Shown: positions 1-63,490, counted from the whole stretch's first letter. The stretch is DNA of 63,490 nucleotides, filler included, from Candidatus Huberarchaeum crystalense (GCA_002790315.1; 5 parts of 5 records of this genome joined end to end with filler, not necessarily neighbours in it); one strand, 5' to 3'. Notes: generated by a model from the letters alone, not told the origin. A program made the numbers and translations.

Positions 1-88
1 TTATTTGCTGTGTTATAGCAGAACTAATCCCATTTCCTGCCATCAGGTCTTTCATAGGAGTATATAAACATACAGTTATATTAGCCAT
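1..88 (-). CDS. Partial CDS running off the window edge; possible GT4 glycosyltransferase N-terminus
   Basis: Hand translation MANITVCLYTPMKDLMAGNGISSAITQQI resembles the first beta-strand and G-I-x-S-A loop of GT-B enzymes; only 29 codons visible. Confidence 0.35.
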   Translation of the reverse strand, partial: MANITVCLYTPMKDLMAGNGISSAITQQI

Positions 89-215
89 AAATTATTTGGG
101 TAAAATTACAAAAAACCATCGGAGGACTATAGAGATTTTAAATAAGGAATTTCAAATAAAATATTGTTTATTTGTAAGCGCGCAAACTTTTAATTTGTTG
201 ACAGAAAAAATTTAA

Positions 216-289
216 GGGGTTGTAGTGTAATTTGGTTAGCATATCAGCTTCGGGAGCTGGTGATCTGAGTTCAAATCTCAGCAATCCCA
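216..289 (+). tRNA. tRNA-Pro(CGG)
   Basis: Acceptor GGGGTTG/CAATCCC, anticodon arm TCAGC-TT CGG GA-GCTGG, T-loop TTCAAAT; no intron, CCA not encoded. Confidence 0.95.
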
Positions 290-374
290 TTATTTCATAA
301 TGTCTTGCCTTTCTCGTATTTGTCATACTTTTCCGCTCAGAGCAGTTCGACATATTTTTTATTATTTGCCATTT

Positions 375-656
375 TTATTTCAGCTTTTTTGTTACTTGGT
401 TTTCAATATTATCAACATCTAAATATAATGCTTTAGCACAACTTTTAATCGCATCTACAGCATCTCCATCTTGCACTTCAACAAACACTTCAAGATTGTT
501 CAATAAAGGATTTTCCTCACGGTAAATTGCCTTAGCATTAAGATCTCTTAATTTGTCAACAAGCGCGCCCCATAGTGTAATGTCTTTATAATCAGTAATT
601 TTGATGTTTATGCTCGTTTTTGTTTTTTCAAGGATTTCTACTTTTGGTTTAACCAT
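375..656 (-). CDS. rpoL: DNA-directed RNA polymerase subunit L (Rpo11)
   Basis: 93 aa; D-I-T-L...L-V-D-K-L...A-I-Y-R-E-E-N-P-L pattern of RpoL/RPB11, divergent. Confidence 0.75.
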   Translation of the reverse strand: MVKPKVEILEKTKTSINIKITDYKDITLWGALVDKLRDLNAKAIYREENPLLNNLEVFVEVQDGDAVDAIKSCAKALYLDVDNIENQVTKKLK

Positions 657-692
657 AATATTATTTACATTGATTTGAAATAAAATTTTTTA

Positions 693-1991
693 TTAAACTA
701 TTTTTTGTTGAGATTCACCAATTTTATCAAATAATGACTTTTCATTTTTTGCTTTAATTATTGTTTTAAAAATATTCACAACGCGCGCCTCAAAAGCTGC
801 ATTTGTCTCGCCATCTTGCTTTTCTAAATTCAAGTTATTCATCAATGTTTTCAGAATTTCTAATTGATTAAATCCAAAATCAGCGCACATTTGTTGGTGG
901 ATTTCGGTTTTTGCTATCTCTTCAATCGCGCGCCTTTCAATTTCTTCAACACACTCACCGCTTTGTTGGTAATCTATTTTAATTATATCTGAATCTTCAA
1001 TTTTGTTGTTAATTAAGATGCAATAAGGTTCAAAACTTTCAAGTGCGCGCACATACTCTTTAATTTCAATCTGTTTCCCATTAGTTTTACCCTTTAAAGT
1101 CAAAATTACAATTTTATCTTTAAGATCTTTTGTTTGATTATTTATTTGTGCGTTAATATCAAGCTCTACTTTGGCTTTTATTTCGAACACACCCTTTAAT
1201 TTTATTTCGCAAACCTCAACCTGACTCGCAAACTTGCCCTTGTTTTCAGAAGTGCTAACAATTACATATGAACCACTTTCAAGTTTGCGAAGTTCATCAA
1301 TATTTGTAGGAAACAGCGGCCCAGGATAAACTACAACACCATATCCTCTACTATTAAAATCTACTATTTTTCTTATGTGAATATGGCTTGCTGCATAATA
1401 ATCAAATTTTTGTGGAAGTTGATTGAGAGTTATTCCTTCAATAAATGGAAATTCTTGGCCTAAAATTTCAGAGACCAAATTATGAAATACAAAAATCGCA
1501 TAGCTATTTGGATGTTCGATGGAGTTGCCGAATAAAAATTTGTCAAGACCGCGCCGTTTTCCTCCAATACCTATAATGTTTGCTTGCGTCTTCGCATCAT
1601 TAGTAAATATGCCTGAATTGTTTGTTTGTGTATTTATATTTTTAGTAGATTCTCCTAAATTTTTAGTTTTATCAACATTAACCACAATCTCTGCTTTTTC
1701 CAACAAATCAACAACTGACTCGCCAAGAACAGAGACATCATGCGACCCGCAAATTAAATAAATAGGAATTTTTGCATATTTCAACTTCATTAGCGCGTCA
1801 ATTGTGCGGCCAATCAAATCAAAACCCACAAAAGGCTTGTCAAACAAATCACCTGCGATGATAACAAAATCAACTTTTTGAGATGCAGCTTCTTCGCACA
1901 CTTTTTCCAATGATGCAATTCCTAACTCCTGTAATTTAGGCACAGAATCCCAAGATCCAATGTGTGAATCAGCAAAATGAATAAATCTCAT
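693..1991 (-). CDS. mre11: Mre11/SbcD-family DNA repair nuclease
   Basis: Metallophosphoesterase motifs ADSHIG, AGDLFD, GSHD, FH, SHIH, YPG. Confidence 0.9.
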   Translation of the reverse strand: MRFIHFADSHIGSWDSVPKLQELGIASLEKVCEEAASQKVDFVIIAGDLFDKPFVGFDLIGRTIDALMKLKYAKIPIYLICGSHDVSVLGESVVDLLEKAEIVVNVDKTKNLGESTKNINTQTNNSGIFTNDAKTQANIIGIGGKRRGLDKFLFGNSIEHPNSYAIFVFHNLVSEILGQEFPFIEGITLNQLPQKFDYYAASHIHIRKIVDFNSRGYGVVVYPGPLFPTNIDELRKLESGSYVIVSTSENKGKFASQVEVCEIKLKGVFEIKAKVELDINAQINNQTKDLKDKIVILTLKGKTNGKQIEIKEYVRALESFEPYCILINNKIEDSDIIKIDYQQSGECVEEIERRAIEEIAKTEIHQQMCADFGFNQLEILKTLMNNLNLEKQDGETNAAFEARVVNIFKTIIKAKNEKSLFDKIGESQQKIV

Positions 1992-2231
1992 ATAATTTTT
2001 GCTTGTTGTTGCTAAAAAGAATAAAAATTAAATAGAGAGGACTTGTTTTTGTACAGCATTTAATTTTTTAATAATCTAATTATTTTTCTCATTTGTAGGA
2101 GGAATCTTAATTTTTATTTTAATTTAGTTTAAAAACCACTTATATTTTGCAGTTTTTCAGAATTAGTAAGACATCTTCATTTTAAAAAAGTGCTAAAAAG
2201 CTTATAATTTACGAATGGCGCGCACGCTGCT

Positions 2232-2708
2232 TTACTTTTGCACACCACGATTTAAAATTTTCGTCACAATAAATGATTTATATTTGCTTATTTTTCTGCA
2301 TTCTTGAATTTCAACAGTGTCGCCGCTTGCTGCGTTAATTTCTTTTGGGTTGTGGGCTTTTATTTTATGGGTTCTTGTGTACTGCAAATGATATTTTGGA
2401 TAGATGTCTTTTGTTTGAGTTTTTACAACAACAGTTTGATTCATTTTGTCGCTAACAACCAAGCCAATTAACTTAATTCCGCGAGGAATTACATTTTTTC
2501 TTTTGACAATAAAGTTTAGGCTGATTTTTTCAGATTTTTGATCCTTAATTTTACTTATTTGTGTTGTTTGTTGCTTTGCTTTTTCTTGCTGTTTTTGAAT
2601 AATTTGTGCTTTTATTTCCCTGAATTTTTCTGGTTTTTCTGGTTTTTCACTAGATTTAGCCCCTTTGCTAGATAGTACATCTGTTTGTTGAGTTTGTTTT
2701 GTAACCAT
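2232..2708 (-). CDS. rps17: 30S ribosomal protein uS17 with long Lys/Gln-rich N-terminal extension
   Basis: GLVVSDKMNQTVVV, KIKAHNP, GDTVEIQECRKISKYKSF. Confidence 0.95.
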   Translation of the reverse strand: MVTKQTQQTDVLSSKGAKSSEKPEKPEKFREIKAQIIQKQQEKAKQQTTQISKIKDQKSEKISLNFIVKRKNVIPRGIKLIGLVVSDKMNQTVVVKTQTKDIYPKYHLQYTRTHKIKAHNPKEINAASGDTVEIQECRKISKYKSFIVTKILNRGVQK

Positions 2709-2773
2709 AATATTTTAATGAAAGTTTGATTAAATTTGTTAGAGTATTTGTTGTTATATAAATACAATAATTT

Positions 2774-3304
2774 ATGAAGACTGTTTTAATTATAATAGCA
2801 CAACGCGGATTTCAAGATTATGAGTATTCTGAAACTCGAAATAAGTTAGAATCTGCTGATGTTAAGATTGTTGTGGCAAGTGTAAGTAAAGGAATTTGCT
2901 ATGGAACTTTTGGCTCAACAGTCAAACCAAATCTATCTCTCGATGAAGTAAATATCTCTGATTTTAACGCGATTGTTTTTATTGGAGGAGAAGGTATGTC
3001 TGCTGTTAGGCAATCATCTGATGCAACGAGAATTGTATCTGAAGCACACAAATCAGGCAAAGTTATAGGGGCAATTTGCTGGGCTCCAACGATTTTGGCA
3101 AAATCAGGCATTTTACAAGGAAAAAAGGCGACTGTTTGGCTTGGTTATGATGATGAGTTTAAACTAACAACCGACAAATATTTAGAGCAAAGGGGCGCGC
3201 ACTTCACAGGCGAATCAATAACAGTTGATGGAAAAATTATTACTGCAAACGGACCAGCAGCTGCTAAGATGTTTGGAGATATGTTGAGCAAATTATTAGA
3301 TTAA
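2774..3304 (+). CDS. DJ-1/PfpI family protein
   Basis: FQDYEY, AIVFIGG, GAICWAP (nucleophile Cys), DGKIITANGP. Confidence 0.93.
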   Translation: MKTVLIIIAQRGFQDYEYSETRNKLESADVKIVVASVSKGICYGTFGSTVKPNLSLDEVNISDFNAIVFIGGEGMSAVRQSSDATRIVSEAHKSGKVIGAICWAPTILAKSGILQGKKATVWLGYDDEFKLTTDKYLEQRGAHFTGESITVDGKIITANGPAAAKMFGDMLSKLLD

Positions 3305-3361
3305 AGTATGATTGTGTTTGCGCGCACTTATATTTACAAATTTCAATAAAAAAATAAAAAT

Positions 3362-3457
3362 AAACACAAATAAAGGAAAAGCATTTAACAAACACAAATA
3401 AAGGAAAAGCATTTAACAAACACAAATAAAGGAAAAGCATTTAACAAACACAAATAA
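3362..3457. repeat. Tandem repeat, 28-bp unit AAACACAAATAAAGGAAAAGCATTTAAC, 3.4 copies, running into an N-gap
   Basis: Exact copies start at 3362, 3390, 3418, 3446. Confidence 0.95.
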
Positions 3458-3565
3458 NNNNNNNNNNAATTATCGTTAGGGTGTGAACAACTTATTGGGC
3501 TTTTCCTTTTTGCCACTGACAATTACTGCCTCGCGCCATTTAATATAAAACCCTTTGAAATAAGG

Positions 3566-4129
3566 ATGATCGAAACAGCGCTGAATATCAAAACAATAAA
3601 GGCAAAAATATACAATTCTTCATTTTTAGGACTTTTTTGTGCTGGAAATTCAAAAAAACTGCTTATAAGCGACGTAATTACTGCTGATGAGCTTCAAGAC
3701 CTAAAAAACCAACTAAAAACCATAGAAATAGGTCTATTTAAATCAAAAAACAACATAATAGGCAATTTAGTAATTGTGAATGATAATGGACTTGTTATTG
3801 ACAGTTCTTTGGAAAAAGCAGAAATACAAACTATTGAAAAATTTTTTGAAATGACTGCGCTTGTCTTATTTCCAAAAAAAGATATTTTGTTGGGTTCTGA
3901 AATTGTTGCTACAAATAAAGTTTGCTTTGTTTCGCGCAATTTTAACAAAGATGAGCGCGCCAGAATTGAAAAACATCTTAAAGTTCCTGTTTTTGAGGTT
4001 TCTGTGAATTTTGGACAAACAGCGTTGCATTCAGGAATAGTGGCAAATTCAAGTGGATTGGTTGTAGGTAATCAGACGAGCGCGCCAGAATTGACAACTT
4101 TATATCAAATTGAGCAAAACTATAAATAA
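3566..4129 (+). CDS. eif6: Translation initiation factor 6 (aIF6)
   Basis: FLGLF, IIGNLVIVNDNG, IVATNK, IVANSSGLVVGNQTSAPEL pentein repeats. Confidence 0.85.
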   Translation: MIETALNIKTIKAKIYNSSFLGLFCAGNSKKLLISDVITADELQDLKNQLKTIEIGLFKSKNNIIGNLVIVNDNGLVIDSSLEKAEIQTIEKFFEMTALVLFPKKDILLGSEIVATNKVCFVSRNFNKDERARIEKHLKVPVFEVSVNFGQTALHSGIVANSSGLVVGNQTSAPELTTLYQIEQNYK

Positions 4130-4135
4130 AACAAT

Positions 4136-4366
4136 ATGGTAGATATAAAAGAGATTATTGTTACTGCAGGAATTGTGACAGCAGTGTATTTGATTATAGA
4201 GATAATTGTCTTCCACCTTGGATTTTTGCCTAGTTCTGTGTTTGGCACAACAACCTACACATTTAGCATAGAAATTAAAGCAGTGTTGGGATTTATAGTT
4301 AGTGGAATAATTTTTCTTATAGTGTTTTTAATATTTCAGGCAATAAAAAATAGAAAAAATAATTAA
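4136..4366 (+). CDS. Small membrane protein (2 TM), unknown function
   Basis: Two hydrophobic stretches; 6 nt downstream of aIF6. Confidence 0.65.
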   Translation: MVDIKEIIVTAGIVTAVYLIIEIIVFHLGFLPSSVFGTTTYTFSIEIKAVLGFIVSGIIFLIVFLIFQAIKNRKNN

Positions 4367-5123
4367 ATGTTGTTTTTTAAATATTAGTAGCGAAAGTATC
4401 AAGCACATTTTGTATATATACAATATCTATGATATAACTTTGTATAATTGGATCTTTTATTATCTTTTTAACTTCTTTTTTTATTTCTAAATTTCTAATA
4501 TATTGTCTTCGTTCTTTAACAATTCCATTTTCTTAATATATATTTAACTTACTTAACTCACTTGACTTATCTAACATATCTAACTCATATTTTTTCTGTT
4601 TCTAGATATAATATCTTAATGACATCCCTTCTTTTAGTTTATTAGTATATTTCATATATTCCTCCAATTCTTTTTTTTTGCTCACTATTATATTCTATAT
4701 ATCCCCCCGAAGTTTTTTTAAAAAACGTCTCTAATCTTCCCTATGTATTTTTAGAAAAATAATATTTATAATCTTTTCTCTTTTTTTACCAAAACGCGAA
4801 GAATAAATCATATCAATTTTAATTTTAGCAATAATTTCAAAAAAACCCAGAAAAGAATAGCGAGATATATCAAGTATGCTTAATTCCGCTTTTTTTATAT
4901 CTATCATAATTAAAACAAATATTATTATTACCTATAATATTATTATGTTGGAGTATTTAAAAACCCACAAAAATAATAAAAAAACAAACACTAAGAAGTA
5001 TATTTCAAATTTTAAAAATGCGCGTTTTCTACACTTTTGTAGGTAAAAATCCAAGAAAACCCTNNNNNNNNNAAACTCTACAAAACATATTATATGCGGA
5101 TGTAAATATACCCTGGGAGGAAG

Positions 5124-5136
5124 GGCTTTATATCTA
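5124..5136 (+). promoter_or_regulatory. Putative TATA box of the 16S rRNA transcript
   Basis: GGCTTTATATCTA about 55 nt upstream of the 16S 5' end, preceded by a purine-rich BRE-like stretch. Confidence 0.5.
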
Positions 5137-5183
5137 AGTGCAATTATTGTATGCGAAAGAAGAAAGAAGTCGCCAATTTCATA

Positions 5184-6644
5184 TATCTGGTTGATCCTGC
5201 CAGAGAGTGCTACTATCAGTGTTTGATAAGCCATGCTAGTTGAGAGGTGTAAGACCTCGGCGCACCGCTGAGTAACACGTGAAGAATTCGCCCTGAAATG
5301 CAAGATAAGCTCGCGAAAGTGAGAATAATATTGCATAGAAGATATTATTGAGATATGTATCTTTAAAAGATTTATCGTTTCAGGAGAACTTTGCGTCTTA
5401 TCAGCCTGTTGGTGGGGTAATGGCCCACCAAAGCTACGACAAGTACGGGAGGTGAAAGCCTTAGCCCGCAGCTGGTTACTGAAACATGGAACTAGGTCCT
5501 AAGGGATGCAGCAGGCGCGAAATTTCTGCAATGCGCGAAAGCGCGACAGAGAAACGCTGAGTGTTTTAGGCATTTTTGTTTAAAGCTTTTACTGAATTTA
5601 AAAAGTTCAGAGAATAAGGAGTGGGCAAGACGAGTGGCAGCCGCCACGGTAATACTCGCTCTTCAAGTGGTACTCACGATTATTTGGTTTAAAGAGTCTG
5701 TAGCTGGTTTGGTAAGTTTGCACAAAAAACTCAGAACTTAATTTTGAGACTGCGCAAAAACCGCCAAACTTGAGAATGAGGGGAGTTATCTTTGGTCCCA
5801 GAGTAGCGATCAAATGTGTTGATACTGGGAGAAAAAGCAATAGCGAAGGCAGATAACTAATTCATATCTGACAGTGAGAGTCGAAGGCTAAGGTAGCAAA
5901 GTGGATTAGATACCCATGTAGTCTTAGCAGTAAAGGATGCAATTTAGGTGGATGATTAGCTTTGTGCTAATTATCTGCGTTACAGCGAAAGCGTTAAAAT
6001 TGCCACCTGGGGAGTACGGCCGCAAGGCTGAAACTTAAAGGAATTGGCGGGGGAATACTACAAGGGGCGCGACCCGCGGTTCAATTGAATAATACACCGG
6101 AAAACTCACCTAGATTGACAGCAGAATGATGGTCAACCTAAAGGGATTACCTAACACGCTGAAAGGTATTGCATGGCCGTCGTCAGTTCGTGCCGTGAGG
6201 CGTTTTATTAAGTTAAATAACGAACAAGACCTGAGCTTACACTTACTATCTCTAAAAGAAGTACTGTGTAAGGACCGCTAGCGCTAAGCTAGAGGAAGGT
6301 TCAGGCAACGATAGGTCTGTATGGTCCGAATGTCTAGGGCTACACGCAGGTAACATTGATAAAAACAACGAGTTGCAACGCCGAAAGGTGAAGCCAATCT
6401 CTAAATTTTATCTTAGTTTAGATCGAGGATTGTAACCCATCCTCGTGACACCGGAGTCCCCAGTAATCGCGCGTTATCATCGCGCGGTGAATATGTCCCT
6501 TTTCCTTGCACACACCGCCTATCAAACCAATCAAGTATGGTCGGAATGCAAAATTATCTTTGGTAGTTTTAAGTTCTGGCTATGTGAGAAGGGTTAAGTT
6601 ATAACAAGGTATCCGTAGGTGAACCTGCGGATCGATCACCTCCT
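5184..6644 (+). rRNA. rrs: 16S rRNA (archaeal, divergent, not followed by 23S)
   Basis: 5' TCTGGTTGATCCTGCCAG, GGATTAGATACCC, AAACTTAAAGGAATTGGCGGGG, GCATGGCCGTCGTCAG, 3' GATCACCTCCT; ends approximate. Confidence 0.98.
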
Positions 6645-6762
6645 TAAAATCTTCTTTTGCATACAAATCAACAAAAATCAATCAAAATATAATTTTATAA
6701 TTTTTTATGTTTTGCTGTAAATTCTCTAATTTTATATAACTACAATAATTGCCTTTTTTAGG

Positions 6763-6858
6763 TTTTGCTGTAGATTTTCTAACGCATACTCAAATAATCA
6801 CTAATCTTATATTTTGCTGTAGATTTTCTAACGCATACTCAAATAATCACTAATCTTA
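6763..6858. repeat. Direct repeat, 49-bp period, 2 copies, ending at an N-gap; partial copies near 6709 and 6869
   Basis: TTTTGCTGTAGATTTTCTAACGCATACTCAAATAATCACTAATCTTA at 6763 and 6812. Confidence 0.9.
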
Positions 6859-6993
6859 NNNNNNNNNNGTAAATTCTCTAATATGCTTAAACAATTATCT
6901 TATTGCAGCCACAACACACTTTTGCCTTTTTCCAAACTTTTATTTGCGCGCAACACATTTTTGCTTCTTTTTTCAAAACACCCAAAAAATTAT

Positions 6994-7065
6994 GGGCTGG
7001 TAGCACAACGGTAGCGCGTCTGCTTTGCAGGCAGGAGGTTGTGGGTTCAAATCCCACCCAGTCCA
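6994..7065 (+). tRNA. tRNA-Ala(TGC)
   Basis: GGGCTGG/CCAGTCC acceptor with G3:U70, anticodon loop TT TGC AG, T-loop TTCAAAT. Confidence 0.96.
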
Positions 7066-7134
7066 TAAAATAGAAAACAAACAAAATTTGCACACACCAC
7101 CTGCTCTCTTTATAGATTTTACTTAAAAACTTAC

Positions 7135-7563
7135 TTACAAACCATCTTCACTAATTTTTTTGTGTTTATGCGTCAAAAGATATATATCTATTATTACAAA
7201 CACTAAAACAACACAAACAACATATGTCTTGCTCGCAATCTCCACAGAATAAAATACAAAAACACTAAACAAAATCCAAAAAATTGTGAAAATTCCAATG
7301 TTTTTAAGGTTTCGCTTTTTTAATTCCTGCCAAATTCCCATCCCAGACATTCCAAGAAGTATTGCTAACAATTCAAATGGAGGGGTGAAAACATCAAAAA
7401 CCCAAGCAAGTAGCAAGATTCCCCACATAGCCACACACGCATAGCAAAAACCGCAATAAAAAACATTAAATCTTGCTTTAATCGGCTGACGTAAGATTGC
7501 GAAAATTATAAATAGCAAAACAAAAAACAGCGCAAATATTAAGAAAAATAGGGAATTAAGCAT
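7135..7563 (-). CDS. Membrane protein with CxxC (CGFC); paralogue of the C-terminal domain of the upstream gene
   Basis: 4-5 TM segments; shares RQ.I, CxxC, LLGM..G.W.ELKK and GIFTIFWI with 7565-9325. Confidence 0.8.
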   Translation of the reverse strand: MLNSLFFLIFALFFVLLFIIFAILRQPIKARFNVFYCGFCYACVAMWGILLLAWVFDVFTPPFELLAILLGMSGMGIWQELKKRNLKNIGIFTIFWILFSVFVFYSVEIASKTYVVCVVLVFVIIDIYLLTHKHKKISEDGL

Positions 7564-7564
7564 T

Positions 7565-9325
7565 TTAATCGCAACAATGATCTAACAAATTCCCTATTTT
7601 TGTTTTTGAAGATTTATTATCTATCTTATTTTTTTCTTTTTTAAGATCTGTTTTTTTCAAAATATTTTTATTTTCAAGGTTTTCTTTTTTTAGTGCGCGC
7701 GCTTCTTGATCTTTAAATTGAACAATTCCTATCCCGGCAAAAACCACAATTATTAAAAGCACATAAGCCAAACTTATTTTAGCAAAAAGCGCATAACTAA
7801 GTGCAACAATTACAAAAATCCAAAAAATTGTAAAAATACCAAAAAATCTGAAATTCAATTTCTTTAACTCATACCAAACTCCAGTGCAAAGCATTCCAAG
7901 CAAGCCAGCTAACAAAACAGAAGAAATCTCTACTCCTAACAAAAACAAAACAGATAAAACAAGAATAATAATAATCAAAGCAAAACAGAGCGCGCATACC
8001 TTTATATATTTTGTAATTGTTTGTCGAGTCAAAACCACAACTACAAAAGCCACAACCAAAAAAAGCGCAATTAGAAAATACATTTCTTGAACACTGATTT
8101 CTCCAAAGAAGGACATAAAAGATATAGGTACAAAAATTGTTTGCTTATATGATATTATATTAATTACATCATTTGTTAAAAATACAGCCAAACCTAAAAT
8201 TACACAGCCTGCAAAATAATGGAACCACCACGAAAATCCACTCTTTGCTGTTGTTAATTTTTCAAGGGTTGTTTTTCCTAACAAAAACAACAACAAAATC
8301 GCGAGCAATGGAAGCACAAAAATAAAATTATACACTACCAAATACAAGAGACCTTGATGCATATCGCTACTACTCAATTTTGCTAAAATTCCTAAATAAA
8401 TTTGGCCTGTACAAGGAAGTTCAAATAAAGAAACAAGACAACCTAAAACAACAGTTGTAAATAATGTTCCTTTTTTCATCCATTTTTGCAAAAGAGGTTT
8501 AAATTTATCTGAAATTACAGACATTGGCTTCCCTTTTTTTGTAAGAATAACAAACACATCTTTAAATTCTAAAATAGCGGCAATAATAAGAATAAAAATT
8601 ACTGCTACCCTGAATAAAACTAAATAAGATGAATCAAGGCCGCGCAATAATTGCAAAAGTCCAAGTCCTGCTGCTAAATAAGCCATATAGATTGAAGATA
8701 TGTAAATTAAGCCATATATTAATATTTTTCTGGTTGAAAATGTTTTTGATACAGCCAAAAATCCTAAAAAAATCAGCAAAACACCAATAGCACAAGGATT
8801 TATTGAGTCAAATGCAGATGCAAAAATTACAGTTGCCCATGTTAAAGTTTGATCTAAAGTGTGGTTATAAGAGAAATTGCATTGCTTTTGATAAGTCAAT
8901 GGATTAATATTTTCTTGCAAAGCACCAATCAAAATATATTTTAAATTTTTATTAATTTCTTTGTTACCGACTAACACATTTTTTCCTGCAAAAATAACAG
9001 GCACTATTATTTGATCCTCAGAAATACAATAACGTTTTGCAAAATCATAAAGCAAGTCCAAATTGCTTTGATTATAATAAATATCTAATTCATGCAAAGA
9101 AACTCCACAAGTTGAGCAAATTTCTTGCACAATCGGCTTTACTGCTACACAATGCGAACATCCGAGTTTTGTAAAGAAGTAAATATTAATTATTGTTTGC
9201 GATGAATTTATCGAATTATTAATGTTGCTATCTTCTATTGAAGTATATGCATTGGTTGGTTGCGATACCAACAGCGCCAGTAAAAAAAAGAGCGCGCAAA
9301 TAATTACTATTAATTTAGATGTCAT
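7565..9325 (-). CDS. Thioredoxin/glutaredoxin domain + CcdA/DsbD-like transmembrane domain + extra CxxC membrane domain
   Basis: Signal peptide; CSHC and IVPVIF (thioredoxin fold); DSINPCA and ELPCTG (CcdA cysteines); CALC; C-terminal HCCD. Confidence 0.85.
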   Translation of the reverse strand: MTSKLIVIICALFFLLALLVSQPTNAYTSIEDSNINNSINSSQTIINIYFFTKLGCSHCVAVKPIVQEICSTCGVSLHELDIYYNQSNLDLLYDFAKRYCISEDQIIVPVIFAGKNVLVGNKEINKNLKYILIGALQENINPLTYQKQCNFSYNHTLDQTLTWATVIFASAFDSINPCAIGVLLIFLGFLAVSKTFSTRKILIYGLIYISSIYMAYLAAGLGLLQLLRGLDSSYLVLFRVAVIFILIIAAILEFKDVFVILTKKGKPMSVISDKFKPLLQKWMKKGTLFTTVVLGCLVSLFELPCTGQIYLGILAKLSSSDMHQGLLYLVVYNFIFVLPLLAILLLFLLGKTTLEKLTTAKSGFSWWFHYFAGCVILGLAVFLTNDVINIISYKQTIFVPISFMSFFGEISVQEMYFLIALFLVVAFVVVVLTRQTITKYIKVCALCFALIIIILVLSVLFLLGVEISSVLLAGLLGMLCTGVWYELKKLNFRFFGIFTIFWIFVIVALSYALFAKISLAYVLLIIVVFAGIGIVQFKDQEARALKKENLENKNILKKTDLKKEKNKIDNKSSKTKIGNLLDHCCD

Positions 9326-9377
9326 AATTTTTTAATTAAATTTTAATATTGTTAGAAACAACATACCTCTAACTAAT

Positions 9378-9911
9378 TTATTTTAAATTTGTAAATTGCA
9401 CGCTTTCAAGAGTTACATCTTCATCTTTGTCAACAATAGCAAGTATTAATTTTATTTTGTTTTTTGCAGCCAAATCAGTTAGTTTAAAAAGATTCTGCCA
9501 CTTTAAAGCAGAATTTTCATCTAAAATTCTCACCAAGTATTTCTCTTTTTTTTTATAACAAACCCAAATTTTTTGAAGCCTACTAAAGTTAGTAGTGTTG
9601 CGGGTCATATTAGCAACTCGCGTCTTGTCAAAATCCACAACATATCCGTCAAGCCGCAATTTTGCATAAACTGCGCGCTCTATTTTTAAAGTTTTGCTGT
9701 TTATTATAATTTTAGTCAAATCAACTATTTTTCCTGCCAAATCAACTACACTAAGACGATTTTTATCTTGCAAATATTCTGCTTCAACAAGATTTAATTT
9801 AAAAAGACCTAATTTATCGCGCTTTCCATAATGCTTTGACAACAATCTTGCTTCATCTTTCTTGTTAGGAATTGTAACTGCACGACCCTTCAAAATTCCA
9901 TGAATTTTCAT
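9378..9911 (-). CDS. tRNA-splicing endonuclease-like protein, probably non-catalytic structural subunit
   Basis: LNLVEAEYL, VYAKLRLDGYVV, LILAIVDKDEDVT match the EndA fold; G-x-K-Y-G and catalytic His not seen. Confidence 0.7.
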   Translation of the reverse strand: MKIHGILKGRAVTIPNKKDEARLLSKHYGKRDKLGLFKLNLVEAEYLQDKNRLSVVDLAGKIVDLTKIIINSKTLKIERAVYAKLRLDGYVVDFDKTRVANMTRNTTNFSRLQKIWVCYKKKEKYLVRILDENSALKWQNLFKLTDLAAKNKIKLILAIVDKDEDVTLESVQFTNLK

Positions 9912-9912
9912 T

Positions 9913-10122
9913 TTAGTTTTTATTATCTACTCTTTTATTCATATAAATAATATCTATTCCAATGATGATCAAAAGAATTGGCCAAAGATCTGTTGTATCA
10001 AAACCAAAACCCATTTTTCCAAGAATACCTAATTTATCTAATAAAAAAATAACGCCGAGAACAATTAATATTACTCCTATCATATATGCGTTGTTTTGTA
10101 CAGCTTCTTTTTCTCCAACCAT
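9913..10122 (-). CDS. LiaI/LiaF-like (DUF5668-type) small membrane protein
   Basis: GVILIVLGVIFLL..LG...LWPILLIIIG. Confidence 0.8.
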   Translation of the reverse strand: MVGEKEAVQNNAYMIGVILIVLGVIFLLDKLGILGKMGFGFDTTDLWPILLIIIGIDIIYMNKRVDNKN

Positions 10123-10236
10123 AATATATTTATTTATATTGTTTTATCTTAAGACAGAGTTTTAAATTCACATTTTCAAACAAACATTATTTTGCATTTA
10201 TTTATCAAACTAATACTCTAACACTATTATTAGTAT

Positions 10237-11193
10237 TTATATAACAATTTCTTCAATCTTTGGCAAAGACATTATTGTTTTTGGCTGTCTGAATGGCATT
10301 TGCAAAGCAATTGGTCGCTTTTTTGGTCCCATAACACTTCCTTTTATCAAAATATAATTGCCGTTAGAATCAATTTTGCTTTTTCCTTTTAAAATGCTTT
10401 GAATCTCACTTCCTTTTGCAATTTTGTAAATATATTTGTTATTTTCTGTTCTTTTTTGGTAGCCCGTTTGGCCAGGCCATGGCGCGCGCCAATTTGCTCT
10501 TGCTGGCCTTGATGAACCAACAGATCCAATTCCTTTGGTTAATTTTCGAGAATTTACTGCAAGATATTTTACTCCGAATCTTTTTACAGTTCCCTGAAAT
10601 CCATAGCCCTTTGTGACACCGCTTATATCTACAAAAGTGCCTTCTTTAATAACTTCTGCTACACCTATCTCTTTTTGTTCCAAAAAGTCCTTTATTTTTT
10701 CTTTAGCAATAGGCACTTCTATTATTTCAGGTGTTTTTTTAAAGGTTGGTTGGGCTATTAAAATGAGAGTGTAAATAGTTCCTTGTTTTAGATTGTCAAT
10801 TGTTTTTTGCTTGTTTTTGTTTTGAAGTGTGCTTGTTGTTTTTCTTTTGATGTTTTTTTGCTGGGTCTTTGTTAAATTTTCTCCAACATTAATTTGGTCA
10901 ATGCATTTTAGACCATAGAGTGTTTGCTTATAAGAGCGGATGCTAGAGACAGCCATATTTGGAGCTTCAAGAATTGTTATAGGAACAACTATATCTGTTC
11001 CAAATGTAGACTTATTTTTTTGAGTATCAATATATTTTACTTGTGCCATTCCCCACTTATATGCTAAAAAAGATCCAATAGTACCAACAGATTGTTTTTT
11101 ATATCTTGCGAGATTGACATTTGGGCACATTTGTTTGGCGCGCACTCTTCTCACAGCTAATGTTCCTCTTCTTGGGTTGTGTATTTTTGCCAT
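10237..11193 (-). CDS. rpl3: 50S ribosomal protein uL3
   Basis: PRRGTL, YKWGM, DISGVTKGYGFQGTVKRFG, GQTGYQKRTENNK, KGSVMGPKKR. Confidence 0.97.
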   Translation of the reverse strand: MAKIHNPRRGTLAVRRVRAKQMCPNVNLARYKKQSVGTIGSFLAYKWGMAQVKYIDTQKNKSTFGTDIVVPITILEAPNMAVSSIRSYKQTLYGLKCIDQINVGENLTKTQQKNIKRKTTSTLQNKNKQKTIDNLKQGTIYTLILIAQPTFKKTPEIIEVPIAKEKIKDFLEQKEIGVAEVIKEGTFVDISGVTKGYGFQGTVKRFGVKYLAVNSRKLTKGIGSVGSSRPARANWRAPWPGQTGYQKRTENNKYIYKIAKGSEIQSILKGKSKIDSNGNYILIKGSVMGPKKRPIALQMPFRQPKTIMSLPKIEEIVI

Positions 11194-11242
11194 TATTTTC
11201 CCCCATTAGAAAATAATGTTTTGAAACTTTGTTTCAATGCCA

Positions 11243-11836
11243 TTATCTACTTGCAGCTGCCGCTGCCTCTAATTCTGTTTTTCTTGAAAACGCAAAAGAA
11301 TCTGTTTTTCTGCTTGCTGCTGCTATTATTTCTTTTACTAAATTGTTGGTTATGTTACTCTTTTTGAATGCCTTTTGCTGTGCTCCTTGCACAAACCATC
11401 TTAACACCAAATCAATTCTGCGAACAGGGCTTATGTCTACAGGTCTTCCAGCAACAACACTTCCTTTTTGTACACGAGTTACTTCCTCATAAGGAGATGC
11501 TGTTTCAATTGCAGTTATAAGTGTTTGAATTGGGTTTTCATTTGTTTGTTTGTTTGTTTCATAAAAAGCACCTATCACTATTTTTCTTGCTTTTAATTTT
11601 TTTCCAGTATTATGGCCCGAGGAGAGTGTATGCGATTTTCCTCTATGACCAGAAACTGTTAATTTATTAATAAGTTTTTCGACAACAGACATTTTTGTTT
11701 TTTTGAGTTTTTGCCCATGTTCAAGTCCATAAGAATATTCAAGAGCGTGCGGCATAAACACTAAATACTTTTTTAAACTTTCATCTCGCACTTTCACATC
11801 ATCGCAATCCCATTTGCCAAAAAGAAGATAACCCAT
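11243..11836 (-). CDS. rps7: 30S ribosomal protein uS7
   Basis: LFGKWD, VEKLINKL, NPIQTL, VDISPVRRID, ELEAAAAASR. Confidence 0.97.
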   Translation of the reverse strand: MGYLLFGKWDCDDVKVRDESLKKYLVFMPHALEYSYGLEHGQKLKKTKMSVVEKLINKLTVSGHRGKSHTLSSGHNTGKKLKARKIVIGAFYETNKQTNENPIQTLITAIETASPYEEVTRVQKGSVVAGRPVDISPVRRIDLVLRWFVQGAQQKAFKKSNITNNLVKEIIAAASRKTDSFAFSRKTELEAAAAASR

Positions 11837-11919
11837 AAATTATTTGTATTTTATATATAATTGGTTATTTTTATTGCTTGTATTAATAATTATACCCACA
11901 CAAATATTATAAAAATAAT

Positions 11920-12141
11920 ATGAAATGTAGTTATTGTGGAAAGGAAATTAAATCGGGGCACGGTATTATTTTCGCAAAAGATACAAAACAGGTGCTTTAT
12001 TTTTGTTCAAAGAAGTGCAGAATAAATTCGCAATATCGTAAGCCGCAAAAGACAAAATGGACAGAAAAAGCAAGAGAAATGCGCGAAGAACGCAAACGTT
12101 TAATTAAAAAAGTAGATACTGACAATATGAAAAAGGAATAA
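11920..12141 (+). CDS. rpl24e: 50S ribosomal protein eL24
   Basis: CSYCG..I..GHG...FCSKKC...KWT. Confidence 0.96.
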   Translation: MKCSYCGKEIKSGHGIIFAKDTKQVLYFCSKKCRINSQYRKPQKTKWTEKAREMREERKRLIKKVDTDNMKKE

Positions 12142-12253
12142 TTTGTTTTTGTTTTTTATCCTTTTTTTAAAACAAAAGAGATTATTTCAATAGTTAATGT
12201 TGTTTCTAACAACAGAATAATAGTTAGTATGTTTTGTTGTGTTTAAAAAGGTT

Positions 12254-12595
12254 ATGAAAAGAAAACAACAACACAAACCTATAAAACACAACGCAAGTGC
12301 AGAACAGCCACAATTTTTGCGTTTGCCAAAGTCAAACGAAGTTTTAGGAATAGTTATTCAACGGCTTGCAAATAAACATTTTTATGTAAAGTGCAGTGAT
12401 GGAAAAGTGCGACTTTGCCGTATGCCTGGAAGCTTTAAATTTAAAAAGATGTGGGTTAGGGAAAATAGTATTGTAATTGTTGAAATACCCCCTATTCAAG
12501 GAAATATTAAGGGTGAGATTGTTTATTCTTACAATGATGTAGGTAAAAGCAAGCTTGAAGAACGCAAACTCCTTGATTTTGTTAATTTATTGTAG
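12254..12595 (+). CDS. eif1a: Translation initiation factor aIF-1A
   Basis: RLP..NEVLGIV, VKCSDGKVRLCRMPG, MWVRE; start moved to ATG 12254. Confidence 0.93.
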   Translation: MKRKQQHKPIKHNASAEQPQFLRLPKSNEVLGIVIQRLANKHFYVKCSDGKVRLCRMPGSFKFKKMWVRENSIVIVEIPPIQGNIKGEIVYSYNDVGKSKLEERKLLDFVNLL

Positions 12596-12838
12596 TTTTA
12601 GTAAATTTGAATTCTCTTTTCCTTTGATTTTGTTAATTGTCTATTTGTTGTAGTTTTAAATTGTCTATTTGTTAATTTATTATAGTTTTAGCTGGCTGAT
12701 TCTCACAAACTATAATAGTTTTTTATAATTAGATTTTGTTTTTTAATTTGTGCATGCAAATAGTGAAATTAGTGAAATTGCAAAAAAAAAAACTTAATAT
12801 TTTTTGCTTGATATTTATATAAAAAATAAAATAAATAT

Positions 12839-15229
12839 ATGGGGAAAGAAAAAAAAGAAATTACTTTAACAGTTATAGAAGCACTGCCAAGTGACATAGG
12901 CTTAGGAATAGTACGCATAACAAAAGGAAATCTGGATAAATTAGATGTTAAAGAGCGGGACACTGTTCTTTTAAAAGGAAAAAGCGAAACAGTCGCAGTT
13001 GTTATGAAAGCGTCGCTTGGGCAAGATGAGAATATTGCGCGCCTTGATGGTGCTTTGCGTAAAAAAGCAAATGTGTCAATCGGCGAAAAAGTTATTATTC
13101 AAAAAGTTAAAATAGGGCCTGCAAAAAAAGTGATATTAACACCTTTAAACAAGCGAGTGCGAATAAATTTGTCTAACAATGACTTGAAGCGCGCGCTAAT
13201 CGGAAGCGCATTTAAAATGGGTGAGGTACTTACTCTTAGAATGCGTCAGCAAATGCCTGATATGGCTTTTTTTGGAGGGTTTTTTGATGAAGAGCAGCAG
13301 AGTTTTGGAGAAGTTAAATATGCTGTTGTTTTTACTGATCCTAAATTTATTCCTGTAAAAATTACAGAAGAAACGCGACTTGAAGTTGATATTAATGCAA
13401 AGATTGAAGTTAGCAAGGACTTAGAAGTTACTTATGATGATCTTGGTGGTTTGAAAAACGAAATTCAAAAAATTCGCGAGATGGTTGAACTACCTATGAG
13501 ACACCCTGAACTTTTTGAAAGATTAGGAATTTCTCCTCCAAAAGGTGTTTTGTTATTTGGTCCGCCAGGAACAGGAAAAACAATGCTTGCAAAAGCAGTT
13601 GCTAGTGAAAGCAATACATCTTTTTTTTCTATTAATGGACCTGAGATTTTTGATAAATTTTATGGAGAAAGCGAAAAAAAGCTAAGGGAAATTTTTGATG
13701 AAGCACAAAAAAAGGCGCCGAGCATTATTTTTATTGATGAAGTTGATGCTATTGCAAGCAGTCGCGAAGAAACACACGGAGAAGTTGAAAAACGGCTTGT
13801 TTCTCAGCTTTTAACTATAATGGATGGATTAAAATCGCGCGGAAATGTTGTAGTTATTGCAGCAACAAATAGGCCTGATTCTTTAGATACCGCGTTGAGA
13901 CGTCCTGGAAGATTTGACCGCGAGCTTGAAATAGGTGTTCCTGATGATAATGGACGCAAAGAAATTTTAGAGGTTCATACGCGATCATTGCCATTGAGCA
14001 AAGATTTTAAAATGGATGATCTTGTAATCAGAACCCAGGGCTTTGTTGGCGCTGATCTGGCTTCGCTTGTTAGAGAAGCAGCAATGGCTTGTATTCGCGA
14101 TGTTTTGCCAAAAATAGATTTAAAGCAAGAAATAGTTCCTGTTGAAATTTTGAAAAATTTAAAAATAGAAAAAAGGCATTTTGAAGAAGCATTTAAATTT
14201 GTTCATCCATCTGCTTTGCGCGATGTTGCTGTAGAAATTCCGCATGTCAGATGGAGCGATATTGGTGGATTAGAAGAAGCTAAAGAGACATTAAAAGAAG
14301 TTGTTGATTGGCCTTTAAGACATCCTGAAGCATTTGAGAGATTAGGAATTTCTCCTCCAAAAGGTGTTTTGTTATTTGGTCCGCCAGGAACAGGAAAAAC
14401 AATGCTTGCAAAGGCAGTTGCAAATGAAAGCAGGGCGAACTTTATTAGTATCAAAGGCCCTGAACTTTTGTCAAAATGGGTTGGTGAAAGTGAAGCAGGT
14501 GTGAGAAAAATATTTAAGAAAGCGCGCCAAGTTGCTCCTTGTATCGTCTTTTTTGATGAGTTTGATTCTTTGGCAAGACAGCGAGGAAGTGGGTTTGGCT
14601 GCGGCTCAGAAGTAACAGAAAAAGTTGTAAATCAAATACTTACTGAATTAGATGGAATTGAATCATTAAACAAAGTTGTTGTAATTGCTGCAACAAATCG
14701 ACCTGACTTGGTTGACGACAGTTTGCTAAGGCCTGGTAGAATTGAGAAATTCTTATATTTAGGTGTACCTGATGAATCTACGCGCAAGGAAATTTTTACT
14801 GTTCACACCCAAAAAATGCCCTTATCTAAAGATGTGGACATCAATCAATTAGCAAAACAAACAAAAGAATATGTTGGAGCAGACATTGAAGCAATTTGTC
14901 GAGAAGCAGCCCTAACTGCGTTGAGGAGCAACATTAATGCAAAACAAATAACAGGAGACAATTTTAAGACAGCGATGGCAAAAGTCAGAAAAACCCTTGA
15001 TGAACAATCTAAAAGATTATATAATTCTTATTGCAGTCGGTTTGTAGAAAAAGTAGAAAAAGAAACAGAGCAAGAGCAAACATCTAAAGAAATAGGTATA
15101 AAAACCAAACCTAAAGAAAAAAATGATATTGAAGACAGCGAAGATATACTAATAAAGGACAAAGATGATGATTCAAACATTACTGGCAAAGCAGTTTATA
15201 CTGTAAAAAACCCTCAGAAAAAAGAGTAA
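12839..15229 (+). CDS. cdc48: CDC48/VCP AAA+ ATPase
   Basis: N-domain plus two AAA modules (GPPGTGKT twice, IDE/FDE, RPGR); charged C-terminal tail. Confidence 0.97.
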
Positions 15230-15484
15230 TTTGAGTAAAATTAAATTTTATTTACTTATTTATTATTTATTAAAATGCAAAAAATAGTGGTTTTTATACC
15301 CAAAAACGCTATATGCTTCTACAAAATACAACCTTTTTAAATACAGTTGTTTCGCTATACCTCTCTACAATTCATTTAAAAATATAGCCTTTTTAAATAC
15401 CCTTACATAAAGATATTATAGGAAGTTTTTACTTTCTTATAATCAAACATAAAAAATCGCTTTAAATAAAGCAAGGGGGAAAAA

Positions 15485-15949
15485 ATGGAAAAAAATGTAA
15501 AAAAAATAGATGGTGGAACCCCAGGAGAATATATACTTGCCCCGGGGGAAGAACGAATCATTGAAAATTGTTATAATGGAGGTATGAGATGTATGGTAAG
15601 TATTAGAGACGAAAACCATTGGGGTTTTGCAAGCATATTTAGTCATAAGATATATATAGGGGGACAATGGCAATCTCCTCTTGATAAGGGAGAAAGCACT
15701 TATATACTTCAAAAAAAAGAAGGTGAGGGGGAAGGAGAATATACAAGAACATCAGAAAAAAGAGAAGATAGCCCAATTAGAAAGTTCTTAAATAGTCCCA
15801 CCACAAACAACAATAGTTATCATTTAAAAATAGAGCCGGATGTAGGAAAAGATGGTATAGAGAAGGTAAAACTTTCAAATTTAGGAAAAACGCCTTTGGA
15901 ATTTGAAGTATTCTCTCTTGAGATTGAAAATAGACAAACACCAACACCA
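15485..15949 (+). CDS. Hypothetical protein, truncated by an N-gap
   Basis: 155 open codons, GGGGA upstream; no family recognised. Confidence 0.55.
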
Positions 15950-15956
15950 NNNNNNN

Positions 15957-16974
15957 TCTTCATTTTATTCCAGCTAATGTGAAGCTTTGGAGCCCACATC
16001 TTGCAAAAATTATCTTTTTCTGCTTGCTGTTGCTTTCCGCGCCAAATCATCAGGCCAATTTGCGGGTGCCTAAATTTTTCTTCAGGAGTTATGTTGATTG
16101 GTTGAGTTTTTGCTGTTGATATTGAAGCTAGACACTGCGCAACATTGGTTAAATAAAACCAATTTTGCTTTTTAATTCTGCTAGCATATTTGTCTGCTTC
16201 TGCTAACCATAAATAACCCTCTGCTAAATCATTTGCATTTTTATAAATATAAGGCAAATTTTCTTCAAAACAATAAATCAAGTCAGTTGGGTAAAAATTG
16301 CTCTTGTTAGCAGACATTGCATCTAATGCTATTGAAAGTTTTTTGCTTTTTAGTACCCTGAATAAAATGTCATTTTCTTTTAAAAAAACATCCTTTCCTT
16401 TTAACAAATTTAGGTCATTGTCATTTATGCTATTTTTTCCAAAGCCAACTTGTTCTATTATGTTAATGCTGTTGCGAATATCAAAGCGCGCAATCTCCAC
16501 AATTCTCGACAAAACACCATCATTCGCACTAATACTTTCTTTTTCACATATAAGTTTAAGTCGCTCTTTAATTTCTTCTTTTGTTGGCAAATTAAGCACA
16601 AGTTTTGTGCAGTCTTTTTTGCATTTTTTCTCAATTAAATAAATTTTATCACTTTTAATATCANNNNNNNNNNNNNNNNNNNNNNNNNNNNGACGACTGC
16701 CAAATAAACCTTGCTCTAGGGTCGCAGGAGCCACTTGGTGAATAATAGTGTCTTTGTTTCTGGTATCACTTGCATTGACTTCAAAAAATTCATAGCCAAC
16801 TTCTTTAGCTAAAAGTGTTGCTAGTGTTGTTTTTCCAAGTCCTGCTGGACCTAAGAGCAAAAGAACTTTTCCTATTTTTGGCCAATAGCCTAGCCAGCGT
16901 CTTGCTGTTGCTACAGCCTCTTTATTTCCAACAAATTCACTTAAAGTTAAAGGAGCATATTTTGAAACAAACAT
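15957..16974 (-). CDS. rfcL: Replication factor C large subunit (interrupted by gaps)
   Basis: FVSKYAP, GPAGLGKT, EVNASD.R, DIRNSIN, EENLP, LAEAD. Confidence 0.9.
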
Positions 16975-17056
16975 ATTTATTTTATACTTTTTATTTTGTA
17001 ATTCAAAAACATAAAAATAAGTAATACACAAATACTTTTATAAATACAAATAATTT

Positions 17057-17617
17057 ATGGCTACAACACGAAAATGGAGCTCATCATGGAAAGCGAGCGT
17101 TCAACCACGAAAGCAACGACTGTATAACTACAATGCTCCGTTGCATATTAAAAGTAAAATGGTTTGCGCGCACTTGTCAAAAGATCTTCAAAAAAAATAT
17201 AAACAGCGAAGCTTGCGCGTGATTAAAGATGATGTTGTCAAAATTATGACTGGTGACTTTAAAAAACAACAAGGAAAAGTTATAAGAATAAACACAAAAA
17301 AGCAAGAGGTCTTTGTAGAGATAGCCAAGCGCAAAAGACAAGATGGAAGCGAGGTCTTTGTACCTATCAATGCAAGTAATTTACAAATTATTGAACTTAA
17401 TCTAAACAATCCGCGAAGATTTGGAAAAAAACCAGAAACAGAGCAAGAAATGCAAAAATCTGAAAAAGATACTAAAATCAAACCTCAACAAATATTTGAA
17501 AAAGATACCGGGATCAAAAACCCGCAAAAAGGGAGCAAATCCCATCAAAAAAAAGATATTAAAAAGAGTAAAAAAACAGCAAAACAAAAAGTAGAAGTTT
17601 TAGAGGAAACGCGATGA
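17057..17617 (+). CDS. rpl24: 50S ribosomal protein uL24 with Lys-rich C-terminal tail
   Basis: SVQPRKQR...NAPLH...LSKDL..KY..RSLRV..DD.V.IM.G. Confidence 0.96.
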   Translation: MATTRKWSSSWKASVQPRKQRLYNYNAPLHIKSKMVCAHLSKDLQKKYKQRSLRVIKDDVVKIMTGDFKKQQGKVIRINTKKQEVFVEIAKRKRQDGSEVFVPINASNLQIIELNLNNPRRFGKKPETEQEMQKSEKDTKIKPQQIFEKDTGIKNPQKGSKSHQKKDIKKSKKTAKQKVEVLEETR

Positions 17618-18324
17618 CAAAGCACCACTTAAAAAATATAGCCACCCCTAAAATATACAGCTTGCCCAAAAAGAGCAAAAAATATGTTGTTCGTCCAAAA
17701 CCAGGAAAAAAATTTGAAGAAAGTGTAAGCATTGTTGTACTTTTGCGCGATTTCTTAAAATTAGCAACAAATGTGCGCGAGGTTAAAATTATGCTAAACA
17801 ATAAAGAAGTATTAATTAATCAAACACTAATAAAAAACAAGAGCAGCGCAGTTGGATTTTTTGATGTTATTAGTATTAAATCTTTAAACAAAAATTATTT
17901 ATTGTTGCCTTCAAAACACGGATTTAACATTCGAGAACTTTCTCCAGAATTGTCTCAGCAATTATTTTTGAAAATCACAAACATAAAACCACAAACAAAA
18001 AACAAACAGCAAATTCAATTTAATAATGGCTATACTTTAATAAGTGATAAAAATGCAAAGGTTGGAGACACAGCAATTATTGAAGCAAAAACAAAAAAAA
18101 TAAAAAATATTATAAAATTAAAAGAGGGCTTACTTATTTTGAGCACAAAAGGCGCGCATATTGGAAAAACAGGAAGAATTTCAAAAATAAAAGGAAAACA
18201 TTTGTTGCTTGACAATTCAATAAAAACAATTAAACAAAACACAATCATTGTTCCAGAGGAATATGCTTCTGTTATTCTTGTTAATAACAAAAGTAAAGTA
18301 AATAATGGGGGTAAAGATGAGTAA
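17614..18324 (+). CDS. rps4e: 30S ribosomal protein eS4
   Basis: HLK..ATP, RPKPG, LLRDFLKLA..REVK, VGFFDVI, GAHIGKTG. Confidence 0.95.
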   Translation: MTKHHLKNIATPKIYSLPKKSKKYVVRPKPGKKFEESVSIVVLLRDFLKLATNVREVKIMLNNKEVLINQTLIKNKSSAVGFFDVISIKSLNKNYLLLPSKHGFNIRELSPELSQQLFLKITNIKPQTKNKQQIQFNNGYTLISDKNAKVGDTAIIEAKTKKIKNIIKLKEGLLILSTKGAHIGKTGRISKIKGKHLLLDNSIKTIKQNTIIVPEEYASVILVNNKSKVNNGGKDE

Positions 18325-19213
18325 AAGTGATGTTGATGTTGCCAATCCAATAATGAAAAATAAAGTTGATGTTGCCAATCCAATAATGAAAAATAAAAAA
18401 TCAGAATCTATTACTAAACGCGAAGATGTTAAAGTATATTCAACCAAAGGAAATGTTGTGGAGATATTGCAACTTGCACCACAAATGCAAGAGCAAAAAA
18501 TAAAAAGAGAAAATATAAAGCGTGCAATACTTTATGAGCAGCGATTAACATTTCAACCGCAAGGAAGAGATATTATGGCAGGTATGAGATGCTCTTCAAG
18601 AATGCATGTGCGCGCACAAAAATCTTACAGGTCTAAGAAAAATAAGGGAATATCAAGAATAGCAAGAAACCCATTCACTTATAAAGGCGTGCAAGCAACA
18701 AATGTAAGAGGAGGTTCGCATAGACATAAACCACTAGCAAACAAACACATTGAGTGGCTGATGCCAAAAAAAGAATATTTAAAAGCAATGCGCGCAGCAC
18801 TTACACTAAGTACAAACATTGATGAAGTAATGGCGCGAGGCCATAAAGTAAATAAAGAATTTAAACTTCCACTTGTGTTTGATATGTCTATTTGTGATAT
18901 AAAAAAAACAGCTGACTTTGTAAATTTTTTAAAAGAAGCAGGATTTAGTGAAGAACTTGAACGCACTAAATATAAAAAAATTAGAGTGGGAAAAGGAAAA
19001 ATGAGGGGTAGAACTTATATTCGGAAAAGAGGAGTAGTAGTAATCTCTGAAAAGACAATAAGTGCCTGCGAAAATATACCTGGTGTAGAAAACTATTCAA
19101 CAGAAGAATTAATAATACAAGATGTTTTTCCAGGAGCCAATCACCCACGACTTATTATTTGGTGTGTTGATTCATATAAAAAATTAATTGAGGAAAAAAT
19201 ATATGTTGCCTAA
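18317..19213 (+). CDS. rpl4: 50S ribosomal protein uL4
   Basis: AGMRCS, GISRIAR, VRGG, KIRVGKGKMRGR, PGANHPRLIIW; N-terminal 11-aa duplication. Confidence 0.93.
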   Translation: MSKSDVDVANPIMKNKVDVANPIMKNKKSESITKREDVKVYSTKGNVVEILQLAPQMQEQKIKRENIKRAILYEQRLTFQPQGRDIMAGMRCSSRMHVRAQKSYRSKKNKGISRIARNPFTYKGVQATNVRGGSHRHKPLANKHIEWLMPKKEYLKAMRAALTLSTNIDEVMARGHKVNKEFKLPLVFDMSICDIKKTADFVNFLKEAGFSEELERTKYKKIRVGKGKMRGRTYIRKRGVVVISEKTISACENIPGVENYSTEELIIQDVFPGANHPRLIIWCVDSYKKLIEEKIYVA

Positions 19214-19505
19214 AATTGTTGCTTCAAAAAAACAATCAACTTCACTCTCCAAGCGACAGATTATAGTCAGCATTAAAAACACAGAAAAAGCAGTGCGACA
19301 ACTTGAAGGACAAAATATTCTTACATTTATAATAGACAATAAGGCAAAAAAAGAGAATATGAAAAATATATTAATCAAAGAATTTAAAGCAGAGCCAATA
19401 AAAATAACAATAGAAATAAATAGGCAAGGTAAAAAAATTGCGCGCGTAAAGCTAAAAGATGTTGATGCTGCGAGAAACTTGGCAATGAAGTTTGGGATAG
19501 TTTAG
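19203..19505 (+). CDS. rpl23: 50S ribosomal protein uL23
   Basis: TEKAVR.LE..N.LTFI, GKKIARVKL, A.NLAMKFGIV. Confidence 0.93.
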   Translation: MLPKIVASKKQSTSLSKRQIIVSIKNTEKAVRQLEGQNILTFIIDNKAKKENMKNILIKEFKAEPIKITIEINRQGKKIARVKLKDVDAARNLAMKFGIV

Positions 19506-19638
19506 TTGGTCTGTGATTGTTTTAAAGTGTTGGGTTTGATGTCCTGGAAAAATTTTTCTGAATTTCAGAATATGACATTTCACCGTTTTTTAGTGTATTT
19601 ACAATCATCAGCTTTGTTTTTGTTCCCTTTCCAAATAC

Positions 19639-19738
19639 NNNNNNNNNNNNNNNNNNNNNNNNNNNNNNNNNNNNNNNNNNNNTTAATTAATTAANNNNNN
19701 NNNNNNNNNNNNNNNNNNNNNNNNNNNNNNNNNNNNNN
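19639..19738. other. Artificial scaffold linker (N44-TTAATTAATTAA-N44); same linker at 24362-24461, 42616-42715, 58896-58995
   Basis: Identical 100-nt structure four times; the spacer gives stops in all six frames. Confidence 0.98.
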
Positions 19739-19872
19739 TAAGCACAGTTATGTTCGCAACCGACATAATGATTTAAAACATAATCAATGCCAGGAATTTT
19801 TGTTTTTATGTATAATTTTTTTGCAGTGGTTTTTATTAATTTTACTTTGCTATCAATGTTCTTAATACTCAT
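19739..19872 (-). CDS. Radical SAM protein (spore photoproduct lyase-like family), 5' fragment
   Basis: DYVLNHYVGCEHNCA, start of CxxxCxxC; cut by the linker. Confidence 0.8.
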
Positions 19873-19875
19873 AAA

Positions 19876-20070
19876 TTATTGTTCTAACAACTTTTTCAAA
19901 TTTTCTCCTTCTTCAATGGTTTTGTCTTTTTGGTTGTTGTTATGATTGGCTATATTATTACCTCAATATTTCTTTTATTATATGTCCTTTTGTTTTGTTG
20001 AATCCATAATATTATTTATTTTTCCTTTTCTCGGACTACCAGCTATTCCTATTATTTTCATTTTTCTCAT
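19876..20070 (-). pseudogene. Relic of a flavodoxin/NADPH-dependent FMN reductase gene
   Basis: MRKMKIIGIAGSPRKG then a stop after 30 codons; ATGA overlap with the recJ-like stop. Confidence 0.65.
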
Positions 20071-21419
20071 GGCTTTGCCTCCTTTTTTATCTCTTCCTCA
20101 AAAACCTTACAAAAATCTTCAAATTTGTCTTGCGCAATATACGCGCCGCCAGCTAAGTCATGCCCCCCTCCCGATCCTCCAACAAATTTTGCTGCTGTTT
20201 TGAGTGTGTTATTAATTTTTTGTTTTTTTGATCGACAACTTATTTTAAGTAATTCTAATTCTTCATCATATGCAGCACCAATAATTATTTCAGAATTCTT
20301 TAATTTAAAATAAATTGAAGAGACAACCCCAACAACATCTGGTTTTAAAACATTGTTTGGCTTTATTATTGTTAGCACCCCTTTATTTTCAATAAAAGCA
20401 TTGCTTTCTTTTGAGTCAAACCAATTAATTAGTTTTGCTAAATTTTGCTTATAAATTTTATAAATTGTTGAAACTTGATTATAGTATTTTTTAGGATTTT
20501 CAGCAAATAAAATTCCTATAGCGGTTTCTTTTTGCCGTCCGCATGAATTTAGTACTACTGCAAACTCGCGCAAACTTTTCATTTCACTGCCGTCAATTGC
20601 TTCATTGAAAAAATAAAAATCTGTTAAGAAATTATCAAAATTGTTTTTTCCGCAAGATAATTTATATTCAATAATTTTTGAAATCATCTTTTTATGAATC
20701 TCTATTGGGAGTTCTGCATATGTTTTATCTTTAACTTTGTCTATGTCTATTATGTCTTGAAAAATTTGTTGGACTTCCCATGTTGTTTTTGGAAGATCTA
20801 AATCAGAATAGCATAATGCCTGAAAAACAGGTTTTGTTTGGCGGCCAAAGAGATTCAGATCTTTATGAATAGTTATTATATTTTTTTTGATTGCAATATC
20901 AAGAACCTCTTTATTTAATCCAACCATTTCCTGTTGGTCCCCGAGCGCGCCAACCAATGCTTGAATTTCACCAAAATCAGAACCAGCGAATTTAGAAAAC
21001 AAATAGCAAAGTGTAGATGCAGAGGACTCTGTACTACCGTTAAACCCATAATTATCAATATTTATTTCAATTGTTTTTCCAGTTGCATTTCCTTCTGGAT
21101 GATGATGATCTAAGATAAGTATATCTTTTTCAATGTATTGCGATAATATTTCTTTTTGACCTGAACCCATATCAAGAAAAATAAACAAATCTGCATTAAT
21201 CTCAGAAATAGTTTTTATTATTTTTTTTTCTGCTTGTTTTATCAATCGCAATTGAAAATTTGCACCCAGACCTTTCAAAAGATTAAACATTATTGACGCA
21301 GAAGTTATTCCGTCAGCATCTAAGTGAGAAATAACTGCAATTCGCTTTTCATTTGAAATTGCGCGCTTCAAAAATTCTGCTGAATTTTTTAAATCAGTAT
21401 TTAAATTTGCTCTATTCAT
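20067..21419 (-). CDS. DHH-family RecJ-like/GAN exonuclease
   Basis: SHLDADGITS, FLDMGSG, LDHH, GALGD, LNSCGR, GGSGGGHDLAGGA (DHHA1). Confidence 0.93.
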   Translation of the reverse strand: MNRANLNTDLKNSAEFLKRAISNEKRIAVISHLDADGITSASIMFNLLKGLGANFQLRLIKQAEKKIIKTISEINADLFIFLDMGSGQKEILSQYIEKDILILDHHHPEGNATGKTIEINIDNYGFNGSTESSASTLCYLFSKFAGSDFGEIQALVGALGDQQEMVGLNKEVLDIAIKKNIITIHKDLNLFGRQTKPVFQALCYSDLDLPKTTWEVQQIFQDIIDIDKVKDKTYAELPIEIHKKMISKIIEYKLSCGKNNFDNFLTDFYFFNEAIDGSEMKSLREFAVVLNSCGRQKETAIGILFAENPKKYYNQVSTIYKIYKQNLAKLINWFDSKESNAFIENKGVLTIIKPNNVLKPDVVGVVSSIYFKLKNSEIIIGAAYDEELELLKISCRSKKQKINNTLKTAAKFVGGSGGGHDLAGGAYIAQDKFEDFCKVFEEEIKKEAKP

Positions 21420-21486
21420 ATGTTTTTTAAAAAAGACCGCCTTACAGCAACCCCTCTACACTTTGTGAGCAACCTTAAAAAAATTT

Positions 21487-22095
21487 ATGGAACTTTTTGA
21501 TAAGCAAAAACAAGCAAATCTTAAAAAATATAAGTTTGCAAAAGCGCGCGCCCAAGTAGATAAAGATATAATTCCTTTTTGCGATTTTATAAACTCGCTT
21601 GAGAATTTTTATACAACATCAAGCTGTGCAGGACGCATAGTTATTCTAAAAAGCACAGGTAAAAAAAAGCCGCAAAGTTTCATAAAAAAATGGCATCATG
21701 AAGTTTCTTTTGAAGAAGCAAAGGATGTGTTTGAGAAATATTTGTTATTAGAAAATATAAATAAACATCAAGATCATATATGGTTAAAGCAAGAAGGAGC
21801 AATTTTTCATATTGTATCACGCTCTCTTAAAGATGCAGAAAAAATTGTTGTGCTTGCGCGCAATCTTGGATGGAAACGAACAGGTATTCAAGTTATCAAA
21901 AAAAATCGTATTATCTTGGAAATAATTAGTACAGAACGAATGGATGTGCCGCTTATTAACAAAGGAAAAAAATTAGTTAAAAATTGGGAAGAATATTTGA
22001 TTTATTTAGTGGATTTGGCAAATAAAAAACATATAAAAGCGCGCAAACAGATGACACAACTTGAAAAAAAAATAAGAAATAATTTGAAAAATTAA
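21487..22095 (+). CDS. taw3: tRNA wyosine-derivative methyltransferase Taw3 (TYW3 family)
   Basis: VDKDII...IN....YTTSSCAGRI, KWH, IFHI, G.K.TG. Confidence 0.93.
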   Translation: MELFDKQKQANLKKYKFAKARAQVDKDIIPFCDFINSLENFYTTSSCAGRIVILKSTGKKKPQSFIKKWHHEVSFEEAKDVFEKYLLLENINKHQDHIWLKQEGAIFHIVSRSLKDAEKIVVLARNLGWKRTGIQVIKKNRIILEIISTERMDVPLINKGKKLVKNWEEYLIYLVDLANKKHIKARKQMTQLEKKIRNNLKN

Positions 22096-22098
22096 AAA

Positions 22099-23487
22099 CT
22101 ATGCATCTTGAATATATTTAGTATTATTTTTTAATGCAACTTCAGCTTTGTGTAATTCGCGGCTGAGATATGCAGCATGACTTAATTTTGATATTATATT
22201 TGTAGCAATAATGTGTTTTATCATTTCTTCTGCATTATCACCAACAAAAAAATATTGTGTTTTTTGATCTTTTGTTGTATAGTGTTGTATTTCTATTTTA
22301 TCTTTAACATTTATTATAAAATATCCTAAAGGATCAATTGTAAAAGGTATGGTTTTTTTGTGATAAGCCCTGAGAATTTTTTCAGATTCCCCCCATTTAT
22401 TTTCATAAATATGTGCAGAAATTGAAATAATAGTGAGATGGCCTATTTTATAACCTGTTTCAATAGCGATTTTTTGTTGGAGTGCGAGCAAACCAAAAGC
22501 ATTCAGCGGCCAAGCACCAAACATATCATTTGAACGTATAATTGCAGTTAAATATATTTTTCCATATTTTACTAAAACAGATATTTGAGTCAAACAAGGG
22601 GGATGATCTGATTTTGAATCTATTTCAACACTCCATGTTGATGCAGTAGCGCGCCGAGTATGTGGTGTTATTTTAATGTATTCAATAATTTTGTCTATTT
22701 GATTTACTGCTTCTCTTTTTCCATTACTGTTTGTAAAAGAATAGGCAAACAACCTTTCACCATAAGTATATGCTACCCCTTCTGGCTTTTCTTTGCTAAG
22801 AAGCGACTGACAATATTTTTCTACATCTTCTTTTGAAAAACCGAGCCATGACTCTATTGGTTGGTTATCTCCTTCAATAACAGAAACCAAATTAGCTATT
22901 TCTTTTTGTTTACCAGGATATTCACATTGTTTTTCCTCACCAACTTTTAAAATTAAATCTAATATGTTTAACCATGCTTCAGAAATCGTGGGTGCGCGAA
23001 CAATAAATCCAGATGATTCAACACCCCAATCTAAAAATTTAGGCCTTTTTTCTTCAATAATAATTGGATCTCTGTTTGGGGGCAAGTATGCTAATTTTTT
23101 AATTTCATTTAAAATTTTTATTGAATTATTCTCGCCACCCAAATCAATAAGAATAATATTATTACAAAAAATTTTAATAAATCTCTCTTCAATTTCATGC
23201 ACAAATCCATCTGCTTTTCCTGTTTTAATTATATTTAACAACGCCTTTCCACTACCAGACAAATCATTCCCGCAAACAACCAAATATCTGATTTTGGGAT
23301 TTGCAAGAGTGTTGCGGATTAAATGATTAATTCCCTGAATTGAATATAATTGTCCTGCTACTATGAAGTTGTCTTTGGGAATGTCTTTTAATATTTCCTC
23401 TTTTTGGGTCCAAAGTGTGCAAATTGCAACACAAGAATCAAGATTTCCTAAATCCAAAGCAGAATTAAAACAAATTGGCCAAACCAT
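22099..23487 (-). CDS. thyA: Thymidylate synthase ThyA with N-terminal MtrA-like and C-terminal DUF4346-like domains
   Basis: YTYGERL, TRRA, HPPCL, RSNDM..AWPLN, SAHIYE; N-term VAICTLWT...ANPKIRYLVVCG; C-term DPLGYF..HAAYLSREL.KAE..Y.QD. Confidence 0.88.
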   Translation of the reverse strand: MVWPICFNSALDLGNLDSCVAICTLWTQKEEILKDIPKDNFIVAGQLYSIQGINHLIRNTLANPKIRYLVVCGNDLSGSGKALLNIIKTGKADGFVHEIEERFIKIFCNNIILIDLGGENNSIKILNEIKKLAYLPPNRDPIIIEEKRPKFLDWGVESSGFIVRAPTISEAWLNILDLILKVGEEKQCEYPGKQKEIANLVSVIEGDNQPIESWLGFSKEDVEKYCQSLLSKEKPEGVAYTYGERLFAYSFTNSNGKREAVNQIDKIIEYIKITPHTRRATASTWSVEIDSKSDHPPCLTQISVLVKYGKIYLTAIIRSNDMFGAWPLNAFGLLALQQKIAIETGYKIGHLTIISISAHIYENKWGESEKILRAYHKKTIPFTIDPLGYFIINVKDKIEIQHYTTKDQKTQYFFVGDNAEEMIKHIIATNIISKLSHAAYLSRELHKAEVALKNNTKYIQDA

Positions 23488-23505
23488 ATTCTTTTTAAAA
23501 ATAAT

Positions 23506-23658
23506 ATGTCATTATTTGCAGTTTTAGGTATTATAGATCTTATTGGTGCACTGCTTTTATATTTTGCTTACAGCAACAACTTGTTTGTATATATTATTAT
23601 AATCGCGCTCATTGGAAAAGGGCTATTTTCCTTAATTACAGTATCATCAAACACCTAA
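23506..23658 (+). CDS. 50-aa two-helix membrane microprotein (below ORF-track cutoff)
   Basis: MSLFAVLGIIDLIGALLLYFAYSNNLFVYIIIIALIGKGLFSLITVSSNT fills the thyA-tmk gap exactly. Confidence 0.65.
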   Translation: MSLFAVLGIIDLIGALLLYFAYSNNLFVYIIIIALIGKGLFSLITVSSNT

Positions 23659-24257
23659 GATTTTAATATTTCATCTTCTAAAACTCTCACAATACGCGCG
23701 CGAACTTCTTCAATTGCACCTTTTCCATCAACAACAATTATTTTTTGGTTTTTTAATATTTTTGGTAAGTTTAGAAAGTTCTCTCTAACTTTTTTTAAAA
23801 ATTCTTCTTTTTCAAATTTTATTGTAGCAGAATCAGATGTTCGTTTTATAGATTCTTCAGCAGAAAGATCAATAAATATAACTAAATCAGGCACAAGTAC
23901 ATTTTTTTGGAGTTCTAATAACCAACTTAAAGAAATACCTTGGGCTTGCTGATAAGCAAAAGTTGATAGATTATATCTATCTGAAACTACAAGTTTACCT
24001 AAATTTAAGTTGGGTTTTATAAACATTTCTATGTGTTCTATTCTATCAGCACAAAAAAGAAAGGCATCAATTTCTGGAAAATTAACACTTATTTTTAAAT
24101 ATTCTTTTTTTAGCAATTTTCCTATTTTTCCATTGGTTGGTTCTTTTGTCCAAATAGCATCATACCCCTTTTGATTTAGATACTCAACAGCCAATTTGCT
24201 CTGGGTTGTTTTTCCACTACCGTCAATTCCTTCAAAAACAATAAATTTTCCAACCAT
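23655..24257 (-). CDS. tmk: Thymidylate kinase
   Basis: FIVFEGIDGSGKTT, TKEP, ADR.EH, VSDRY..ST.AYQ, PDLVIF. Confidence 0.97.
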   Translation of the reverse strand: MVGKFIVFEGIDGSGKTTQSKLAVEYLNQKGYDAIWTKEPTNGKIGKLLKKEYLKISVNFPEIDAFLFCADRIEHIEMFIKPNLNLGKLVVSDRYNLSTFAYQQAQGISLSWLLELQKNVLVPDLVIFIDLSAEESIKRTSDSATIKFEKEEFLKKVRENFLNLPKILKNQKIIVVDGKGAIEEVRARIVRVLEDEILKS

Positions 24258-24461
24258 AATCTTTTATATTAAATTTTCCTGAAATTTATCATTGGCTATT
24301 GTGAAATCCTTTGTGTTAATTCCTTAAATTTTCCTGAAAGTTATCATATTCTTCATAGCTTNNNNNNNNNNNNNNNNNNNNNNNNNNNNNNNNNNNNNNN
24401 NNNNNTTAATTAATTAANNNNNNNNNNNNNNNNNNNNNNNNNNNNNNNNNNNNNNNNNNNN

Positions 24462-24536
24462 TTAAGAAAAATTAACAAACAGGGAATTGAAGAATTTCTT
24501 AAAGGAAGAAAATACTGGTATGCAAAGCCAAAATGA
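24462..24536 (+). CDS. 3' end of an unidentified CDS immediately upstream of the attC-like site
   Basis: LRKINKQGIEEFLKGRKYWYAKPK-stop open from the scaffold edge. Confidence 0.4.
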   Translation, partial: LRKINKQGIEEFLKGRKYWYAKPK

Positions 24537-24592
24537 AAATTTGGGCAGGGTTCGGAACTCTGCGGTTGCTTCGCAACCTTGCCCTTCGTGTC

Positions 24593-24672
24593 ATACAACA
24601 GCAGATAAAGAGCTTTGCTACGCTTCGCCCAAATTGCCTTCACCAACTTCTTTTATCCGCAGAACGTTAAGT
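24593..24672 (+). mobile_element. attC-like integron cassette recombination site
   Basis: R''-like ATACAAC (24593-24599), R' GTTAAGT (24666-24672, fits GTTRRRY), inner imperfect inverted repeat GCAGATAAAGAG / CTTCTTTTATCCGC, 80 bp, GC-richer than flanks. Confidence 0.6.
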
Positions 24673-24725
24673 GAAATTGCCCTACGTTATCTATTTAGGT
24701 AAACAAAGAGATAAAAACAAAAGAT

Positions 24726-25163
24726 ATGAATAAATATAATGAGTTAAAGGCAAATATTCTCAGTATAGATAAAGAAAAAGGAAGCATAGAACTTATAAAT
24801 ATTCTGCGTAAAAAGATTAATCCATGCTTATGGGATATATTATACAACAAAATTGTTTATAATATAGATATAAACAAAGCAACTTATATTGAAAAAATAA
24901 GGGATGAAATATATAGCATCATAGACACACAACCAAGACTAAAGAAAAATAAAAATGTTAAAAAAGCACTTTATACACTTTATAAAAAATATTCAAGTAT
25001 GAGAAAGTATGAACTTGCTAAAAACACATTGTATAAAATATACAATGTAACCTCAAACACTGACCTTGTTGAAAAACTCAAAAACGAACAGAATGCACTT
25101 TATATACAAAAAGCTTTTGGGAATGGTTACACAACTGTGTTAGCACAATTAAATATTATTTAA
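24726..25163 (+). CDS. Hypothetical protein (Lys/Ile/Tyr-rich); may continue by frameshift to 25309
   Basis: 145 codons; no family recognised. Confidence 0.55.
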   Translation: MNKYNELKANILSIDKEKGSIELINILRKKINPCLWDILYNKIVYNIDINKATYIEKIRDEIYSIIDTQPRLKKNKNVKKALYTLYKKYSSMRKYELAKNTLYKIYNVTSNTDLVEKLKNEQNALYIQKAFGNGYTTVLAQLNII

Positions 25164-25414
25164 GATTAAAAGATGTACCTTTTTCTAATAATGAATATAC
25201 TAAAATAATAAAACAATATTCACAACCAACTTCATCCCGAGCTGGAAACACAGCATCTGAACAAACACAAAAAATAAACACGCCCACCAATCAAAGCCCA
25301 ACTATCTAAATTATAAATCAAAAAAGTGTTTTGTATCAACAAATTTAGACCCAAAATCAGCGGGTTTTTTGTTTTCACACATAGCTCCTTTTAAATACCT
25401 TGTTAAATAATATT

Positions 25415-26147
25415 ATGGCGACAGATAAAATTAGTGGAGTAGGAGTTGCATTAGATCACGCAAACGAACTCTTGAGACAAATACTTAGTAATAACTTTTT
25501 TATACAAACTATTTTACCGTTTTTGCTTATATTTTCAATTGTGTGGGCCATTCTTTCAACAACTGGTCCTTTTAAGGACTGAAATGGCACCAAACACTGA
25601 ATCATCTCCTTCCTCTGAACCTCCAAAAGAAAAAGGTAAAAGATTTGCGCGCTTTATAATTTCATTTGTAATTGCCTTTATGGCAGCAGTTTATATGCAA
25701 ATAGGCACGTGGATGGCTGATTTTTTTGCTCACGGTACTATAATTATTATAATATTTATACTTATTATAATTATACTTGGTTTGTTTGGACTAAATCCTA
25801 CGGATTTACTTAGGAGTTTAGTTATAGATAGTGGGGGGAAGATACCAATGTGGTCAAAAGGAGTAGCATTTATTGCTGTTATATTTTTTGTTTGGTGGAT
25901 AGCAGGAATGATTTGTATAAGTCCATATAATAATATAAGCTTTTGCCAAAACCAAAGTGATCAGATACAGATACCTTTTATACAATCAGCAGGATTTCCT
26001 ACACTTCAAGGAGTAATTAGTGGTGTGTTTGGAGTAAGTGGTGGGGGCAATATTAATCTTTGGGGCAATGATTTGTTTATTGCATTTTTTGTTATTCTTA
26101 TATTTGCAGCACTACTTTGGGTGGTATATAAATATATTTTAAAATAA
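25415..26147 (+). pseudogene. Multi-TM membrane protein (LPFLLIF..V.AIL family) split by a +1 frameshift near 25575
   Basis: ORF1 25415-25582 (ILPFLLIFSIVWAIL) and ORF2 to 26147 (FIISFVIAF...) join as ...GPFK/TEMAP if one G of AAGGAC is removed. Confidence 0.6.
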
Positions 26148-26500
26148 GAGTAGTTTCTAAACTATAAAAACAATATGTTTATTTGAAAAAGAAAAAAATT
26201 TGAAATAAAATTTCATTCTAAGATAATGTGTTTAGATTAAATTCTCTAAAAATCTTTACTTATTTTACAAACAAATCAACCAAAAAGCATTCTGCTGATT
26301 TAACATCTTACTTGTATCAAGTAAAAGATTTTCTAAATAAAAGCAAGAGAATTATTATTAAACATATAACAACATATATTAAAAAAGCAAGTTGATGATG
26401 ACAACACCAAACAAGGTTTTTATATTTTTTACTCAATAAATACAATAACCTACCATATCTAACAAACACTATATTTTTTGCTTTTATAATAGAGTTTTGC

Positions 26501-27391
26501 TTAGTATCTGCGATATTTTCTATTAATTTCTTGGAAATATTCAGCCAAATATACTATTGTAAATATAATTGCTGCTGTTAATCCAAGCACAAACAATAAT
26601 TCAACCCAAAGATGTGAACGAAGTAATAAAAGGCAAGATAATAGAACCAAAACAGTAAAAAAATAAAGTAATATATATTTCTTATTTTCAATTGCTCCGC
26701 GCACAAGTAGCATTTCCCAGTTTTTAAACAAAATTATAAAAAATATAAAAAGAAAAAACCAGGCTAAAATAAGAAAGAAATATAAAAAAAATGAGTGAAA
26801 AACAACCAAACAAAGAAAAAATATGCTGCCTATTAACACTCCATCTCTTGCCTGTAAGTTTAGTTCTTTTTTTGCTGCTACATAATTATATTCTTTTTGC
26901 TTGCTTTTTGAATTAGCTAATCCTATTGAAAAGATTGTAAATAAAAGAATAGCTATAAATAAAATACTATTAATAAACACATAATCTACTATATAAGAAT
27001 TAACAATTAGCAAAAACAATAGATAAGCTGCAAAGAGCGCGCTACCTGCAAGCAAGAAATATTTAAATATTTTTCCTAAAATTGGATGTGTAAGCGATCC
27101 TATATAATCATCCCAAGAAACACTTTCTTGAACTTTGCATGAAATTTTTAAAAAAACACGTTGGCATATATAAACAAACAACAAACCAGCAGCCACAAAT
27201 AAAACAAAAAGCGCGATGCCTATAATCAGTTTAAAGTCAGTAATTTCATTTATAAAATACCAATATATAAAATTAGCAAAATGCATAGAACATATTATAA
27301 AATATATAGAACATATCATAAAAAATAACAAATATTCAAATCCAAACAAAGATATATTTTTGCTTTTTTCCTTTAAAAAATTAAACCCCAT
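26501..27391 (-). CDS. Polytopic membrane protein, unknown function
   Basis: About 8 hydrophobic segments. Confidence 0.7.
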   Translation of the reverse strand: MGFNFLKEKSKNISLFGFEYLLFFMICSIYFIICSMHFANFIYWYFINEITDFKLIIGIALFVLFVAAGLLFVYICQRVFLKISCKVQESVSWDDYIGSLTHPILGKIFKYFLLAGSALFAAYLLFLLIVNSYIVDYVFINSILFIAILLFTIFSIGLANSKSKQKEYNYVAAKKELNLQARDGVLIGSIFFLCLVVFHSFFLYFFLILAWFFLFIFFIILFKNWEMLLVRGAIENKKYILLYFFTVLVLLSCLLLLRSHLWVELLFVLGLTAAIIFTIVYLAEYFQEINRKYRRY

Positions 27392-27406
27392 ATATTATTT
27401 AATATA

Positions 27407-27628
27407 TCATTGCGTAGTATATGCCTTGCCTGCAAATTTAGCGCCGCATTTTTTACACAACCAAATACCTAAAGATACTCTTTTTACTTTATTATGCCCG
27501 CACACAATACATACGTTGCTTTTTGTTTTCTCTTTTACAGCAGCGTATTTTTTCCTTAACCTAAATCCGTATCGTACACCAAAAGATGTTCTAGTTTTTT
27601 TAGATGTTCTAGTTTTTTTTATTACCAT
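27407..27628 (-). CDS. rpl37ae: 50S ribosomal protein eL43 (L37ae)
   Basis: FGVRYG..LRK, CIVC, KR.S.GIW.CKKC...FAG.AY. Confidence 0.96.
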   Translation of the reverse strand: MVIKKTRTSKKTRTSFGVRYGFRLRKKYAAVKEKTKSNVCIVCGHNKVKRVSLGIWLCKKCGAKFAGKAYTTQ

Positions 27629-27641
27629 AATATTTTTATAA

Positions 27642-27714
27642 TGCTCCTGACGGGCTTTGAACCCGTGTCTTCGGCTTGAAAGGCCGAAATGCTAGACCCC
27701 TACACCACAGGAGC
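27642..27714 (-). tRNA. tRNA-Glu(TTC)
   Basis: Reverse strand GCTCCTG/CAGGAGC, anticodon arm TCGGC-CT TTC AA-GCCGA. Confidence 0.95.
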
Positions 27715-27849
27715 AATAATATTTGCGCGCTTTGTAGTTTATTTATAAGTTGCGCAAAAGTGTTTGTTTGCAAATGCTTCGCACTTTTGTGGCTTGCTAA
27801 TAAATCGCGCACAAACTTAATATTTTTTATATTTTTATTGTTTTCTATA

Positions 27850-27919
27850 TTTTGGTTGCTATGTTATTACTTTCCTGGGTTTTGGTTGCTATGTTTTATC
27901 TCTTGGGTTTTGGTTGCTA
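27850..27919. repeat. Imperfect tandem repeat (about 29 bp, core TTTTGGTTGCTA) ending at an N-gap
   Basis: Three cores visible. Confidence 0.8.
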
Positions 27920-27948
27920 NNNNNNNNNNNNNNTCTATAAATCCAAAA

Positions 27949-28221
27949 TTACTTAATTCTTGGACCAACAAAAAAACCATCTTCAAGGTCTTTACTTAAA
28001 ATAATTTGCTTGTGATTTTTATTGCAAACAATGTCTTCCCTTGTAATGTTTTTTACTTCAATTGGTTGAAATGATGGCGCAACATTTTCAACATCTATTT
28101 CTTCAATTTGTTCAAACATTTTCAATATTTCATTGCATTGTTTCTCAAATTTAGCTTTTTCAGCAAGAGAAAGGTCTATGTGTGCTGTTTTGGCAATGCT
28201 ATCTAAATTTATATTAACCAT
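27949..28221 (-). CDS. gatC: Asp/Glu-tRNA amidotransferase subunit C
   Basis: IAKTAHIDL...IL.MFEQIEEIDVENV.P...TREDI...DGFFVGPRI. Confidence 0.9.
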   Translation of the reverse strand: MVNINLDSIAKTAHIDLSLAEKAKFEKQCNEILKMFEQIEEIDVENVAPSFQPIEVKNITREDIVCNKNHKQIILSKDLEDGFFVGPRIK

Positions 28222-28222
28222 T

Positions 28223-28621
28223 TTATTGTTTTTGTGTGTTTTTTGATTTTTGTTTTTTATGCGTAGGTGTTGTTTTTTCATCAATTTGCACTTTTTTAGT
28301 AAGCGGGTTTATTTTAGATTTTTTGGAAAAACTATGTATGCTCCTATTTGAAGCATTAGAATTTGTTATTGCAGGGGTTGATTCTAAATTTTGCGCAGAA
28401 GATAAGAGATGCAAATCATTGTTCTCATCTCCAACTCTAATTATTTTTGTTAATATTTCAGATTTACCGCCTGTTGGTCTAGCTAAGACCTTCCCACAAT
28501 TATTGCATTTTATAACAGCTGTTGCTTTGTTGAAGATTATTTGCTTGTTATGACAATTCTTACACTCAACTTCTAAAAAGCGTGAGTTAGGATTTTTAAA
28601 AAGTTTTTCAACAGTTGTCAT
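28223..28621 (-). CDS. rps27e: 30S ribosomal protein eS27 with about 65-aa C-terminal extension
   Basis: PNSRFLEVEC..C...Q.IF......C..CG..LARPTGGK. Confidence 0.95.
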   Translation of the reverse strand: MTTVEKLFKNPNSRFLEVECKNCHNKQIIFNKATAVIKCNNCGKVLARPTGGKSEILTKIIRVGDENNDLHLLSSAQNLESTPAITNSNASNRSIHSFSKKSKINPLTKKVQIDEKTTPTHKKQKSKNTQKQ

Positions 28622-28902
28622 TCTTTTGAAATCTCCAATATTTTTAGGCGAGGATAATTTTTAAGTGTGGATTTTTTGCATTCTGCACATGTCAGCAAAA
28701 GAGTATGTTGTATATTTACTTTATACTTACCCCCCCCAACTTTTACAGGAAATCCATGATAGCCTTTCAGGCGATCTTGGTGCAATCGTTCTGCATGTCC
28801 TAATTTTGATCTCTTTTTGCTTGTTTTTTGTGTTTTAACAGCGTGCACAGTGTATTTTTTGCAATGAGGGCAATATACCTCCATCTCTTTTGGAACCTTC
28901 AT
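28618..28902 (-). CDS. rpl44e: 50S ribosomal protein eL42 (L44e)
   Basis: MKVPK....YCPHCKKYT.H, GY.G, L.C.EC.K. Confidence 0.95.
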   Translation of the reverse strand: MKVPKEMEVYCPHCKKYTVHAVKTQKTSKKRSKLGHAERLHQDRLKGYHGFPVKVGGGKYKVNIQHTLLLTCAECKKSTLKNYPRLKILEISKE

Positions 28903-29030
28903 ATTCTTTTTATATAAAAAAGAGTGTTGTGTTTTCTCAAAGAAAATATAATATGTTTTGGTTGATAATAATACAAAAAAAATTATGTTTCTCAAAAAGA
29001 TCTAACTTACACACTATGTAAGATTAATAT

Positions 29031-29102
29031 GCCTCTGTAGTCTAACGGTTAGGACATTACCCTGTCACGGTAATAATCCGGGTTCAAATCCCGGCAGAGG
29101 CG
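29031..29102 (+). tRNA. tRNA-Asp(GTC)
   Basis: GCCTCTG/CAGAGGC, anticodon arm TTACC-CT GTC AC-GGTAA, discriminator G. Confidence 0.96.
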
Positions 29103-29132
29103 CTTTTTTGTGCTTGATTTTAGCTAAATAAA

Positions 29133-30230
29133 TCAATATCTAAAATGAAGTTCTAAAACATCTTTATCAAATATCTCAAAATCAAGACCTATTTTTTGTC
29201 CATTATATCTTGAATCTTTGCGAAATATCCTTGCAAATCTTATATCTTCTTCTTTAAATCCTCTGCGAATTTGCTCGCACACATCAAAAACATTTGTTCT
29301 TCCTTGAAAAATTAGGGGGTTTTCAAAATCAATCTCACTGTTTGGCTTTTTTAAAAGCAATCTTTTAAGTTCTAATTTCTCAAATATTTTTTGCTTGAGA
29401 TTGTCGAGGCCTTGCTTGTTTTTTGTTGAAATAAATACAATTTCTTGAATTTCTGCTTTAATTTTAGATTTTTCTTTACCAGAAAGCAAGTCATCTTTAT
29501 TAAAAACAACAATTGATGGCACATATACTTTATTTCTAGAAAATACATCAGTAAATTGATCAAAGCTCACTAACCCACAAATCAAAACATCACCATTATA
29601 CCATCCTTGCGACCGCAAAAATTCTTTTGCGCGCTCAACAGGGAAAGATTTATCTGTAAGAATATTTACTCCTTTGCTTGCTTTTTTGAAGAAAAATATT
29701 GGCGGGGCTTTTTCATTGATTCTTACTCCCACATTATAAAGTTCTTTTTGTATTTGTTGGAGCTGGGATATTTTATCAAGTAAGATTAAAACCAAATCAG
29801 CATTATGTAAAGCACTCAATACTTTTTTTCCTTTTCCTTTTCCAGTAGATGCATCTACTATAATACCTGGCAAGTCAATTAGCTGTATTTGCGCGCCATT
29901 ATATTTCATCATACCCGGGATTGCTAATAATGTTGTAAAATCATAATCACCTACTTTTGAATTTGCATTTGTCAATTCATTTAAAAGCGAGGATTTTCCA
30001 ACAGAAGGAAAACCAACAAAACAAACAGTTGCATCGCCTGCTTTTTTCAGCATAAATCCTTCACTATCAAGCTTTTTGCTCGCTCTTTTCTCTAATTCGC
30101 ACCTTAATTTTGCAATTTTGCCTGTTAGCAAACCAAGATGTTTTTCAGTGGCTTTATTTTTTTGTGTGTGTGTTATTTCTTTTTTTATTTCTTCAATTTT
30201 TTCTTCAATTTTTGGATTAATAGGATGCAT
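29133..30230 (-). CDS. DRG-family (Obg superfamily) GTPase with TGS domain
   Basis: NKATEKH, GFPSVGKS, YDFTTL..IPG, DLPG, NKDD; start placed at ATG 30230. Confidence 0.95.
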   Translation of the reverse strand: MHPINPKIEEKIEEIKKEITHTQKNKATEKHLGLLTGKIAKLRCELEKRASKKLDSEGFMLKKAGDATVCFVGFPSVGKSSLLNELTNANSKVGDYDFTTLLAIPGMMKYNGAQIQLIDLPGIIVDASTGKGKGKKVLSALHNADLVLILLDKISQLQQIQKELYNVGVRINEKAPPIFFFKKASKGVNILTDKSFPVERAKEFLRSQGWYNGDVLICGLVSFDQFTDVFSRNKVYVPSIVVFNKDDLLSGKEKSKIKAEIQEIVFISTKNKQGLDNLKQKIFEKLELKRLLLKKPNSEIDFENPLIFQGRTNVFDVCEQIRRGFKEEDIRFARIFRKDSRYNGQKIGLDFEIFDKDVLELHFRY

Positions 30231-30465
30231 AAATTTTTTGGATGGCAAAAATATAAATTACAAAACATCTTCAATTTTTGGATTAATAGGATGCATAAAT
30301 TTTTTGGATAGCAAAAATATAAATTACAAAACATCTTCAATTTTTGGATTAATAGGATGCATAAATTTTTTGGATAGCAAAAATATAAATTACAAAACAT
30401 CTTCAATTTTTGGATTAATAGGATGCATAAATTTTTTGGATAGCAAAAATATAAATTACAAAACA
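30202..30465. repeat. Tandem repeat, 66-bp unit x4, covering the promoter and first codons of the DRG GTPase
   Basis: Units start at 30202, 30268, 30334, 30400; one G/A difference in the first. Confidence 0.97.
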
Positions 30466-30502
30466 AAGCAAAGTATTTATTTTGTTATCTTTTGAATGTA
30501 AT

Positions 30503-31402
30503 TTACAAATCAAATTCAATACTTTTCAAATCCCTTGCAACTTCTACATTTTTAAAAACTGTTTTTGCTTCTTTTTCAAAAAGAGTGATGTCTAAGTGAC
30601 GGCTGCTAAAATGCGTTAAAATCAAGTGCTTTACTTTTGCTTTTTTTGCTGTGGTTGCCGCATCTTTTGCTGTCATATGATAATAATCTTCTGTGCGGTT
30701 ATCTTCTTTCAAATAAGTAGATTCAAATACAGCAATATCTGCTTCTTTTGCAAAAGAAATTAAATTTTTGCAAGAAATTGTGTCTCCAGAAAAAACAAGA
30801 GAAAACGACCTTTTTTGAAAAGTTACATCTTTTGCTTTTATTTTTTTTCCTTTGTATTCTATATCAAAGCCTTTTTGCAATTTATTCCATTTTGGACCGC
30901 GCGCCAACCCTATTTTTTCTAACTTTTCAACATTTACTTTTATAGGAAATTTTAATATTATTTTATATGCAAAACTAGGCACATTATGCTCAACTTTTTC
31001 GCAAAGCACTTCAATTTTTTCATTAGCAAAAACAAAGCCAGCATCTTCAATGACCTTTGCGTGAAACCATTTGAATTTGTTGCTAAAATAAGCGAGCTGT
31101 TCTTTTATAAAATTTTCATATGGTTTTGGTGAAAATAAAATCAGTGGTCTTTCTCTTTTGTTTAATTCCATGCTTGACAACAAAGGAAGAAGTCCTGACA
31201 TATGATCAATATGCCAATGAGTAATCAAAATATAATTAATGTTTTGGTAATTTTTTTTTAATAAAAGCAATTGTCGTTGGCAGTTTTCGCCGCAGTCAAT
31301 TAAAATCGAATAATTTTCATATTCAAGTAGATTGCAAGTATGGGCGCGTGCCTTTGTCGGCATTCCGCTTGCTGTTCCTAAAAAGCTCAGTGTAGATTTC
31401 AT
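30503..31402 (-). CDS. rnz: Ribonuclease Z
   Basis: FLGTASGMPT..R, IDCGE, THWHIDHMSG, SGDT, EST, HMTA, LTHFSSR. Confidence 0.96.
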   Translation of the reverse strand: MKSTLSFLGTASGMPTKARAHTCNLLEYENYSILIDCGENCQRQLLLLKKNYQNINYILITHWHIDHMSGLLPLLSSMELNKRERPLILFSPKPYENFIKEQLAYFSNKFKWFHAKVIEDAGFVFANEKIEVLCEKVEHNVPSFAYKIILKFPIKVNVEKLEKIGLARGPKWNKLQKGFDIEYKGKKIKAKDVTFQKRSFSLVFSGDTISCKNLISFAKEADIAVFESTYLKEDNRTEDYYHMTAKDAATTAKKAKVKHLILTHFSSRHLDITLFEKEAKTVFKNVEVARDLKSIEFDL

Positions 31403-31804
31403 AGATTTTTTAAGATTTTGTTTAAAAAAGAAGTGTTGATTTTTAAGATTTTGTTTAAAGAACAAACAATTAAAAAAATAATAAATATTATTAAAAGGGT
31501 TTTAACTTTGTGTTGCGCATATTTTAGTTTTATTTAAATTTTGTTTTTTTATATTAAAATATATTTAAAAGTTAGTTTAAAAATTAAAGAATTTGTAAAA
31601 AAATATTGTGATTTTTTGCTTTTTTCGGGCGCAATTACAAACATTAATAAAAAAATTGTGTAAAAAATATCTATTTTTATAAGTTGTAACCAACAACCAC
31701 ATCTGCATTTAAATTTTATTAATACAGAGTTTTTAAACAACAATAAATATAAAAATTATAGGAGAGCCACATTCATTTAATGCTTTTCTATAATGGAGGA
31801 AAAA

Positions 31805-31864
31805 ATGGCAAAAAAAAAGACAACTAAAAAAATAGTAAAAAAAGATACGAAGAAAAAAAAATAG
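31805..31864 (+). CDS. 19-aa Lys-rich micropeptide
   Basis: GGAGG 5 nt before ATG; MAKKKTTKKIVKKDTKKKK; hairpin follows. Confidence 0.4.
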   Translation: MAKKKTTKKIVKKDTKKKK

Positions 31865-31878
31865 ATATAAAAAGAGGG

Positions 31879-31899
31879 GGCATAACTTTGTGTTATGCC
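31879..31899. terminator. Hairpin GGCATAAC-TTTGT-GTTATGCC, possible terminator or RNA element
   Basis: Perfect 8-bp inverted repeat. Confidence 0.35.
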
Positions 31900-31924
31900 T
31901 GCACCTCCTTAAATTTAAATAATA

Positions 31925-32027
31925 TTTAGTTATATTTAAATTAGAATTAAACGAGTTGATTTTTTAAATTAGAATTAATGCAGTTTAGTTATATTTAAAT
32001 TAGAATTAAACGAGTTGATTTTTTAAA
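31925..32027. repeat. Direct repeat, 60-bp period, 2 copies
   Basis: TTTAGTTATATTTAAATTAGAATTAAACGAGTTGATTTTTT at 31925 and 31985. Confidence 0.9.
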
Positions 32028-32067
32028 GTTATAGCAAAAATAATTTATGATATTAAATAAATAATAT

Positions 32068-33478
32068 ATGAATAAAACTCTGAAAAAGATAAGTCATACT
32101 AAATTAAATGAATTTGATATTGTGATAATTAGAGGGGGGCCGGCAGGGATTTTTGCTTGCAAATGAATTGTGCGCAACAAAATCCAAAAAATTAAAAATA
32201 CTTATTATAGATAAAGGAAAAGAGCCATTAAAAAGAGATCCTAAAAAAGAACCAACAGATCTTGTTTTTGGTGTTGGGGGTGCAGGTATGTTTTCAGATG
32301 GAAAACTAAACCTAAATGTTGATATTGGCGGTGACCTTAAAGAAATAAACATATCTCGAGAAGAATTATTACAACTTATTGAAAAAGTTGATGAACTTTT
32401 TGTGGAGCTTGGAGTGTCGCGCTCTTTTTTAAATGCAAACAAAATTAAGATCAATGAATTAAAAAAGCAAGCAAGCATAAATGGTATTGGGTTTATTTAT
32501 GGAAAACAAAAGCATATTGGCACTGATGTTTTAAAAAAAATAATTAATAAATTTTACAATAAACTAAAAACAAAAGATGTTAAGTTTATGCTTGAAACAG
32601 GTGTTGAAAATATAAAAATGTTTAAAGAAAGGTATATAATAGAAACAAATAAAGGTATAATTATGGCCAAGTATGTTTTGTGCGCGCCAGGAAGATGCGG
32701 CGCACATTGGCTCAAAAATCAAGCAGATTTATTGAATATAAAAACAAGTCCTGGGTATATAGATGTTGGTGTTCGTGTTGAATTTCCTGAATTGGTTTAT
32801 AAAGACATTGAAGAAGTTATGTATGATGCAAAATTTAGATGTTATACAAAGACATACGATGATTTGGTGCGCACTTTTTGTACAAATCCGCGCGGTTTGG
32901 TTGTTAGAGAGCAGTATGATGGCTTTTCTATTATCAATGGACACGCAGAGTCAAAAGGTAAAACTTCAAATACAAATCTTGCTCTTTTAGTGCGCGTAGA
33001 ATTAATGGAACCATCAAAAACCAGCGTAGATTATGGTAAATATATTGTTCATCTTGCAAATGTTGTTGGAAATGGGAAGCCATTGATACAAAGATATAAA
33101 GATCTAACCGCAGGCAGAAGAAGCACTTGGGACAGAATAAACAGATCATTTGTAGAGCCAAGTTGCAAGGATGTTTATCCTGGCGATATTTCATATGCAT
33201 TACCCCACAGAATAGTTCAAAACATAATTGAAGCAATTAAAAAATTAGATAAGATAATGCCAGGCATTGCATCTGACACAACGCTTTTGTATGCTCCTGA
33301 GGTTAAGTTTTATGAAATAAAATATCTAATTAATAATTGGTTTGAAACAACATCTTCTGGTTTGTTTGTTGCAGGTGATGCAAGCGGTTTTTCTCGCGGA
33401 ATTGTTTATTCTGCTTTAACAGGTATTATTGCTGCACAAGGTATAAAAGAAAAAATATTAAAAACCCCAAACAATTAG
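32068..33478 (+). pseudogene. FAD-dependent dehydrogenase/oxidoreductase with a frameshift in the dinucleotide-binding motif
   Basis: Frame A MNK...EFDIVIIRGGPAGIFACK-stop; frame B ANEL...GVGGAGMFSDGKL, HIGTD, APGR.G, GVRVE, RTFCTNPRG, YAPEVKFY, AGDASG. Confidence 0.75.
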
Positions 33479-33547
33479 GTAATTAGTTGTATATGGTTGA
33501 GCGCAAAATATTTAATAAACACAATATAATATTTAGAAAAAATATAA

Positions 33548-33631
33548 ATTTTGATTTTGTAATTGCTGTTTATTTAATGATTTTGAATTTTGATTTTGTA
33601 ATTGCTGTTTATTTAATGATTTTGAATTTTG
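33548..33631. repeat. Tandem repeat, 39-bp unit, over 2 copies, ending at an N-gap
   Basis: AATTTTGATTTTGTAATTGCTGTTTATTTAATGATTTTG at 33548 and 33587. Confidence 0.9.
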
Positions 33632-33649
33632 NNNNNNNNNNNNNNNNNN

Positions 33650-35784
33650 TTAATAATATCTCTTTGACGATCTTTCAACTCTTGTAATTTCCCTTTATTC
33701 CATCCTTTAATATTTTGATAATAGCCTGTAATTCTACTCCACATTTGAACATTTTCGCTGCCACACTTTTGGCATTTTTCGTGCAATCCGCCAACAACAT
33801 TACCACAAGCATTGCATATTGTTAGATCTTTTGTAAAGGAAAAATATTGAATCGCTGTTTGTGTTGCAATTTTTTTTATTAGTTCAACAATTAGATGAGA
33901 ATCTGAGTTTTCCTCACCCAACCAAATATGGGTCATAGCTCCTCCGTCAGTTAAAGGATGAAATGCTCCTTCAATCTGTAATCTTTTCCACAAAGGAATG
34001 CCTGAATTTAATCGAACATGAAATGAGTTAGAATAATACACAGCACCACTACTTATTTCGCCCTGAACAGTTGCTTTACTTGGAAATCTTCTAAGATCAA
34101 TCTTTGCAAATCTCGTGGCTGTTGTTTCAGCAGGTGTGCGCGCTAATGCAAAAGTAAGTCCCGTCTCTTTTCTAAACATAGCTATTTGATCTTTTAAAAA
34201 TTTCATAACTTTTAATCCAAAACGCCATGCTTCATCACTTTCGTGCATTTCTTTGCCTGTGTGATATTTGACTAACTCATTCATTCCAACAATACCTATT
34301 GTATAGCTTTGCTTATCAACCTCTAAATATTTTTCATCGTTATGATATGTTGGTGAGTTCATAAAATCTATCATTCCTATTTCTTGGTTTTTTTTAATAA
34401 TTTCTCTTTTTAATAAAAGTATTTCTTTGGCTTTTTGCAAGCGATCCATTAAAACCATAAATAATTTTTCGTCACTATGCTCTGCTTCATATGCTGCTTG
34501 AGGCAAATTAAGTGTAACTACTTGAAGTGATCCTCCTCGCACAGTTCCATTTCTTATGTCACTTTCACTATTCGCATCTTGCAAAGGCATAAGAAACGCG
34601 CAACACTGGTAACATGCAATTTCAGGCATATATGGTTGATGTACAACAAAATAAGGAGTTCCAAATTTTACTGTTAGTTGCGACAATTTTAATAACTCTT
34701 TATCATATTTTCCTGACTTTAACTCGTTTGGAAAAAGATTAACTTCAAACTTAGGAAAATTAAATGGTTTGCCTTGCGCATCTCCTTCTAAAAATATATC
34801 TAAAATCGCATTAAACAAAAGCCTAACTTCTTCTTCAAAATCCTTATATGTCACAAAAGGATCTATTTTTCCACCAAGTTGGATAGCAGGAATATCTTTC
34901 AAAAAATTAGGAACATGTATATCACAGTCAATGCTGCTAAATACAACTTGTCCGCCGCGCGCAACATACATTTGAGACATTTCATATATAAATTGCTGCA
35001 TTAATTGTTTTATTTCTTTATATGTTAGGCCTTTAACAGCTGGTGCTAAAAAAGTATTAAAATAAGAAAAACCTTGCCCCCCAGCACAGTTTGTTTGTGC
35101 TACACCTAAAACCTTTGTTAGTTGTGAAATTAAAACACTTGCATATTTTGCAGGGCCTGCTGTTGCTGTGTGAATTCCCTGCCCATCAGGTTTAAACCCA
35201 TATTTCATAAAATATCTCAAATCATGGCTAAAGCAAAAAGGCCGAAGTGCAAAATATTCTAAATCATGGATGTGAATTTGTCCTAAAACATGCGCTTCTT
35301 CTAAAAAGAATGGCAATATATGTGTTGTTACATACTCTTTCATAACATGGTCTGCTATATGTTTATGAATTGTTTCAGGATTGTGTTGCATGTTTGCATT
35401 TTCAGTATCGCGAGTAGTAATGAGTTGAGTAATATCATAAACAGGCAAACCGACCCGCGTGTAGAGAGCTTTTTCTTTTTGCATTCCATTTTTAAGCAAG
35501 ACCAAGCAAACTACTTCACGAATTATAGAAGAAGTCAAAATATTTATACCTATTTTATTTATTTCAATAGTCGCTTCTTCTGCAATATTTGTAGCTTTTT
35601 CTTGGTTTAATGCTGTTTCCTTTATAAGTGAATCAATTATCGTTTGTTTTTTAAAAGGCAATTTTTCTAAGCGCGAGGTAACTACAAATTTTCCTTTGTC
35701 AACAAGCAATTCGGTTAGTTTGCTTTTATCTTCACTTAAATTTCCAACAGTTATTTTTTGTAAATTTGCCACAACACTTTCCAT
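33650..35784 (-). CDS. nrdD: Anaerobic (class III) ribonucleoside-triphosphate reductase with ATP cone; stop at or in the gap
   Basis: IHIHDL, GGQG, PFNFP, QCC, TLNLP, TPAE, CxxC...CxxC, SRITGYY (glycyl radical), WNKGK..E..DR. Confidence 0.96.
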
Positions 35785-36005
35785 AAACTTTTTAGATTTT
35801 GATGTTTAAAAGGAGCAGAAAAAGAGCAATATGTTGTGTTTTTATATTGTGCTTTCATAAAGCATATGCTTTATTTCTTATGTAAAAAAGTATAATATTG
35901 CTCTTGTAACAGATATTGCCAAAATCAATATTTATACTTAGATATAAAATAACAATATTGTACAACAAAGAAAACTTTTTTGATTAAAATTATTTAAAAT
36001 ATATT

Positions 36006-36407
36006 ATGGTTTTCCGTATAGTAGATGTTGACGACGCAGCAAAGAAGGGAGCGTTTATCTTATTAGATGATGGAGATACATATACAATCCAAGATATTCA
36101 GTATTCTAGGCCCGGAAAACATGGGCATGCAAAATACCGTCTAAAAATAAAGCATATTTTTTCTGACAAAAAAAAGGATATGTTGTACTCAGGTCATGAT
36201 ACAGTAAAATGTCCTATGGTTGAAAAAAATAGGGGCCAAGTTTTAGATGTTGGATTTGACTCAGTTCAAATTATAGATTTAACAACAAACGAAACAAAAG
36301 ATCTTCTCCTTCCTCTTAGTGAAGATATTAAATCAAAATTAGAGCTAGGTGTTGAAGTTGAATATTGGGTATCTGAAGGTAAAGTTGGAATTGTTGAAGT
36401 TAGATAA
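36006..36407 (+). CDS. eif5a: Translation factor aIF-5A
   Basis: SRPGKHGHAK hypusine motif. Confidence 0.96.
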   Translation: MVFRIVDVDDAAKKGAFILLDDGDTYTIQDIQYSRPGKHGHAKYRLKIKHIFSDKKKDMLYSGHDTVKCPMVEKNRGQVLDVGFDSVQIIDLTTNETKDLLLPLSEDIKSKLELGVEVEYWVSEGKVGIVEVR

Positions 36408-36480
36408 NNNNNNNNTGAGGCCCGATGTATTTTTCATTTCGCGCGATTATTTGTTTAAAATCATTTTTTATAAAATATAT

Positions 36481-37608
36481 TTATTTTTTCTTTACAATAC
36501 TTATTATATTTTTAAGGCCTTTTCTTAAATTTTTTTCAGATGTTGCAAATGATATTCTAAAATGCGTATCTTTTTCAGAGAAAGCAATACCAGGAATTAT
36601 TAAGGTCTGTTTCTCTTTTATTAATTTTTCACAAAATTCAGTTCCTGTAAATCTTTTTGGGGCGCGCACGAAAATATAAAACGCTCCATTTGGCTTAGTA
36701 ATTTCAAAATGTTTTTTCAGTATTTCATAAGTTAAATCGCGTTTTTTCTTATATTCTTTGATTTTGTCAGAAACATCAACATCAAATGCTTTTAAAGCAG
36801 CATATTGAGCTGACGTTGGCGCGCAAACATAAATCAGCAGTTGAAGTTTAATAAGTTCCTGAACAATTTCAGGCAACCCATGTAAATATCCTATTCTGTT
36901 GCCTGTCATTGCATATGTTTTTGAAAACCCATTCATAGTTATTGTTTTTGAATAATATTTCCCAATGCTGACATGTTCGCAACCATAGACAAATTTTTCA
37001 TAAATTTCATCTGAAATTACGAGCAAATTGTATTTTTCTGCCAATTTTGCAATTTTTTTTATTTCTTCTGCTTCTATTACATTTCCTGTTGGGTTTGACG
37101 GAGAATTCAAAATCAACATCTTTGTTTTAGATGTTATTTTTTCTTCGATTTTTTCAGCAGTTATTTTAAAATCAGGGTATATATCAACTAAAACAGGTTT
37201 TGCACCTAAAAAAAGAGCATAGTTTTTATATTCAAAAGAAAAGCCAGGATCAGGAATAATTACTTCGTCTCCTTCTTCAATAAAAGCATTAAATGCAAGA
37301 AAAAGCGCGCCAGAAACACCAGATGTTATAATCACATTTTCTGGTTTTGCGTCAATTTCATTTTCTTTACGTAGTTTTTCTGCCACTTTTTCGCGAAGTT
37401 CATATATTCCTTGTGGGTGAGCATATTTGTTTTTTCCATCTTGAATTGCTTTGATTTGTGCTTTTTTAATTTTATCAGGAATATCAAAATCAGGCTCACC
37501 CAAGCCCAAGTTTATTATGTCTTTATATTGCGAAGCTAAATTGAATATTTTAAGAATTGTAAATACATCAATTGTTTTCATACGGTTTGCTGTTTTTAGA
37601 TTAGACAT
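36481..37608 (-). CDS. PLP-dependent class I/II aminotransferase (aspartate/aromatic)
   Basis: LGLGEPDF, NSPSNPTG, SDEIY, NGFSKTYAMTG.RIG. Confidence 0.95.
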   Translation of the reverse strand: MSNLKTANRMKTIDVFTILKIFNLASQYKDIINLGLGEPDFDIPDKIKKAQIKAIQDGKNKYAHPQGIYELREKVAEKLRKENEIDAKPENVIITSGVSGALFLAFNAFIEEGDEVIIPDPGFSFEYKNYALFLGAKPVLVDIYPDFKITAEKIEEKITSKTKMLILNSPSNPTGNVIEAEEIKKIAKLAEKYNLLVISDEIYEKFVYGCEHVSIGKYYSKTITMNGFSKTYAMTGNRIGYLHGLPEIVQELIKLQLLIYVCAPTSAQYAALKAFDVDVSDKIKEYKKKRDLTYEILKKHFEITKPNGAFYIFVRAPKRFTGTEFCEKLIKEKQTLIIPGIAFSEKDTHFRISFATSEKNLRKGLKNIISIVKKK

Positions 37609-37642
37609 AAATTATTTAATTATACAATTTGTTTTGATTAAA

Positions 37643-39607
37643 TCAACCATATTCTCTTTTCCTTTTATAACTTCCTAAAAACCTTATTTTTAGGTTTTCA
37701 TCTTTTTTGATTTCATCAACAACTTTTGCTATTTTTTCATCTTTAATATGCCCTTCAGCATCAATAAAAAATAAATATTTTCCAAATTCACCATCAGGAA
37801 CTGATTCAACTTTGCTCAAATTAATGTTTTCATCTGCAAATGCCTTTAAAACACCAAATAAAATCTTTGGTTTGTCTTCTTTATATGAAATCAACAAACT
37901 TATTCTATCTTTTCCTGTTGGTTGTGTATCTAAGGATTTTCCACTAATTATTATAAATTTTGTTATATTATTTTCGTTGTTATGAATATTTTTTTTTAAA
38001 ACTCTTAATCCATATATCTTAGCTGCCCGTTCAGATGCAATTGCAGCGATTTTTCCATTGTGCAAACTTCTTACTTCTTTCAATGCAAGGGAGTTAGAAG
38101 CACAAGGAGTTCTTCTTAGGTCAGGAAAATTTTCTTGTAAAAATCGCGCGCACTGAGCAAAAGATTGTGTGTGCGCTCTTATTTCTTTAATTCCTTTTAT
38201 TTTTGCCCAACTAAATCCAATCAAACAATGTCTAATTGGCAAAAAATCTTCGCCAATAATTTGAATATTTTCATACTTAATTAAACTATTTACGGTCTCA
38301 TCAACAGACCCGCCAGTTGAATTTTCAATTGGCACAACACCTATTGATGTGTTTTTAGAAACTTCTTCAAAAACATCTTGAATTAAAGTTTTATATCCTA
38401 TTTCTTTTCCACTAAACAATTTGCTTGTAATTTCTTCAGAATAACTTCCAGCAGGACCAAGTGTCCAAACCTCTGGCTTTTTGATTAAATACATTATATT
38501 TTTACTGCGCTCTAAAATATTTTCAAAAAAATCGCGCGCTTCATATGGATTTATATTGTGTTCTTTTGCTTTTTCTTCAATTTTTCCAAATATTTCTGTT
38601 TCTCTATTAGCATCATAAACAAGCAGATTTTTCTTTTTCTTAATTATAGCAACTTTTTTAACAAGCAATTCTCTACGTTTCAACAAGTCAACAAATTCAT
38701 TGTTTATTTTATCAATTTCATCTCTTAGTTCTTTTAGGTCTGTTTTTTTAGAGAGATTTTTTGGGTAATTTACGAGCCGCTCAATAAAATAGTCTGTTTT
38801 TTCTAAGGATTCTTTTTTAAAATTTCCAAAATATTGTGCTATGTCTTCGAACTTTTTAATAAAGTTGTTGTAATCTTTGTTTTTAACAAACTCACTCATT
38901 TCCATAGAAACATTTGTAAATTGTTCTGCCCTCCTTCGAATTTCCTGATTATCCATCTGAATACTTGCGTAAAGTTCTGGATTTTGAGATAAAATTCTGC
39001 CGATTGTGTAGAGTTGAAGTTTGTAAACTGGGCTCGCGTATTCTAAAGTGTCTTTTAAACTTAATCCTGATTTTTCAATTGCGCGCGCAACAACTAAACT
39101 CGAAAAATGGGTGATTCCTTGCACAACAGACATTATTTGATCGTGCTTTTCAGGTAAAATTTCTTTGACATCTACATTGTTTTCTTCAAGAAATCTCTTC
39201 AGCCAAACAAAACCTTTATTACCGCGACCTTTGCAAAGAACAACAATTTGACCCTTCATTGACTTTATTGTTGGCCCAAACATAGGATGCATTCCTACAA
39301 CTTCGCAAGTTTCAGGAGCATATTTCAACATTGCTTCAACTGGCTGTTTTTTTATAGATGTAAAATCTGTAATCATCGCACCTGGCTTTGCAAATGGAGC
39401 AATATCTTTTATAACTTCAACAGTATTTTTTATTGGAACTGAAAAAATCAACACGTCTGCTTTTTGTGCAAGTTCTTTTGGCGTGAGTTTTGTTTCGCGA
39501 CCACACACTAAAACTTCATAACCATCTTTTTCAAAAAACGCTTTGAATTGACTGCCTGTTTTTCCTGTTCCACCAATTATTCCTATCAAAGGTTTTTCAA
39601 AACCCAT
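37643..39607 (-). CDS. Trifunctional prephenate dehydrogenase / chorismate mutase / prephenate dehydratase (ACT)
   Basis: IIGGTGKTG, DFTSIK, HPMFGP, HD..MS.VQG (TyrA); LRDEIDKIN..R...VA..K..D..RE (AroQ); LGPAGSYSE, PIENST.G.V, N.TKF, INLSKVES.P (PheA). Confidence 0.95.
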   Translation of the reverse strand: MGFEKPLIGIIGGTGKTGSQFKAFFEKDGYEVLVCGRETKLTPKELAQKADVLIFSVPIKNTVEVIKDIAPFAKPGAMITDFTSIKKQPVEAMLKYAPETCEVVGMHPMFGPTIKSMKGQIVVLCKGRGNKGFVWLKRFLEENNVDVKEILPEKHDQIMSVVQGITHFSSLVVARAIEKSGLSLKDTLEYASPVYKLQLYTIGRILSQNPELYASIQMDNQEIRRRAEQFTNVSMEMSEFVKNKDYNNFIKKFEDIAQYFGNFKKESLEKTDYFIERLVNYPKNLSKKTDLKELRDEIDKINNEFVDLLKRRELLVKKVAIIKKKKNLLVYDANRETEIFGKIEEKAKEHNINPYEARDFFENILERSKNIMYLIKKPEVWTLGPAGSYSEEITSKLFSGKEIGYKTLIQDVFEEVSKNTSIGVVPIENSTGGSVDETVNSLIKYENIQIIGEDFLPIRHCLIGFSWAKIKGIKEIRAHTQSFAQCARFLQENFPDLRRTPCASNSLALKEVRSLHNGKIAAIASERAAKIYGLRVLKKNIHNNENNITKFIIISGKSLDTQPTGKDRISLLISYKEDKPKILFGVLKAFADENINLSKVESVPDGEFGKYLFFIDAEGHIKDEKIAKVVDEIKKDENLKIRFLGSYKRKREYG

Positions 39608-39625
39608 ATTATTTTTAAAAAACTT

Positions 39626-40804
39626 ATGGGTATAGTAATAACTGGTTTATTTGGAAATGTAGATCACGGAAAAACAACACTCCTTCAAGCACTTTCAGGC
39701 AAATGGGCAGACACGCATTCAGAAGAAGTTGCGCGCGGAATCACTATTAAAATAGGTTATGCTTCTGCTGATTATTTTGTTAATAATACAAAAAAAGATT
39801 TTAGTTTATCTCTCAAAAAGGGGTTTAAAAAAGCATTTACGCTTTCTTTTGTTGATACACCCGGTCACGAAAGTTTGATTATACATGCACTTGAAGGAGC
39901 AGCAGTAATTGATGTTGCTATTTTAGTGATTGCAGCTTCTGACACAGAACTTTTTGAAAAATGTAAAAAATACTTAGCAGCTATTATTGCAAACAACGTT
40001 CCTTATCTGATAGTTGTGCAAAACAAAATAGATCTTGTTGATAAAAATAAAGCAATGCAAAATTATAAAAAGATAAACCAGTTACTTGAAAATACAAACT
40101 ACAAAAACAGCCCTATCATTCCATCATCAGCGCAACAGGGAATAAACATAAACTTTATTTTAGAATCGCTTTTTGAAATTTCAAAAAAACAAAACATAAT
40201 TGCTTCTCAAGAAAAAAATAAAAATTTCAAATTAGATATAATTCACAGTTTTGATGTAAACAGGCCAGGAACTAAACTCAAAGACATCAAAGGGGGTGTT
40301 CTTGGTGGTGTTATAAGATCAGGAAATATTTCTACAAATAAAACTATTTTTATTTCACCTATTGATGAAAAAAGCATTTCAACAAAAGTTATTGGTGTTT
40401 TTCAAGGAAATCAAGTTGAAAATGCTTTTGTTGGTGGGGGGTTAGCTAGCATAGAAACAGAACTTGATCCATCTTTAACCAAGGCAGACCAAATATCAAA
40501 TACGCGCGCTTCTTCTTATGAAATTCCTTTAAAAAATACAATAGATATCTCTAATTTTTTTTCACTTGTTGATTTTTTACCAAAAGAAATACAAACAGAA
40601 TCAGATCTAAAAATAAATGAAGTGGTCTTAGTTAATATCTCTACAATGAAAGTTACAGGAACAATAACAAACCTTGATAAAAATAAAAAAAATTTAAAAA
40701 TTGTTTTGGGATCCAAATTTCCTGTTGAAAAAGGAGATAAGGTAATTATTTCAAAAAGAGCAAATGATCAATGGTTTTTAATAGGGTTTGGAGATTGTGA
40801 GTAA
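39626..40804 (+). CDS. eif2g: Translation initiation factor aIF-2 gamma subunit (divergent)
   Basis: GNVDHGKTT..ALSG.W.D.HSEE..RGITIKIGYA, DTPGHE, QNKID, SFDVNRPG, GGVLGG, LDPSLTKAD, W.LIG.G. Confidence 0.93.
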   Translation: MGIVITGLFGNVDHGKTTLLQALSGKWADTHSEEVARGITIKIGYASADYFVNNTKKDFSLSLKKGFKKAFTLSFVDTPGHESLIIHALEGAAVIDVAILVIAASDTELFEKCKKYLAAIIANNVPYLIVVQNKIDLVDKNKAMQNYKKINQLLENTNYKNSPIIPSSAQQGININFILESLFEISKKQNIIASQEKNKNFKLDIIHSFDVNRPGTKLKDIKGGVLGGVIRSGNISTNKTIFISPIDEKSISTKVIGVFQGNQVENAFVGGGLASIETELDPSLTKADQISNTRASSYEIPLKNTIDISNFFSLVDFLPKEIQTESDLKINEVVLVNISTMKVTGTITNLDKNKKNLKIVLGSKFPVEKGDKVIISKRANDQWFLIGFGDCE

Positions 40805-40939
40805 AAAAAAAAGAACAAACCAACAATCTTGATACTTAAATATTGCTAAACAAATCTTATATTTGAATATTGTTATATAACTCTGTATTTAAATATTGCT
40901 AAACAAATCTTNNNNNNNNNNNTTCTGCCTAAAAAAAAT

Positions 40940-42439
40940 ATGCAACAAACAATAAATATTAGTGAAAACACATCTCTTAACCTAAAACATGAAGAAAGAC
41001 CAAAAGAATTGTTAAAACTTAATTCTGCTCTGCTGATCAAAGTAGAGCGCGCAGACACAAATTTTGGCAGATATTTTGTTATTTACTTGCGGCACAAGAA
41101 CAAGAAATACGCTTTTTCTATCAAGAAAGATTATTATTCTCACAACGAGTTTTTATTAAAAGAAAAATTGAGGTTATTTGATTATGTTGATGTAGAATAT
41201 TATGATGAAGATGAGTGTGATGGGGGCATTCCTATTTTCAAAACCAAAGAAAAGATTTTTTTACTCAAATTAATAAAAACAGCAGAAACAAAAGGTGATG
41301 AAAAAATAGTGGTTGCTGCTTTTGATTTAGAAACAGATGTTAATGAAGAAAGCGAGGAGTTTGTGTTTGATATAAAAAACCAAATATTATGCATTTCATA
41401 TTGCGATTCTAACAAAACATCAAAAGTTTTGTATTGGGCTCCAGAAAAATTAGAAGAAAAATATGATGAAAATAGTTTTGAATATTATAATACAGAGAGA
41501 GAGTTGATCTTGGGCTTTTTAAAATTAGTTGGAGAAAAAATGCCAGATATACTTGTATCTCACAACGGGTATAATTTTGATGTAATTTTTTTATGGGCGC
41601 GCGCAATGTTTCTTGAAGTTCCACTTCTTTTCGGTCCATCAGACAAGGGATTGTATTGGAGAGAAGGATATCCTCAAAAAAAGATAACTTCTGATGAGCA
41701 GAGTTTGAGAATTTTGAAACAAATCACAGACAAAAAAACAAACAATATAAAATCCCCCATAATAGAATATAACTACAAAGCGGGCATCATTTCTTATGAA
41801 GATATTGCATTTATTTTTAAAGAGTTTGTGGACAGAGGAAACATAATATACAATATAAAAAGTTATTATTTGCTTGATACGCTTTTGATTGCACGCCGCG
41901 AATTATATTATTTACTTGAAACATTTGAAATCCAAAACTTTAAGCTTGATACTTTGAGCAAATATTTTTTTAAAGAAGGAAAAGATGGTGTTGAAGGAAG
42001 CAAAATAGGTGTTTATTGGAGAAAGGGAGGGGAAAAATTGCGCGAACTTTTGCTTTATAATTTGCAAGATTCTGCTCTTAATTTAAAAATAGCACAATTG
42101 CATCTTTTTGTTCCATATTATTGTGCACTTTCCCAAAAAATCAATGATTATCCTGAAAGTATTTCTTTTTATAATGCGCGCGCAAACACATCACTTTACA
42201 AATCTTTAATTAGAAATAAGGCAATTGAGACAAATATTAGAATTCCGGGTAATTCTAAAGAAAAAGCTCAATTTGCGCAGAGTGCAAACGAGCCCAATAA
42301 TGATAAAATAATGAGTAGAAAGGATTTTTTTAATGAAGCAATAGGAGACGCAGACATTAAATTAAAAATTGAGGAAATAAAAACTTTAAGAAAAGAGTTT
42401 GCAGATCAAATGCTAAAAATAGGAAAATATATTTGTTAA
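40940..42439 (+). CDS. Family B DNA polymerase N-terminal/3'-5' exonuclease module without a polymerase domain
   Basis: ExoI AFDLET, ExoII HNGYNFD, FKLDTLS, ExoIII YNLQDS; no DxxSLYPS, KxxxNSxYG or YxDTDS. Confidence 0.75.
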   Translation: MQQTINISENTSLNLKHEERPKELLKLNSALLIKVERADTNFGRYFVIYLRHKNKKYAFSIKKDYYSHNEFLLKEKLRLFDYVDVEYYDEDECDGGIPIFKTKEKIFLLKLIKTAETKGDEKIVVAAFDLETDVNEESEEFVFDIKNQILCISYCDSNKTSKVLYWAPEKLEEKYDENSFEYYNTERELILGFLKLVGEKMPDILVSHNGYNFDVIFLWARAMFLEVPLLFGPSDKGLYWREGYPQKKITSDEQSLRILKQITDKKTNNIKSPIIEYNYKAGIISYEDIAFIFKEFVDRGNIIYNIKSYYLLDTLLIARRELYYLLETFEIQNFKLDTLSKYFFKEGKDGVEGSKIGVYWRKGGEKLRELLLYNLQDSALNLKIAQLHLFVPYYCALSQKINDYPESISFYNARANTSLYKSLIRNKAIETNIRIPGNSKEKAQFAQSANEPNNDKIMSRKDFFNEAIGDADIKLKIEEIKTLRKEFADQMLKIGKYIC

Positions 42440-42715
42440 ACAGGTTTGAGAAATATAATTTGACACCCCAACATTTTGATAAACAACACAGCAAATTCAA
42501 ATAAAAACAAATATAAATTATATAACTTCACATCCCTCTAAAATTTTTTCCGCGTCTTCTTCTATATTAAATTTGTTAAATATTGTCCATCTGTCCCTGA
42601 CTTTTGGTGCAAATTNNNNNNNNNNNNNNNNNNNNNNNNNNNNNNNNNNNNNNNNNNNNTTAATTAATTAANNNNNNNNNNNNNNNNNNNNNNNNNNNNN
42701 NNNNNNNNNNNNNNN

Positions 42716-43282
42716 ACCAATAATTAGGAAAAAACTTTGAAATATCTTTTTTTAGGGTTATACTACAATCTTCACCAGGAGACATCATAGCAACCTCATC
42801 AAATTCATCTGTTCCCATTTTATATTTACATGTATCATCTACTATAATAAATGGACTCTCCTCAAACCAAGCAGGATTTATTCCTATACGCTCAAATACC
42901 CAATACAACCTATACCCAAATAATGGATTGTTTGCAGTATTCTTTAATTTATTTTTAAAATACAAAGTGCTTGTATCTTTTAAAGATATGTTAGTAATAT
43001 CATAATTAACACCAGAAACAGATATACAATTTTTAACGCAAGTATATGTCCATTGCCCATTATTACAATTTTGAACAACTTCTGCAAGTATATTATTACA
43101 ATCTTTATCTGTACACATTTGAAAACTTGAAAATTCTCCACCATTATCACCACAAGCAGCACTAACTGGCGATACGCTAAATAACAAAAAAATACACATA
43201 ACAGCCAGAGCAAGTTCAAAATATATGGATTTGCTTTTTAATAGAATATTTGTTTTATTTATTTTGTTTTGCTTAGACACCA
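42716..43282 (-). CDS. Secreted Cys-rich protein, 3' part lost at the linker
   Basis: Hydrophobic signal ending VSA-A, at least 8 Cys; duplicated start (MSKQNK/MVSKQNK), start uncertain. Confidence 0.6.
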
Positions 43283-43604
43283 TATTATATTTAATATTTA
43301 ATACACTTTTGTTTTGCTTAGACAAGATATTACATTAATCTTTAATACACATTTTAGTATTTTTGTTTATTTTATTCTACTTAGATACTACATTATATTT
43401 AATACATATCTTAGTATAAAACAATTGACAAAAAGTGTTGGCTTTGTAAAAATCCTTTGAAAAAATATAATTTATTTGATATAATTATTATGATTTTTAG
43501 TTTGAAAGTGTTGTTTCTAACAACACAATTTATTATTTTAGCAATAACTTACTTAGCAAAAAAATATTTATTTAAAACCACTATTAACACCTAATCTTCA
43601 ATTT

Positions 43605-44840
43605 TTAAGCATTACACCCACCACTAGCAGTCGCGCCCGTATCACCTAATTTTTGCTTACATTCTTCTGGCGGATTATTAAATCCAGCGCAAATAAATGT
43701 TTTAAGTTTTTCAGGAGATCTCCAATCACCTTCTGTTGTTTGGCCATTTATAACTAATGTAGGTGACCCTCTCACTCCATAAATAGCACACTCTTCATTG
43801 TTGAGTGGATATTTAGGATATGTTCCTCCAGCATTCCATGCAACAGTTATGTTATATTTATCGTTTGTTTCATTTATACATGAATTTAGTTTTGTTGAAT
43901 CAAGTCCAATGTTTTTTACACATTTTGCACTATTTCTTTCTTTTGTAAAGCAATCAATAAAAGCCCATGTTTTAGCTGTCTCTAGATTTTGAATACAATA
44001 AATAAGTGTATTATCATCTTTTTCTATTTCTCCGTGCATTAAATAATTAACAAATTTTATTTTTGCATCAATTTTATCTCCAAATAATTGCGCTATAGGA
44101 CTTAATGTTTGCATACCTACAAAGCCATAAGGGCAATGACTCATAACAAACATTTCTACTTTTGGTTTATCTGCTTTTGGAACAGAATCATATATTTTTT
44201 GTTGTGCTATTGCTTGAATCTCGGCAATTTTGTCAGAAGCTGTTTTGTTGTATTTGCAAGCATTTGCATCACCATCTATACAACTTTTAATAATCACATA
44301 ACACGCTAAGCTATTTTTATCATTTTTATCAATACACCTATAACTTAAATATGTTAAAACATTTTCTTTTTTTGTATCAAAATAATAGTGCGCAAAAACA
44401 TCTGTTGTATCTCTTGCTATTATAATATTTTTTTGTTTGTCTTTATATATATATAATGGTTGTTGAATAATAGTAGCAAGATACTCAGAAACAGGCATAC
44501 CTAAATTAGTTTTTAATTCTTGCTTTGCTGTATCTGTCAGTTTTGTGGCATTTGAAGTATACCAATATTCAACAGAAGGCAAATTATTATCAGGTCCTTG
44601 TAAAGACATAGATTCTTTGCCTCCCATAAATCCTATTACAGATCCAATAAGAACAAACAACAAAATAGTCAAAACAGGAAATTTTTTAGCTGCTGCTATA
44701 AATCCTAATAAAATATTATGAAATTTATCTGCAGCACTACTAGACAACGAATGTAATTCTTTTTGCTCTTCTGTTCTTTCTTTTTTTTCTTCTATCGTAA
44801 AGTTATCTTGTTTTTCTGCGCGCTTTTTTGCTTTAGCCAT
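43605..44840 (-). CDS. Membrane-anchored thioredoxin-fold (DsbA/GILT-like) protein
   Basis: One N-terminal TM; FVMSHCPYG, MHG..E, YGVRGSPTLVING, IC.GF...PEEC, SGGC. Confidence 0.75.
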   Translation of the reverse strand: MAKAKKRAEKQDNFTIEEKKERTEEQKELHSLSSSAADKFHNILLGFIAAAKKFPVLTILLFVLIGSVIGFMGGKESMSLQGPDNNLPSVEYWYTSNATKLTDTAKQELKTNLGMPVSEYLATIIQQPLYIYKDKQKNIIIARDTTDVFAHYYFDTKKENVLTYLSYRCIDKNDKNSLACYVIIKSCIDGDANACKYNKTASDKIAEIQAIAQQKIYDSVPKADKPKVEMFVMSHCPYGFVGMQTLSPIAQLFGDKIDAKIKFVNYLMHGEIEKDDNTLIYCIQNLETAKTWAFIDCFTKERNSAKCVKNIGLDSTKLNSCINETNDKYNITVAWNAGGTYPKYPLNNEECAIYGVRGSPTLVINGQTTEGDWRSPEKLKTFICAGFNNPPEECKQKLGDTGATASGGCNA

Positions 44841-44948
44841 AATATTATTTAATCTATTATTTAAAAACCAGCTGTTTTAATTATAAATAGCAACAATACT
44901 CTATTTTTCTAAATCTATAATTTATCTTTCAACTTGTATAAAAAGAAT

Positions 44949-45650
44949 ATGACATTTAATATAGGCGAATTTGTATTAGTTGAATATTCTTTGCGAACAG
45001 CTGGCGACAGCAAAATAATAGATACAACAAACATTGAAATTGCAAAACAGCAAGACATATTCAACAAAAACAGAGAATATGTGCCTGCTCTGTTTATACT
45101 AGGAGAAGACACACCTTTAAAAAATTTTATAAGTGCTTTGCAAAAAGCAGAAATAGATAAGCAAATTGTTGTGAACATTGCTGCAAGTGATGCTTTTGGA
45201 ATATATGATGCAAAAAAAATCCAGATTGTGTCATCAAGTGAGTTTAAGAATCAAAAAATAACTCCTGTTGTTGGGCAAATTATAAACTTTGAAAATGACT
45301 TACAAGCAAAGATAAAGGCAATAAGCGGGGGGCGTATAACTTTAGATTTCAATCACCCTCTTGCTGGAAAAGACCTTGTTATTGAAGGAAAAGTTGTAGA
45401 AAAAATTGAAGATGATACAAAAAAAATAAAAGCATTAACAAAAAAATATTTGTTTGATGATATTTTAAAAGTAGATGTTGGGACAAACTCAATCACTATT
45501 GAACTTTCAAACAAAGACATACCATACAATCACAAAGCACTTTTCGCAGAAATTTTAAAAAAATATTTCAAGCAAAGTAAAGTAATTTTCACAGATGTTT
45601 TTGATAAAGTTGTTGAAGAAAAAACAGAAGATAACAAAACGCAAACATAA
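44949..45650 (+). CDS. Long-type FKBP peptidyl-prolyl isomerase (SlyD-like)
   Basis: VEY, IDTT, DAFG.YD, GGRITLDFNHPLAGKDL. Confidence 0.93.
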   Translation: MTFNIGEFVLVEYSLRTAGDSKIIDTTNIEIAKQQDIFNKNREYVPALFILGEDTPLKNFISALQKAEIDKQIVVNIAASDAFGIYDAKKIQIVSSSEFKNQKITPVVGQIINFENDLQAKIKAISGGRITLDFNHPLAGKDLVIEGKVVEKIEDDTKKIKALTKKYLFDDILKVDVGTNSITIELSNKDIPYNHKALFAEILKKYFKQSKVIFTDVFDKVVEEKTEDNKTQT

Positions 45651-45759
45651 AAAATTCTTTGATAACAAAACGCAAACATAAAAAAAGGTTTTTACACAAA
45701 TTATTTTTGCCTTAAAAACACAATAACACAAATTAGGTTTATCTCAAANNNNNNNNNNN

Positions 45760-47423
45760 ACCACGGAAAAACAAGCTTGCTTGACAAAATTCGATCTTCA
45801 ACAGTAACAAGCAGAGAGGGCGGAGGAATAACACAGTATATTGGCGCGACAAACATTCCAATATCTCAAATTTTGCAGCAAACAACAGACATACAAGAAA
45901 AATTTAAAATAGCAGATTTTAAAATTCCTGGTTTGCTTTTTATTGACACCCCTGGTCACGAAGCATTTATTAGTTTGCGTTGTAAAGGTTCAAGTGTTGC
46001 AGATCTCGCAATCTTAGTGGTTGATATTAACAAGGGCTTTGAGCAGCAAACAATTGAGTCAATTGAATTTTTAAAAAAATTCAAGGTTCCATTTATAGTT
46101 GCTGCTAATAAAGTGGATTTTTTGTATAGATGGCAATCATCAAAAGGCCTTTCAATTACTGATTCTCTTAAAAATCAAAGCCAAGAAACACTTGAAGAAA
46201 TAGATACCAAAACATATTCATTAGTTGGCGCACTTTCTGAACATAAATTTGAAAGCGAAAGGTTTGACCGCGTGACAAATTTCAAGCAACAGATTGCAAT
46301 TATACCTTGCTCTGCAAAAACAGGAGACGGTGTTGCTGAAATCCTTCTTTTTTTGCTTGGAATAGGTTCAAACTATTTAAAAACAAAACTTGAAATAGAC
46401 TATAACAAAAGCAAAGGAATTATAATGGAAATAAAAAAAGAAGAAAATGAATGGGTATGCAATGCAATTTTATATAATGGTATCATAAAAAAAGGAGATA
46501 TAATCTTAACTTTTGGCAATAAAGGAATAATTGAAACAAAAGTGCGCGCACTCTTTATTCCACGCGAAGCCTCTGAAATTCGCGAAGAAAGTTTGTTTAA
46601 GCCAGTTGAAAAAGTAATAGCTAGTTGTGCAATAAAATTATTTGCACAAGACGTCAAAGAAATGATAGCAGGCAGCCCACTTGTAGTCGCAAATGAAAAC
46701 CTTGAAGAAAAAAAGCGCGACCTGCAGCAAACTTTTAAACAAGAAAAAATATGTGGTTGTGAAAAAGGGATAGTTGTAAAAGTTGATACTTTTGGAGCAG
46801 CAGAAGCAATGGATATTCTTTTAAAAAAAGAGAACATACCTTTTCAATATATACTTGTCGGTGAAGTAAATAAAGAAGATGTTTCTTGTGTCAGTGACTC
46901 AAAAGAAGATGAATTTGCCGCAATACTCGCATTTAATGTTCCTGTAAATATTAATAGCAATGTAAAAATTTTCAAAAGCAATGTTATTTTTCATTTAATT
47001 GATGAATATAAAAAATGGGTTAAAGATGTTTGTGAAGAGAAAAAGAGAAAAATATTAAACTCTTTGCCGCAATTAGTGAAAATAAAAGTGTTGCCTAACA
47101 GCATATTTAGAAAAAAAGAACCTGCGATTATTGGTGTTGAAGTGCTTGCAGGTGTTTTAAAGCGAGGAATTAGTTTAGGAAAGGGCGGCAAACGAATCGG
47201 AGAAATAAAAGGAATGCAAGCAAACAAAGTTGATATTGATGAAGCAAAAACAGGTGAAAAAGTAGCAATGTCAATAAATGCGCGCGCAGACAAGGACTTT
47301 TCAGAAGGAGACAATCTCACCACAACACTGACAAAAGAGCAAACAATAACTTACTTAAATCATAAGGACTGGTTGCGCGAAGATGAAAAAGATATTTTAA
47401 TGGAAATTCTTAATAATAAATAG
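45760..47423 (+). CDS. infB: Translation initiation factor aIF5B (IF-2), 5' end in the gap
   Basis: (D)HGKTSLLD, EGGGITQ.IGA, FIDTPGHEAF, AANK.D, IFR...PAIIGVEV..G. Confidence 0.96.
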
Positions 47424-47530
47424 ATTTTGATGATAAAAATTCTTAATATTAAATAGGTTCTGAAAGTGCGGTTTGATAAATTAGAGAATATAAATATAAA
47501 TGAGATTTGATAAATTAAAAGACTCAAAGA

Positions 47531-49702
47531 TTATGCGTGAATTGGCGGCAATCCTTTTTTTACTCTAACTTTTGCAATAACTTTTTGCGACAAATCTTGC
47601 CTTAATTTGCTGTAATATGTGTCGCGCAAATTGAAAAATCCATGTCCGCTTGTTGTTGATTTTAATACAGCTTCAAAACCAAATGACTCGCTAATAGGCA
47701 AATCAGCATAAATAATCGCTTGCTCCCCAACAACATCTATATTTTCAATTGTTCCGCGCAAACCATTAAGCAACTTAGTTATATCTCCAACATATGTTTC
47801 TCTTGTGTCAATTCTGATCTTCATAATTGGCTCGTAAATGCAAGGTTTTGCATCCATAATCGCTCCACCTATTCCTTCTTTAACAGCAGGATAAACTTGT
47901 GCTGGTCCACGATGTATCGCATCTTCGTGAAGTTTTACATCAACTATTTGAACCTCAACCCCCATCATTTTATCTCCTAATTGAGGTCCATTATTTACAG
48001 TCATTACAAAACCTTGTTTTATTAACTCAATAATTTCTTCCATTTGCACAATTCCACGCGTTAAATCAAAAAGTATACATTCATTATGAATGTAGCGCGC
48101 TCTTTTTGAGGTGTCTGAATCATAACCAAGAGTGTGCAGTTTTTCAAAAATAAAGACATCTTTTTTTCTTATGTTGCCAGGGGGAATATCTTTTTTGACA
48201 AGTGTTTGATAAACAGCGTCAGGCAAAGGTCTTACTGAAAAGAACAAATCATTATGCTTGTTTGGTGTTCTTGCTTGAAAGGGTTGTCTGCTACTGCTTT
48301 CAACTGACTCGCGATATACAACCAATGGCTCGCTTGTTTTAACTTCTATTCCTCTTTCTTTTATTCGGGTTTGCAAAATATCTAAATGAAGCTCTCCAAG
48401 ACCATAAACCAAATGCTGACCTGTTTCGCGATTTAATTCTACTTTATAAGTCGGGTCGTCTCGCACTTCTTGTGCAATTGCCTCAATTAAATTAGGTAAT
48501 TCTTGCGGATTTTTTGCTTCAAATGCTTTAACAACAACTGGCTCAAAAAGATATGTGATGTTTTCAAATTCCTCTATTGGCTCTAAAGAAATTGTTTCAC
48601 CAACTAAAATATCCTTAAGTCCTGATAAAGAGAATACACTACCTGCGCGCACTTCATCAACACTGACGCGTTTATCAATAAACTGCACTGCTATTTGTTG
48701 AATTTTTGCCTTTTGCTTTTGTTTGTTAAGATATACTTCCATGCCTTCTTTAAGTGTTCCTGAGAAAACGCGTCCATATGCAAAATTTCCATATTTTGTT
48801 GAAGAAACCGAAGTAATAGCTGCCATTAAAGGACCCGAAGAATCAGCAGTAAGCATTGCTTGACCCCAGGTAGAAGCTAAATCCCCTCTTTTCCAAATCA
48901 AAGGGATTCTTATTTTTTGCGCATCTTTTGGAAAAGGCAAATTTTCAACAACAGAATCAAAAACAACAACAGCCAAAGGCATTTTTTTGCTTAACTCCTC
49001 TTGTTTGCCTTGCTGCACTAAATCAATAATTTGCTTAAAACTAATTCCTGTTTTTTTCATCCATTTCATTGATATTCCCCACTTTTGCTTTGCTGAACCA
49101 AACATAACTGTGTTATTTTGTAAACTTACGCGCCAATCAACATTGCTTGGTTGATATGCTGCTATAAAATTGTTAACACCATTTATGATTCCAATAAATC
49201 TTTCTTGCATTTGCTCAGATGTAATTTTAAGTTCATTGATTAGGCGATCCACTTTATTAATATATAAAATTGGCTTAACACCAACAGAAAGAGCGGTTTT
49301 TAAGACAGTTTCGGTTTGGGGCATAATTCCATCAACAGCATCAACTAATACTATTGCACCATCAATTGCGCGCATAGATCTTGTCACTGCACCACCAAAG
49401 TCAACATGACCGGGGGTGTCAATCAAATTAACAAGATAATCTTTACCCTCACTATTTAAAACCATTGTAATCGCAGAAGCCAAAATCGTAATCCCTCGTT
49501 GCTGCTCAACATCCCAAGCAGACATTGCACATTGTTCGCCTGCATATTTGTCAGAAATCACTTTTCCTGCTGATAATAATGAGTCGCTGAATGTTGTTTT
49601 TCCGTGGTCAATGTGCGCTATTGTAGCAATGTTGCGAACGGTTGTGATGTCTTTAGATAAGTTCGCTACTGCATATTTAACAACTTCTTCAAGATTTGCC
49701 AT
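47531..49702 (-). CDS. fusA: Elongation factor EF-2
   Basis: AHIDHGKTT, RGITI, DTPGHVDF, INKVDR, GLGELHL, PNKHN, HEDAIHRGPAQ (diphthamide His). Confidence 0.97.
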   Translation of the reverse strand: MANLEEVVKYAVANLSKDITTVRNIATIAHIDHGKTTFSDSLLSAGKVISDKYAGEQCAMSAWDVEQQRGITILASAITMVLNSEGKDYLVNLIDTPGHVDFGGAVTRSMRAIDGAIVLVDAVDGIMPQTETVLKTALSVGVKPILYINKVDRLINELKITSEQMQERFIGIINGVNNFIAAYQPSNVDWRVSLQNNTVMFGSAKQKWGISMKWMKKTGISFKQIIDLVQQGKQEELSKKMPLAVVVFDSVVENLPFPKDAQKIRIPLIWKRGDLASTWGQAMLTADSSGPLMAAITSVSSTKYGNFAYGRVFSGTLKEGMEVYLNKQKQKAKIQQIAVQFIDKRVSVDEVRAGSVFSLSGLKDILVGETISLEPIEEFENITYLFEPVVVKAFEAKNPQELPNLIEAIAQEVRDDPTYKVELNRETGQHLVYGLGELHLDILQTRIKERGIEVKTSEPLVVYRESVESSSRQPFQARTPNKHNDLFFSVRPLPDAVYQTLVKKDIPPGNIRKKDVFIFEKLHTLGYDSDTSKRARYIHNECILFDLTRGIVQMEEIIELIKQGFVMTVNNGPQLGDKMMGVEVQIVDVKLHEDAIHRGPAQVYPAVKEGIGGAIMDAKPCIYEPIMKIRIDTRETYVGDITKLLNGLRGTIENIDVVGEQAIIYADLPISESFGFEAVLKSTTSGHGFFNLRDTYYSKLRQDLSQKVIAKVRVKKGLPPIHA

Positions 49703-49840
49703 AACTTTATTTATAATTTTTGGTAATAATCAGTATGTTTTTGGTTAGAGTATTAGAGTGTTGGGTTTGCTTCTTTCATCAAGCCCAATAAATTCTTGCA
49801 CAAAGTTGTTTTTCCAACACCACACACACACCATCAATTA

Positions 49841-50488
49841 TTATATAGACCATTCAATTTTGATTTCGCGCTTTGTCGCTTCATTCTCGTTCGCTTTTTT
49901 GATAAAATATCCGCAAATAAGACCTGCGAGAAAACCGCCGATGTGCGCGCTATTGGCAATTGGAAGAAAGAATGATAAAAAATAAATTAAAATCAAATTA
50001 AAGAGCATCGCAACCCACAAAGGCATTGGAAAAGGAAATGGAAATACAACAACAGGAACATTTGGTCGCAAAATCATCAAAGCTCCAGATATTCCAAAAA
50101 TCGCGCCAGAAGCACCCAGCGCAAAAATAATTTCATTGCTCATTGCAGTCTCAAGCAAAAAAGCAAGCCCTCCAACAAACCCTGTAATAAAAAAAACACT
50201 TAAAAACTTGCGCGTGCCTATAATGCTCTCAAGAAAAGTTCCCATGAACAACAGCGCCAACATATTAAACATAATATGAGCAAAATTTGCATGAGAAAAT
50301 ATTGAAGTAAGGAGTGTATAAATTGCATTAGGATTACTCTGAATGTATTGCCAACTTCCAAGAGCAAAATGTTGATTTAAATAAAGCCCAAATAAAGAAA
50401 AAAACAATGAACTAACAAAAACAATAACACACACCACAGTCAAAAATATCGTTCCAATTGGAAAATGTGTGCGTCTGAAAAAAAGCAT
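49841..50488 (-). CDS. Rhomboid intramembrane serine protease
   Basis: TSIFSHAN..HI.FNM, GASGA, AHIGG..G. Confidence 0.95.
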   Translation of the reverse strand: MLFFRRTHFPIGTIFLTVVCVIVFVSSLFFSLFGLYLNQHFALGSWQYIQSNPNAIYTLLTSIFSHANFAHIMFNMLALLFMGTFLESIIGTRKFLSVFFITGFVGGLAFLLETAMSNEIIFALGASGAIFGISGALMILRPNVPVVVFPFPFPMPLWVAMLFNLILIYFLSFFLPIANSAHIGGFLAGLICGYFIKKANENEATKREIKIEWSI

Positions 50489-50520
50489 AAACTTTTTATA
50501 AACTTAGTAAAGTTTAAGAA

Positions 50521-51621
50521 TTACTTTTTATTTTTTTCGTCAAAATCATGCACACCTGTTTCATCAACCATAAAAACAACTTCTGCATCTGGAAGGTGTG
50601 GAGCATCAATTAGTTTTGCAACGCGCTTTCCTTCTCTTCCTTTTCGCAAGTAAACCCTGTATTTTGAAGCATGACCTAAAATATGCCCTCCGATTGGTGT
50701 TGTCGGATCTCCGAACATCATTCCTGGATTTGCCATCACCTGATTTGTTCCAATAATTACAAGCCCATATTGTTCTGCATATATTATTAGTTCGTGAAGA
50801 TATTTGTTTAGTGTTTGCTGTCTATCTGCAAGTGTTCCTCTTCCTGTATATTCGCTTCTAAAATGCGTTGTTAAAGAGTCAATTACAACTAATTTTATTG
50901 GTTCGTGCTGCACATCAATCATCTCTCTAATTTTGCTATTAAATGCTAGTTGAAAATCAATATTATATGCGCGCGCAACAAAGATATTTTCTAAGACCTT
51001 ATTAGGATCAAGTCCCAAAGCAACAGCCATCTGCTTTATACGTTCTGGTCTAAAACTTCCTTCTGCGTCAACATATATACATTTTCCATTTAAGCCACCC
51101 CTATCTAACAGAAGCTGAACAGTAACAGCACATTCTTCGGCAATTTGTGTTTTTCCGCTCCCAAAATCACCAAAAAACTCAGTAAGAACACCTTGCTCAA
51201 TTCCACCCCCCATCATTTGGTCAAGGGCTTTGCTGTTAGTTGTTAAAAATCCGCGTGTCGCATGATCTTTCATAAATTCATTTGCTGTTTTTATTCCCAT
51301 ATCAAGATGCTCTTTTGCTGCATCAATTATTCTTCCAGCTGTTAATTCGCTGATTCCATCAAGTGCTTCAAGACTAGAAACAGAAGCCATAGCAATTGAC
51401 ATAGGTGTATGAAATCCATGCTCTTTTAATGTGTCTGCCATTTTGCTCCCAACACCCGGCAAATCTCTAAGTGAAAATTCCTCTTTTTTAGAGTTTTGAT
51501 TTACTTCTTCTTTTATTTGCTCTGCTGCTGTTTCTGTTTTCCCTTTTTTTTCTTGCGACTCTATTCCTATCTCTTGAATAACATCATCAACTTTACTATT
51601 TTTTTGTTTTTTTGTTGCCAT
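50521..51621 (-). CDS. radA: DNA repair/recombination protein RadA
   Basis: HhH LPGVG, GDFGSGKTQ, FRPERI, IDSL..HFRSEY.GRG.LA.RQQ, TNQV, PIGGH.L.H. Confidence 0.97.
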   Translation of the reverse strand: MATKKQKNSKVDDVIQEIGIESQEKKGKTETAAEQIKEEVNQNSKKEEFSLRDLPGVGSKMADTLKEHGFHTPMSIAMASVSSLEALDGISELTAGRIIDAAKEHLDMGIKTANEFMKDHATRGFLTTNSKALDQMMGGGIEQGVLTEFFGDFGSGKTQIAEECAVTVQLLLDRGGLNGKCIYVDAEGSFRPERIKQMAVALGLDPNKVLENIFVARAYNIDFQLAFNSKIREMIDVQHEPIKLVVIDSLTTHFRSEYTGRGTLADRQQTLNKYLHELIIYAEQYGLVIIGTNQVMANPGMMFGDPTTPIGGHILGHASKYRVYLRKGREGKRVAKLIDAPHLPDAEVVFMVDETGVHDFDEKNKK

Positions 51622-51757
51622 AATTTTATTTATAAAATTACAAATCAAAGGTGAATTTTTACAAAAAAACAGTTATAAACACAAATTTCTTTCATATATA
51701 CTTTATATACTCTAAAAGTTTTTTAATATTATCTTTATTATCTTTATATTTATCAAT

Positions 51758-51898
51758 TTTTCACTCAACATAATCTCTTACCACATTACTTGTGTTCATA
51801 ATGTACTTTTCATTTTGCTATTAAGCTCTATGACTCTTTCCACTCAACATAATTTCCTACAACATTGCTTGTGTTCATACTGTACTTTTCATTTTGCT
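51758..51898. repeat. Imperfect direct repeat, about 79-bp period, 2 copies, ending at an N-gap
   Basis: CACTCAACATAAT...CTTGTGTTCATA.TGTACTTTTCATTTTGCT twice. Confidence 0.85.
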
Positions 51899-52026
51899 NN
51901 NNNNNNCACCAACATTTTCCTAAAATCAACACCCGCATTTTCCTAAATCACATATCTTTAATTTTATATATATTTATTATATTTTTATTATTTTTGTTTT
52001 TTCCATAGATCATTTATAAAAAATAT

Positions 52027-53190
52027 ATGGTTGCTGAAAAATCTGAGTGTAAAATTAATACAGACCAAACATTTAAAATAGACAATAAAACAACGGAAAA
52101 CGAAAATAAAATATTGCGTAAAGAAAATGAATTGTTGCGCGAACAGGTGCGAACTTTAAAAGAAGAGCAGTATATTTCGCGCATGCAACCCTGCCTTGTT
52201 GGAACTGTTGAAGAAATTCACAAAGACAAAGTAATTATTAATATAGTTGGTCATCCACAACTTGCTGCTACATTTCCAAAACGACTCAGCAACACATTAT
52301 TGATCAATCAACGAGTCATAGTAGACCCGCGCAATTTGGCAATTATAGATATATTAAGCGAAGAAAAAGACACAATATATCAATTTGAACTGCAGAAAAA
52401 ACCAAACACAACTTATAAAGATGTTGGTGGCCAGGAAAAGGTTATTGAAGAATTAAAAGAAGTTGTAGAATTACCTTTAAAGCACCCCGAACAATTTAAA
52501 AATTTGGGAATCAGACCTTACAAAGGTGTTTTAATTTACGGCCCACCTGGTGTTGGAAAAACACTAATAGCAAGGGCGATCGCAGGAGAAGCAGGAGCTA
52601 CATTTATCAAGATTAATGGATCAGACCTAGTTCAAAAATACATTGGCGAAGGCCCAAAATTAGTTAGCAAAATATTTGAGGTGGCGCGCAAGAAATCTCC
52701 TACTATTATCTTTATCGATGAACTTGACGCGATCGGAAACAAGCGTATTTATGATTCTACTGGCGCACAAGACGAAATTGCGCGAACCTTGACACAAATA
52801 TTATCTGAAATTGATGGATTTAACTCTACAGATGATGGAATTTTTGTGATAGGTGCAACAAATTTGCCTGAAAATTTAGATCCTGCATTGCTAAGATCTG
52901 GCAGGTTAGAAAGACACATAAAAATTGGATTTCCTACAAAAGAAGATCGCGCAAAAATCTTCAAGGTGTGTCTAAGAAATATGAAAACAAGCAAAAACAT
53001 CTCTGCAACAAAATTAGCTGAAATATCAGGAGAAAAAACAGGAGCAGACATCAAAAAAATATGCATAGAAGCAGGAATTGCAGCTATTAAAGAAAACGCA
53101 AAAAACATCACAGAAAAGCACTTTAAAAATGCGATAGAAAAATACAAAATACAAAAAACAACAAGCGCAGACCTTGGGTTATATAAATAA
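52027..53190 (+). CDS. pan: Proteasome-activating nucleotidase PAN
   Basis: Coiled coil + OB fold, GPPGVGKT, IDELDAIG, LDPALLRSGR, C-terminal HbYX (LYK). Confidence 0.93.
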   Translation: MVAEKSECKINTDQTFKIDNKTTENENKILRKENELLREQVRTLKEEQYISRMQPCLVGTVEEIHKDKVIINIVGHPQLAATFPKRLSNTLLINQRVIVDPRNLAIIDILSEEKDTIYQFELQKKPNTTYKDVGGQEKVIEELKEVVELPLKHPEQFKNLGIRPYKGVLIYGPPGVGKTLIARAIAGEAGATFIKINGSDLVQKYIGEGPKLVSKIFEVARKKSPTIIFIDELDAIGNKRIYDSTGAQDEIARTLTQILSEIDGFNSTDDGIFVIGATNLPENLDPALLRSGRLERHIKIGFPTKEDRAKIFKVCLRNMKTSKNISATKLAEISGEKTGADIKKICIEAGIAAIKENAKNITEKHFKNAIEKYKIQKTTSADLGLYK

Positions 53191-53208
53191 AAAATAAGAT
53201 TAAGCAAA

Positions 53209-53373
53209 TTATTTAGAGGGAAGAAAAACAGTAGTAAGTGGGTTAGGAAGATTTATAGGAATTACTCCATACATAACAAATAATAAAAATGTAATAATTA
53301 GAAGCGCAAGTATAATCCCTGCTAAGGTATATGCTGATAAACTTGAACCTGTGGCTTTTTTGTTTAAAGACAT
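53209..53373 (-). CDS. Small pilin-like protein (class III signal peptide-like)
   Basis: MSLNKKA followed by a long hydrophobic helix. Confidence 0.5.
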   Translation of the reverse strand: MSLNKKATGSSLSAYTLAGIILALLIITFLLFVMYGVIPINLPNPLTTVFLPSK

Positions 53374-53554
53374 ATTGTTTTTAAAAACATTTAGCATCTA
53401 TGAGGAAGTCCTGTTTGCTAAAATAATAGCATTTTTCAAATGTGCTAATTCTATTAAGAGCAGAATGATCTATTTTATCTTTCCACAGAGAACAAATAAT
53501 TTTAAATGTATACTCATTATTACTTCGTTTTTAGGTATTTCTTCCTTGCTTATC

Positions 53555-54103
53555 TTATTTTTTAGGACATTCACTGCCCTTAGAAAAAGTTGTTGTTCCA
53601 TCTTCACCAACACAATCATATGTTAGTATATTATTTTTATTACAAACATATTTGCACTTAATTTTATCATGGTAAAATTGGTCGCAAAGCTCTATAAACT
53701 TGTCCTCTGCTATATCACTTATATCATATATCCCTGCTTTTAAAGCTGTAACATTGCAACCATCTTTTCCTAAACGCAAATGCTCACAAGTAGTTACTAC
53801 AGCAGAAAGGCATAATTGGTACCGCGTAGTATTGGCCATATTGAGAGCTGTAACAAAGTCAGAGCTCTGCCGCCCCGTGCAAGAAATTAAAGTTGTTTCG
53901 CACACCATTTTTGCTCTTTCAACATTGCTTTTAGTAAATGCAAAATCTTGCTCTTGAAAAAACTGTTTTACAAATCCTTGAAATGTAGGAATTGTAAAAT
54001 ACAGCACAAGAACAAGTACAATGATCATAACTATCATATAAAAAATTACGTGTGAAGATACCTCTCCGCGCGCATTTAAACCATTGGTTTTGGTAAATAC
54101 CAT
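53555..54103 (-). CDS. Type IV pilin-like Cys-rich protein
   Basis: NARG/EVS cleavage-like motif, hydrophobic helix, 10 Cys in the globular part. Confidence 0.6.
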   Translation of the reverse strand: MVFTKTNGLNARGEVSSHVIFYMIVMIIVLVLVLYFTIPTFQGFVKQFFQEQDFAFTKSNVERAKMVCETTLISCTGRQSSDFVTALNMANTTRYQLCLSAVVTTCEHLRLGKDGCNVTALKAGIYDISDIAEDKFIELCDQFYHDKIKCKYVCNKNNILTYDCVGEDGTTTFSKGSECPKK

Positions 54104-54183
54104 ATATTATTTAATATAAAGTATAAAAGGCATTATTTACAATCTTATAATTTAATTAAAAAAATTAACAGAAAGAATTTTGC

Positions 54184-54265
54184 GCGGAGATGGCGGAACG
54201 GTAACGCGCTCGTCTCGAAAACGAGTGCCAGTGATGGTATGTAGGTTCGAATCCTACTCTTCGCA
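54184..54265 (+). tRNA. tRNA-Ser(CGA), long variable arm, discriminator A
   Basis: GCGGAGA/TCTTCGC, anticodon arm CTCGT-CT CGA AA-ACGAG, variable arm TGCCA-GTGA-TGGTA, T arm GTAGG-TTCGAAT-CCTAC. Confidence 0.92.
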
Positions 54266-54740
54266 TTAACAAGTATAACCTATGATTTGTATTTTGTTTA
54301 TAAGTTTAAGTTTGCATTGCCGTGCAATTGTCTCAAAAGAGTAATTTGTTTTTAGTTTAGCAAAATAGCGCATATTTTTGCACTAAAATTAAACTTTTAG
54401 AATTTTGTAAATTGATTTGATCGCGCGAAAAAGAATCTTTTTCAACAACATAATATTCCTATATTAGTTCAACAATTGCCAAAGATCAGGCATTATATTT
54501 CTATAATTACACCCCTCACTCTTTTGCCTAATATAACCAGAACAATACACTCAAAAGTTAGATTTGTTGAATCAACAGTTTTTTCAAATTAAAAAAACAC
54601 TATTTTTTTGCTTGCTTGAATATGTGATTGGCGCGCAAAGGCGCGCCACTATTTTTACTCAAACAAGTTTGTATTTTTATTAAATAAATATGCTTTTATT
54701 TAACCTGCCACAATAATATCTTTTCGCCAAAATTATACTT

Positions 54741-56277
54741 TTATTTAACCTGCCACGACAACATCTTTTCGCCAAAATTAATAATTTTCTTAGGAATTTT
54801 TCCTTTTTTCATTGCAGCAGCAAGCAAGCCAACATCTTCTTTACTAAAACCCTTCAACAAAACCAACACTACTAAATATACTATAAAAGAAAGACCTGCA
54901 ACCAAAGCTAAAAAACCGACTTTAATTGTTTTTTCCAAAATTAGAGAGAGAGTAGTGCTGTTGTTAATTATTTGAGGGATTCCTATTCGTAAAATTTCTC
55001 CGAGCAAGGGCTTAAAAACAAACAAAATCAAAACAACAAGAGCACCTGCAAGCAAGGGTTTAAATAAATTAACGGGCAACTCAAAATTAAGTTCTCTATA
55101 ACCAAAGTAAATAAAGCACAATGTAATAAAAATAAAAGTAATCATATAAGATATTGCTGCACCTAAAATATTGTATTGTGGGATGAGCAACAAATTTAAA
55201 ATAATATTTAATATAGCACCCAAACAACTCACAAGCAAATTTATTTTGTTTTTCCGTAGAGCAACAAACTGCACAGCTTGTACCCACCCAAACAAAACAC
55301 TAAAAAAACCAACTGAAAGTATCATAAATNNNNNNNNNNNNGCGGTGAGATGTTTGTCTTATTTCAGATAATTTATTTTTGCCGTGAAGTCCTGAAAGAA
55401 CAGGAAGAAAGATTGAGGAGATGGCTGTTGTGAAAAGCAACAAAGACCCTGCAAAACCAAAGCAAACAGAATAATGGCCTATCAAAGAAGCGACTTCTTT
55501 TGCAGAAAATTGACCAACCAACAAGCTACCAAGCATTATTTTGTCCATCACACTAATTAAAACAACCATAGAACTAGTTGCAGCGACGACAATGCTAAAT
55601 GGTAAAACTTGACTTTTAAAAAGCGACCAACTATATTTTGGTTTTTTAGGAATTTTTTGGTAAGATTTTAAAGAATAGAAAAAACCAATAATCCAAGAAA
55701 TACCTAAACCAAATAAAACAGCTAACATTAATGCCTCTGCAGTGGCACCTAACCAAAATGCAAATACAACAGTCAAAAACACTTTTAAAAATTGCTGAAA
55801 AATGTTAAGTTTGGCATTTAATTTTACTTTTTTCAACGCAACAATAAATGCAAAACCTTTGTTAAAAAAAGTAAGCAAAACATAAACTGCTGCTATATAT
55901 AATATTGGCAATAAAGCAGGATTATTATAAAACTCTGTGATAATAGGAATCATAAGGAAAAAAATCACAGCTATTCCAAACGAAAGAAGCGCAAACAAAA
56001 AAAGTGAATATTTATAAACTCCTTTTGCCAATTCGGGTTTTCCTTTCCCTAAATAATATGCAACATAACGAACAATTGCATCTGAAATTCCTGCATCTGT
56101 AAACAAAGTAATTAAAGCGACAATGCTAAAAACAAGTTGAAAAAGCCCAATTTCTGCTGGGTCAAAAAAGCGCGCCTGAAATAATAAATAAAAAAGTGCT
56201 AAAATCTTAATAGCAATAGTAGACACCAAACCCCAAAAAGATCCGCTCCCAATTTCTTTTATAGCTGCTGAAGACAT
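54741..56277 (-). CDS. Wzx/MOP-family oligosaccharide flippase (one gene split by the gap at 55330-55341)
   Basis: ARFF.P.E.G.F, D.GI..A.VRY.A, DKIMLG, IFLPVLS, NIILNLLLIP.Y..LGAA. Confidence 0.9.
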
Positions 56278-56360
56278 AAATTTGTTTTTATAAATTTATA
56301 AATTGGTGTTTTATGAAGTAAAGAGTTGTGTGTAGTAGTTGCTAATTAAGTAAAAAGATT

Positions 56361-57482
56361 ATGGTTGTTGCAATAGTGATTGGAACATGGGCAGAGTTAA
56401 TTAAAACATTTCCTGTTATGCTTGAATTAGATAAGCGAAAAATTCCTTGGGTTTTCATTCACACAGGACAACATAATCTCGGCGATGTTAGTGTTCTTGG
56501 AATAAAAAAACCAGACATTGTTTTAACAGAACCTCCACAAAAAGGTGTAACCACAAAATTTTTTGCAAAGCTTAAAAAAGCTACTTTTTGGAGTACACTT
56601 ATGATTCCGCGAATTATGTTGGCTCTAAGAAAGATTAAAAATTTAAGATATGTCCTTTATCATGGAGATACCATGTCAACTTGCTCTGCTGCAATTGCTG
56701 CATCAAAATTATTAAATCCATTTAAAAAATATAAAAATGCTCATCTTGAAGCTGGCTTGCGTTCTGAAAGTTTATTTGAGCCCTTTCCTGAAGAAATCTC
56801 TCGCCATATTTCAGATAAGCTTTCAGACATTCTTTTTGCAGTTTCTGACAGGAGTGAACAAAATTTAAAAAACAGCATTCTTCATTTTGGAAAAATATAC
56901 AATGTGGGTAATACAATTGTAGATTCAACGATTCTTGCTTTAAGAATTGCAGAAAAAAACAATATTAAAACACCTATTAAAAAATATGCTTTGGTTACAA
57001 TTCACAGAGATGAAAATATTAGGTATAAATGGCGACTTGAAAGAATTGTTGACATTCTTTTAAAGATCCCAATTAAAACATATTTTCCACTTCATGACAA
57101 CACAAAAAAAAAATTAATGGATTATGGTCTTTATAAAAAATTAAAAAAAGCAAAAAATATAAAAATTTTAAAACACAAAAACTATATTGAATTTATAGCG
57201 TGGCTTAAAAATTGTAGTTTGTTAGTTACAGATGGAGGTAGTATCCAAGAAGAAAGTTTAGTGTTCAAAAAACCTTGTATTTTATTGCGTAAAAAAACAG
57301 AAAGACAAGAAGGTCTTGAAACAGGATTAAATTTTCTTACAGATCTAGATATTAATAAAACTGAAGAATTTATAAAATTAGTACTTAATCCAAAGTATAA
57401 AATACCGAGCTTCAAAAATCCTTATGGGGAGTTTGGTGTATCAAAGAAGGTTGTTGATGTTTTAGAAAGGTGTTTGAAATGA
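56361..57482 (+). CDS. wecB: UDP-N-acetylglucosamine 2-epimerase (non-hydrolysing)
   Basis: GT..ELIK, HTGQH, HGDT, HLEAGLRS, PFPEE, GNTIVD, TIHR.EN, TDGGSIQEE, TERQEG, NPYG. Confidence 0.95.
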   Translation: MVVAIVIGTWAELIKTFPVMLELDKRKIPWVFIHTGQHNLGDVSVLGIKKPDIVLTEPPQKGVTTKFFAKLKKATFWSTLMIPRIMLALRKIKNLRYVLYHGDTMSTCSAAIAASKLLNPFKKYKNAHLEAGLRSESLFEPFPEEISRHISDKLSDILFAVSDRSEQNLKNSILHFGKIYNVGNTIVDSTILALRIAEKNNIKTPIKKYALVTIHRDENIRYKWRLERIVDILLKIPIKTYFPLHDNTKKKLMDYGLYKKLKKAKNIKILKHKNYIEFIAWLKNCSLLVTDGGSIQEESLVFKKPCILLRKKTERQEGLETGLNFLTDLDINKTEEFIKLVLNPKYKIPSFKNPYGEFGVSKKVVDVLERCLK

Positions 57483-57528
57483 TACTTAATTTAAGGCATA
57501 GCGTAACAAAAAAGAACATCTGTATTAA

Positions 57529-57671
57529 CTTAAATTTTTAACTAAACTAAACATTAATTATTCAAAAGACATAATTAAAAAAATAGAAGGGGTGAATTAA
57601 AAATCAGAAAATTCAAAAATCCTTATGGTGAATGGGGAGATAGTAAAAAAATTGTTGATATATTAAAATGA
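57529..57671 (+). pseudogene. Degraded 3' fragment of a second wecB allele
   Basis: LKFLTKLNINYSKDIIK and, after a frameshift, KFKNPYGEWGDSKKIVDILK align to the WecB C-terminus LNFLTDLDINKT...SFKNPYGEFGVSKKVVDVLE. Confidence 0.7.
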
Positions 57672-58215
57672 AAATACTTGATATAGGTTGTGGCAGAAAT
57701 AAATACAAAAGTATAACTAAAGAGGATATAGTTATAAGTTTGGACAGAGTAAAATTACATAGAGTTGATATTGTTCATGATTTAGAAAAATTTTCGTTGC
57801 CTTTTAGAGATAATGAGTTTGATAAAGTAATTGCCTTTCATGTTTTGGAACATATAAAAAATTTTATTCCATTAATGGCTGAATTACATAGAATAATGAA
57901 GGCAGGAGCAATACTTGAAATAAAAGTTCCTTTTTATTCAGCCCAGGTGTGCAATATAATGATCCAACGCATAAAAGATTTTTCACCCTTTTTACCTTTG
58001 ATTACTTTAGTAAAGGTGCATCTGCCCACGAAGTTAATGGAAGTAGAGTACAATTCAAAGTTAAAAAAAGAAAAATAAATTTTGGAGGTCAAAGTAAAAT
58101 TATGAACAAATTTTTTAATCCTCTTTTGAATTTAAATCAAAAATTTTATTGTATATTTTTTGCTTGGATTTTTCCAGCAGCAGAGATAGAATATATAATA
58201 ACATCCATTAAATAA
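57668..58215 (+). pseudogene. Class I SAM-dependent methyltransferase with a frameshift near 57940
   Basis: LDIGCG, DIVHDL, LPF..NEFD, HVLEH, VP in frame A; DPTHKRFF in frame B. Confidence 0.8.
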
Positions 58216-58218
58216 AAT

Positions 58219-58895
58219 ATGAAACAAATTAAAATCTACCTACAATATCCTTGGGTGGTTTCTGACAGTTCGTATTATAAATATTTGATAAACAATTCTC
58301 CAGAAAATGTAGANNNNNNNNNNNNNNATGATTAGAAAAATTACTGGTTTTTTAAACTTACCCATCCCTAATGCTCATTTAACAAGGTCAAAAGAAAAAT
58401 ATGATTTAATTCACTGTGCACATTGTTTAAGTTTAAATAATAAAAATCCTTGGGTTGCAGATGTAGAATGTTTATGGTCTTTGTGGGTTTCTGGACAAAA
58501 TAGCATCATAGGTAAGAAAATAGTTAGAGAGATACTCTTAAGAAAAAATTGTAAAAAAATCCTCCCTTGGACAAATGTCACAAAAAACGAGATCGAAAAG
58601 TTTTTTCCTGAAATTAAAAATAAAATAGAAGTTGTTTATCCTGCTGTTCCGTTAGTCAAGATAAAAAGCAAACGGCACAAAGAAATTAATCTCCTATTTA
58701 TCAGCAGATATTTTTATGAAAAAGGAGGATTGCACGCTTTGGAAACAATTAATCAGTTAACAAAAAAATATGAAAATGTTTCTGGGATTGTGGTTTCAGA
58801 AGTTCCAAAAGAAATATTAAATAAATATTCCAAAAATAAAAAGATAAAATTCTATGAATTAATGCCTCAAAAAGAATTGTTTGAAAATATTTTTC
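58219..58895 (+). CDS. GT4 glycosyltransferase, partial (gap, then linker)
   Basis: YDLIH, KIEVVYP, LLFISR.FYEKGG. Confidence 0.85.
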
Positions 58896-59002
58896 NNNNN
58901 NNNNNNNNNNNNNNNNNNNNNNNNNNNNNNNNNNNNNNNTTAATTAATTAANNNNNNNNNNNNNNNNNNNNNNNNNNNNNNNNNNNNNNNNNNNNAGATC
59001 AG

Positions 59003-59397
59003 ATGGATATAATATTAAAAACCACGTCAAAAACCCAACAAAACCTTAATAATACAATAAAAAAACTAAAAGAATGTAACATTTCTGAAATAAAAATAAG
59101 AGATGATAATACTTATACTCTAGAAGAACTGGAAAATAAAAGGGATATACTTGAATGTAAAATAAAAAGAGTTACAACATATAATGAGCTTTTTATTAAA
59201 GAGTTAATGCATAGTAACTGTTATGATAGATATATTAAAAGTAGGTTAGATTATAAAACAGATATTAAAATTTTTGATGCGGTTATATTGTATTCTACTA
59301 ATGTAATAGCAGTTATGGAAGATATAACAAAGATTAATAATGAGTTGGGACAACTTAATAATGTTTTTCCGAGTTGTAAAGATACTAAGAATGATAC
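59003..59397 (+). CDS. Hypothetical protein, gap-interrupted
   Basis: More than 130 open codons; no family recognised. Confidence 0.45.
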
Positions 59398-59654
59398 NNN
59401 NNNNNNNNNNNNNNNCTTTTACTAAAATTTAAATAGTAGTGGATTTGAAGTAACAGAAATAATATAAGAAGGACCTAATGATAAAAATATAACTAATAGT
59501 GTAATTTATTAAAAAAGCATAAACACCATTAGGGTGTCATTTCTCACTATATAAGTTGTTATTTATAACAACATTTTGTTGGCAAAAACAACAACAGCGC
59601 CAGCATTTGACTTCTCCAAACATGGGGTTTTTAAATAAGAGTAGTAAATACATT

Positions 59655-61889
59655 ATGGGAGGAAGAGAAACAAATAAAAAAGTGAACGTTAGCACAAGTG
59701 TTATGCTTGCTCTTTTTACAGTTATATTTGCATTTGTTTCTATAATCTCAACTTTGTGTTTTGCCACTAATTGTACTCAAAATTACAATGGCAATTATAT
59801 GATATCTTGGAGCTTTACAGACAGCAATGCTACACAGGTGAATGAGACATATATTTCTCCAACAGGAAGCATATTTACAACAACAATATGGAACCGCGCT
59901 AGTGATCCAAACAGAACAAATATTACTTATATAAATAAGGCATCAGGAACTTATATTTATGATGTTTCAAAGAATGTTTCAGGCACGATTTATACAATTC
60001 AACAATGGCAATGTATTAGAGTAGATGCTTGCAAAAACACAATAAAAGCATTTGTTTTTGATAAAGACAATAAACAGATTAGCAATGCTAAGGTTACGCT
60101 TTCTTGCGATTATTTAAGCACTTCAAAAACAGCAAACACAAATGAAAATGGTATGGTTGAATTTACTGGTGTGCCAGCAAGTTATTATTCTAACACAAAT
60201 TGCAATTTAAGTGTTAATTATACTGGTTTGGTTACAACAAAAACATTTTTAATACACCAAGGCAAATGTGGGGTAGTTTATGATTATACTTTTGCTTTAA
60301 GTTACACAGACGCTCAAGTATATTTAAGTGTCTTAAAACTTGAAGATGGATTTTACAAGCCAATGCCAAATCTAACAATAAGAATGGTAGGAACAAATAA
60401 CCAAATTTATGTTGAAAAAACAGATCAATACGGGGCAATTTTAAAAACAATATTGCCTGGAACTTATAATGTTAAGATAATACAAAAAGGCATTATTTTA
60501 AAGGAGTTTACACTACCTGCTTTAAGTTATAGGCAGAACTATTCGCAAGAAATTGTTTTAACTGATTACCAATACAACACAGATGATAGCCGTGATGTTG
60601 GATGCAGTCAAAAACCATGCAATGCTATTATAATTACACCTGTTCTTTCAAACATTGTTGCAAAATCAGGAACATCAAACCAAGTTAAATTGCGCGTGGA
60701 AAATCTAGAAAATGTAGATATGGAATTTTACATAACTTTTGATAGCCCTGCTTCTAAATTTTTTACACAACAACAGAAAAAATACACTGTAAACGCAAAC
60801 TCTATCAACATCTTTGCTTTATCATATTCTGTGCCAAAACAGGTTGTAACAGGAAGTTATGAGCTTGGAATCAAGGCGCAATATGATTGCTATTGTAGCC
60901 AAACAAGCAAAGTTGTTTTTGACATAGAACAAGTTATTCAAAAAGTTAAACTTCCTGACGAAGGTATTGATTTATATGATTCTGTGGTTTGTTTTGGCAA
61001 GACTAAAACACACAAGCTAACAATAACAAATAATGACTTTGAATCAAAAACATATTCTTTTTCTGCTGATGGAATACCTTTATCTTGGATAACAATTAAT
61101 CCTGCGCAGCAAACAATTGCAACAAATTCATATGCAAATGTTTCTGTTGTTTTGAGAATTCCAGAAAGTGCAACAGAAGGAAATTATAATTTAGGAATAC
61201 GCGCAAAATCAAAAGATGGAGATGAAAAATACTTTTCAGCAGAATTTTTTGCAAAAAACTGCAAAGAACCAACACTTGCAGAACTTTTTAAGGTTTCAAT
61301 GCCAGAAAAAATAGAAGTTAATCAAGGACAAAATAAGAGTTTTGTTGTTGAAATTGAAAATTTAGACAAGGTCGCACACACCTTTCAAATCTCTTTTTCA
61401 GGAGTTTCTGATCAATGGATAGTAGGTGATAAATTTAAGCAAGCAGAAAGCTTTTCAAAAACAACATCTGTTTTTACAATTGCTGTTCCTGATTTAAATC
61501 TCTCAAATTTTACGCGCGATGTTGGTGTTTTTGTTAAAGATGAAAAGAACAGGGTTGTCTTTACCAAAACATTTAATCTTGCAGTTAGCAAAACTTCTAT
61601 AGTTAACGAAACAAAAGCAAATCAAACCATTAGCTCAGGATCTATTTCAGGGTTTTTTACATCTGTTGACGAGAAAAAAGGCATTTTGGGTTTGATTTTC
61701 ATTATAATTATTGCAGCAGTGGCAGCTGTAATTTATTACAAACAACTCAAAGGAAAAGGACTATTAAACAATAGCAGAGATGCAACCTTTGCTAAGATTA
61801 ATACTGATACTCAAAATACCAAACAAAATATAGATTATATATTAAATGGAACTTTAAACTCTGATGTTGGCGGCAAGTTTGAAAAGTAG
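59655..61889 (+). CDS. Large surface protein: signal peptide, repeated beta-sandwich (Ig-like) domains, C-terminal membrane anchor
   Basis: T.ENG...F and KTD.YG..PGTY.V carboxypeptidase-regulatory-like repeats; three V.N...VP....G.Y.L repeats; many N-x-S/T sequons; SISGFF then TM helix. Confidence 0.8.
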   Translation: MGGRETNKKVNVSTSVMLALFTVIFAFVSIISTLCFATNCTQNYNGNYMISWSFTDSNATQVNETYISPTGSIFTTTIWNRASDPNRTNITYINKASGTYIYDVSKNVSGTIYTIQQWQCIRVDACKNTIKAFVFDKDNKQISNAKVTLSCDYLSTSKTANTNENGMVEFTGVPASYYSNTNCNLSVNYTGLVTTKTFLIHQGKCGVVYDYTFALSYTDAQVYLSVLKLEDGFYKPMPNLTIRMVGTNNQIYVEKTDQYGAILKTILPGTYNVKIIQKGIILKEFTLPALSYRQNYSQEIVLTDYQYNTDDSRDVGCSQKPCNAIIITPVLSNIVAKSGTSNQVKLRVENLENVDMEFYITFDSPASKFFTQQQKKYTVNANSINIFALSYSVPKQVVTGSYELGIKAQYDCYCSQTSKVVFDIEQVIQKVKLPDEGIDLYDSVVCFGKTKTHKLTITNNDFESKTYSFSADGIPLSWITINPAQQTIATNSYANVSVVLRIPESATEGNYNLGIRAKSKDGDEKYFSAEFFAKNCKEPTLAELFKVSMPEKIEVNQGQNKSFVVEIENLDKVAHTFQISFSGVSDQWIVGDKFKQAESFSKTTSVFTIAVPDLNLSNFTRDVGVFVKDEKNRVVFTKTFNLAVSKTSIVNETKANQTISSGSISGFFTSVDEKKGILGLIFIIIIAAVAAVIYYKQLKGKGLLNNSRDATFAKINTDTQNTKQNIDYILNGTLNSDVGGKFEK

Positions 61890-61940
61890 GGTTTGGTATG
61901 AAAGATTTTAGCTTTTTTTAAACCATTTGCTAAATATATT

Positions 61941-62114
61941 ATAGGTATAGGTGAAATAGTTAAAATACCAGATGACGCGTCAAGCTTTTTTCAAGGAATT
62001 ATAGTTGGAATTATTCTTCTGGTAGTTCTTGTATTTTTAAGTACAATGATAATAAATGTGTTTGAAGGTTTTGGTTATAATATTAACATATGCGGTCTTG
62101 TTTGTGGTAAATAA
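61941..62114 (+). CDS. 57-codon single-TM microprotein with Cx3C, starting at ATA (non-canonical or mutated start)
   Basis: IGIGEIVKIPDDASSFFQGIIVGIILLVVLVFLSTMIINVFEGFGYNINICGLVCGK; upstream sequence matches that of 62168. Confidence 0.5.
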   Translation: MGIGEIVKIPDDASSFFQGIIVGIILLVVLVFLSTMIINVFEGFGYNINICGLVCGK

Positions 62115-62167
62115 ATCTAAGTTTTGATTTTTGTTTGTTCTTTTTTAAACCCTTTATTAAATATATT

Positions 62168-62329
62168 ATGATAGCAACAACAGAAAAAACAAAAAGTGCG
62201 TTCATAAAATATGTTCTTGTATTTTTACTTGGTGCAGCAGCAGTATTGGTTGTGATTATTGAAAATAATTATATTGCTCGTGAACTTGGATTTAATATTT
62301 GCAATATACTATGTAATATTTTGAAGTAG
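62168..62329 (+). CDS. 53-aa single-TM microprotein with Cx3C
   Basis: MIATTEK...TM...LGFNICNILCNILK; TTTAAA box about 25 nt upstream. Confidence 0.6.
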   Translation: MIATTEKTKSAFIKYVLVFLLGAAAVLVVIIENNYIARELGFNICNILCNILK

Positions 62330-62444
62330 TTGTGTGCAGACATATTTTTAGCAATATTTGTAGAATTTTAAGATAAATTTTATAGCTTGAATTTAGTATT
62401 ACTTATTTTTTGTTGACTTTAAGGCAAGTTGTTTACTTATTTTT

Positions 62445-63440
62445 TTAATTCTTGTTTTTTTCTTTATAAATTATTAGAAGTTCGCGCGTAACCATCAATA
62501 AAATAGGACCTATTATTAAGCCAATTACACCAAATAGCATAAATCCGCCAGCATAACCAATCAATACCATCAAAGGATGAAGCTCAAATGCACCTGCAAA
62601 TCTAATTCTTAAATAATCATCAACTGTGCTTAAAATTAGCAAACCGTGTAAAAGCACAATAAGTGAGCCAAACAAGTTGTCATTTATCAATAAGTAAAAT
62701 GAAATTGGCAAGTAAACAAGTGTAGGTCCGACTTTAGGTATAAAACACACTATAAAAAGGCATGTCAAAATTAAAGGCAAAAAAGGGAGATCTAGTACAA
62801 AATATAATGGCAAAGAGAGCATAACAGCGATTATCGCATAAACAACTTGCAAAAAAACAATATTTTTTATACCATTTTCAATAACTAACTTTATTCTGTC
62901 ATAGTGTTCAAAAGTTAAAAGATGTTTAAAACTTTCGTTGATTTGAGGCCCGTCTTTCAAAAAATAAAAAAACGCAAAAAGAAAAAGAATTCCATACACC
63001 AAACTGTCTCCTGCAAGTGTAACGCTTTTTGAGCTAAGTTGGGATATAAATGTTGAAATTTGAGCAAAAACATTTGTTATAAAGTTTGTAAAAGGAATTT
63101 TTATGCTCTCTAAACCAGAAGCAGATAAACCTTTGTCTAAATTTTGCAAGATTGCATATTGAAGGTTTATGAGATTGTAAGGAATATTTTTAAGCAAGTA
63201 TGCAGAAAAGTAAATGACTATTCCTAACATTGCGGTTAGACCTGCACCCAGCACTATAAATGCAGATAATGCGCGCTTTTTAACAATTTTTTCAAGCATA
63301 TTGACAAATGGCAGCAAAAAGTAAGAAACAATACCTGCAAAAATCAAAAGATTTACTAACTGAAAAATTAAAGCAACACCAATAACTATTGCTAAAAATA
63401 AAAAAGAGTTGGTTTTTGTCAGTTTTTCTGCGATTCTCAT
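62445..63440 (-). CDS. AI-2E (PerM/UPF0118) family transporter
   Basis: FYFLKDG, FIP.VG, DDYLR, LHPL..LIG..GG...FG..GLIIGP. Confidence 0.93.
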   Translation of the reverse strand: MRIAEKLTKTNSFLFLAIVIGVALIFQLVNLLIFAGIVSYFLLPFVNMLEKIVKKRALSAFIVLGAGLTAMLGIVIYFSAYLLKNIPYNLINLQYAILQNLDKGLSASGLESIKIPFTNFITNVFAQISTFISQLSSKSVTLAGDSLVYGILFLFAFFYFLKDGPQINESFKHLLTFEHYDRIKLVIENGIKNIVFLQVVYAIIAVMLSLPLYFVLDLPFLPLILTCLFIVCFIPKVGPTLVYLPISFYLLINDNLFGSLIVLLHGLLILSTVDDYLRIRFAGAFELHPLMVLIGYAGGFMLFGVIGLIIGPILLMVTRELLIIYKEKNKN

Positions 63441-63490
63441 ATGTTATTTTGCAAAGCAAAATATATAAAAACAGGAAATTTTTATGTTAT

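Follow-up and report, generated by a model that had tools for sequence, protein, structure and literature searches.

The DNA analysed here, referred to as the window, is 63,490 nucleotides long, filler included. It consists of five contigs of one assembly (4.5–19.6 kb), which are unordered and joined by 44 N + TTAATTAATTAA + 44 N, and holds 54 genes and 62,960 non-N bases with a GC content of 30.9%. The source is an uncultured, AT-rich groundwater archaeon whose 16S rRNA and proteins are archaeal. Its membership of the DPANN, assumed in an initial annotation of the same DNA, cannot be taken as given: of the named relatives, the closest is a MAG labelled as Euryarchaeota, and the window contains genes for aromatic amino-acid and nucleotide biosynthesis. 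The sequence of contig 4 recurs in three metagenome contigs (L003–L005) with an identity of 99.4–100%.

All five contigs carry the palindrome GCGCGC, which occurs 76 times at 67 separate places. Nine of these places read GCGCGCGC, and at one site the word is extended to CGCGCGCG. The sites and the genes poor in them are listed below; a slash joins two starts within one place.

178–19445, unstranded: GCGCGC sites of contig 1 (window 1–19638), 26 places, 1.33 per kb. Starts, first half: 178, 563, 783, 928, 1045, 2218, 3195, 3320, 3955, 4080, 6946, 7695/7697, 7990; remainder: 9292, 9673, 10482/10484, 11138, 13037, 13189/13191, 14522, 16486, 17166, 18152, 18610, 18790, 19440.
20945–23701, unstranded: GCGCGC sites of contig 2 (window 19739–24361), 7 places, 1.51 per kb. 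Starts: 20945, 21361, 21544/21546, 21856, 22039, 22649, 23696.
25647–42183, unstranded: GCGCGC sites of contig 3 (window 24462–42615), 20 places, 1.10 per kb. Starts, first half: 25647, 27037, 27725, 29629, 29891, 30899, 32682, 34138, 34957, 36662; remainder: 36819, 37305, 38146, 38534, 39081/39083, 39731, 40504, 41047, 41597/41599, 42176/42178.
42716–43325, minus strand: N-terminal part of a giant secreted protein rich in Cys, motif-poor, running off the contig.
44818–56175, unstranded: GCGCGC sites of contig 4 (window 42716–58895), 13 places, 0.81 per kb, all inside this range. Starts: 44818, 46544, 47280/47282, 48095, 48645, 49368, 49945, 50969/50971, 52684, 54068, 54631, 54641, 56170.
54629–54648, plus strand: pair of sites 10 bases apart in a spacer, forming an 8-bp G+C hairpin ahead of a T run.
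56361–61889, plus strand: motif-poor glycan and surface genes (Pfam), crossing from contig 4 into contig 5.
63271–63276, unstranded: sole GCGCGC site of contig 5 (window 58996–63490), 0.22 per kb, inside a gene for an AI-2E family transporter (62445–63440).

The initial annotation had counted 55–60 sites by hand, which falls short of the true 76; 17 of its 18 example coordinates are exact, and the other, 42177, is off by one (real starts 42176 and 42178). The density amounts to ~1200 per Mb, or about one GCGCGC per 800 bases. For a window of 31% GC, a zero-order model expects 0.9 occurrences (observed/expected, O/E, 85) and a first-order Markov model 2.31 (O/E 33). Dinucleotide-preserving shuffles (n = 100) gave a mean of 2.36 and a maximum of 7, with 0 of 100 reaching 76 (O/E 32). 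The over-representation is thus confirmed and is stronger than had been claimed (76 vs 2.4 in dinucleotide shuffles). Other palindromes in the window are, unlike GCGCGC, strongly avoided. A general excess elsewhere, which had been named as grounds for refutation, was not seen: none of the control genomes (26 + 301 + 1 = 328, of unreported GC content and with no true relatives among them) comes near this density of GCGCGC.

One explanation to be weighed is that the excess is an artefact of composition, produced by codon or dipeptide preference, by the packing of G/C runs, or by slippage in (GC)n microsatellite or Z-DNA tracts. An order-4 Markov model expects 68.4 GCGCGC and so seems to explain the count, but models of high order argue in a circle in this case, as the hexamer accounts for 65% of all GCGCG. 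Among the 64 hexamers made of G and C only, high counts are confined to those containing GCGCG, and the median of 1.5 speaks against an effect of composition. Repeat slippage predicts CGCGCG to be as common as GCGCGC, whereas this mirror word stands alone at only 8 places, compared with 67. On these counts, and with so few extended sites, a (GC)n microsatellite or Z-DNA tract was rejected; alternating G-C of six or more bases is generally suppressed in prokaryotes, according to the accessible part of PMC4060949.

Ala-Arg and Arg-Ala pairs show a 1.5-fold enrichment, as an artefact of dipeptide preference would have it. Yet the 70 sites within called genes use all three frames (24/19/27), and six further sites lie between genes, where 0.04 would be expected (~150-fold), which bears out the earlier claim of sites in different frames and in spacers. 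When synonymous codons were shuffled with the amino acids and each gene's codon counts kept (n = 500), 7.2 ± 2.9 sites were obtained, with a maximum of 18, against the 70 observed. Codon use is therefore insufficient as a cause, as the initial annotation had argued, and the control for amino-acid sequence and dicodon bias that it had put forward as a possible refutation leaves the excess in place under codon and dipeptide control. We give the compositional explanation, tested in these ways and not supported, next to no credence.

GCGCGC is instead kept in core genes at about one per 0.8 kb, whatever the frame or coding status. Synonymous slots are filled in 70 of 144 cases (49%), where 5.2 would be expected; the word is thus written in half of the places that the proteins permit. 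Of 48 Ala-Arg pairs, 24 are written as GCGCGC. The proteins themselves are bent to accommodate it. Outside the motif-poor island, there are 142 slot peptides where 80.9 would be expected (1.8-fold excess), and in aEF-2 and an aminotransferase, 4 of 6 sites carry a residue that is lineage-specific or in the minority relative to 116–118 distant homologues. In relatives of 80–90% identity, the word could stand at 5 of the 6 sites, as judged by a protein-level proxy (aEF-2 3/3, aminotransferase 2/3); one aminotransferase site is missing in an 80% relative (VRA vs LKV).

Genes contain 1.39 sites per kb and intergenic DNA 0.55. This higher density in genes would suit a signal at the RNA level, in which a self-complementary word, present in every transcript from either strand, pairs with other copies or is the target of an RNA enzyme. 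The site pair in the spacer on contig 4 does fold as a stable hairpin (TGGCGCGC-AAAG-GCGCGCCA; −17.3 kcal/mol, z = −3.2). However, sites in spacers still far exceed expectation, GCGCGC is absent from the 16S rRNA gene (5184–6644) and from five tRNAs, its position inside genes is uniform (KS P 0.88), and the accessible text of PMC5861425 reports no RNA or peptide role for the cyanobacterial palindrome HIP1. A role in RNA thus appears highly improbable.

The sites are also more evenly spaced than chance would have it (P 0.0002 to 0.005), on a local scale. The coefficient of variation (CV) of the spacing is 0.73 against 0.985 expected (P 0.005), and 0.775 against 1.02 when conditioned on slots (P 0.0002); the per-gene dispersion chi-square is 24.8 against 46.9 (P 0.002). 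All 23 core genes longer than 720 bp contain GCGCGC. Such evenness implies that the underlying process senses distance or density.

Few GCGCGC lie in genes for surface, secreted and glycan functions. The run at 56361–61889 encodes a UDP-GlcNAc 2-epimerase, a small Methyltransf_11 protein, two unknown proteins and a 777-aa Ig-like protein. It contains 0 GCGCGC and only 2 synonymous slots (0.41 per kb vs 3.12 per kb elsewhere); from the amino-acid composition, 5.4 slot peptides rather than 2 would be expected. As contigs 4 and 5 are joined artificially, the site-free 'gap' of 7.1 kb covers two contigs. The giant Cys-rich protein is at least 1869 aa long (ORF 16562–22168 in L003, 3' end open) and has MopE and DUF11 domains; its ORF has a single GCGCGC within 5.6 kb and offers 3 slots where 4.7 would be expected. 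The site-free genes are of the surface, secreted and glycan kinds, and their foreign origin is putative. The four ranges described earlier as foreign-looking do lack sites. Three of the four are shorter than 700 bases, so that a count of zero is unremarkable there (P(0) 0.45–0.72).

Even spacing, a site in every long core gene and a density near 1 per kb would all be expected if GCGCGC were a protein-binding site that acts without methylation, such as that of a nucleoid or chromosome-organising factor, or of a receptor for the uptake or recombination of self-DNA like the DUS and USS of Neisseria and Haemophilus. Selection would then keep at least one site per ~kb, and plain selection of this kind fits the even spacing equally well. 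The altered amino acids and the scarcity of the word in surface and glycan genes agree with this explanation; the DUS is likewise scarce in recently acquired genes. The compatible aEF-2 and aminotransferase sites in the relatives are what conserved sites would look like, and the HIP1 literature, in its accessible parts, leans to nucleoid structure (PMC5861425) or DNA uptake (PMC13756078). Six G/C-only bases are, however, common in GC-rich foreign DNA and therefore make a poor self mark. The flanking preferences outside GCGCGC are weak at +1 and +2 and absent from +5 on, so nothing past +2 lengthens the site, and the window holds no candidate reader or competence genes. A protein-binding site without methylation is thus conceivable but rather unlikely, also because a stepwise ratchet explains the graded excess of one-off variants described next more directly.

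One-off variants of GCGCGC have an O/E that falls from 6.4 for positions 1/6 through 3.2 for positions 2/5 to 1.3 for positions 3/4. Among all CGCG in the window (n = 200), G stands on the left in 57% and C on the right in 60%, against a background of 15.6%, and 42 have neither flank. The two flanks are partly dependent (odds ratio 1.9, P 0.03), and recognition of the whole hexamer therefore fits as well as that of a core plus flanks. C-to-T products, when set against control variants, are present in excess in one case (GTGCGC 17 vs GAGCGC 8), in deficit in another (GCGCGT 11 vs GCGCGA 22) and level in the third (GCGTGC 5 vs GCGAGC 5.5). With no consistent excess or deficit, there is no signature of deamination or of short-patch repair, which counts against a mark by cytosine methylation.

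A genome that drifts to GCGCGC from any sequence a single step removed from it, through biased mutation, repair or gene conversion independent of methylation, would also show one-off variants in excess with an outside-in gradient, and the word would then be a functionless by-product. CGC and GCG codons are raised also outside complete sites, CGC making up 26% of Arg codons in a genome of 31% GC, and sites do turn over, as in the aminotransferase. Elhai makes the case, in the part of PMC4390886 accessible to us, that alternate HIPs could be epiphenomena. A context bias, on the other hand, predicts random or clustered use of slots, and the sites are under-dispersed. Nor is there a known enzymatic basis for a bias that replaces conserved-type residues and fills half of the slots, and the compatibility of 5/6 sites in relatives also counts against it. 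We consider a by-product improbable.

The reading we tentatively prefer is that GCGCGC is a HIP-class palindrome in an archaeon, with a word of its own, which would stem from a cytosine-methyltransferase mark combined with a ratchet or selection. The word is probably read through cytosine methylation of its CGCG core. A putative methyltransferase would recognise CGCG or the whole hexamer and mark the sites, and the left G and right C of the core would then each be favoured. This may happen by a repair step biased to the marked strand, which is Elhai's ratchet and would level off at around one site per kb; alternatively, selection may act for a methyl mark across the genome, which could serve repair, recombination or the uptake of the organism's own DNA. 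In genes of recent arrival or rapid turnover, such as those for surface, secreted and glycan functions, the word may have yet to accumulate. The outer-to-inner gradient of one-off variants supports the HIP-class explanation, as the same gradient has been reported for HIP1 and predicted from the ratchet by Elhai (accessible part of PMC4390886). Archaea possess a persistent group of orphan m4C methyltransferases for CGCG, HG12, in the section of PMC10609329 available to us, and two methylases read HIP1 according to the accessible text of PMC13756078. Among the 54 genes of the window, searches with Pfam, and for unannotated proteins also with PADLOC and NCBIfam, found no DNA methyltransferase, restriction enzyme, Vsr/Mig-type or MutS/L gene. 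To our knowledge, MutS and MutL are missing from most archaea; since Elhai's ratchet requires them, this counts against the ratchet.

Going further, the lineage may have independently evolved a HIP-type 'punctuation' of its chromosome: a methylated six-base palindrome with regulated spacing of <1 kb across all core genes, serving as a strand or self mark for a system of repair, recombination or uptake not known from archaea. We offer this as a possibility on the unlikely side. If a cognate methyltransferase is found, the two would make a simple pair for testing ratchet against selection. The word may also be of practical use as a marker, as genes of this lineage that are free of it are candidates for recent acquisition, and contigs could be binned by GCGCGC.

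How does this palindrome compare with known systems? The DUS of Neisseria and the USS of Pasteurellaceae are short over-represented words that occur about once per kb and in all frames of genes, affect the encoded peptides and mark the organism's own DNA; they are 9–12 bases long, non-palindromic and dependent on known competence machinery. GCGCGC, a hexameric palindrome with weak flank preferences at +1/+2 only, does not belong with them. The same six bases are the site of BssHII-type restriction-modification, for which protective m5C methylation is documented (accessible part of PMC3459991). A genome that houses an active restriction system normally avoids the recognition sites of that system (accessible part of PMC4687349), and since GCGCGC is 33–85-fold in excess, this assignment was rejected. 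Archaeal orphan methyltransferases, as far as the accessible text of PMC10609329 goes, resemble the present case in reading short palindromes, including a CGCG core, for purposes other than defence. They differ in that the survey gives enzymes and no site excess, with sites of 4–5 bases and no known link to this lineage.

The closest parallels lie among the cyanobacterial HIPs. HIP1 proper was rejected, as GCGATCGC occurs once in the window and the host is archaeal. The likeness is nonetheless extensive: HIP1 is a short G+C-rich palindrome found near once per kb, in every frame and between genes, scarce in some gene sets and of unsettled function. Its density of 300–2700 per Mb and fold-excess of 55–228 (Elhai 2015, accessible part of PMC4390886), or 15–300 (Xu 2018, accessible part), compare with ~1200 per Mb and 33–85 here, in agreement with the comparison to HIP1 drawn in the initial annotation, and its one-off variants likewise peak at the outer positions and are scarcest at the centre (PMC4390886). 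HIP1 differs in having eight bases rather than six, in belonging to another domain of life and in having known cognate methylases; its periodicity spans 10–90 kb (Xu 2018), whereas the evenness seen here is local, on contigs of limited length. Comparable, too, are the alternate HIPs GGCGCC of Calothrix PCC 7103, GCsGC of Cyanothece PCC 7822 and rCCGGy of Oscillatoria PCC 10802, G/C-rich palindromes of five or six bases which, at a similar density, take the place of HIP1 in scattered lineages. Elhai derived them from a methyltransferase core with flanks driven to G...C, the pattern that CGCG follows here. All are cyanobacterial and each is tied to a resident methyltransferase gene; GCGCGC does not occur in the accessible text of that study (PMC4390886). 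In copies per Mb and fold-excess, in its use of all frames and non-coding DNA, in its independence of codon use and in its outer-to-inner gradient of one-off variants, GCGCGC matches the HIP class.

For three decades HIP1 has resisted explanation, and we know of no published HIP case from outside the cyanobacteria. The palindrome described here would be a second, independent case, in another domain and with another word, and any explanation of HIPs could then not depend on cyanobacterial biology, nor, probably, on MutS/MutL. It shares with HIP1 the same statistical fingerprints, namely slot saturation, bent proteins, the one-off gradient and about one site per kb, and adds to them a measurable evenness of spacing.

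The hexamer GCGCGC occurs 76 times in the window, at 67 separate places, nine of which read GCGCGCGC. Base composition predicts 0.9 copies and a first-order Markov chain 2.31, and none of 100 dinucleotide-preserving shuffles reached 76 (mean 2.36, sd 1.58, maximum 7). The excess reported in the initial annotation is thus upheld by a Markov-normalised comparison at first order. At orders 2, 3 and 4 the expectation rises to 23.8, 47.4 and 68.4, and the maximum-order odds ratio of the hexamer is about 1.1. These higher-order expectations are circular, and we reject them: the hexamer itself accounts for most occurrences of GCGCG and CGCG. The base following GCGCG is C in 152 of 234 cases on both strands (65%), against a background of 15.6%.

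Ranked by excess, GCGCGC comes first of the 64 palindromic hexamers (85-fold), followed by its mirror CGCGCG (32-fold) and a third word at only 3-fold. The 64 hexamers made solely of G and C have a median count of 1.5, and every word with a high count includes GCGCG or CGCGC (GCGCGC 76, CGCGCG 29, GGCGCG/CGCGCC 20, GCGCGG/CCGCGC 8). With the excess confined to these words, it cannot stem from a broad tendency to cluster G and C. A slipping (GC)n repeat is also ruled out, since the word has a defined phase: 21 of the 29 copies of CGCGCG overlap GCGCGC and just eight are free-standing, including two in the 16S gene.

Strong avoidance is seen across the whole window for several other palindromic hexamers. 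GTCGAC, CCTAGG, ACCGGT, TCCGGA and CGTACG are absent (4.4 copies expected of each), while ACTAGT and TACGTA occur once each, ATCGAT twice and AGTACT three times (21 expected of each). This pattern resembles the avoidance of restriction sites and hints that several restriction systems are, or once were, active.

GCGCGC is a DNA word and not a coding habit. Seventy sites lie inside the 54 called genes, in all three frames (24/19/27), where they read as Ala-Arg, x-Arg-Ala or [Cys/Gly/Ser/Arg]-Ala-x. Six further sites lie in spacers, for which 0.04 are expected (11,107 bases, 24.7% G+C), so the initial annotation was right to place the word in differing frames and between genes. Its claim that codon use does not explain the excess also stands up to synonymous shuffling within genes, which preserves each protein and the codon counts of each gene: 500 shuffles gave 7.18 ± 2.87 sites with a maximum of 18, against the 70 observed. 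This null is generous, because the word itself inflates the codon counts. CGC makes up 26% of Arg codons, Ala-Arg is spelled GCG-CGC in 24 of 48 pairs, and Arg-Ala begins with CGC-GC in 33 of 47. If we count as a slot every place where the protein permits GCGCGC by synonymous choice, 70 of 144 slots carry the word (24/48, 19/54 and 27/42 by frame), whereas 5.2 are expected from codon use.

A few individual sites deserve comment. The site at 27725 is counted as genic, but lies in a doubtful ORF overlapping a tRNA gene. Together with those at 178 and 6946, it is located 11-48 bases upstream of a tRNA (216-289, plus strand; 6994-7065, plus strand; 27642-27714, minus strand). Given the differing distances, this closeness may be due to chance. 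Two further pairs of sites lie close together:

54629-54648: two sites 10 bases apart that together make a hairpin (perfect 8-bp G+C stem, AAAG loop), with a T run after it
3953-3971 and 4078-4096: two sites 125 bases apart in the eIF-6 gene, with a 17-base context common to both (GA-GCGCGC-CAGAATTGA)

The hairpin (-17.3 kcal/mol, z -3.2) is situated in the spacer that separates a tRNA from the gene after it, and looks like a terminator. The eIF-6 pair makes up a short intragenic direct repeat.

The window comprises 63,490 bases, of which 530 are N, and has a G+C content of 30.9%. The filler at 19639-19738, 24362-24461, 42616-42715 and 58896-58995 consists of 44 N, TTAATTAATTAA and another 44 N, and forms a six-frame stop linker. 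Because the window is five contigs of one assembly (1-19638, 19739-24361, 24462-42615, 42716-58895 and 58996-63490) joined end to end, gene order and distances that span the joins carry no meaning. In line with this, the match of three metagenome contigs from the same population to the window ends exactly at one join spacer. Besides a full-length archaeal 16S rRNA gene and five tRNAs, the window encodes CDC48, aEF-2, aIF5B, aIF2-gamma, RadA, RFC, many archaeal ribosomal proteins and NrdD, a gene content that identifies the organism as an archaeon. The following features stand out:

5184-7065: complete archaeal 16S rRNA gene, then one tRNA
22099-23487: unusual fusion of an MtrA-like domain, thymidylate synthase and a pterin-binding domain, 462 aa
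37643-39607: unusual fusion of prephenate dehydrogenase, chorismate mutase, prephenate dehydratase and ACT (TyrA-chorismate mutase-PheA), 654 aa
40940-42439: family B DNA polymerase ORF with the exonuclease domain only, 499 aa, ending 176 bases before the contig end at 42615

No 23S gene comes after the 16S gene, and the genes next to it lie on the opposite strand, which suggests that the rRNA genes are not linked. Among named relatives, the closest is the MAG 'Euryarchaeota archaeon HGW-Euryarchaeota-1' (aEF-2 87%, aminotransferase 80% identity). The next aEF-2 matches have 48-49% identity and are labelled mostly as DPANN groups, which makes DPANN membership possible. The presence of biosynthetic genes speaks against a highly reduced symbiont. 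The same population was detected in all 24 listed groundwater and aquifer runs (21 studies). A scan of metagenome contigs with a close-family alignment returned, among the matches listed, three contigs, all of this population, and an aEF-2 scan of the species genome collection gave nothing beyond a Methanobacteriaceae match at 42% and a fragment from a bacterium.

The density of GCGCGC in the window is 1.2 per kb. In 26 Methanobacteriaceae genomes sampled around L001 we counted 0-22 copies per 1.5-2.9 Mb, and in 301 genomes sampled from the phylum of Methanobacteriaceae the highest count was 212 in 2.2 Mb (0.1 per kb; reversed control 184). A Gastranaerophilales genome had 16 copies in 2.0 Mb, and two control-genome loci of 34-36% G+C had no site in 16 kb. 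Enrichment at a comparable level was not seen in the 26, 301 and one genomes searched, whose G+C content is not given. Many of the 301 genomes contain GCGCGC about twice as often as the reverse CGCGCG, at very low counts (55/19, 41/18, 47/23), which is a mild general asymmetry. A published survey (PMC4060949) describes alternating G-C runs of at least 6 as generally suppressed across prokaryotic phyla. The open-access literature returned no account of a GCGCGC excess or of any iterated palindrome in archaea, and the open-access texts matching 'highly iterated palindrome' and archaea were all cyanobacterial or methodological. Neither 'archaea' nor 'GCGCGC' occurs in the text of Elhai 2015 (PMC4390886).

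Sites are scarce in two regions:

56361-61889, plus strand: motif-poor island of glycan and surface genes, lying across the join of contigs 4 and 5
42716-43325, minus strand: N-terminus of a giant, cysteine-rich secreted protein (8% Cys; at least 1869 aa), truncated in the window where the contig ends

Contig 5 has one site in 4.5 kb and the last 2.7 kb of contig 4 have none. These two stretches encode a UDP-GlcNAc 2-epimerase, a small-molecule-type methyltransferase, a 777-aa Ig-like protein and unknowns. The island holds two slots where 5.4 are expected; with two slots only, a Fisher test is not significant, and the informative part is the scarcity of slots. The giant secreted protein continues in a metagenome contig of the same population (L003:16562-22168), where it carries MopE metal-binding repeats and a DUF11 domain, and its gene has one site in 5.6 kb and three slots against 4.7 expected. 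Of the genes that had been described as foreign-looking and free of sites, the one at 42716-43325 is therefore indeed poor over the 5.6 kb covered in L003, while two others are too short for a zero to be meaningful. The poor genes are surface, secreted and glycan genes, a usual part of the flexible genome, and we infer that they are recent arrivals. Contig 5 could alternatively be a binning error, but with one GCGCGC and two CGCGCG in 4.5 kb it is still far above chance.

GCGCGC is distributed more evenly than chance. Within contigs, up to 56,300, the spacing has a mean of 805 bases and a CV of 0.73, against 0.985 ± 0.122 for random placement (P 0.005). When equally many sites are drawn at random from the slots present, the CV is 1.02 ± 0.10, compared with 0.775 observed (P 0.0002). 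The per-gene dispersion is likewise low (chi-square 24.8 vs 46.9 expected, P 0.002), with a maximum of three sites per gene, and all 23 genes longer than 720 bases, a threshold picked after viewing the data, have at least one site (P 0.007). The position inside genes is uniform (KS P 0.88). Such evenness is unlike the prediction of a purely context-driven mutation bias, and a neutral bias that produces the word therefore fits in part only. By analogy, and from the anatomy of the word, we prefer a methyl-marked word at regulated density. The sites would be marked by a cytosine methyltransferase specific for CGCG or the hexamer, and their density would be held regulated via a repair bias to the marked strand or via selection for the mark. 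The main rival dispenses with methylation and takes the word as a protein-binding, nucleoid or uptake site kept by selection; it fits the even spacing equally well.

The proteins are bent to fit the word. Outside the motif-poor island, 142 slot peptides were found where amino-acid composition predicts 80.9, an excess of about 61 that is near the number of occupied sites. We compared the residues at three sites in aEF-2 with 116 distant homologues and at three sites in the aminotransferase with 118. One site in each protein falls on a universal peptide (MRA in aEF-2, CAP in the aminotransferase). At the other four of the six sites, the residues are lineage-specific or in the minority: in aEF-2, VRA is I/V-P-A or A-L-A in others and AR is V-K or V-R; in the aminotransferase, VRA is P/V-K-A in others, and GAL is found in 26 homologues against GGL in 77. 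Relatives with 80-90% identity retain five of the six site peptides, the exception being LKV in the HGW MAG. This protein-level proxy suggests that the word is common to a wider clade, with some turnover. A binding or uptake site would account for this conservation equally well. Outside its own clade, the aminotransferase (36481-37608) has its nearest homologues, of 49-55% identity, in entries labelled Abyssubacteria, Planctomycetes, Chlamydiae and Jettenia; it may be of bacterial origin, and yet it has three GCGCGC sites.

Analysis of the 54 called genes of the window did not reveal a DNA methyltransferase, a restriction enzyme or a mismatch-repair gene, and PADLOC and NCBIfam searches with its unannotated proteins returned nothing relevant. 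Support for a methyl-marked word comes from a persistent group of orphan m4C CGCG methyltransferases in archaea (PMC10609329), from the m5C protection of BssHII sites (PMC3459991) and from the cyanobacterial palindrome HIP1, which two methylases recognise (PMC13756078).

The word itself has nearly information-free flanks, with weak preferences at +1 (P 0.018) and +2 (P 0.002) and none from +5 outward. Its core CGCG (200 copies) is preceded by G in 57% and followed by C in 60% of cases; both flanks are present in 76 copies, G only in 38, C only in 44 and neither in 42 (odds ratio 1.9, P 0.03). Unextended GCGC is about as frequent as expected (50 vs about 55). Words that differ from GCGCGC by one base are 6.4-fold in excess for a change at positions 1/6, 3.2-fold for 2/5 and 1.3-fold for 3/4. 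A neutral bias fits this gradient. We found no signature of deamination or short-patch repair among the one-off words. In the ratchet described in Elhai 2015 (PMC4390886), the bases on either side of a methyltransferase core are pushed towards G...C, which predicts an outer-to-inner gradient. Such a gradient of one-off words, like that of GCGCGC in the window, is reported there for the cyanobacterial iterated palindrome HIP1.
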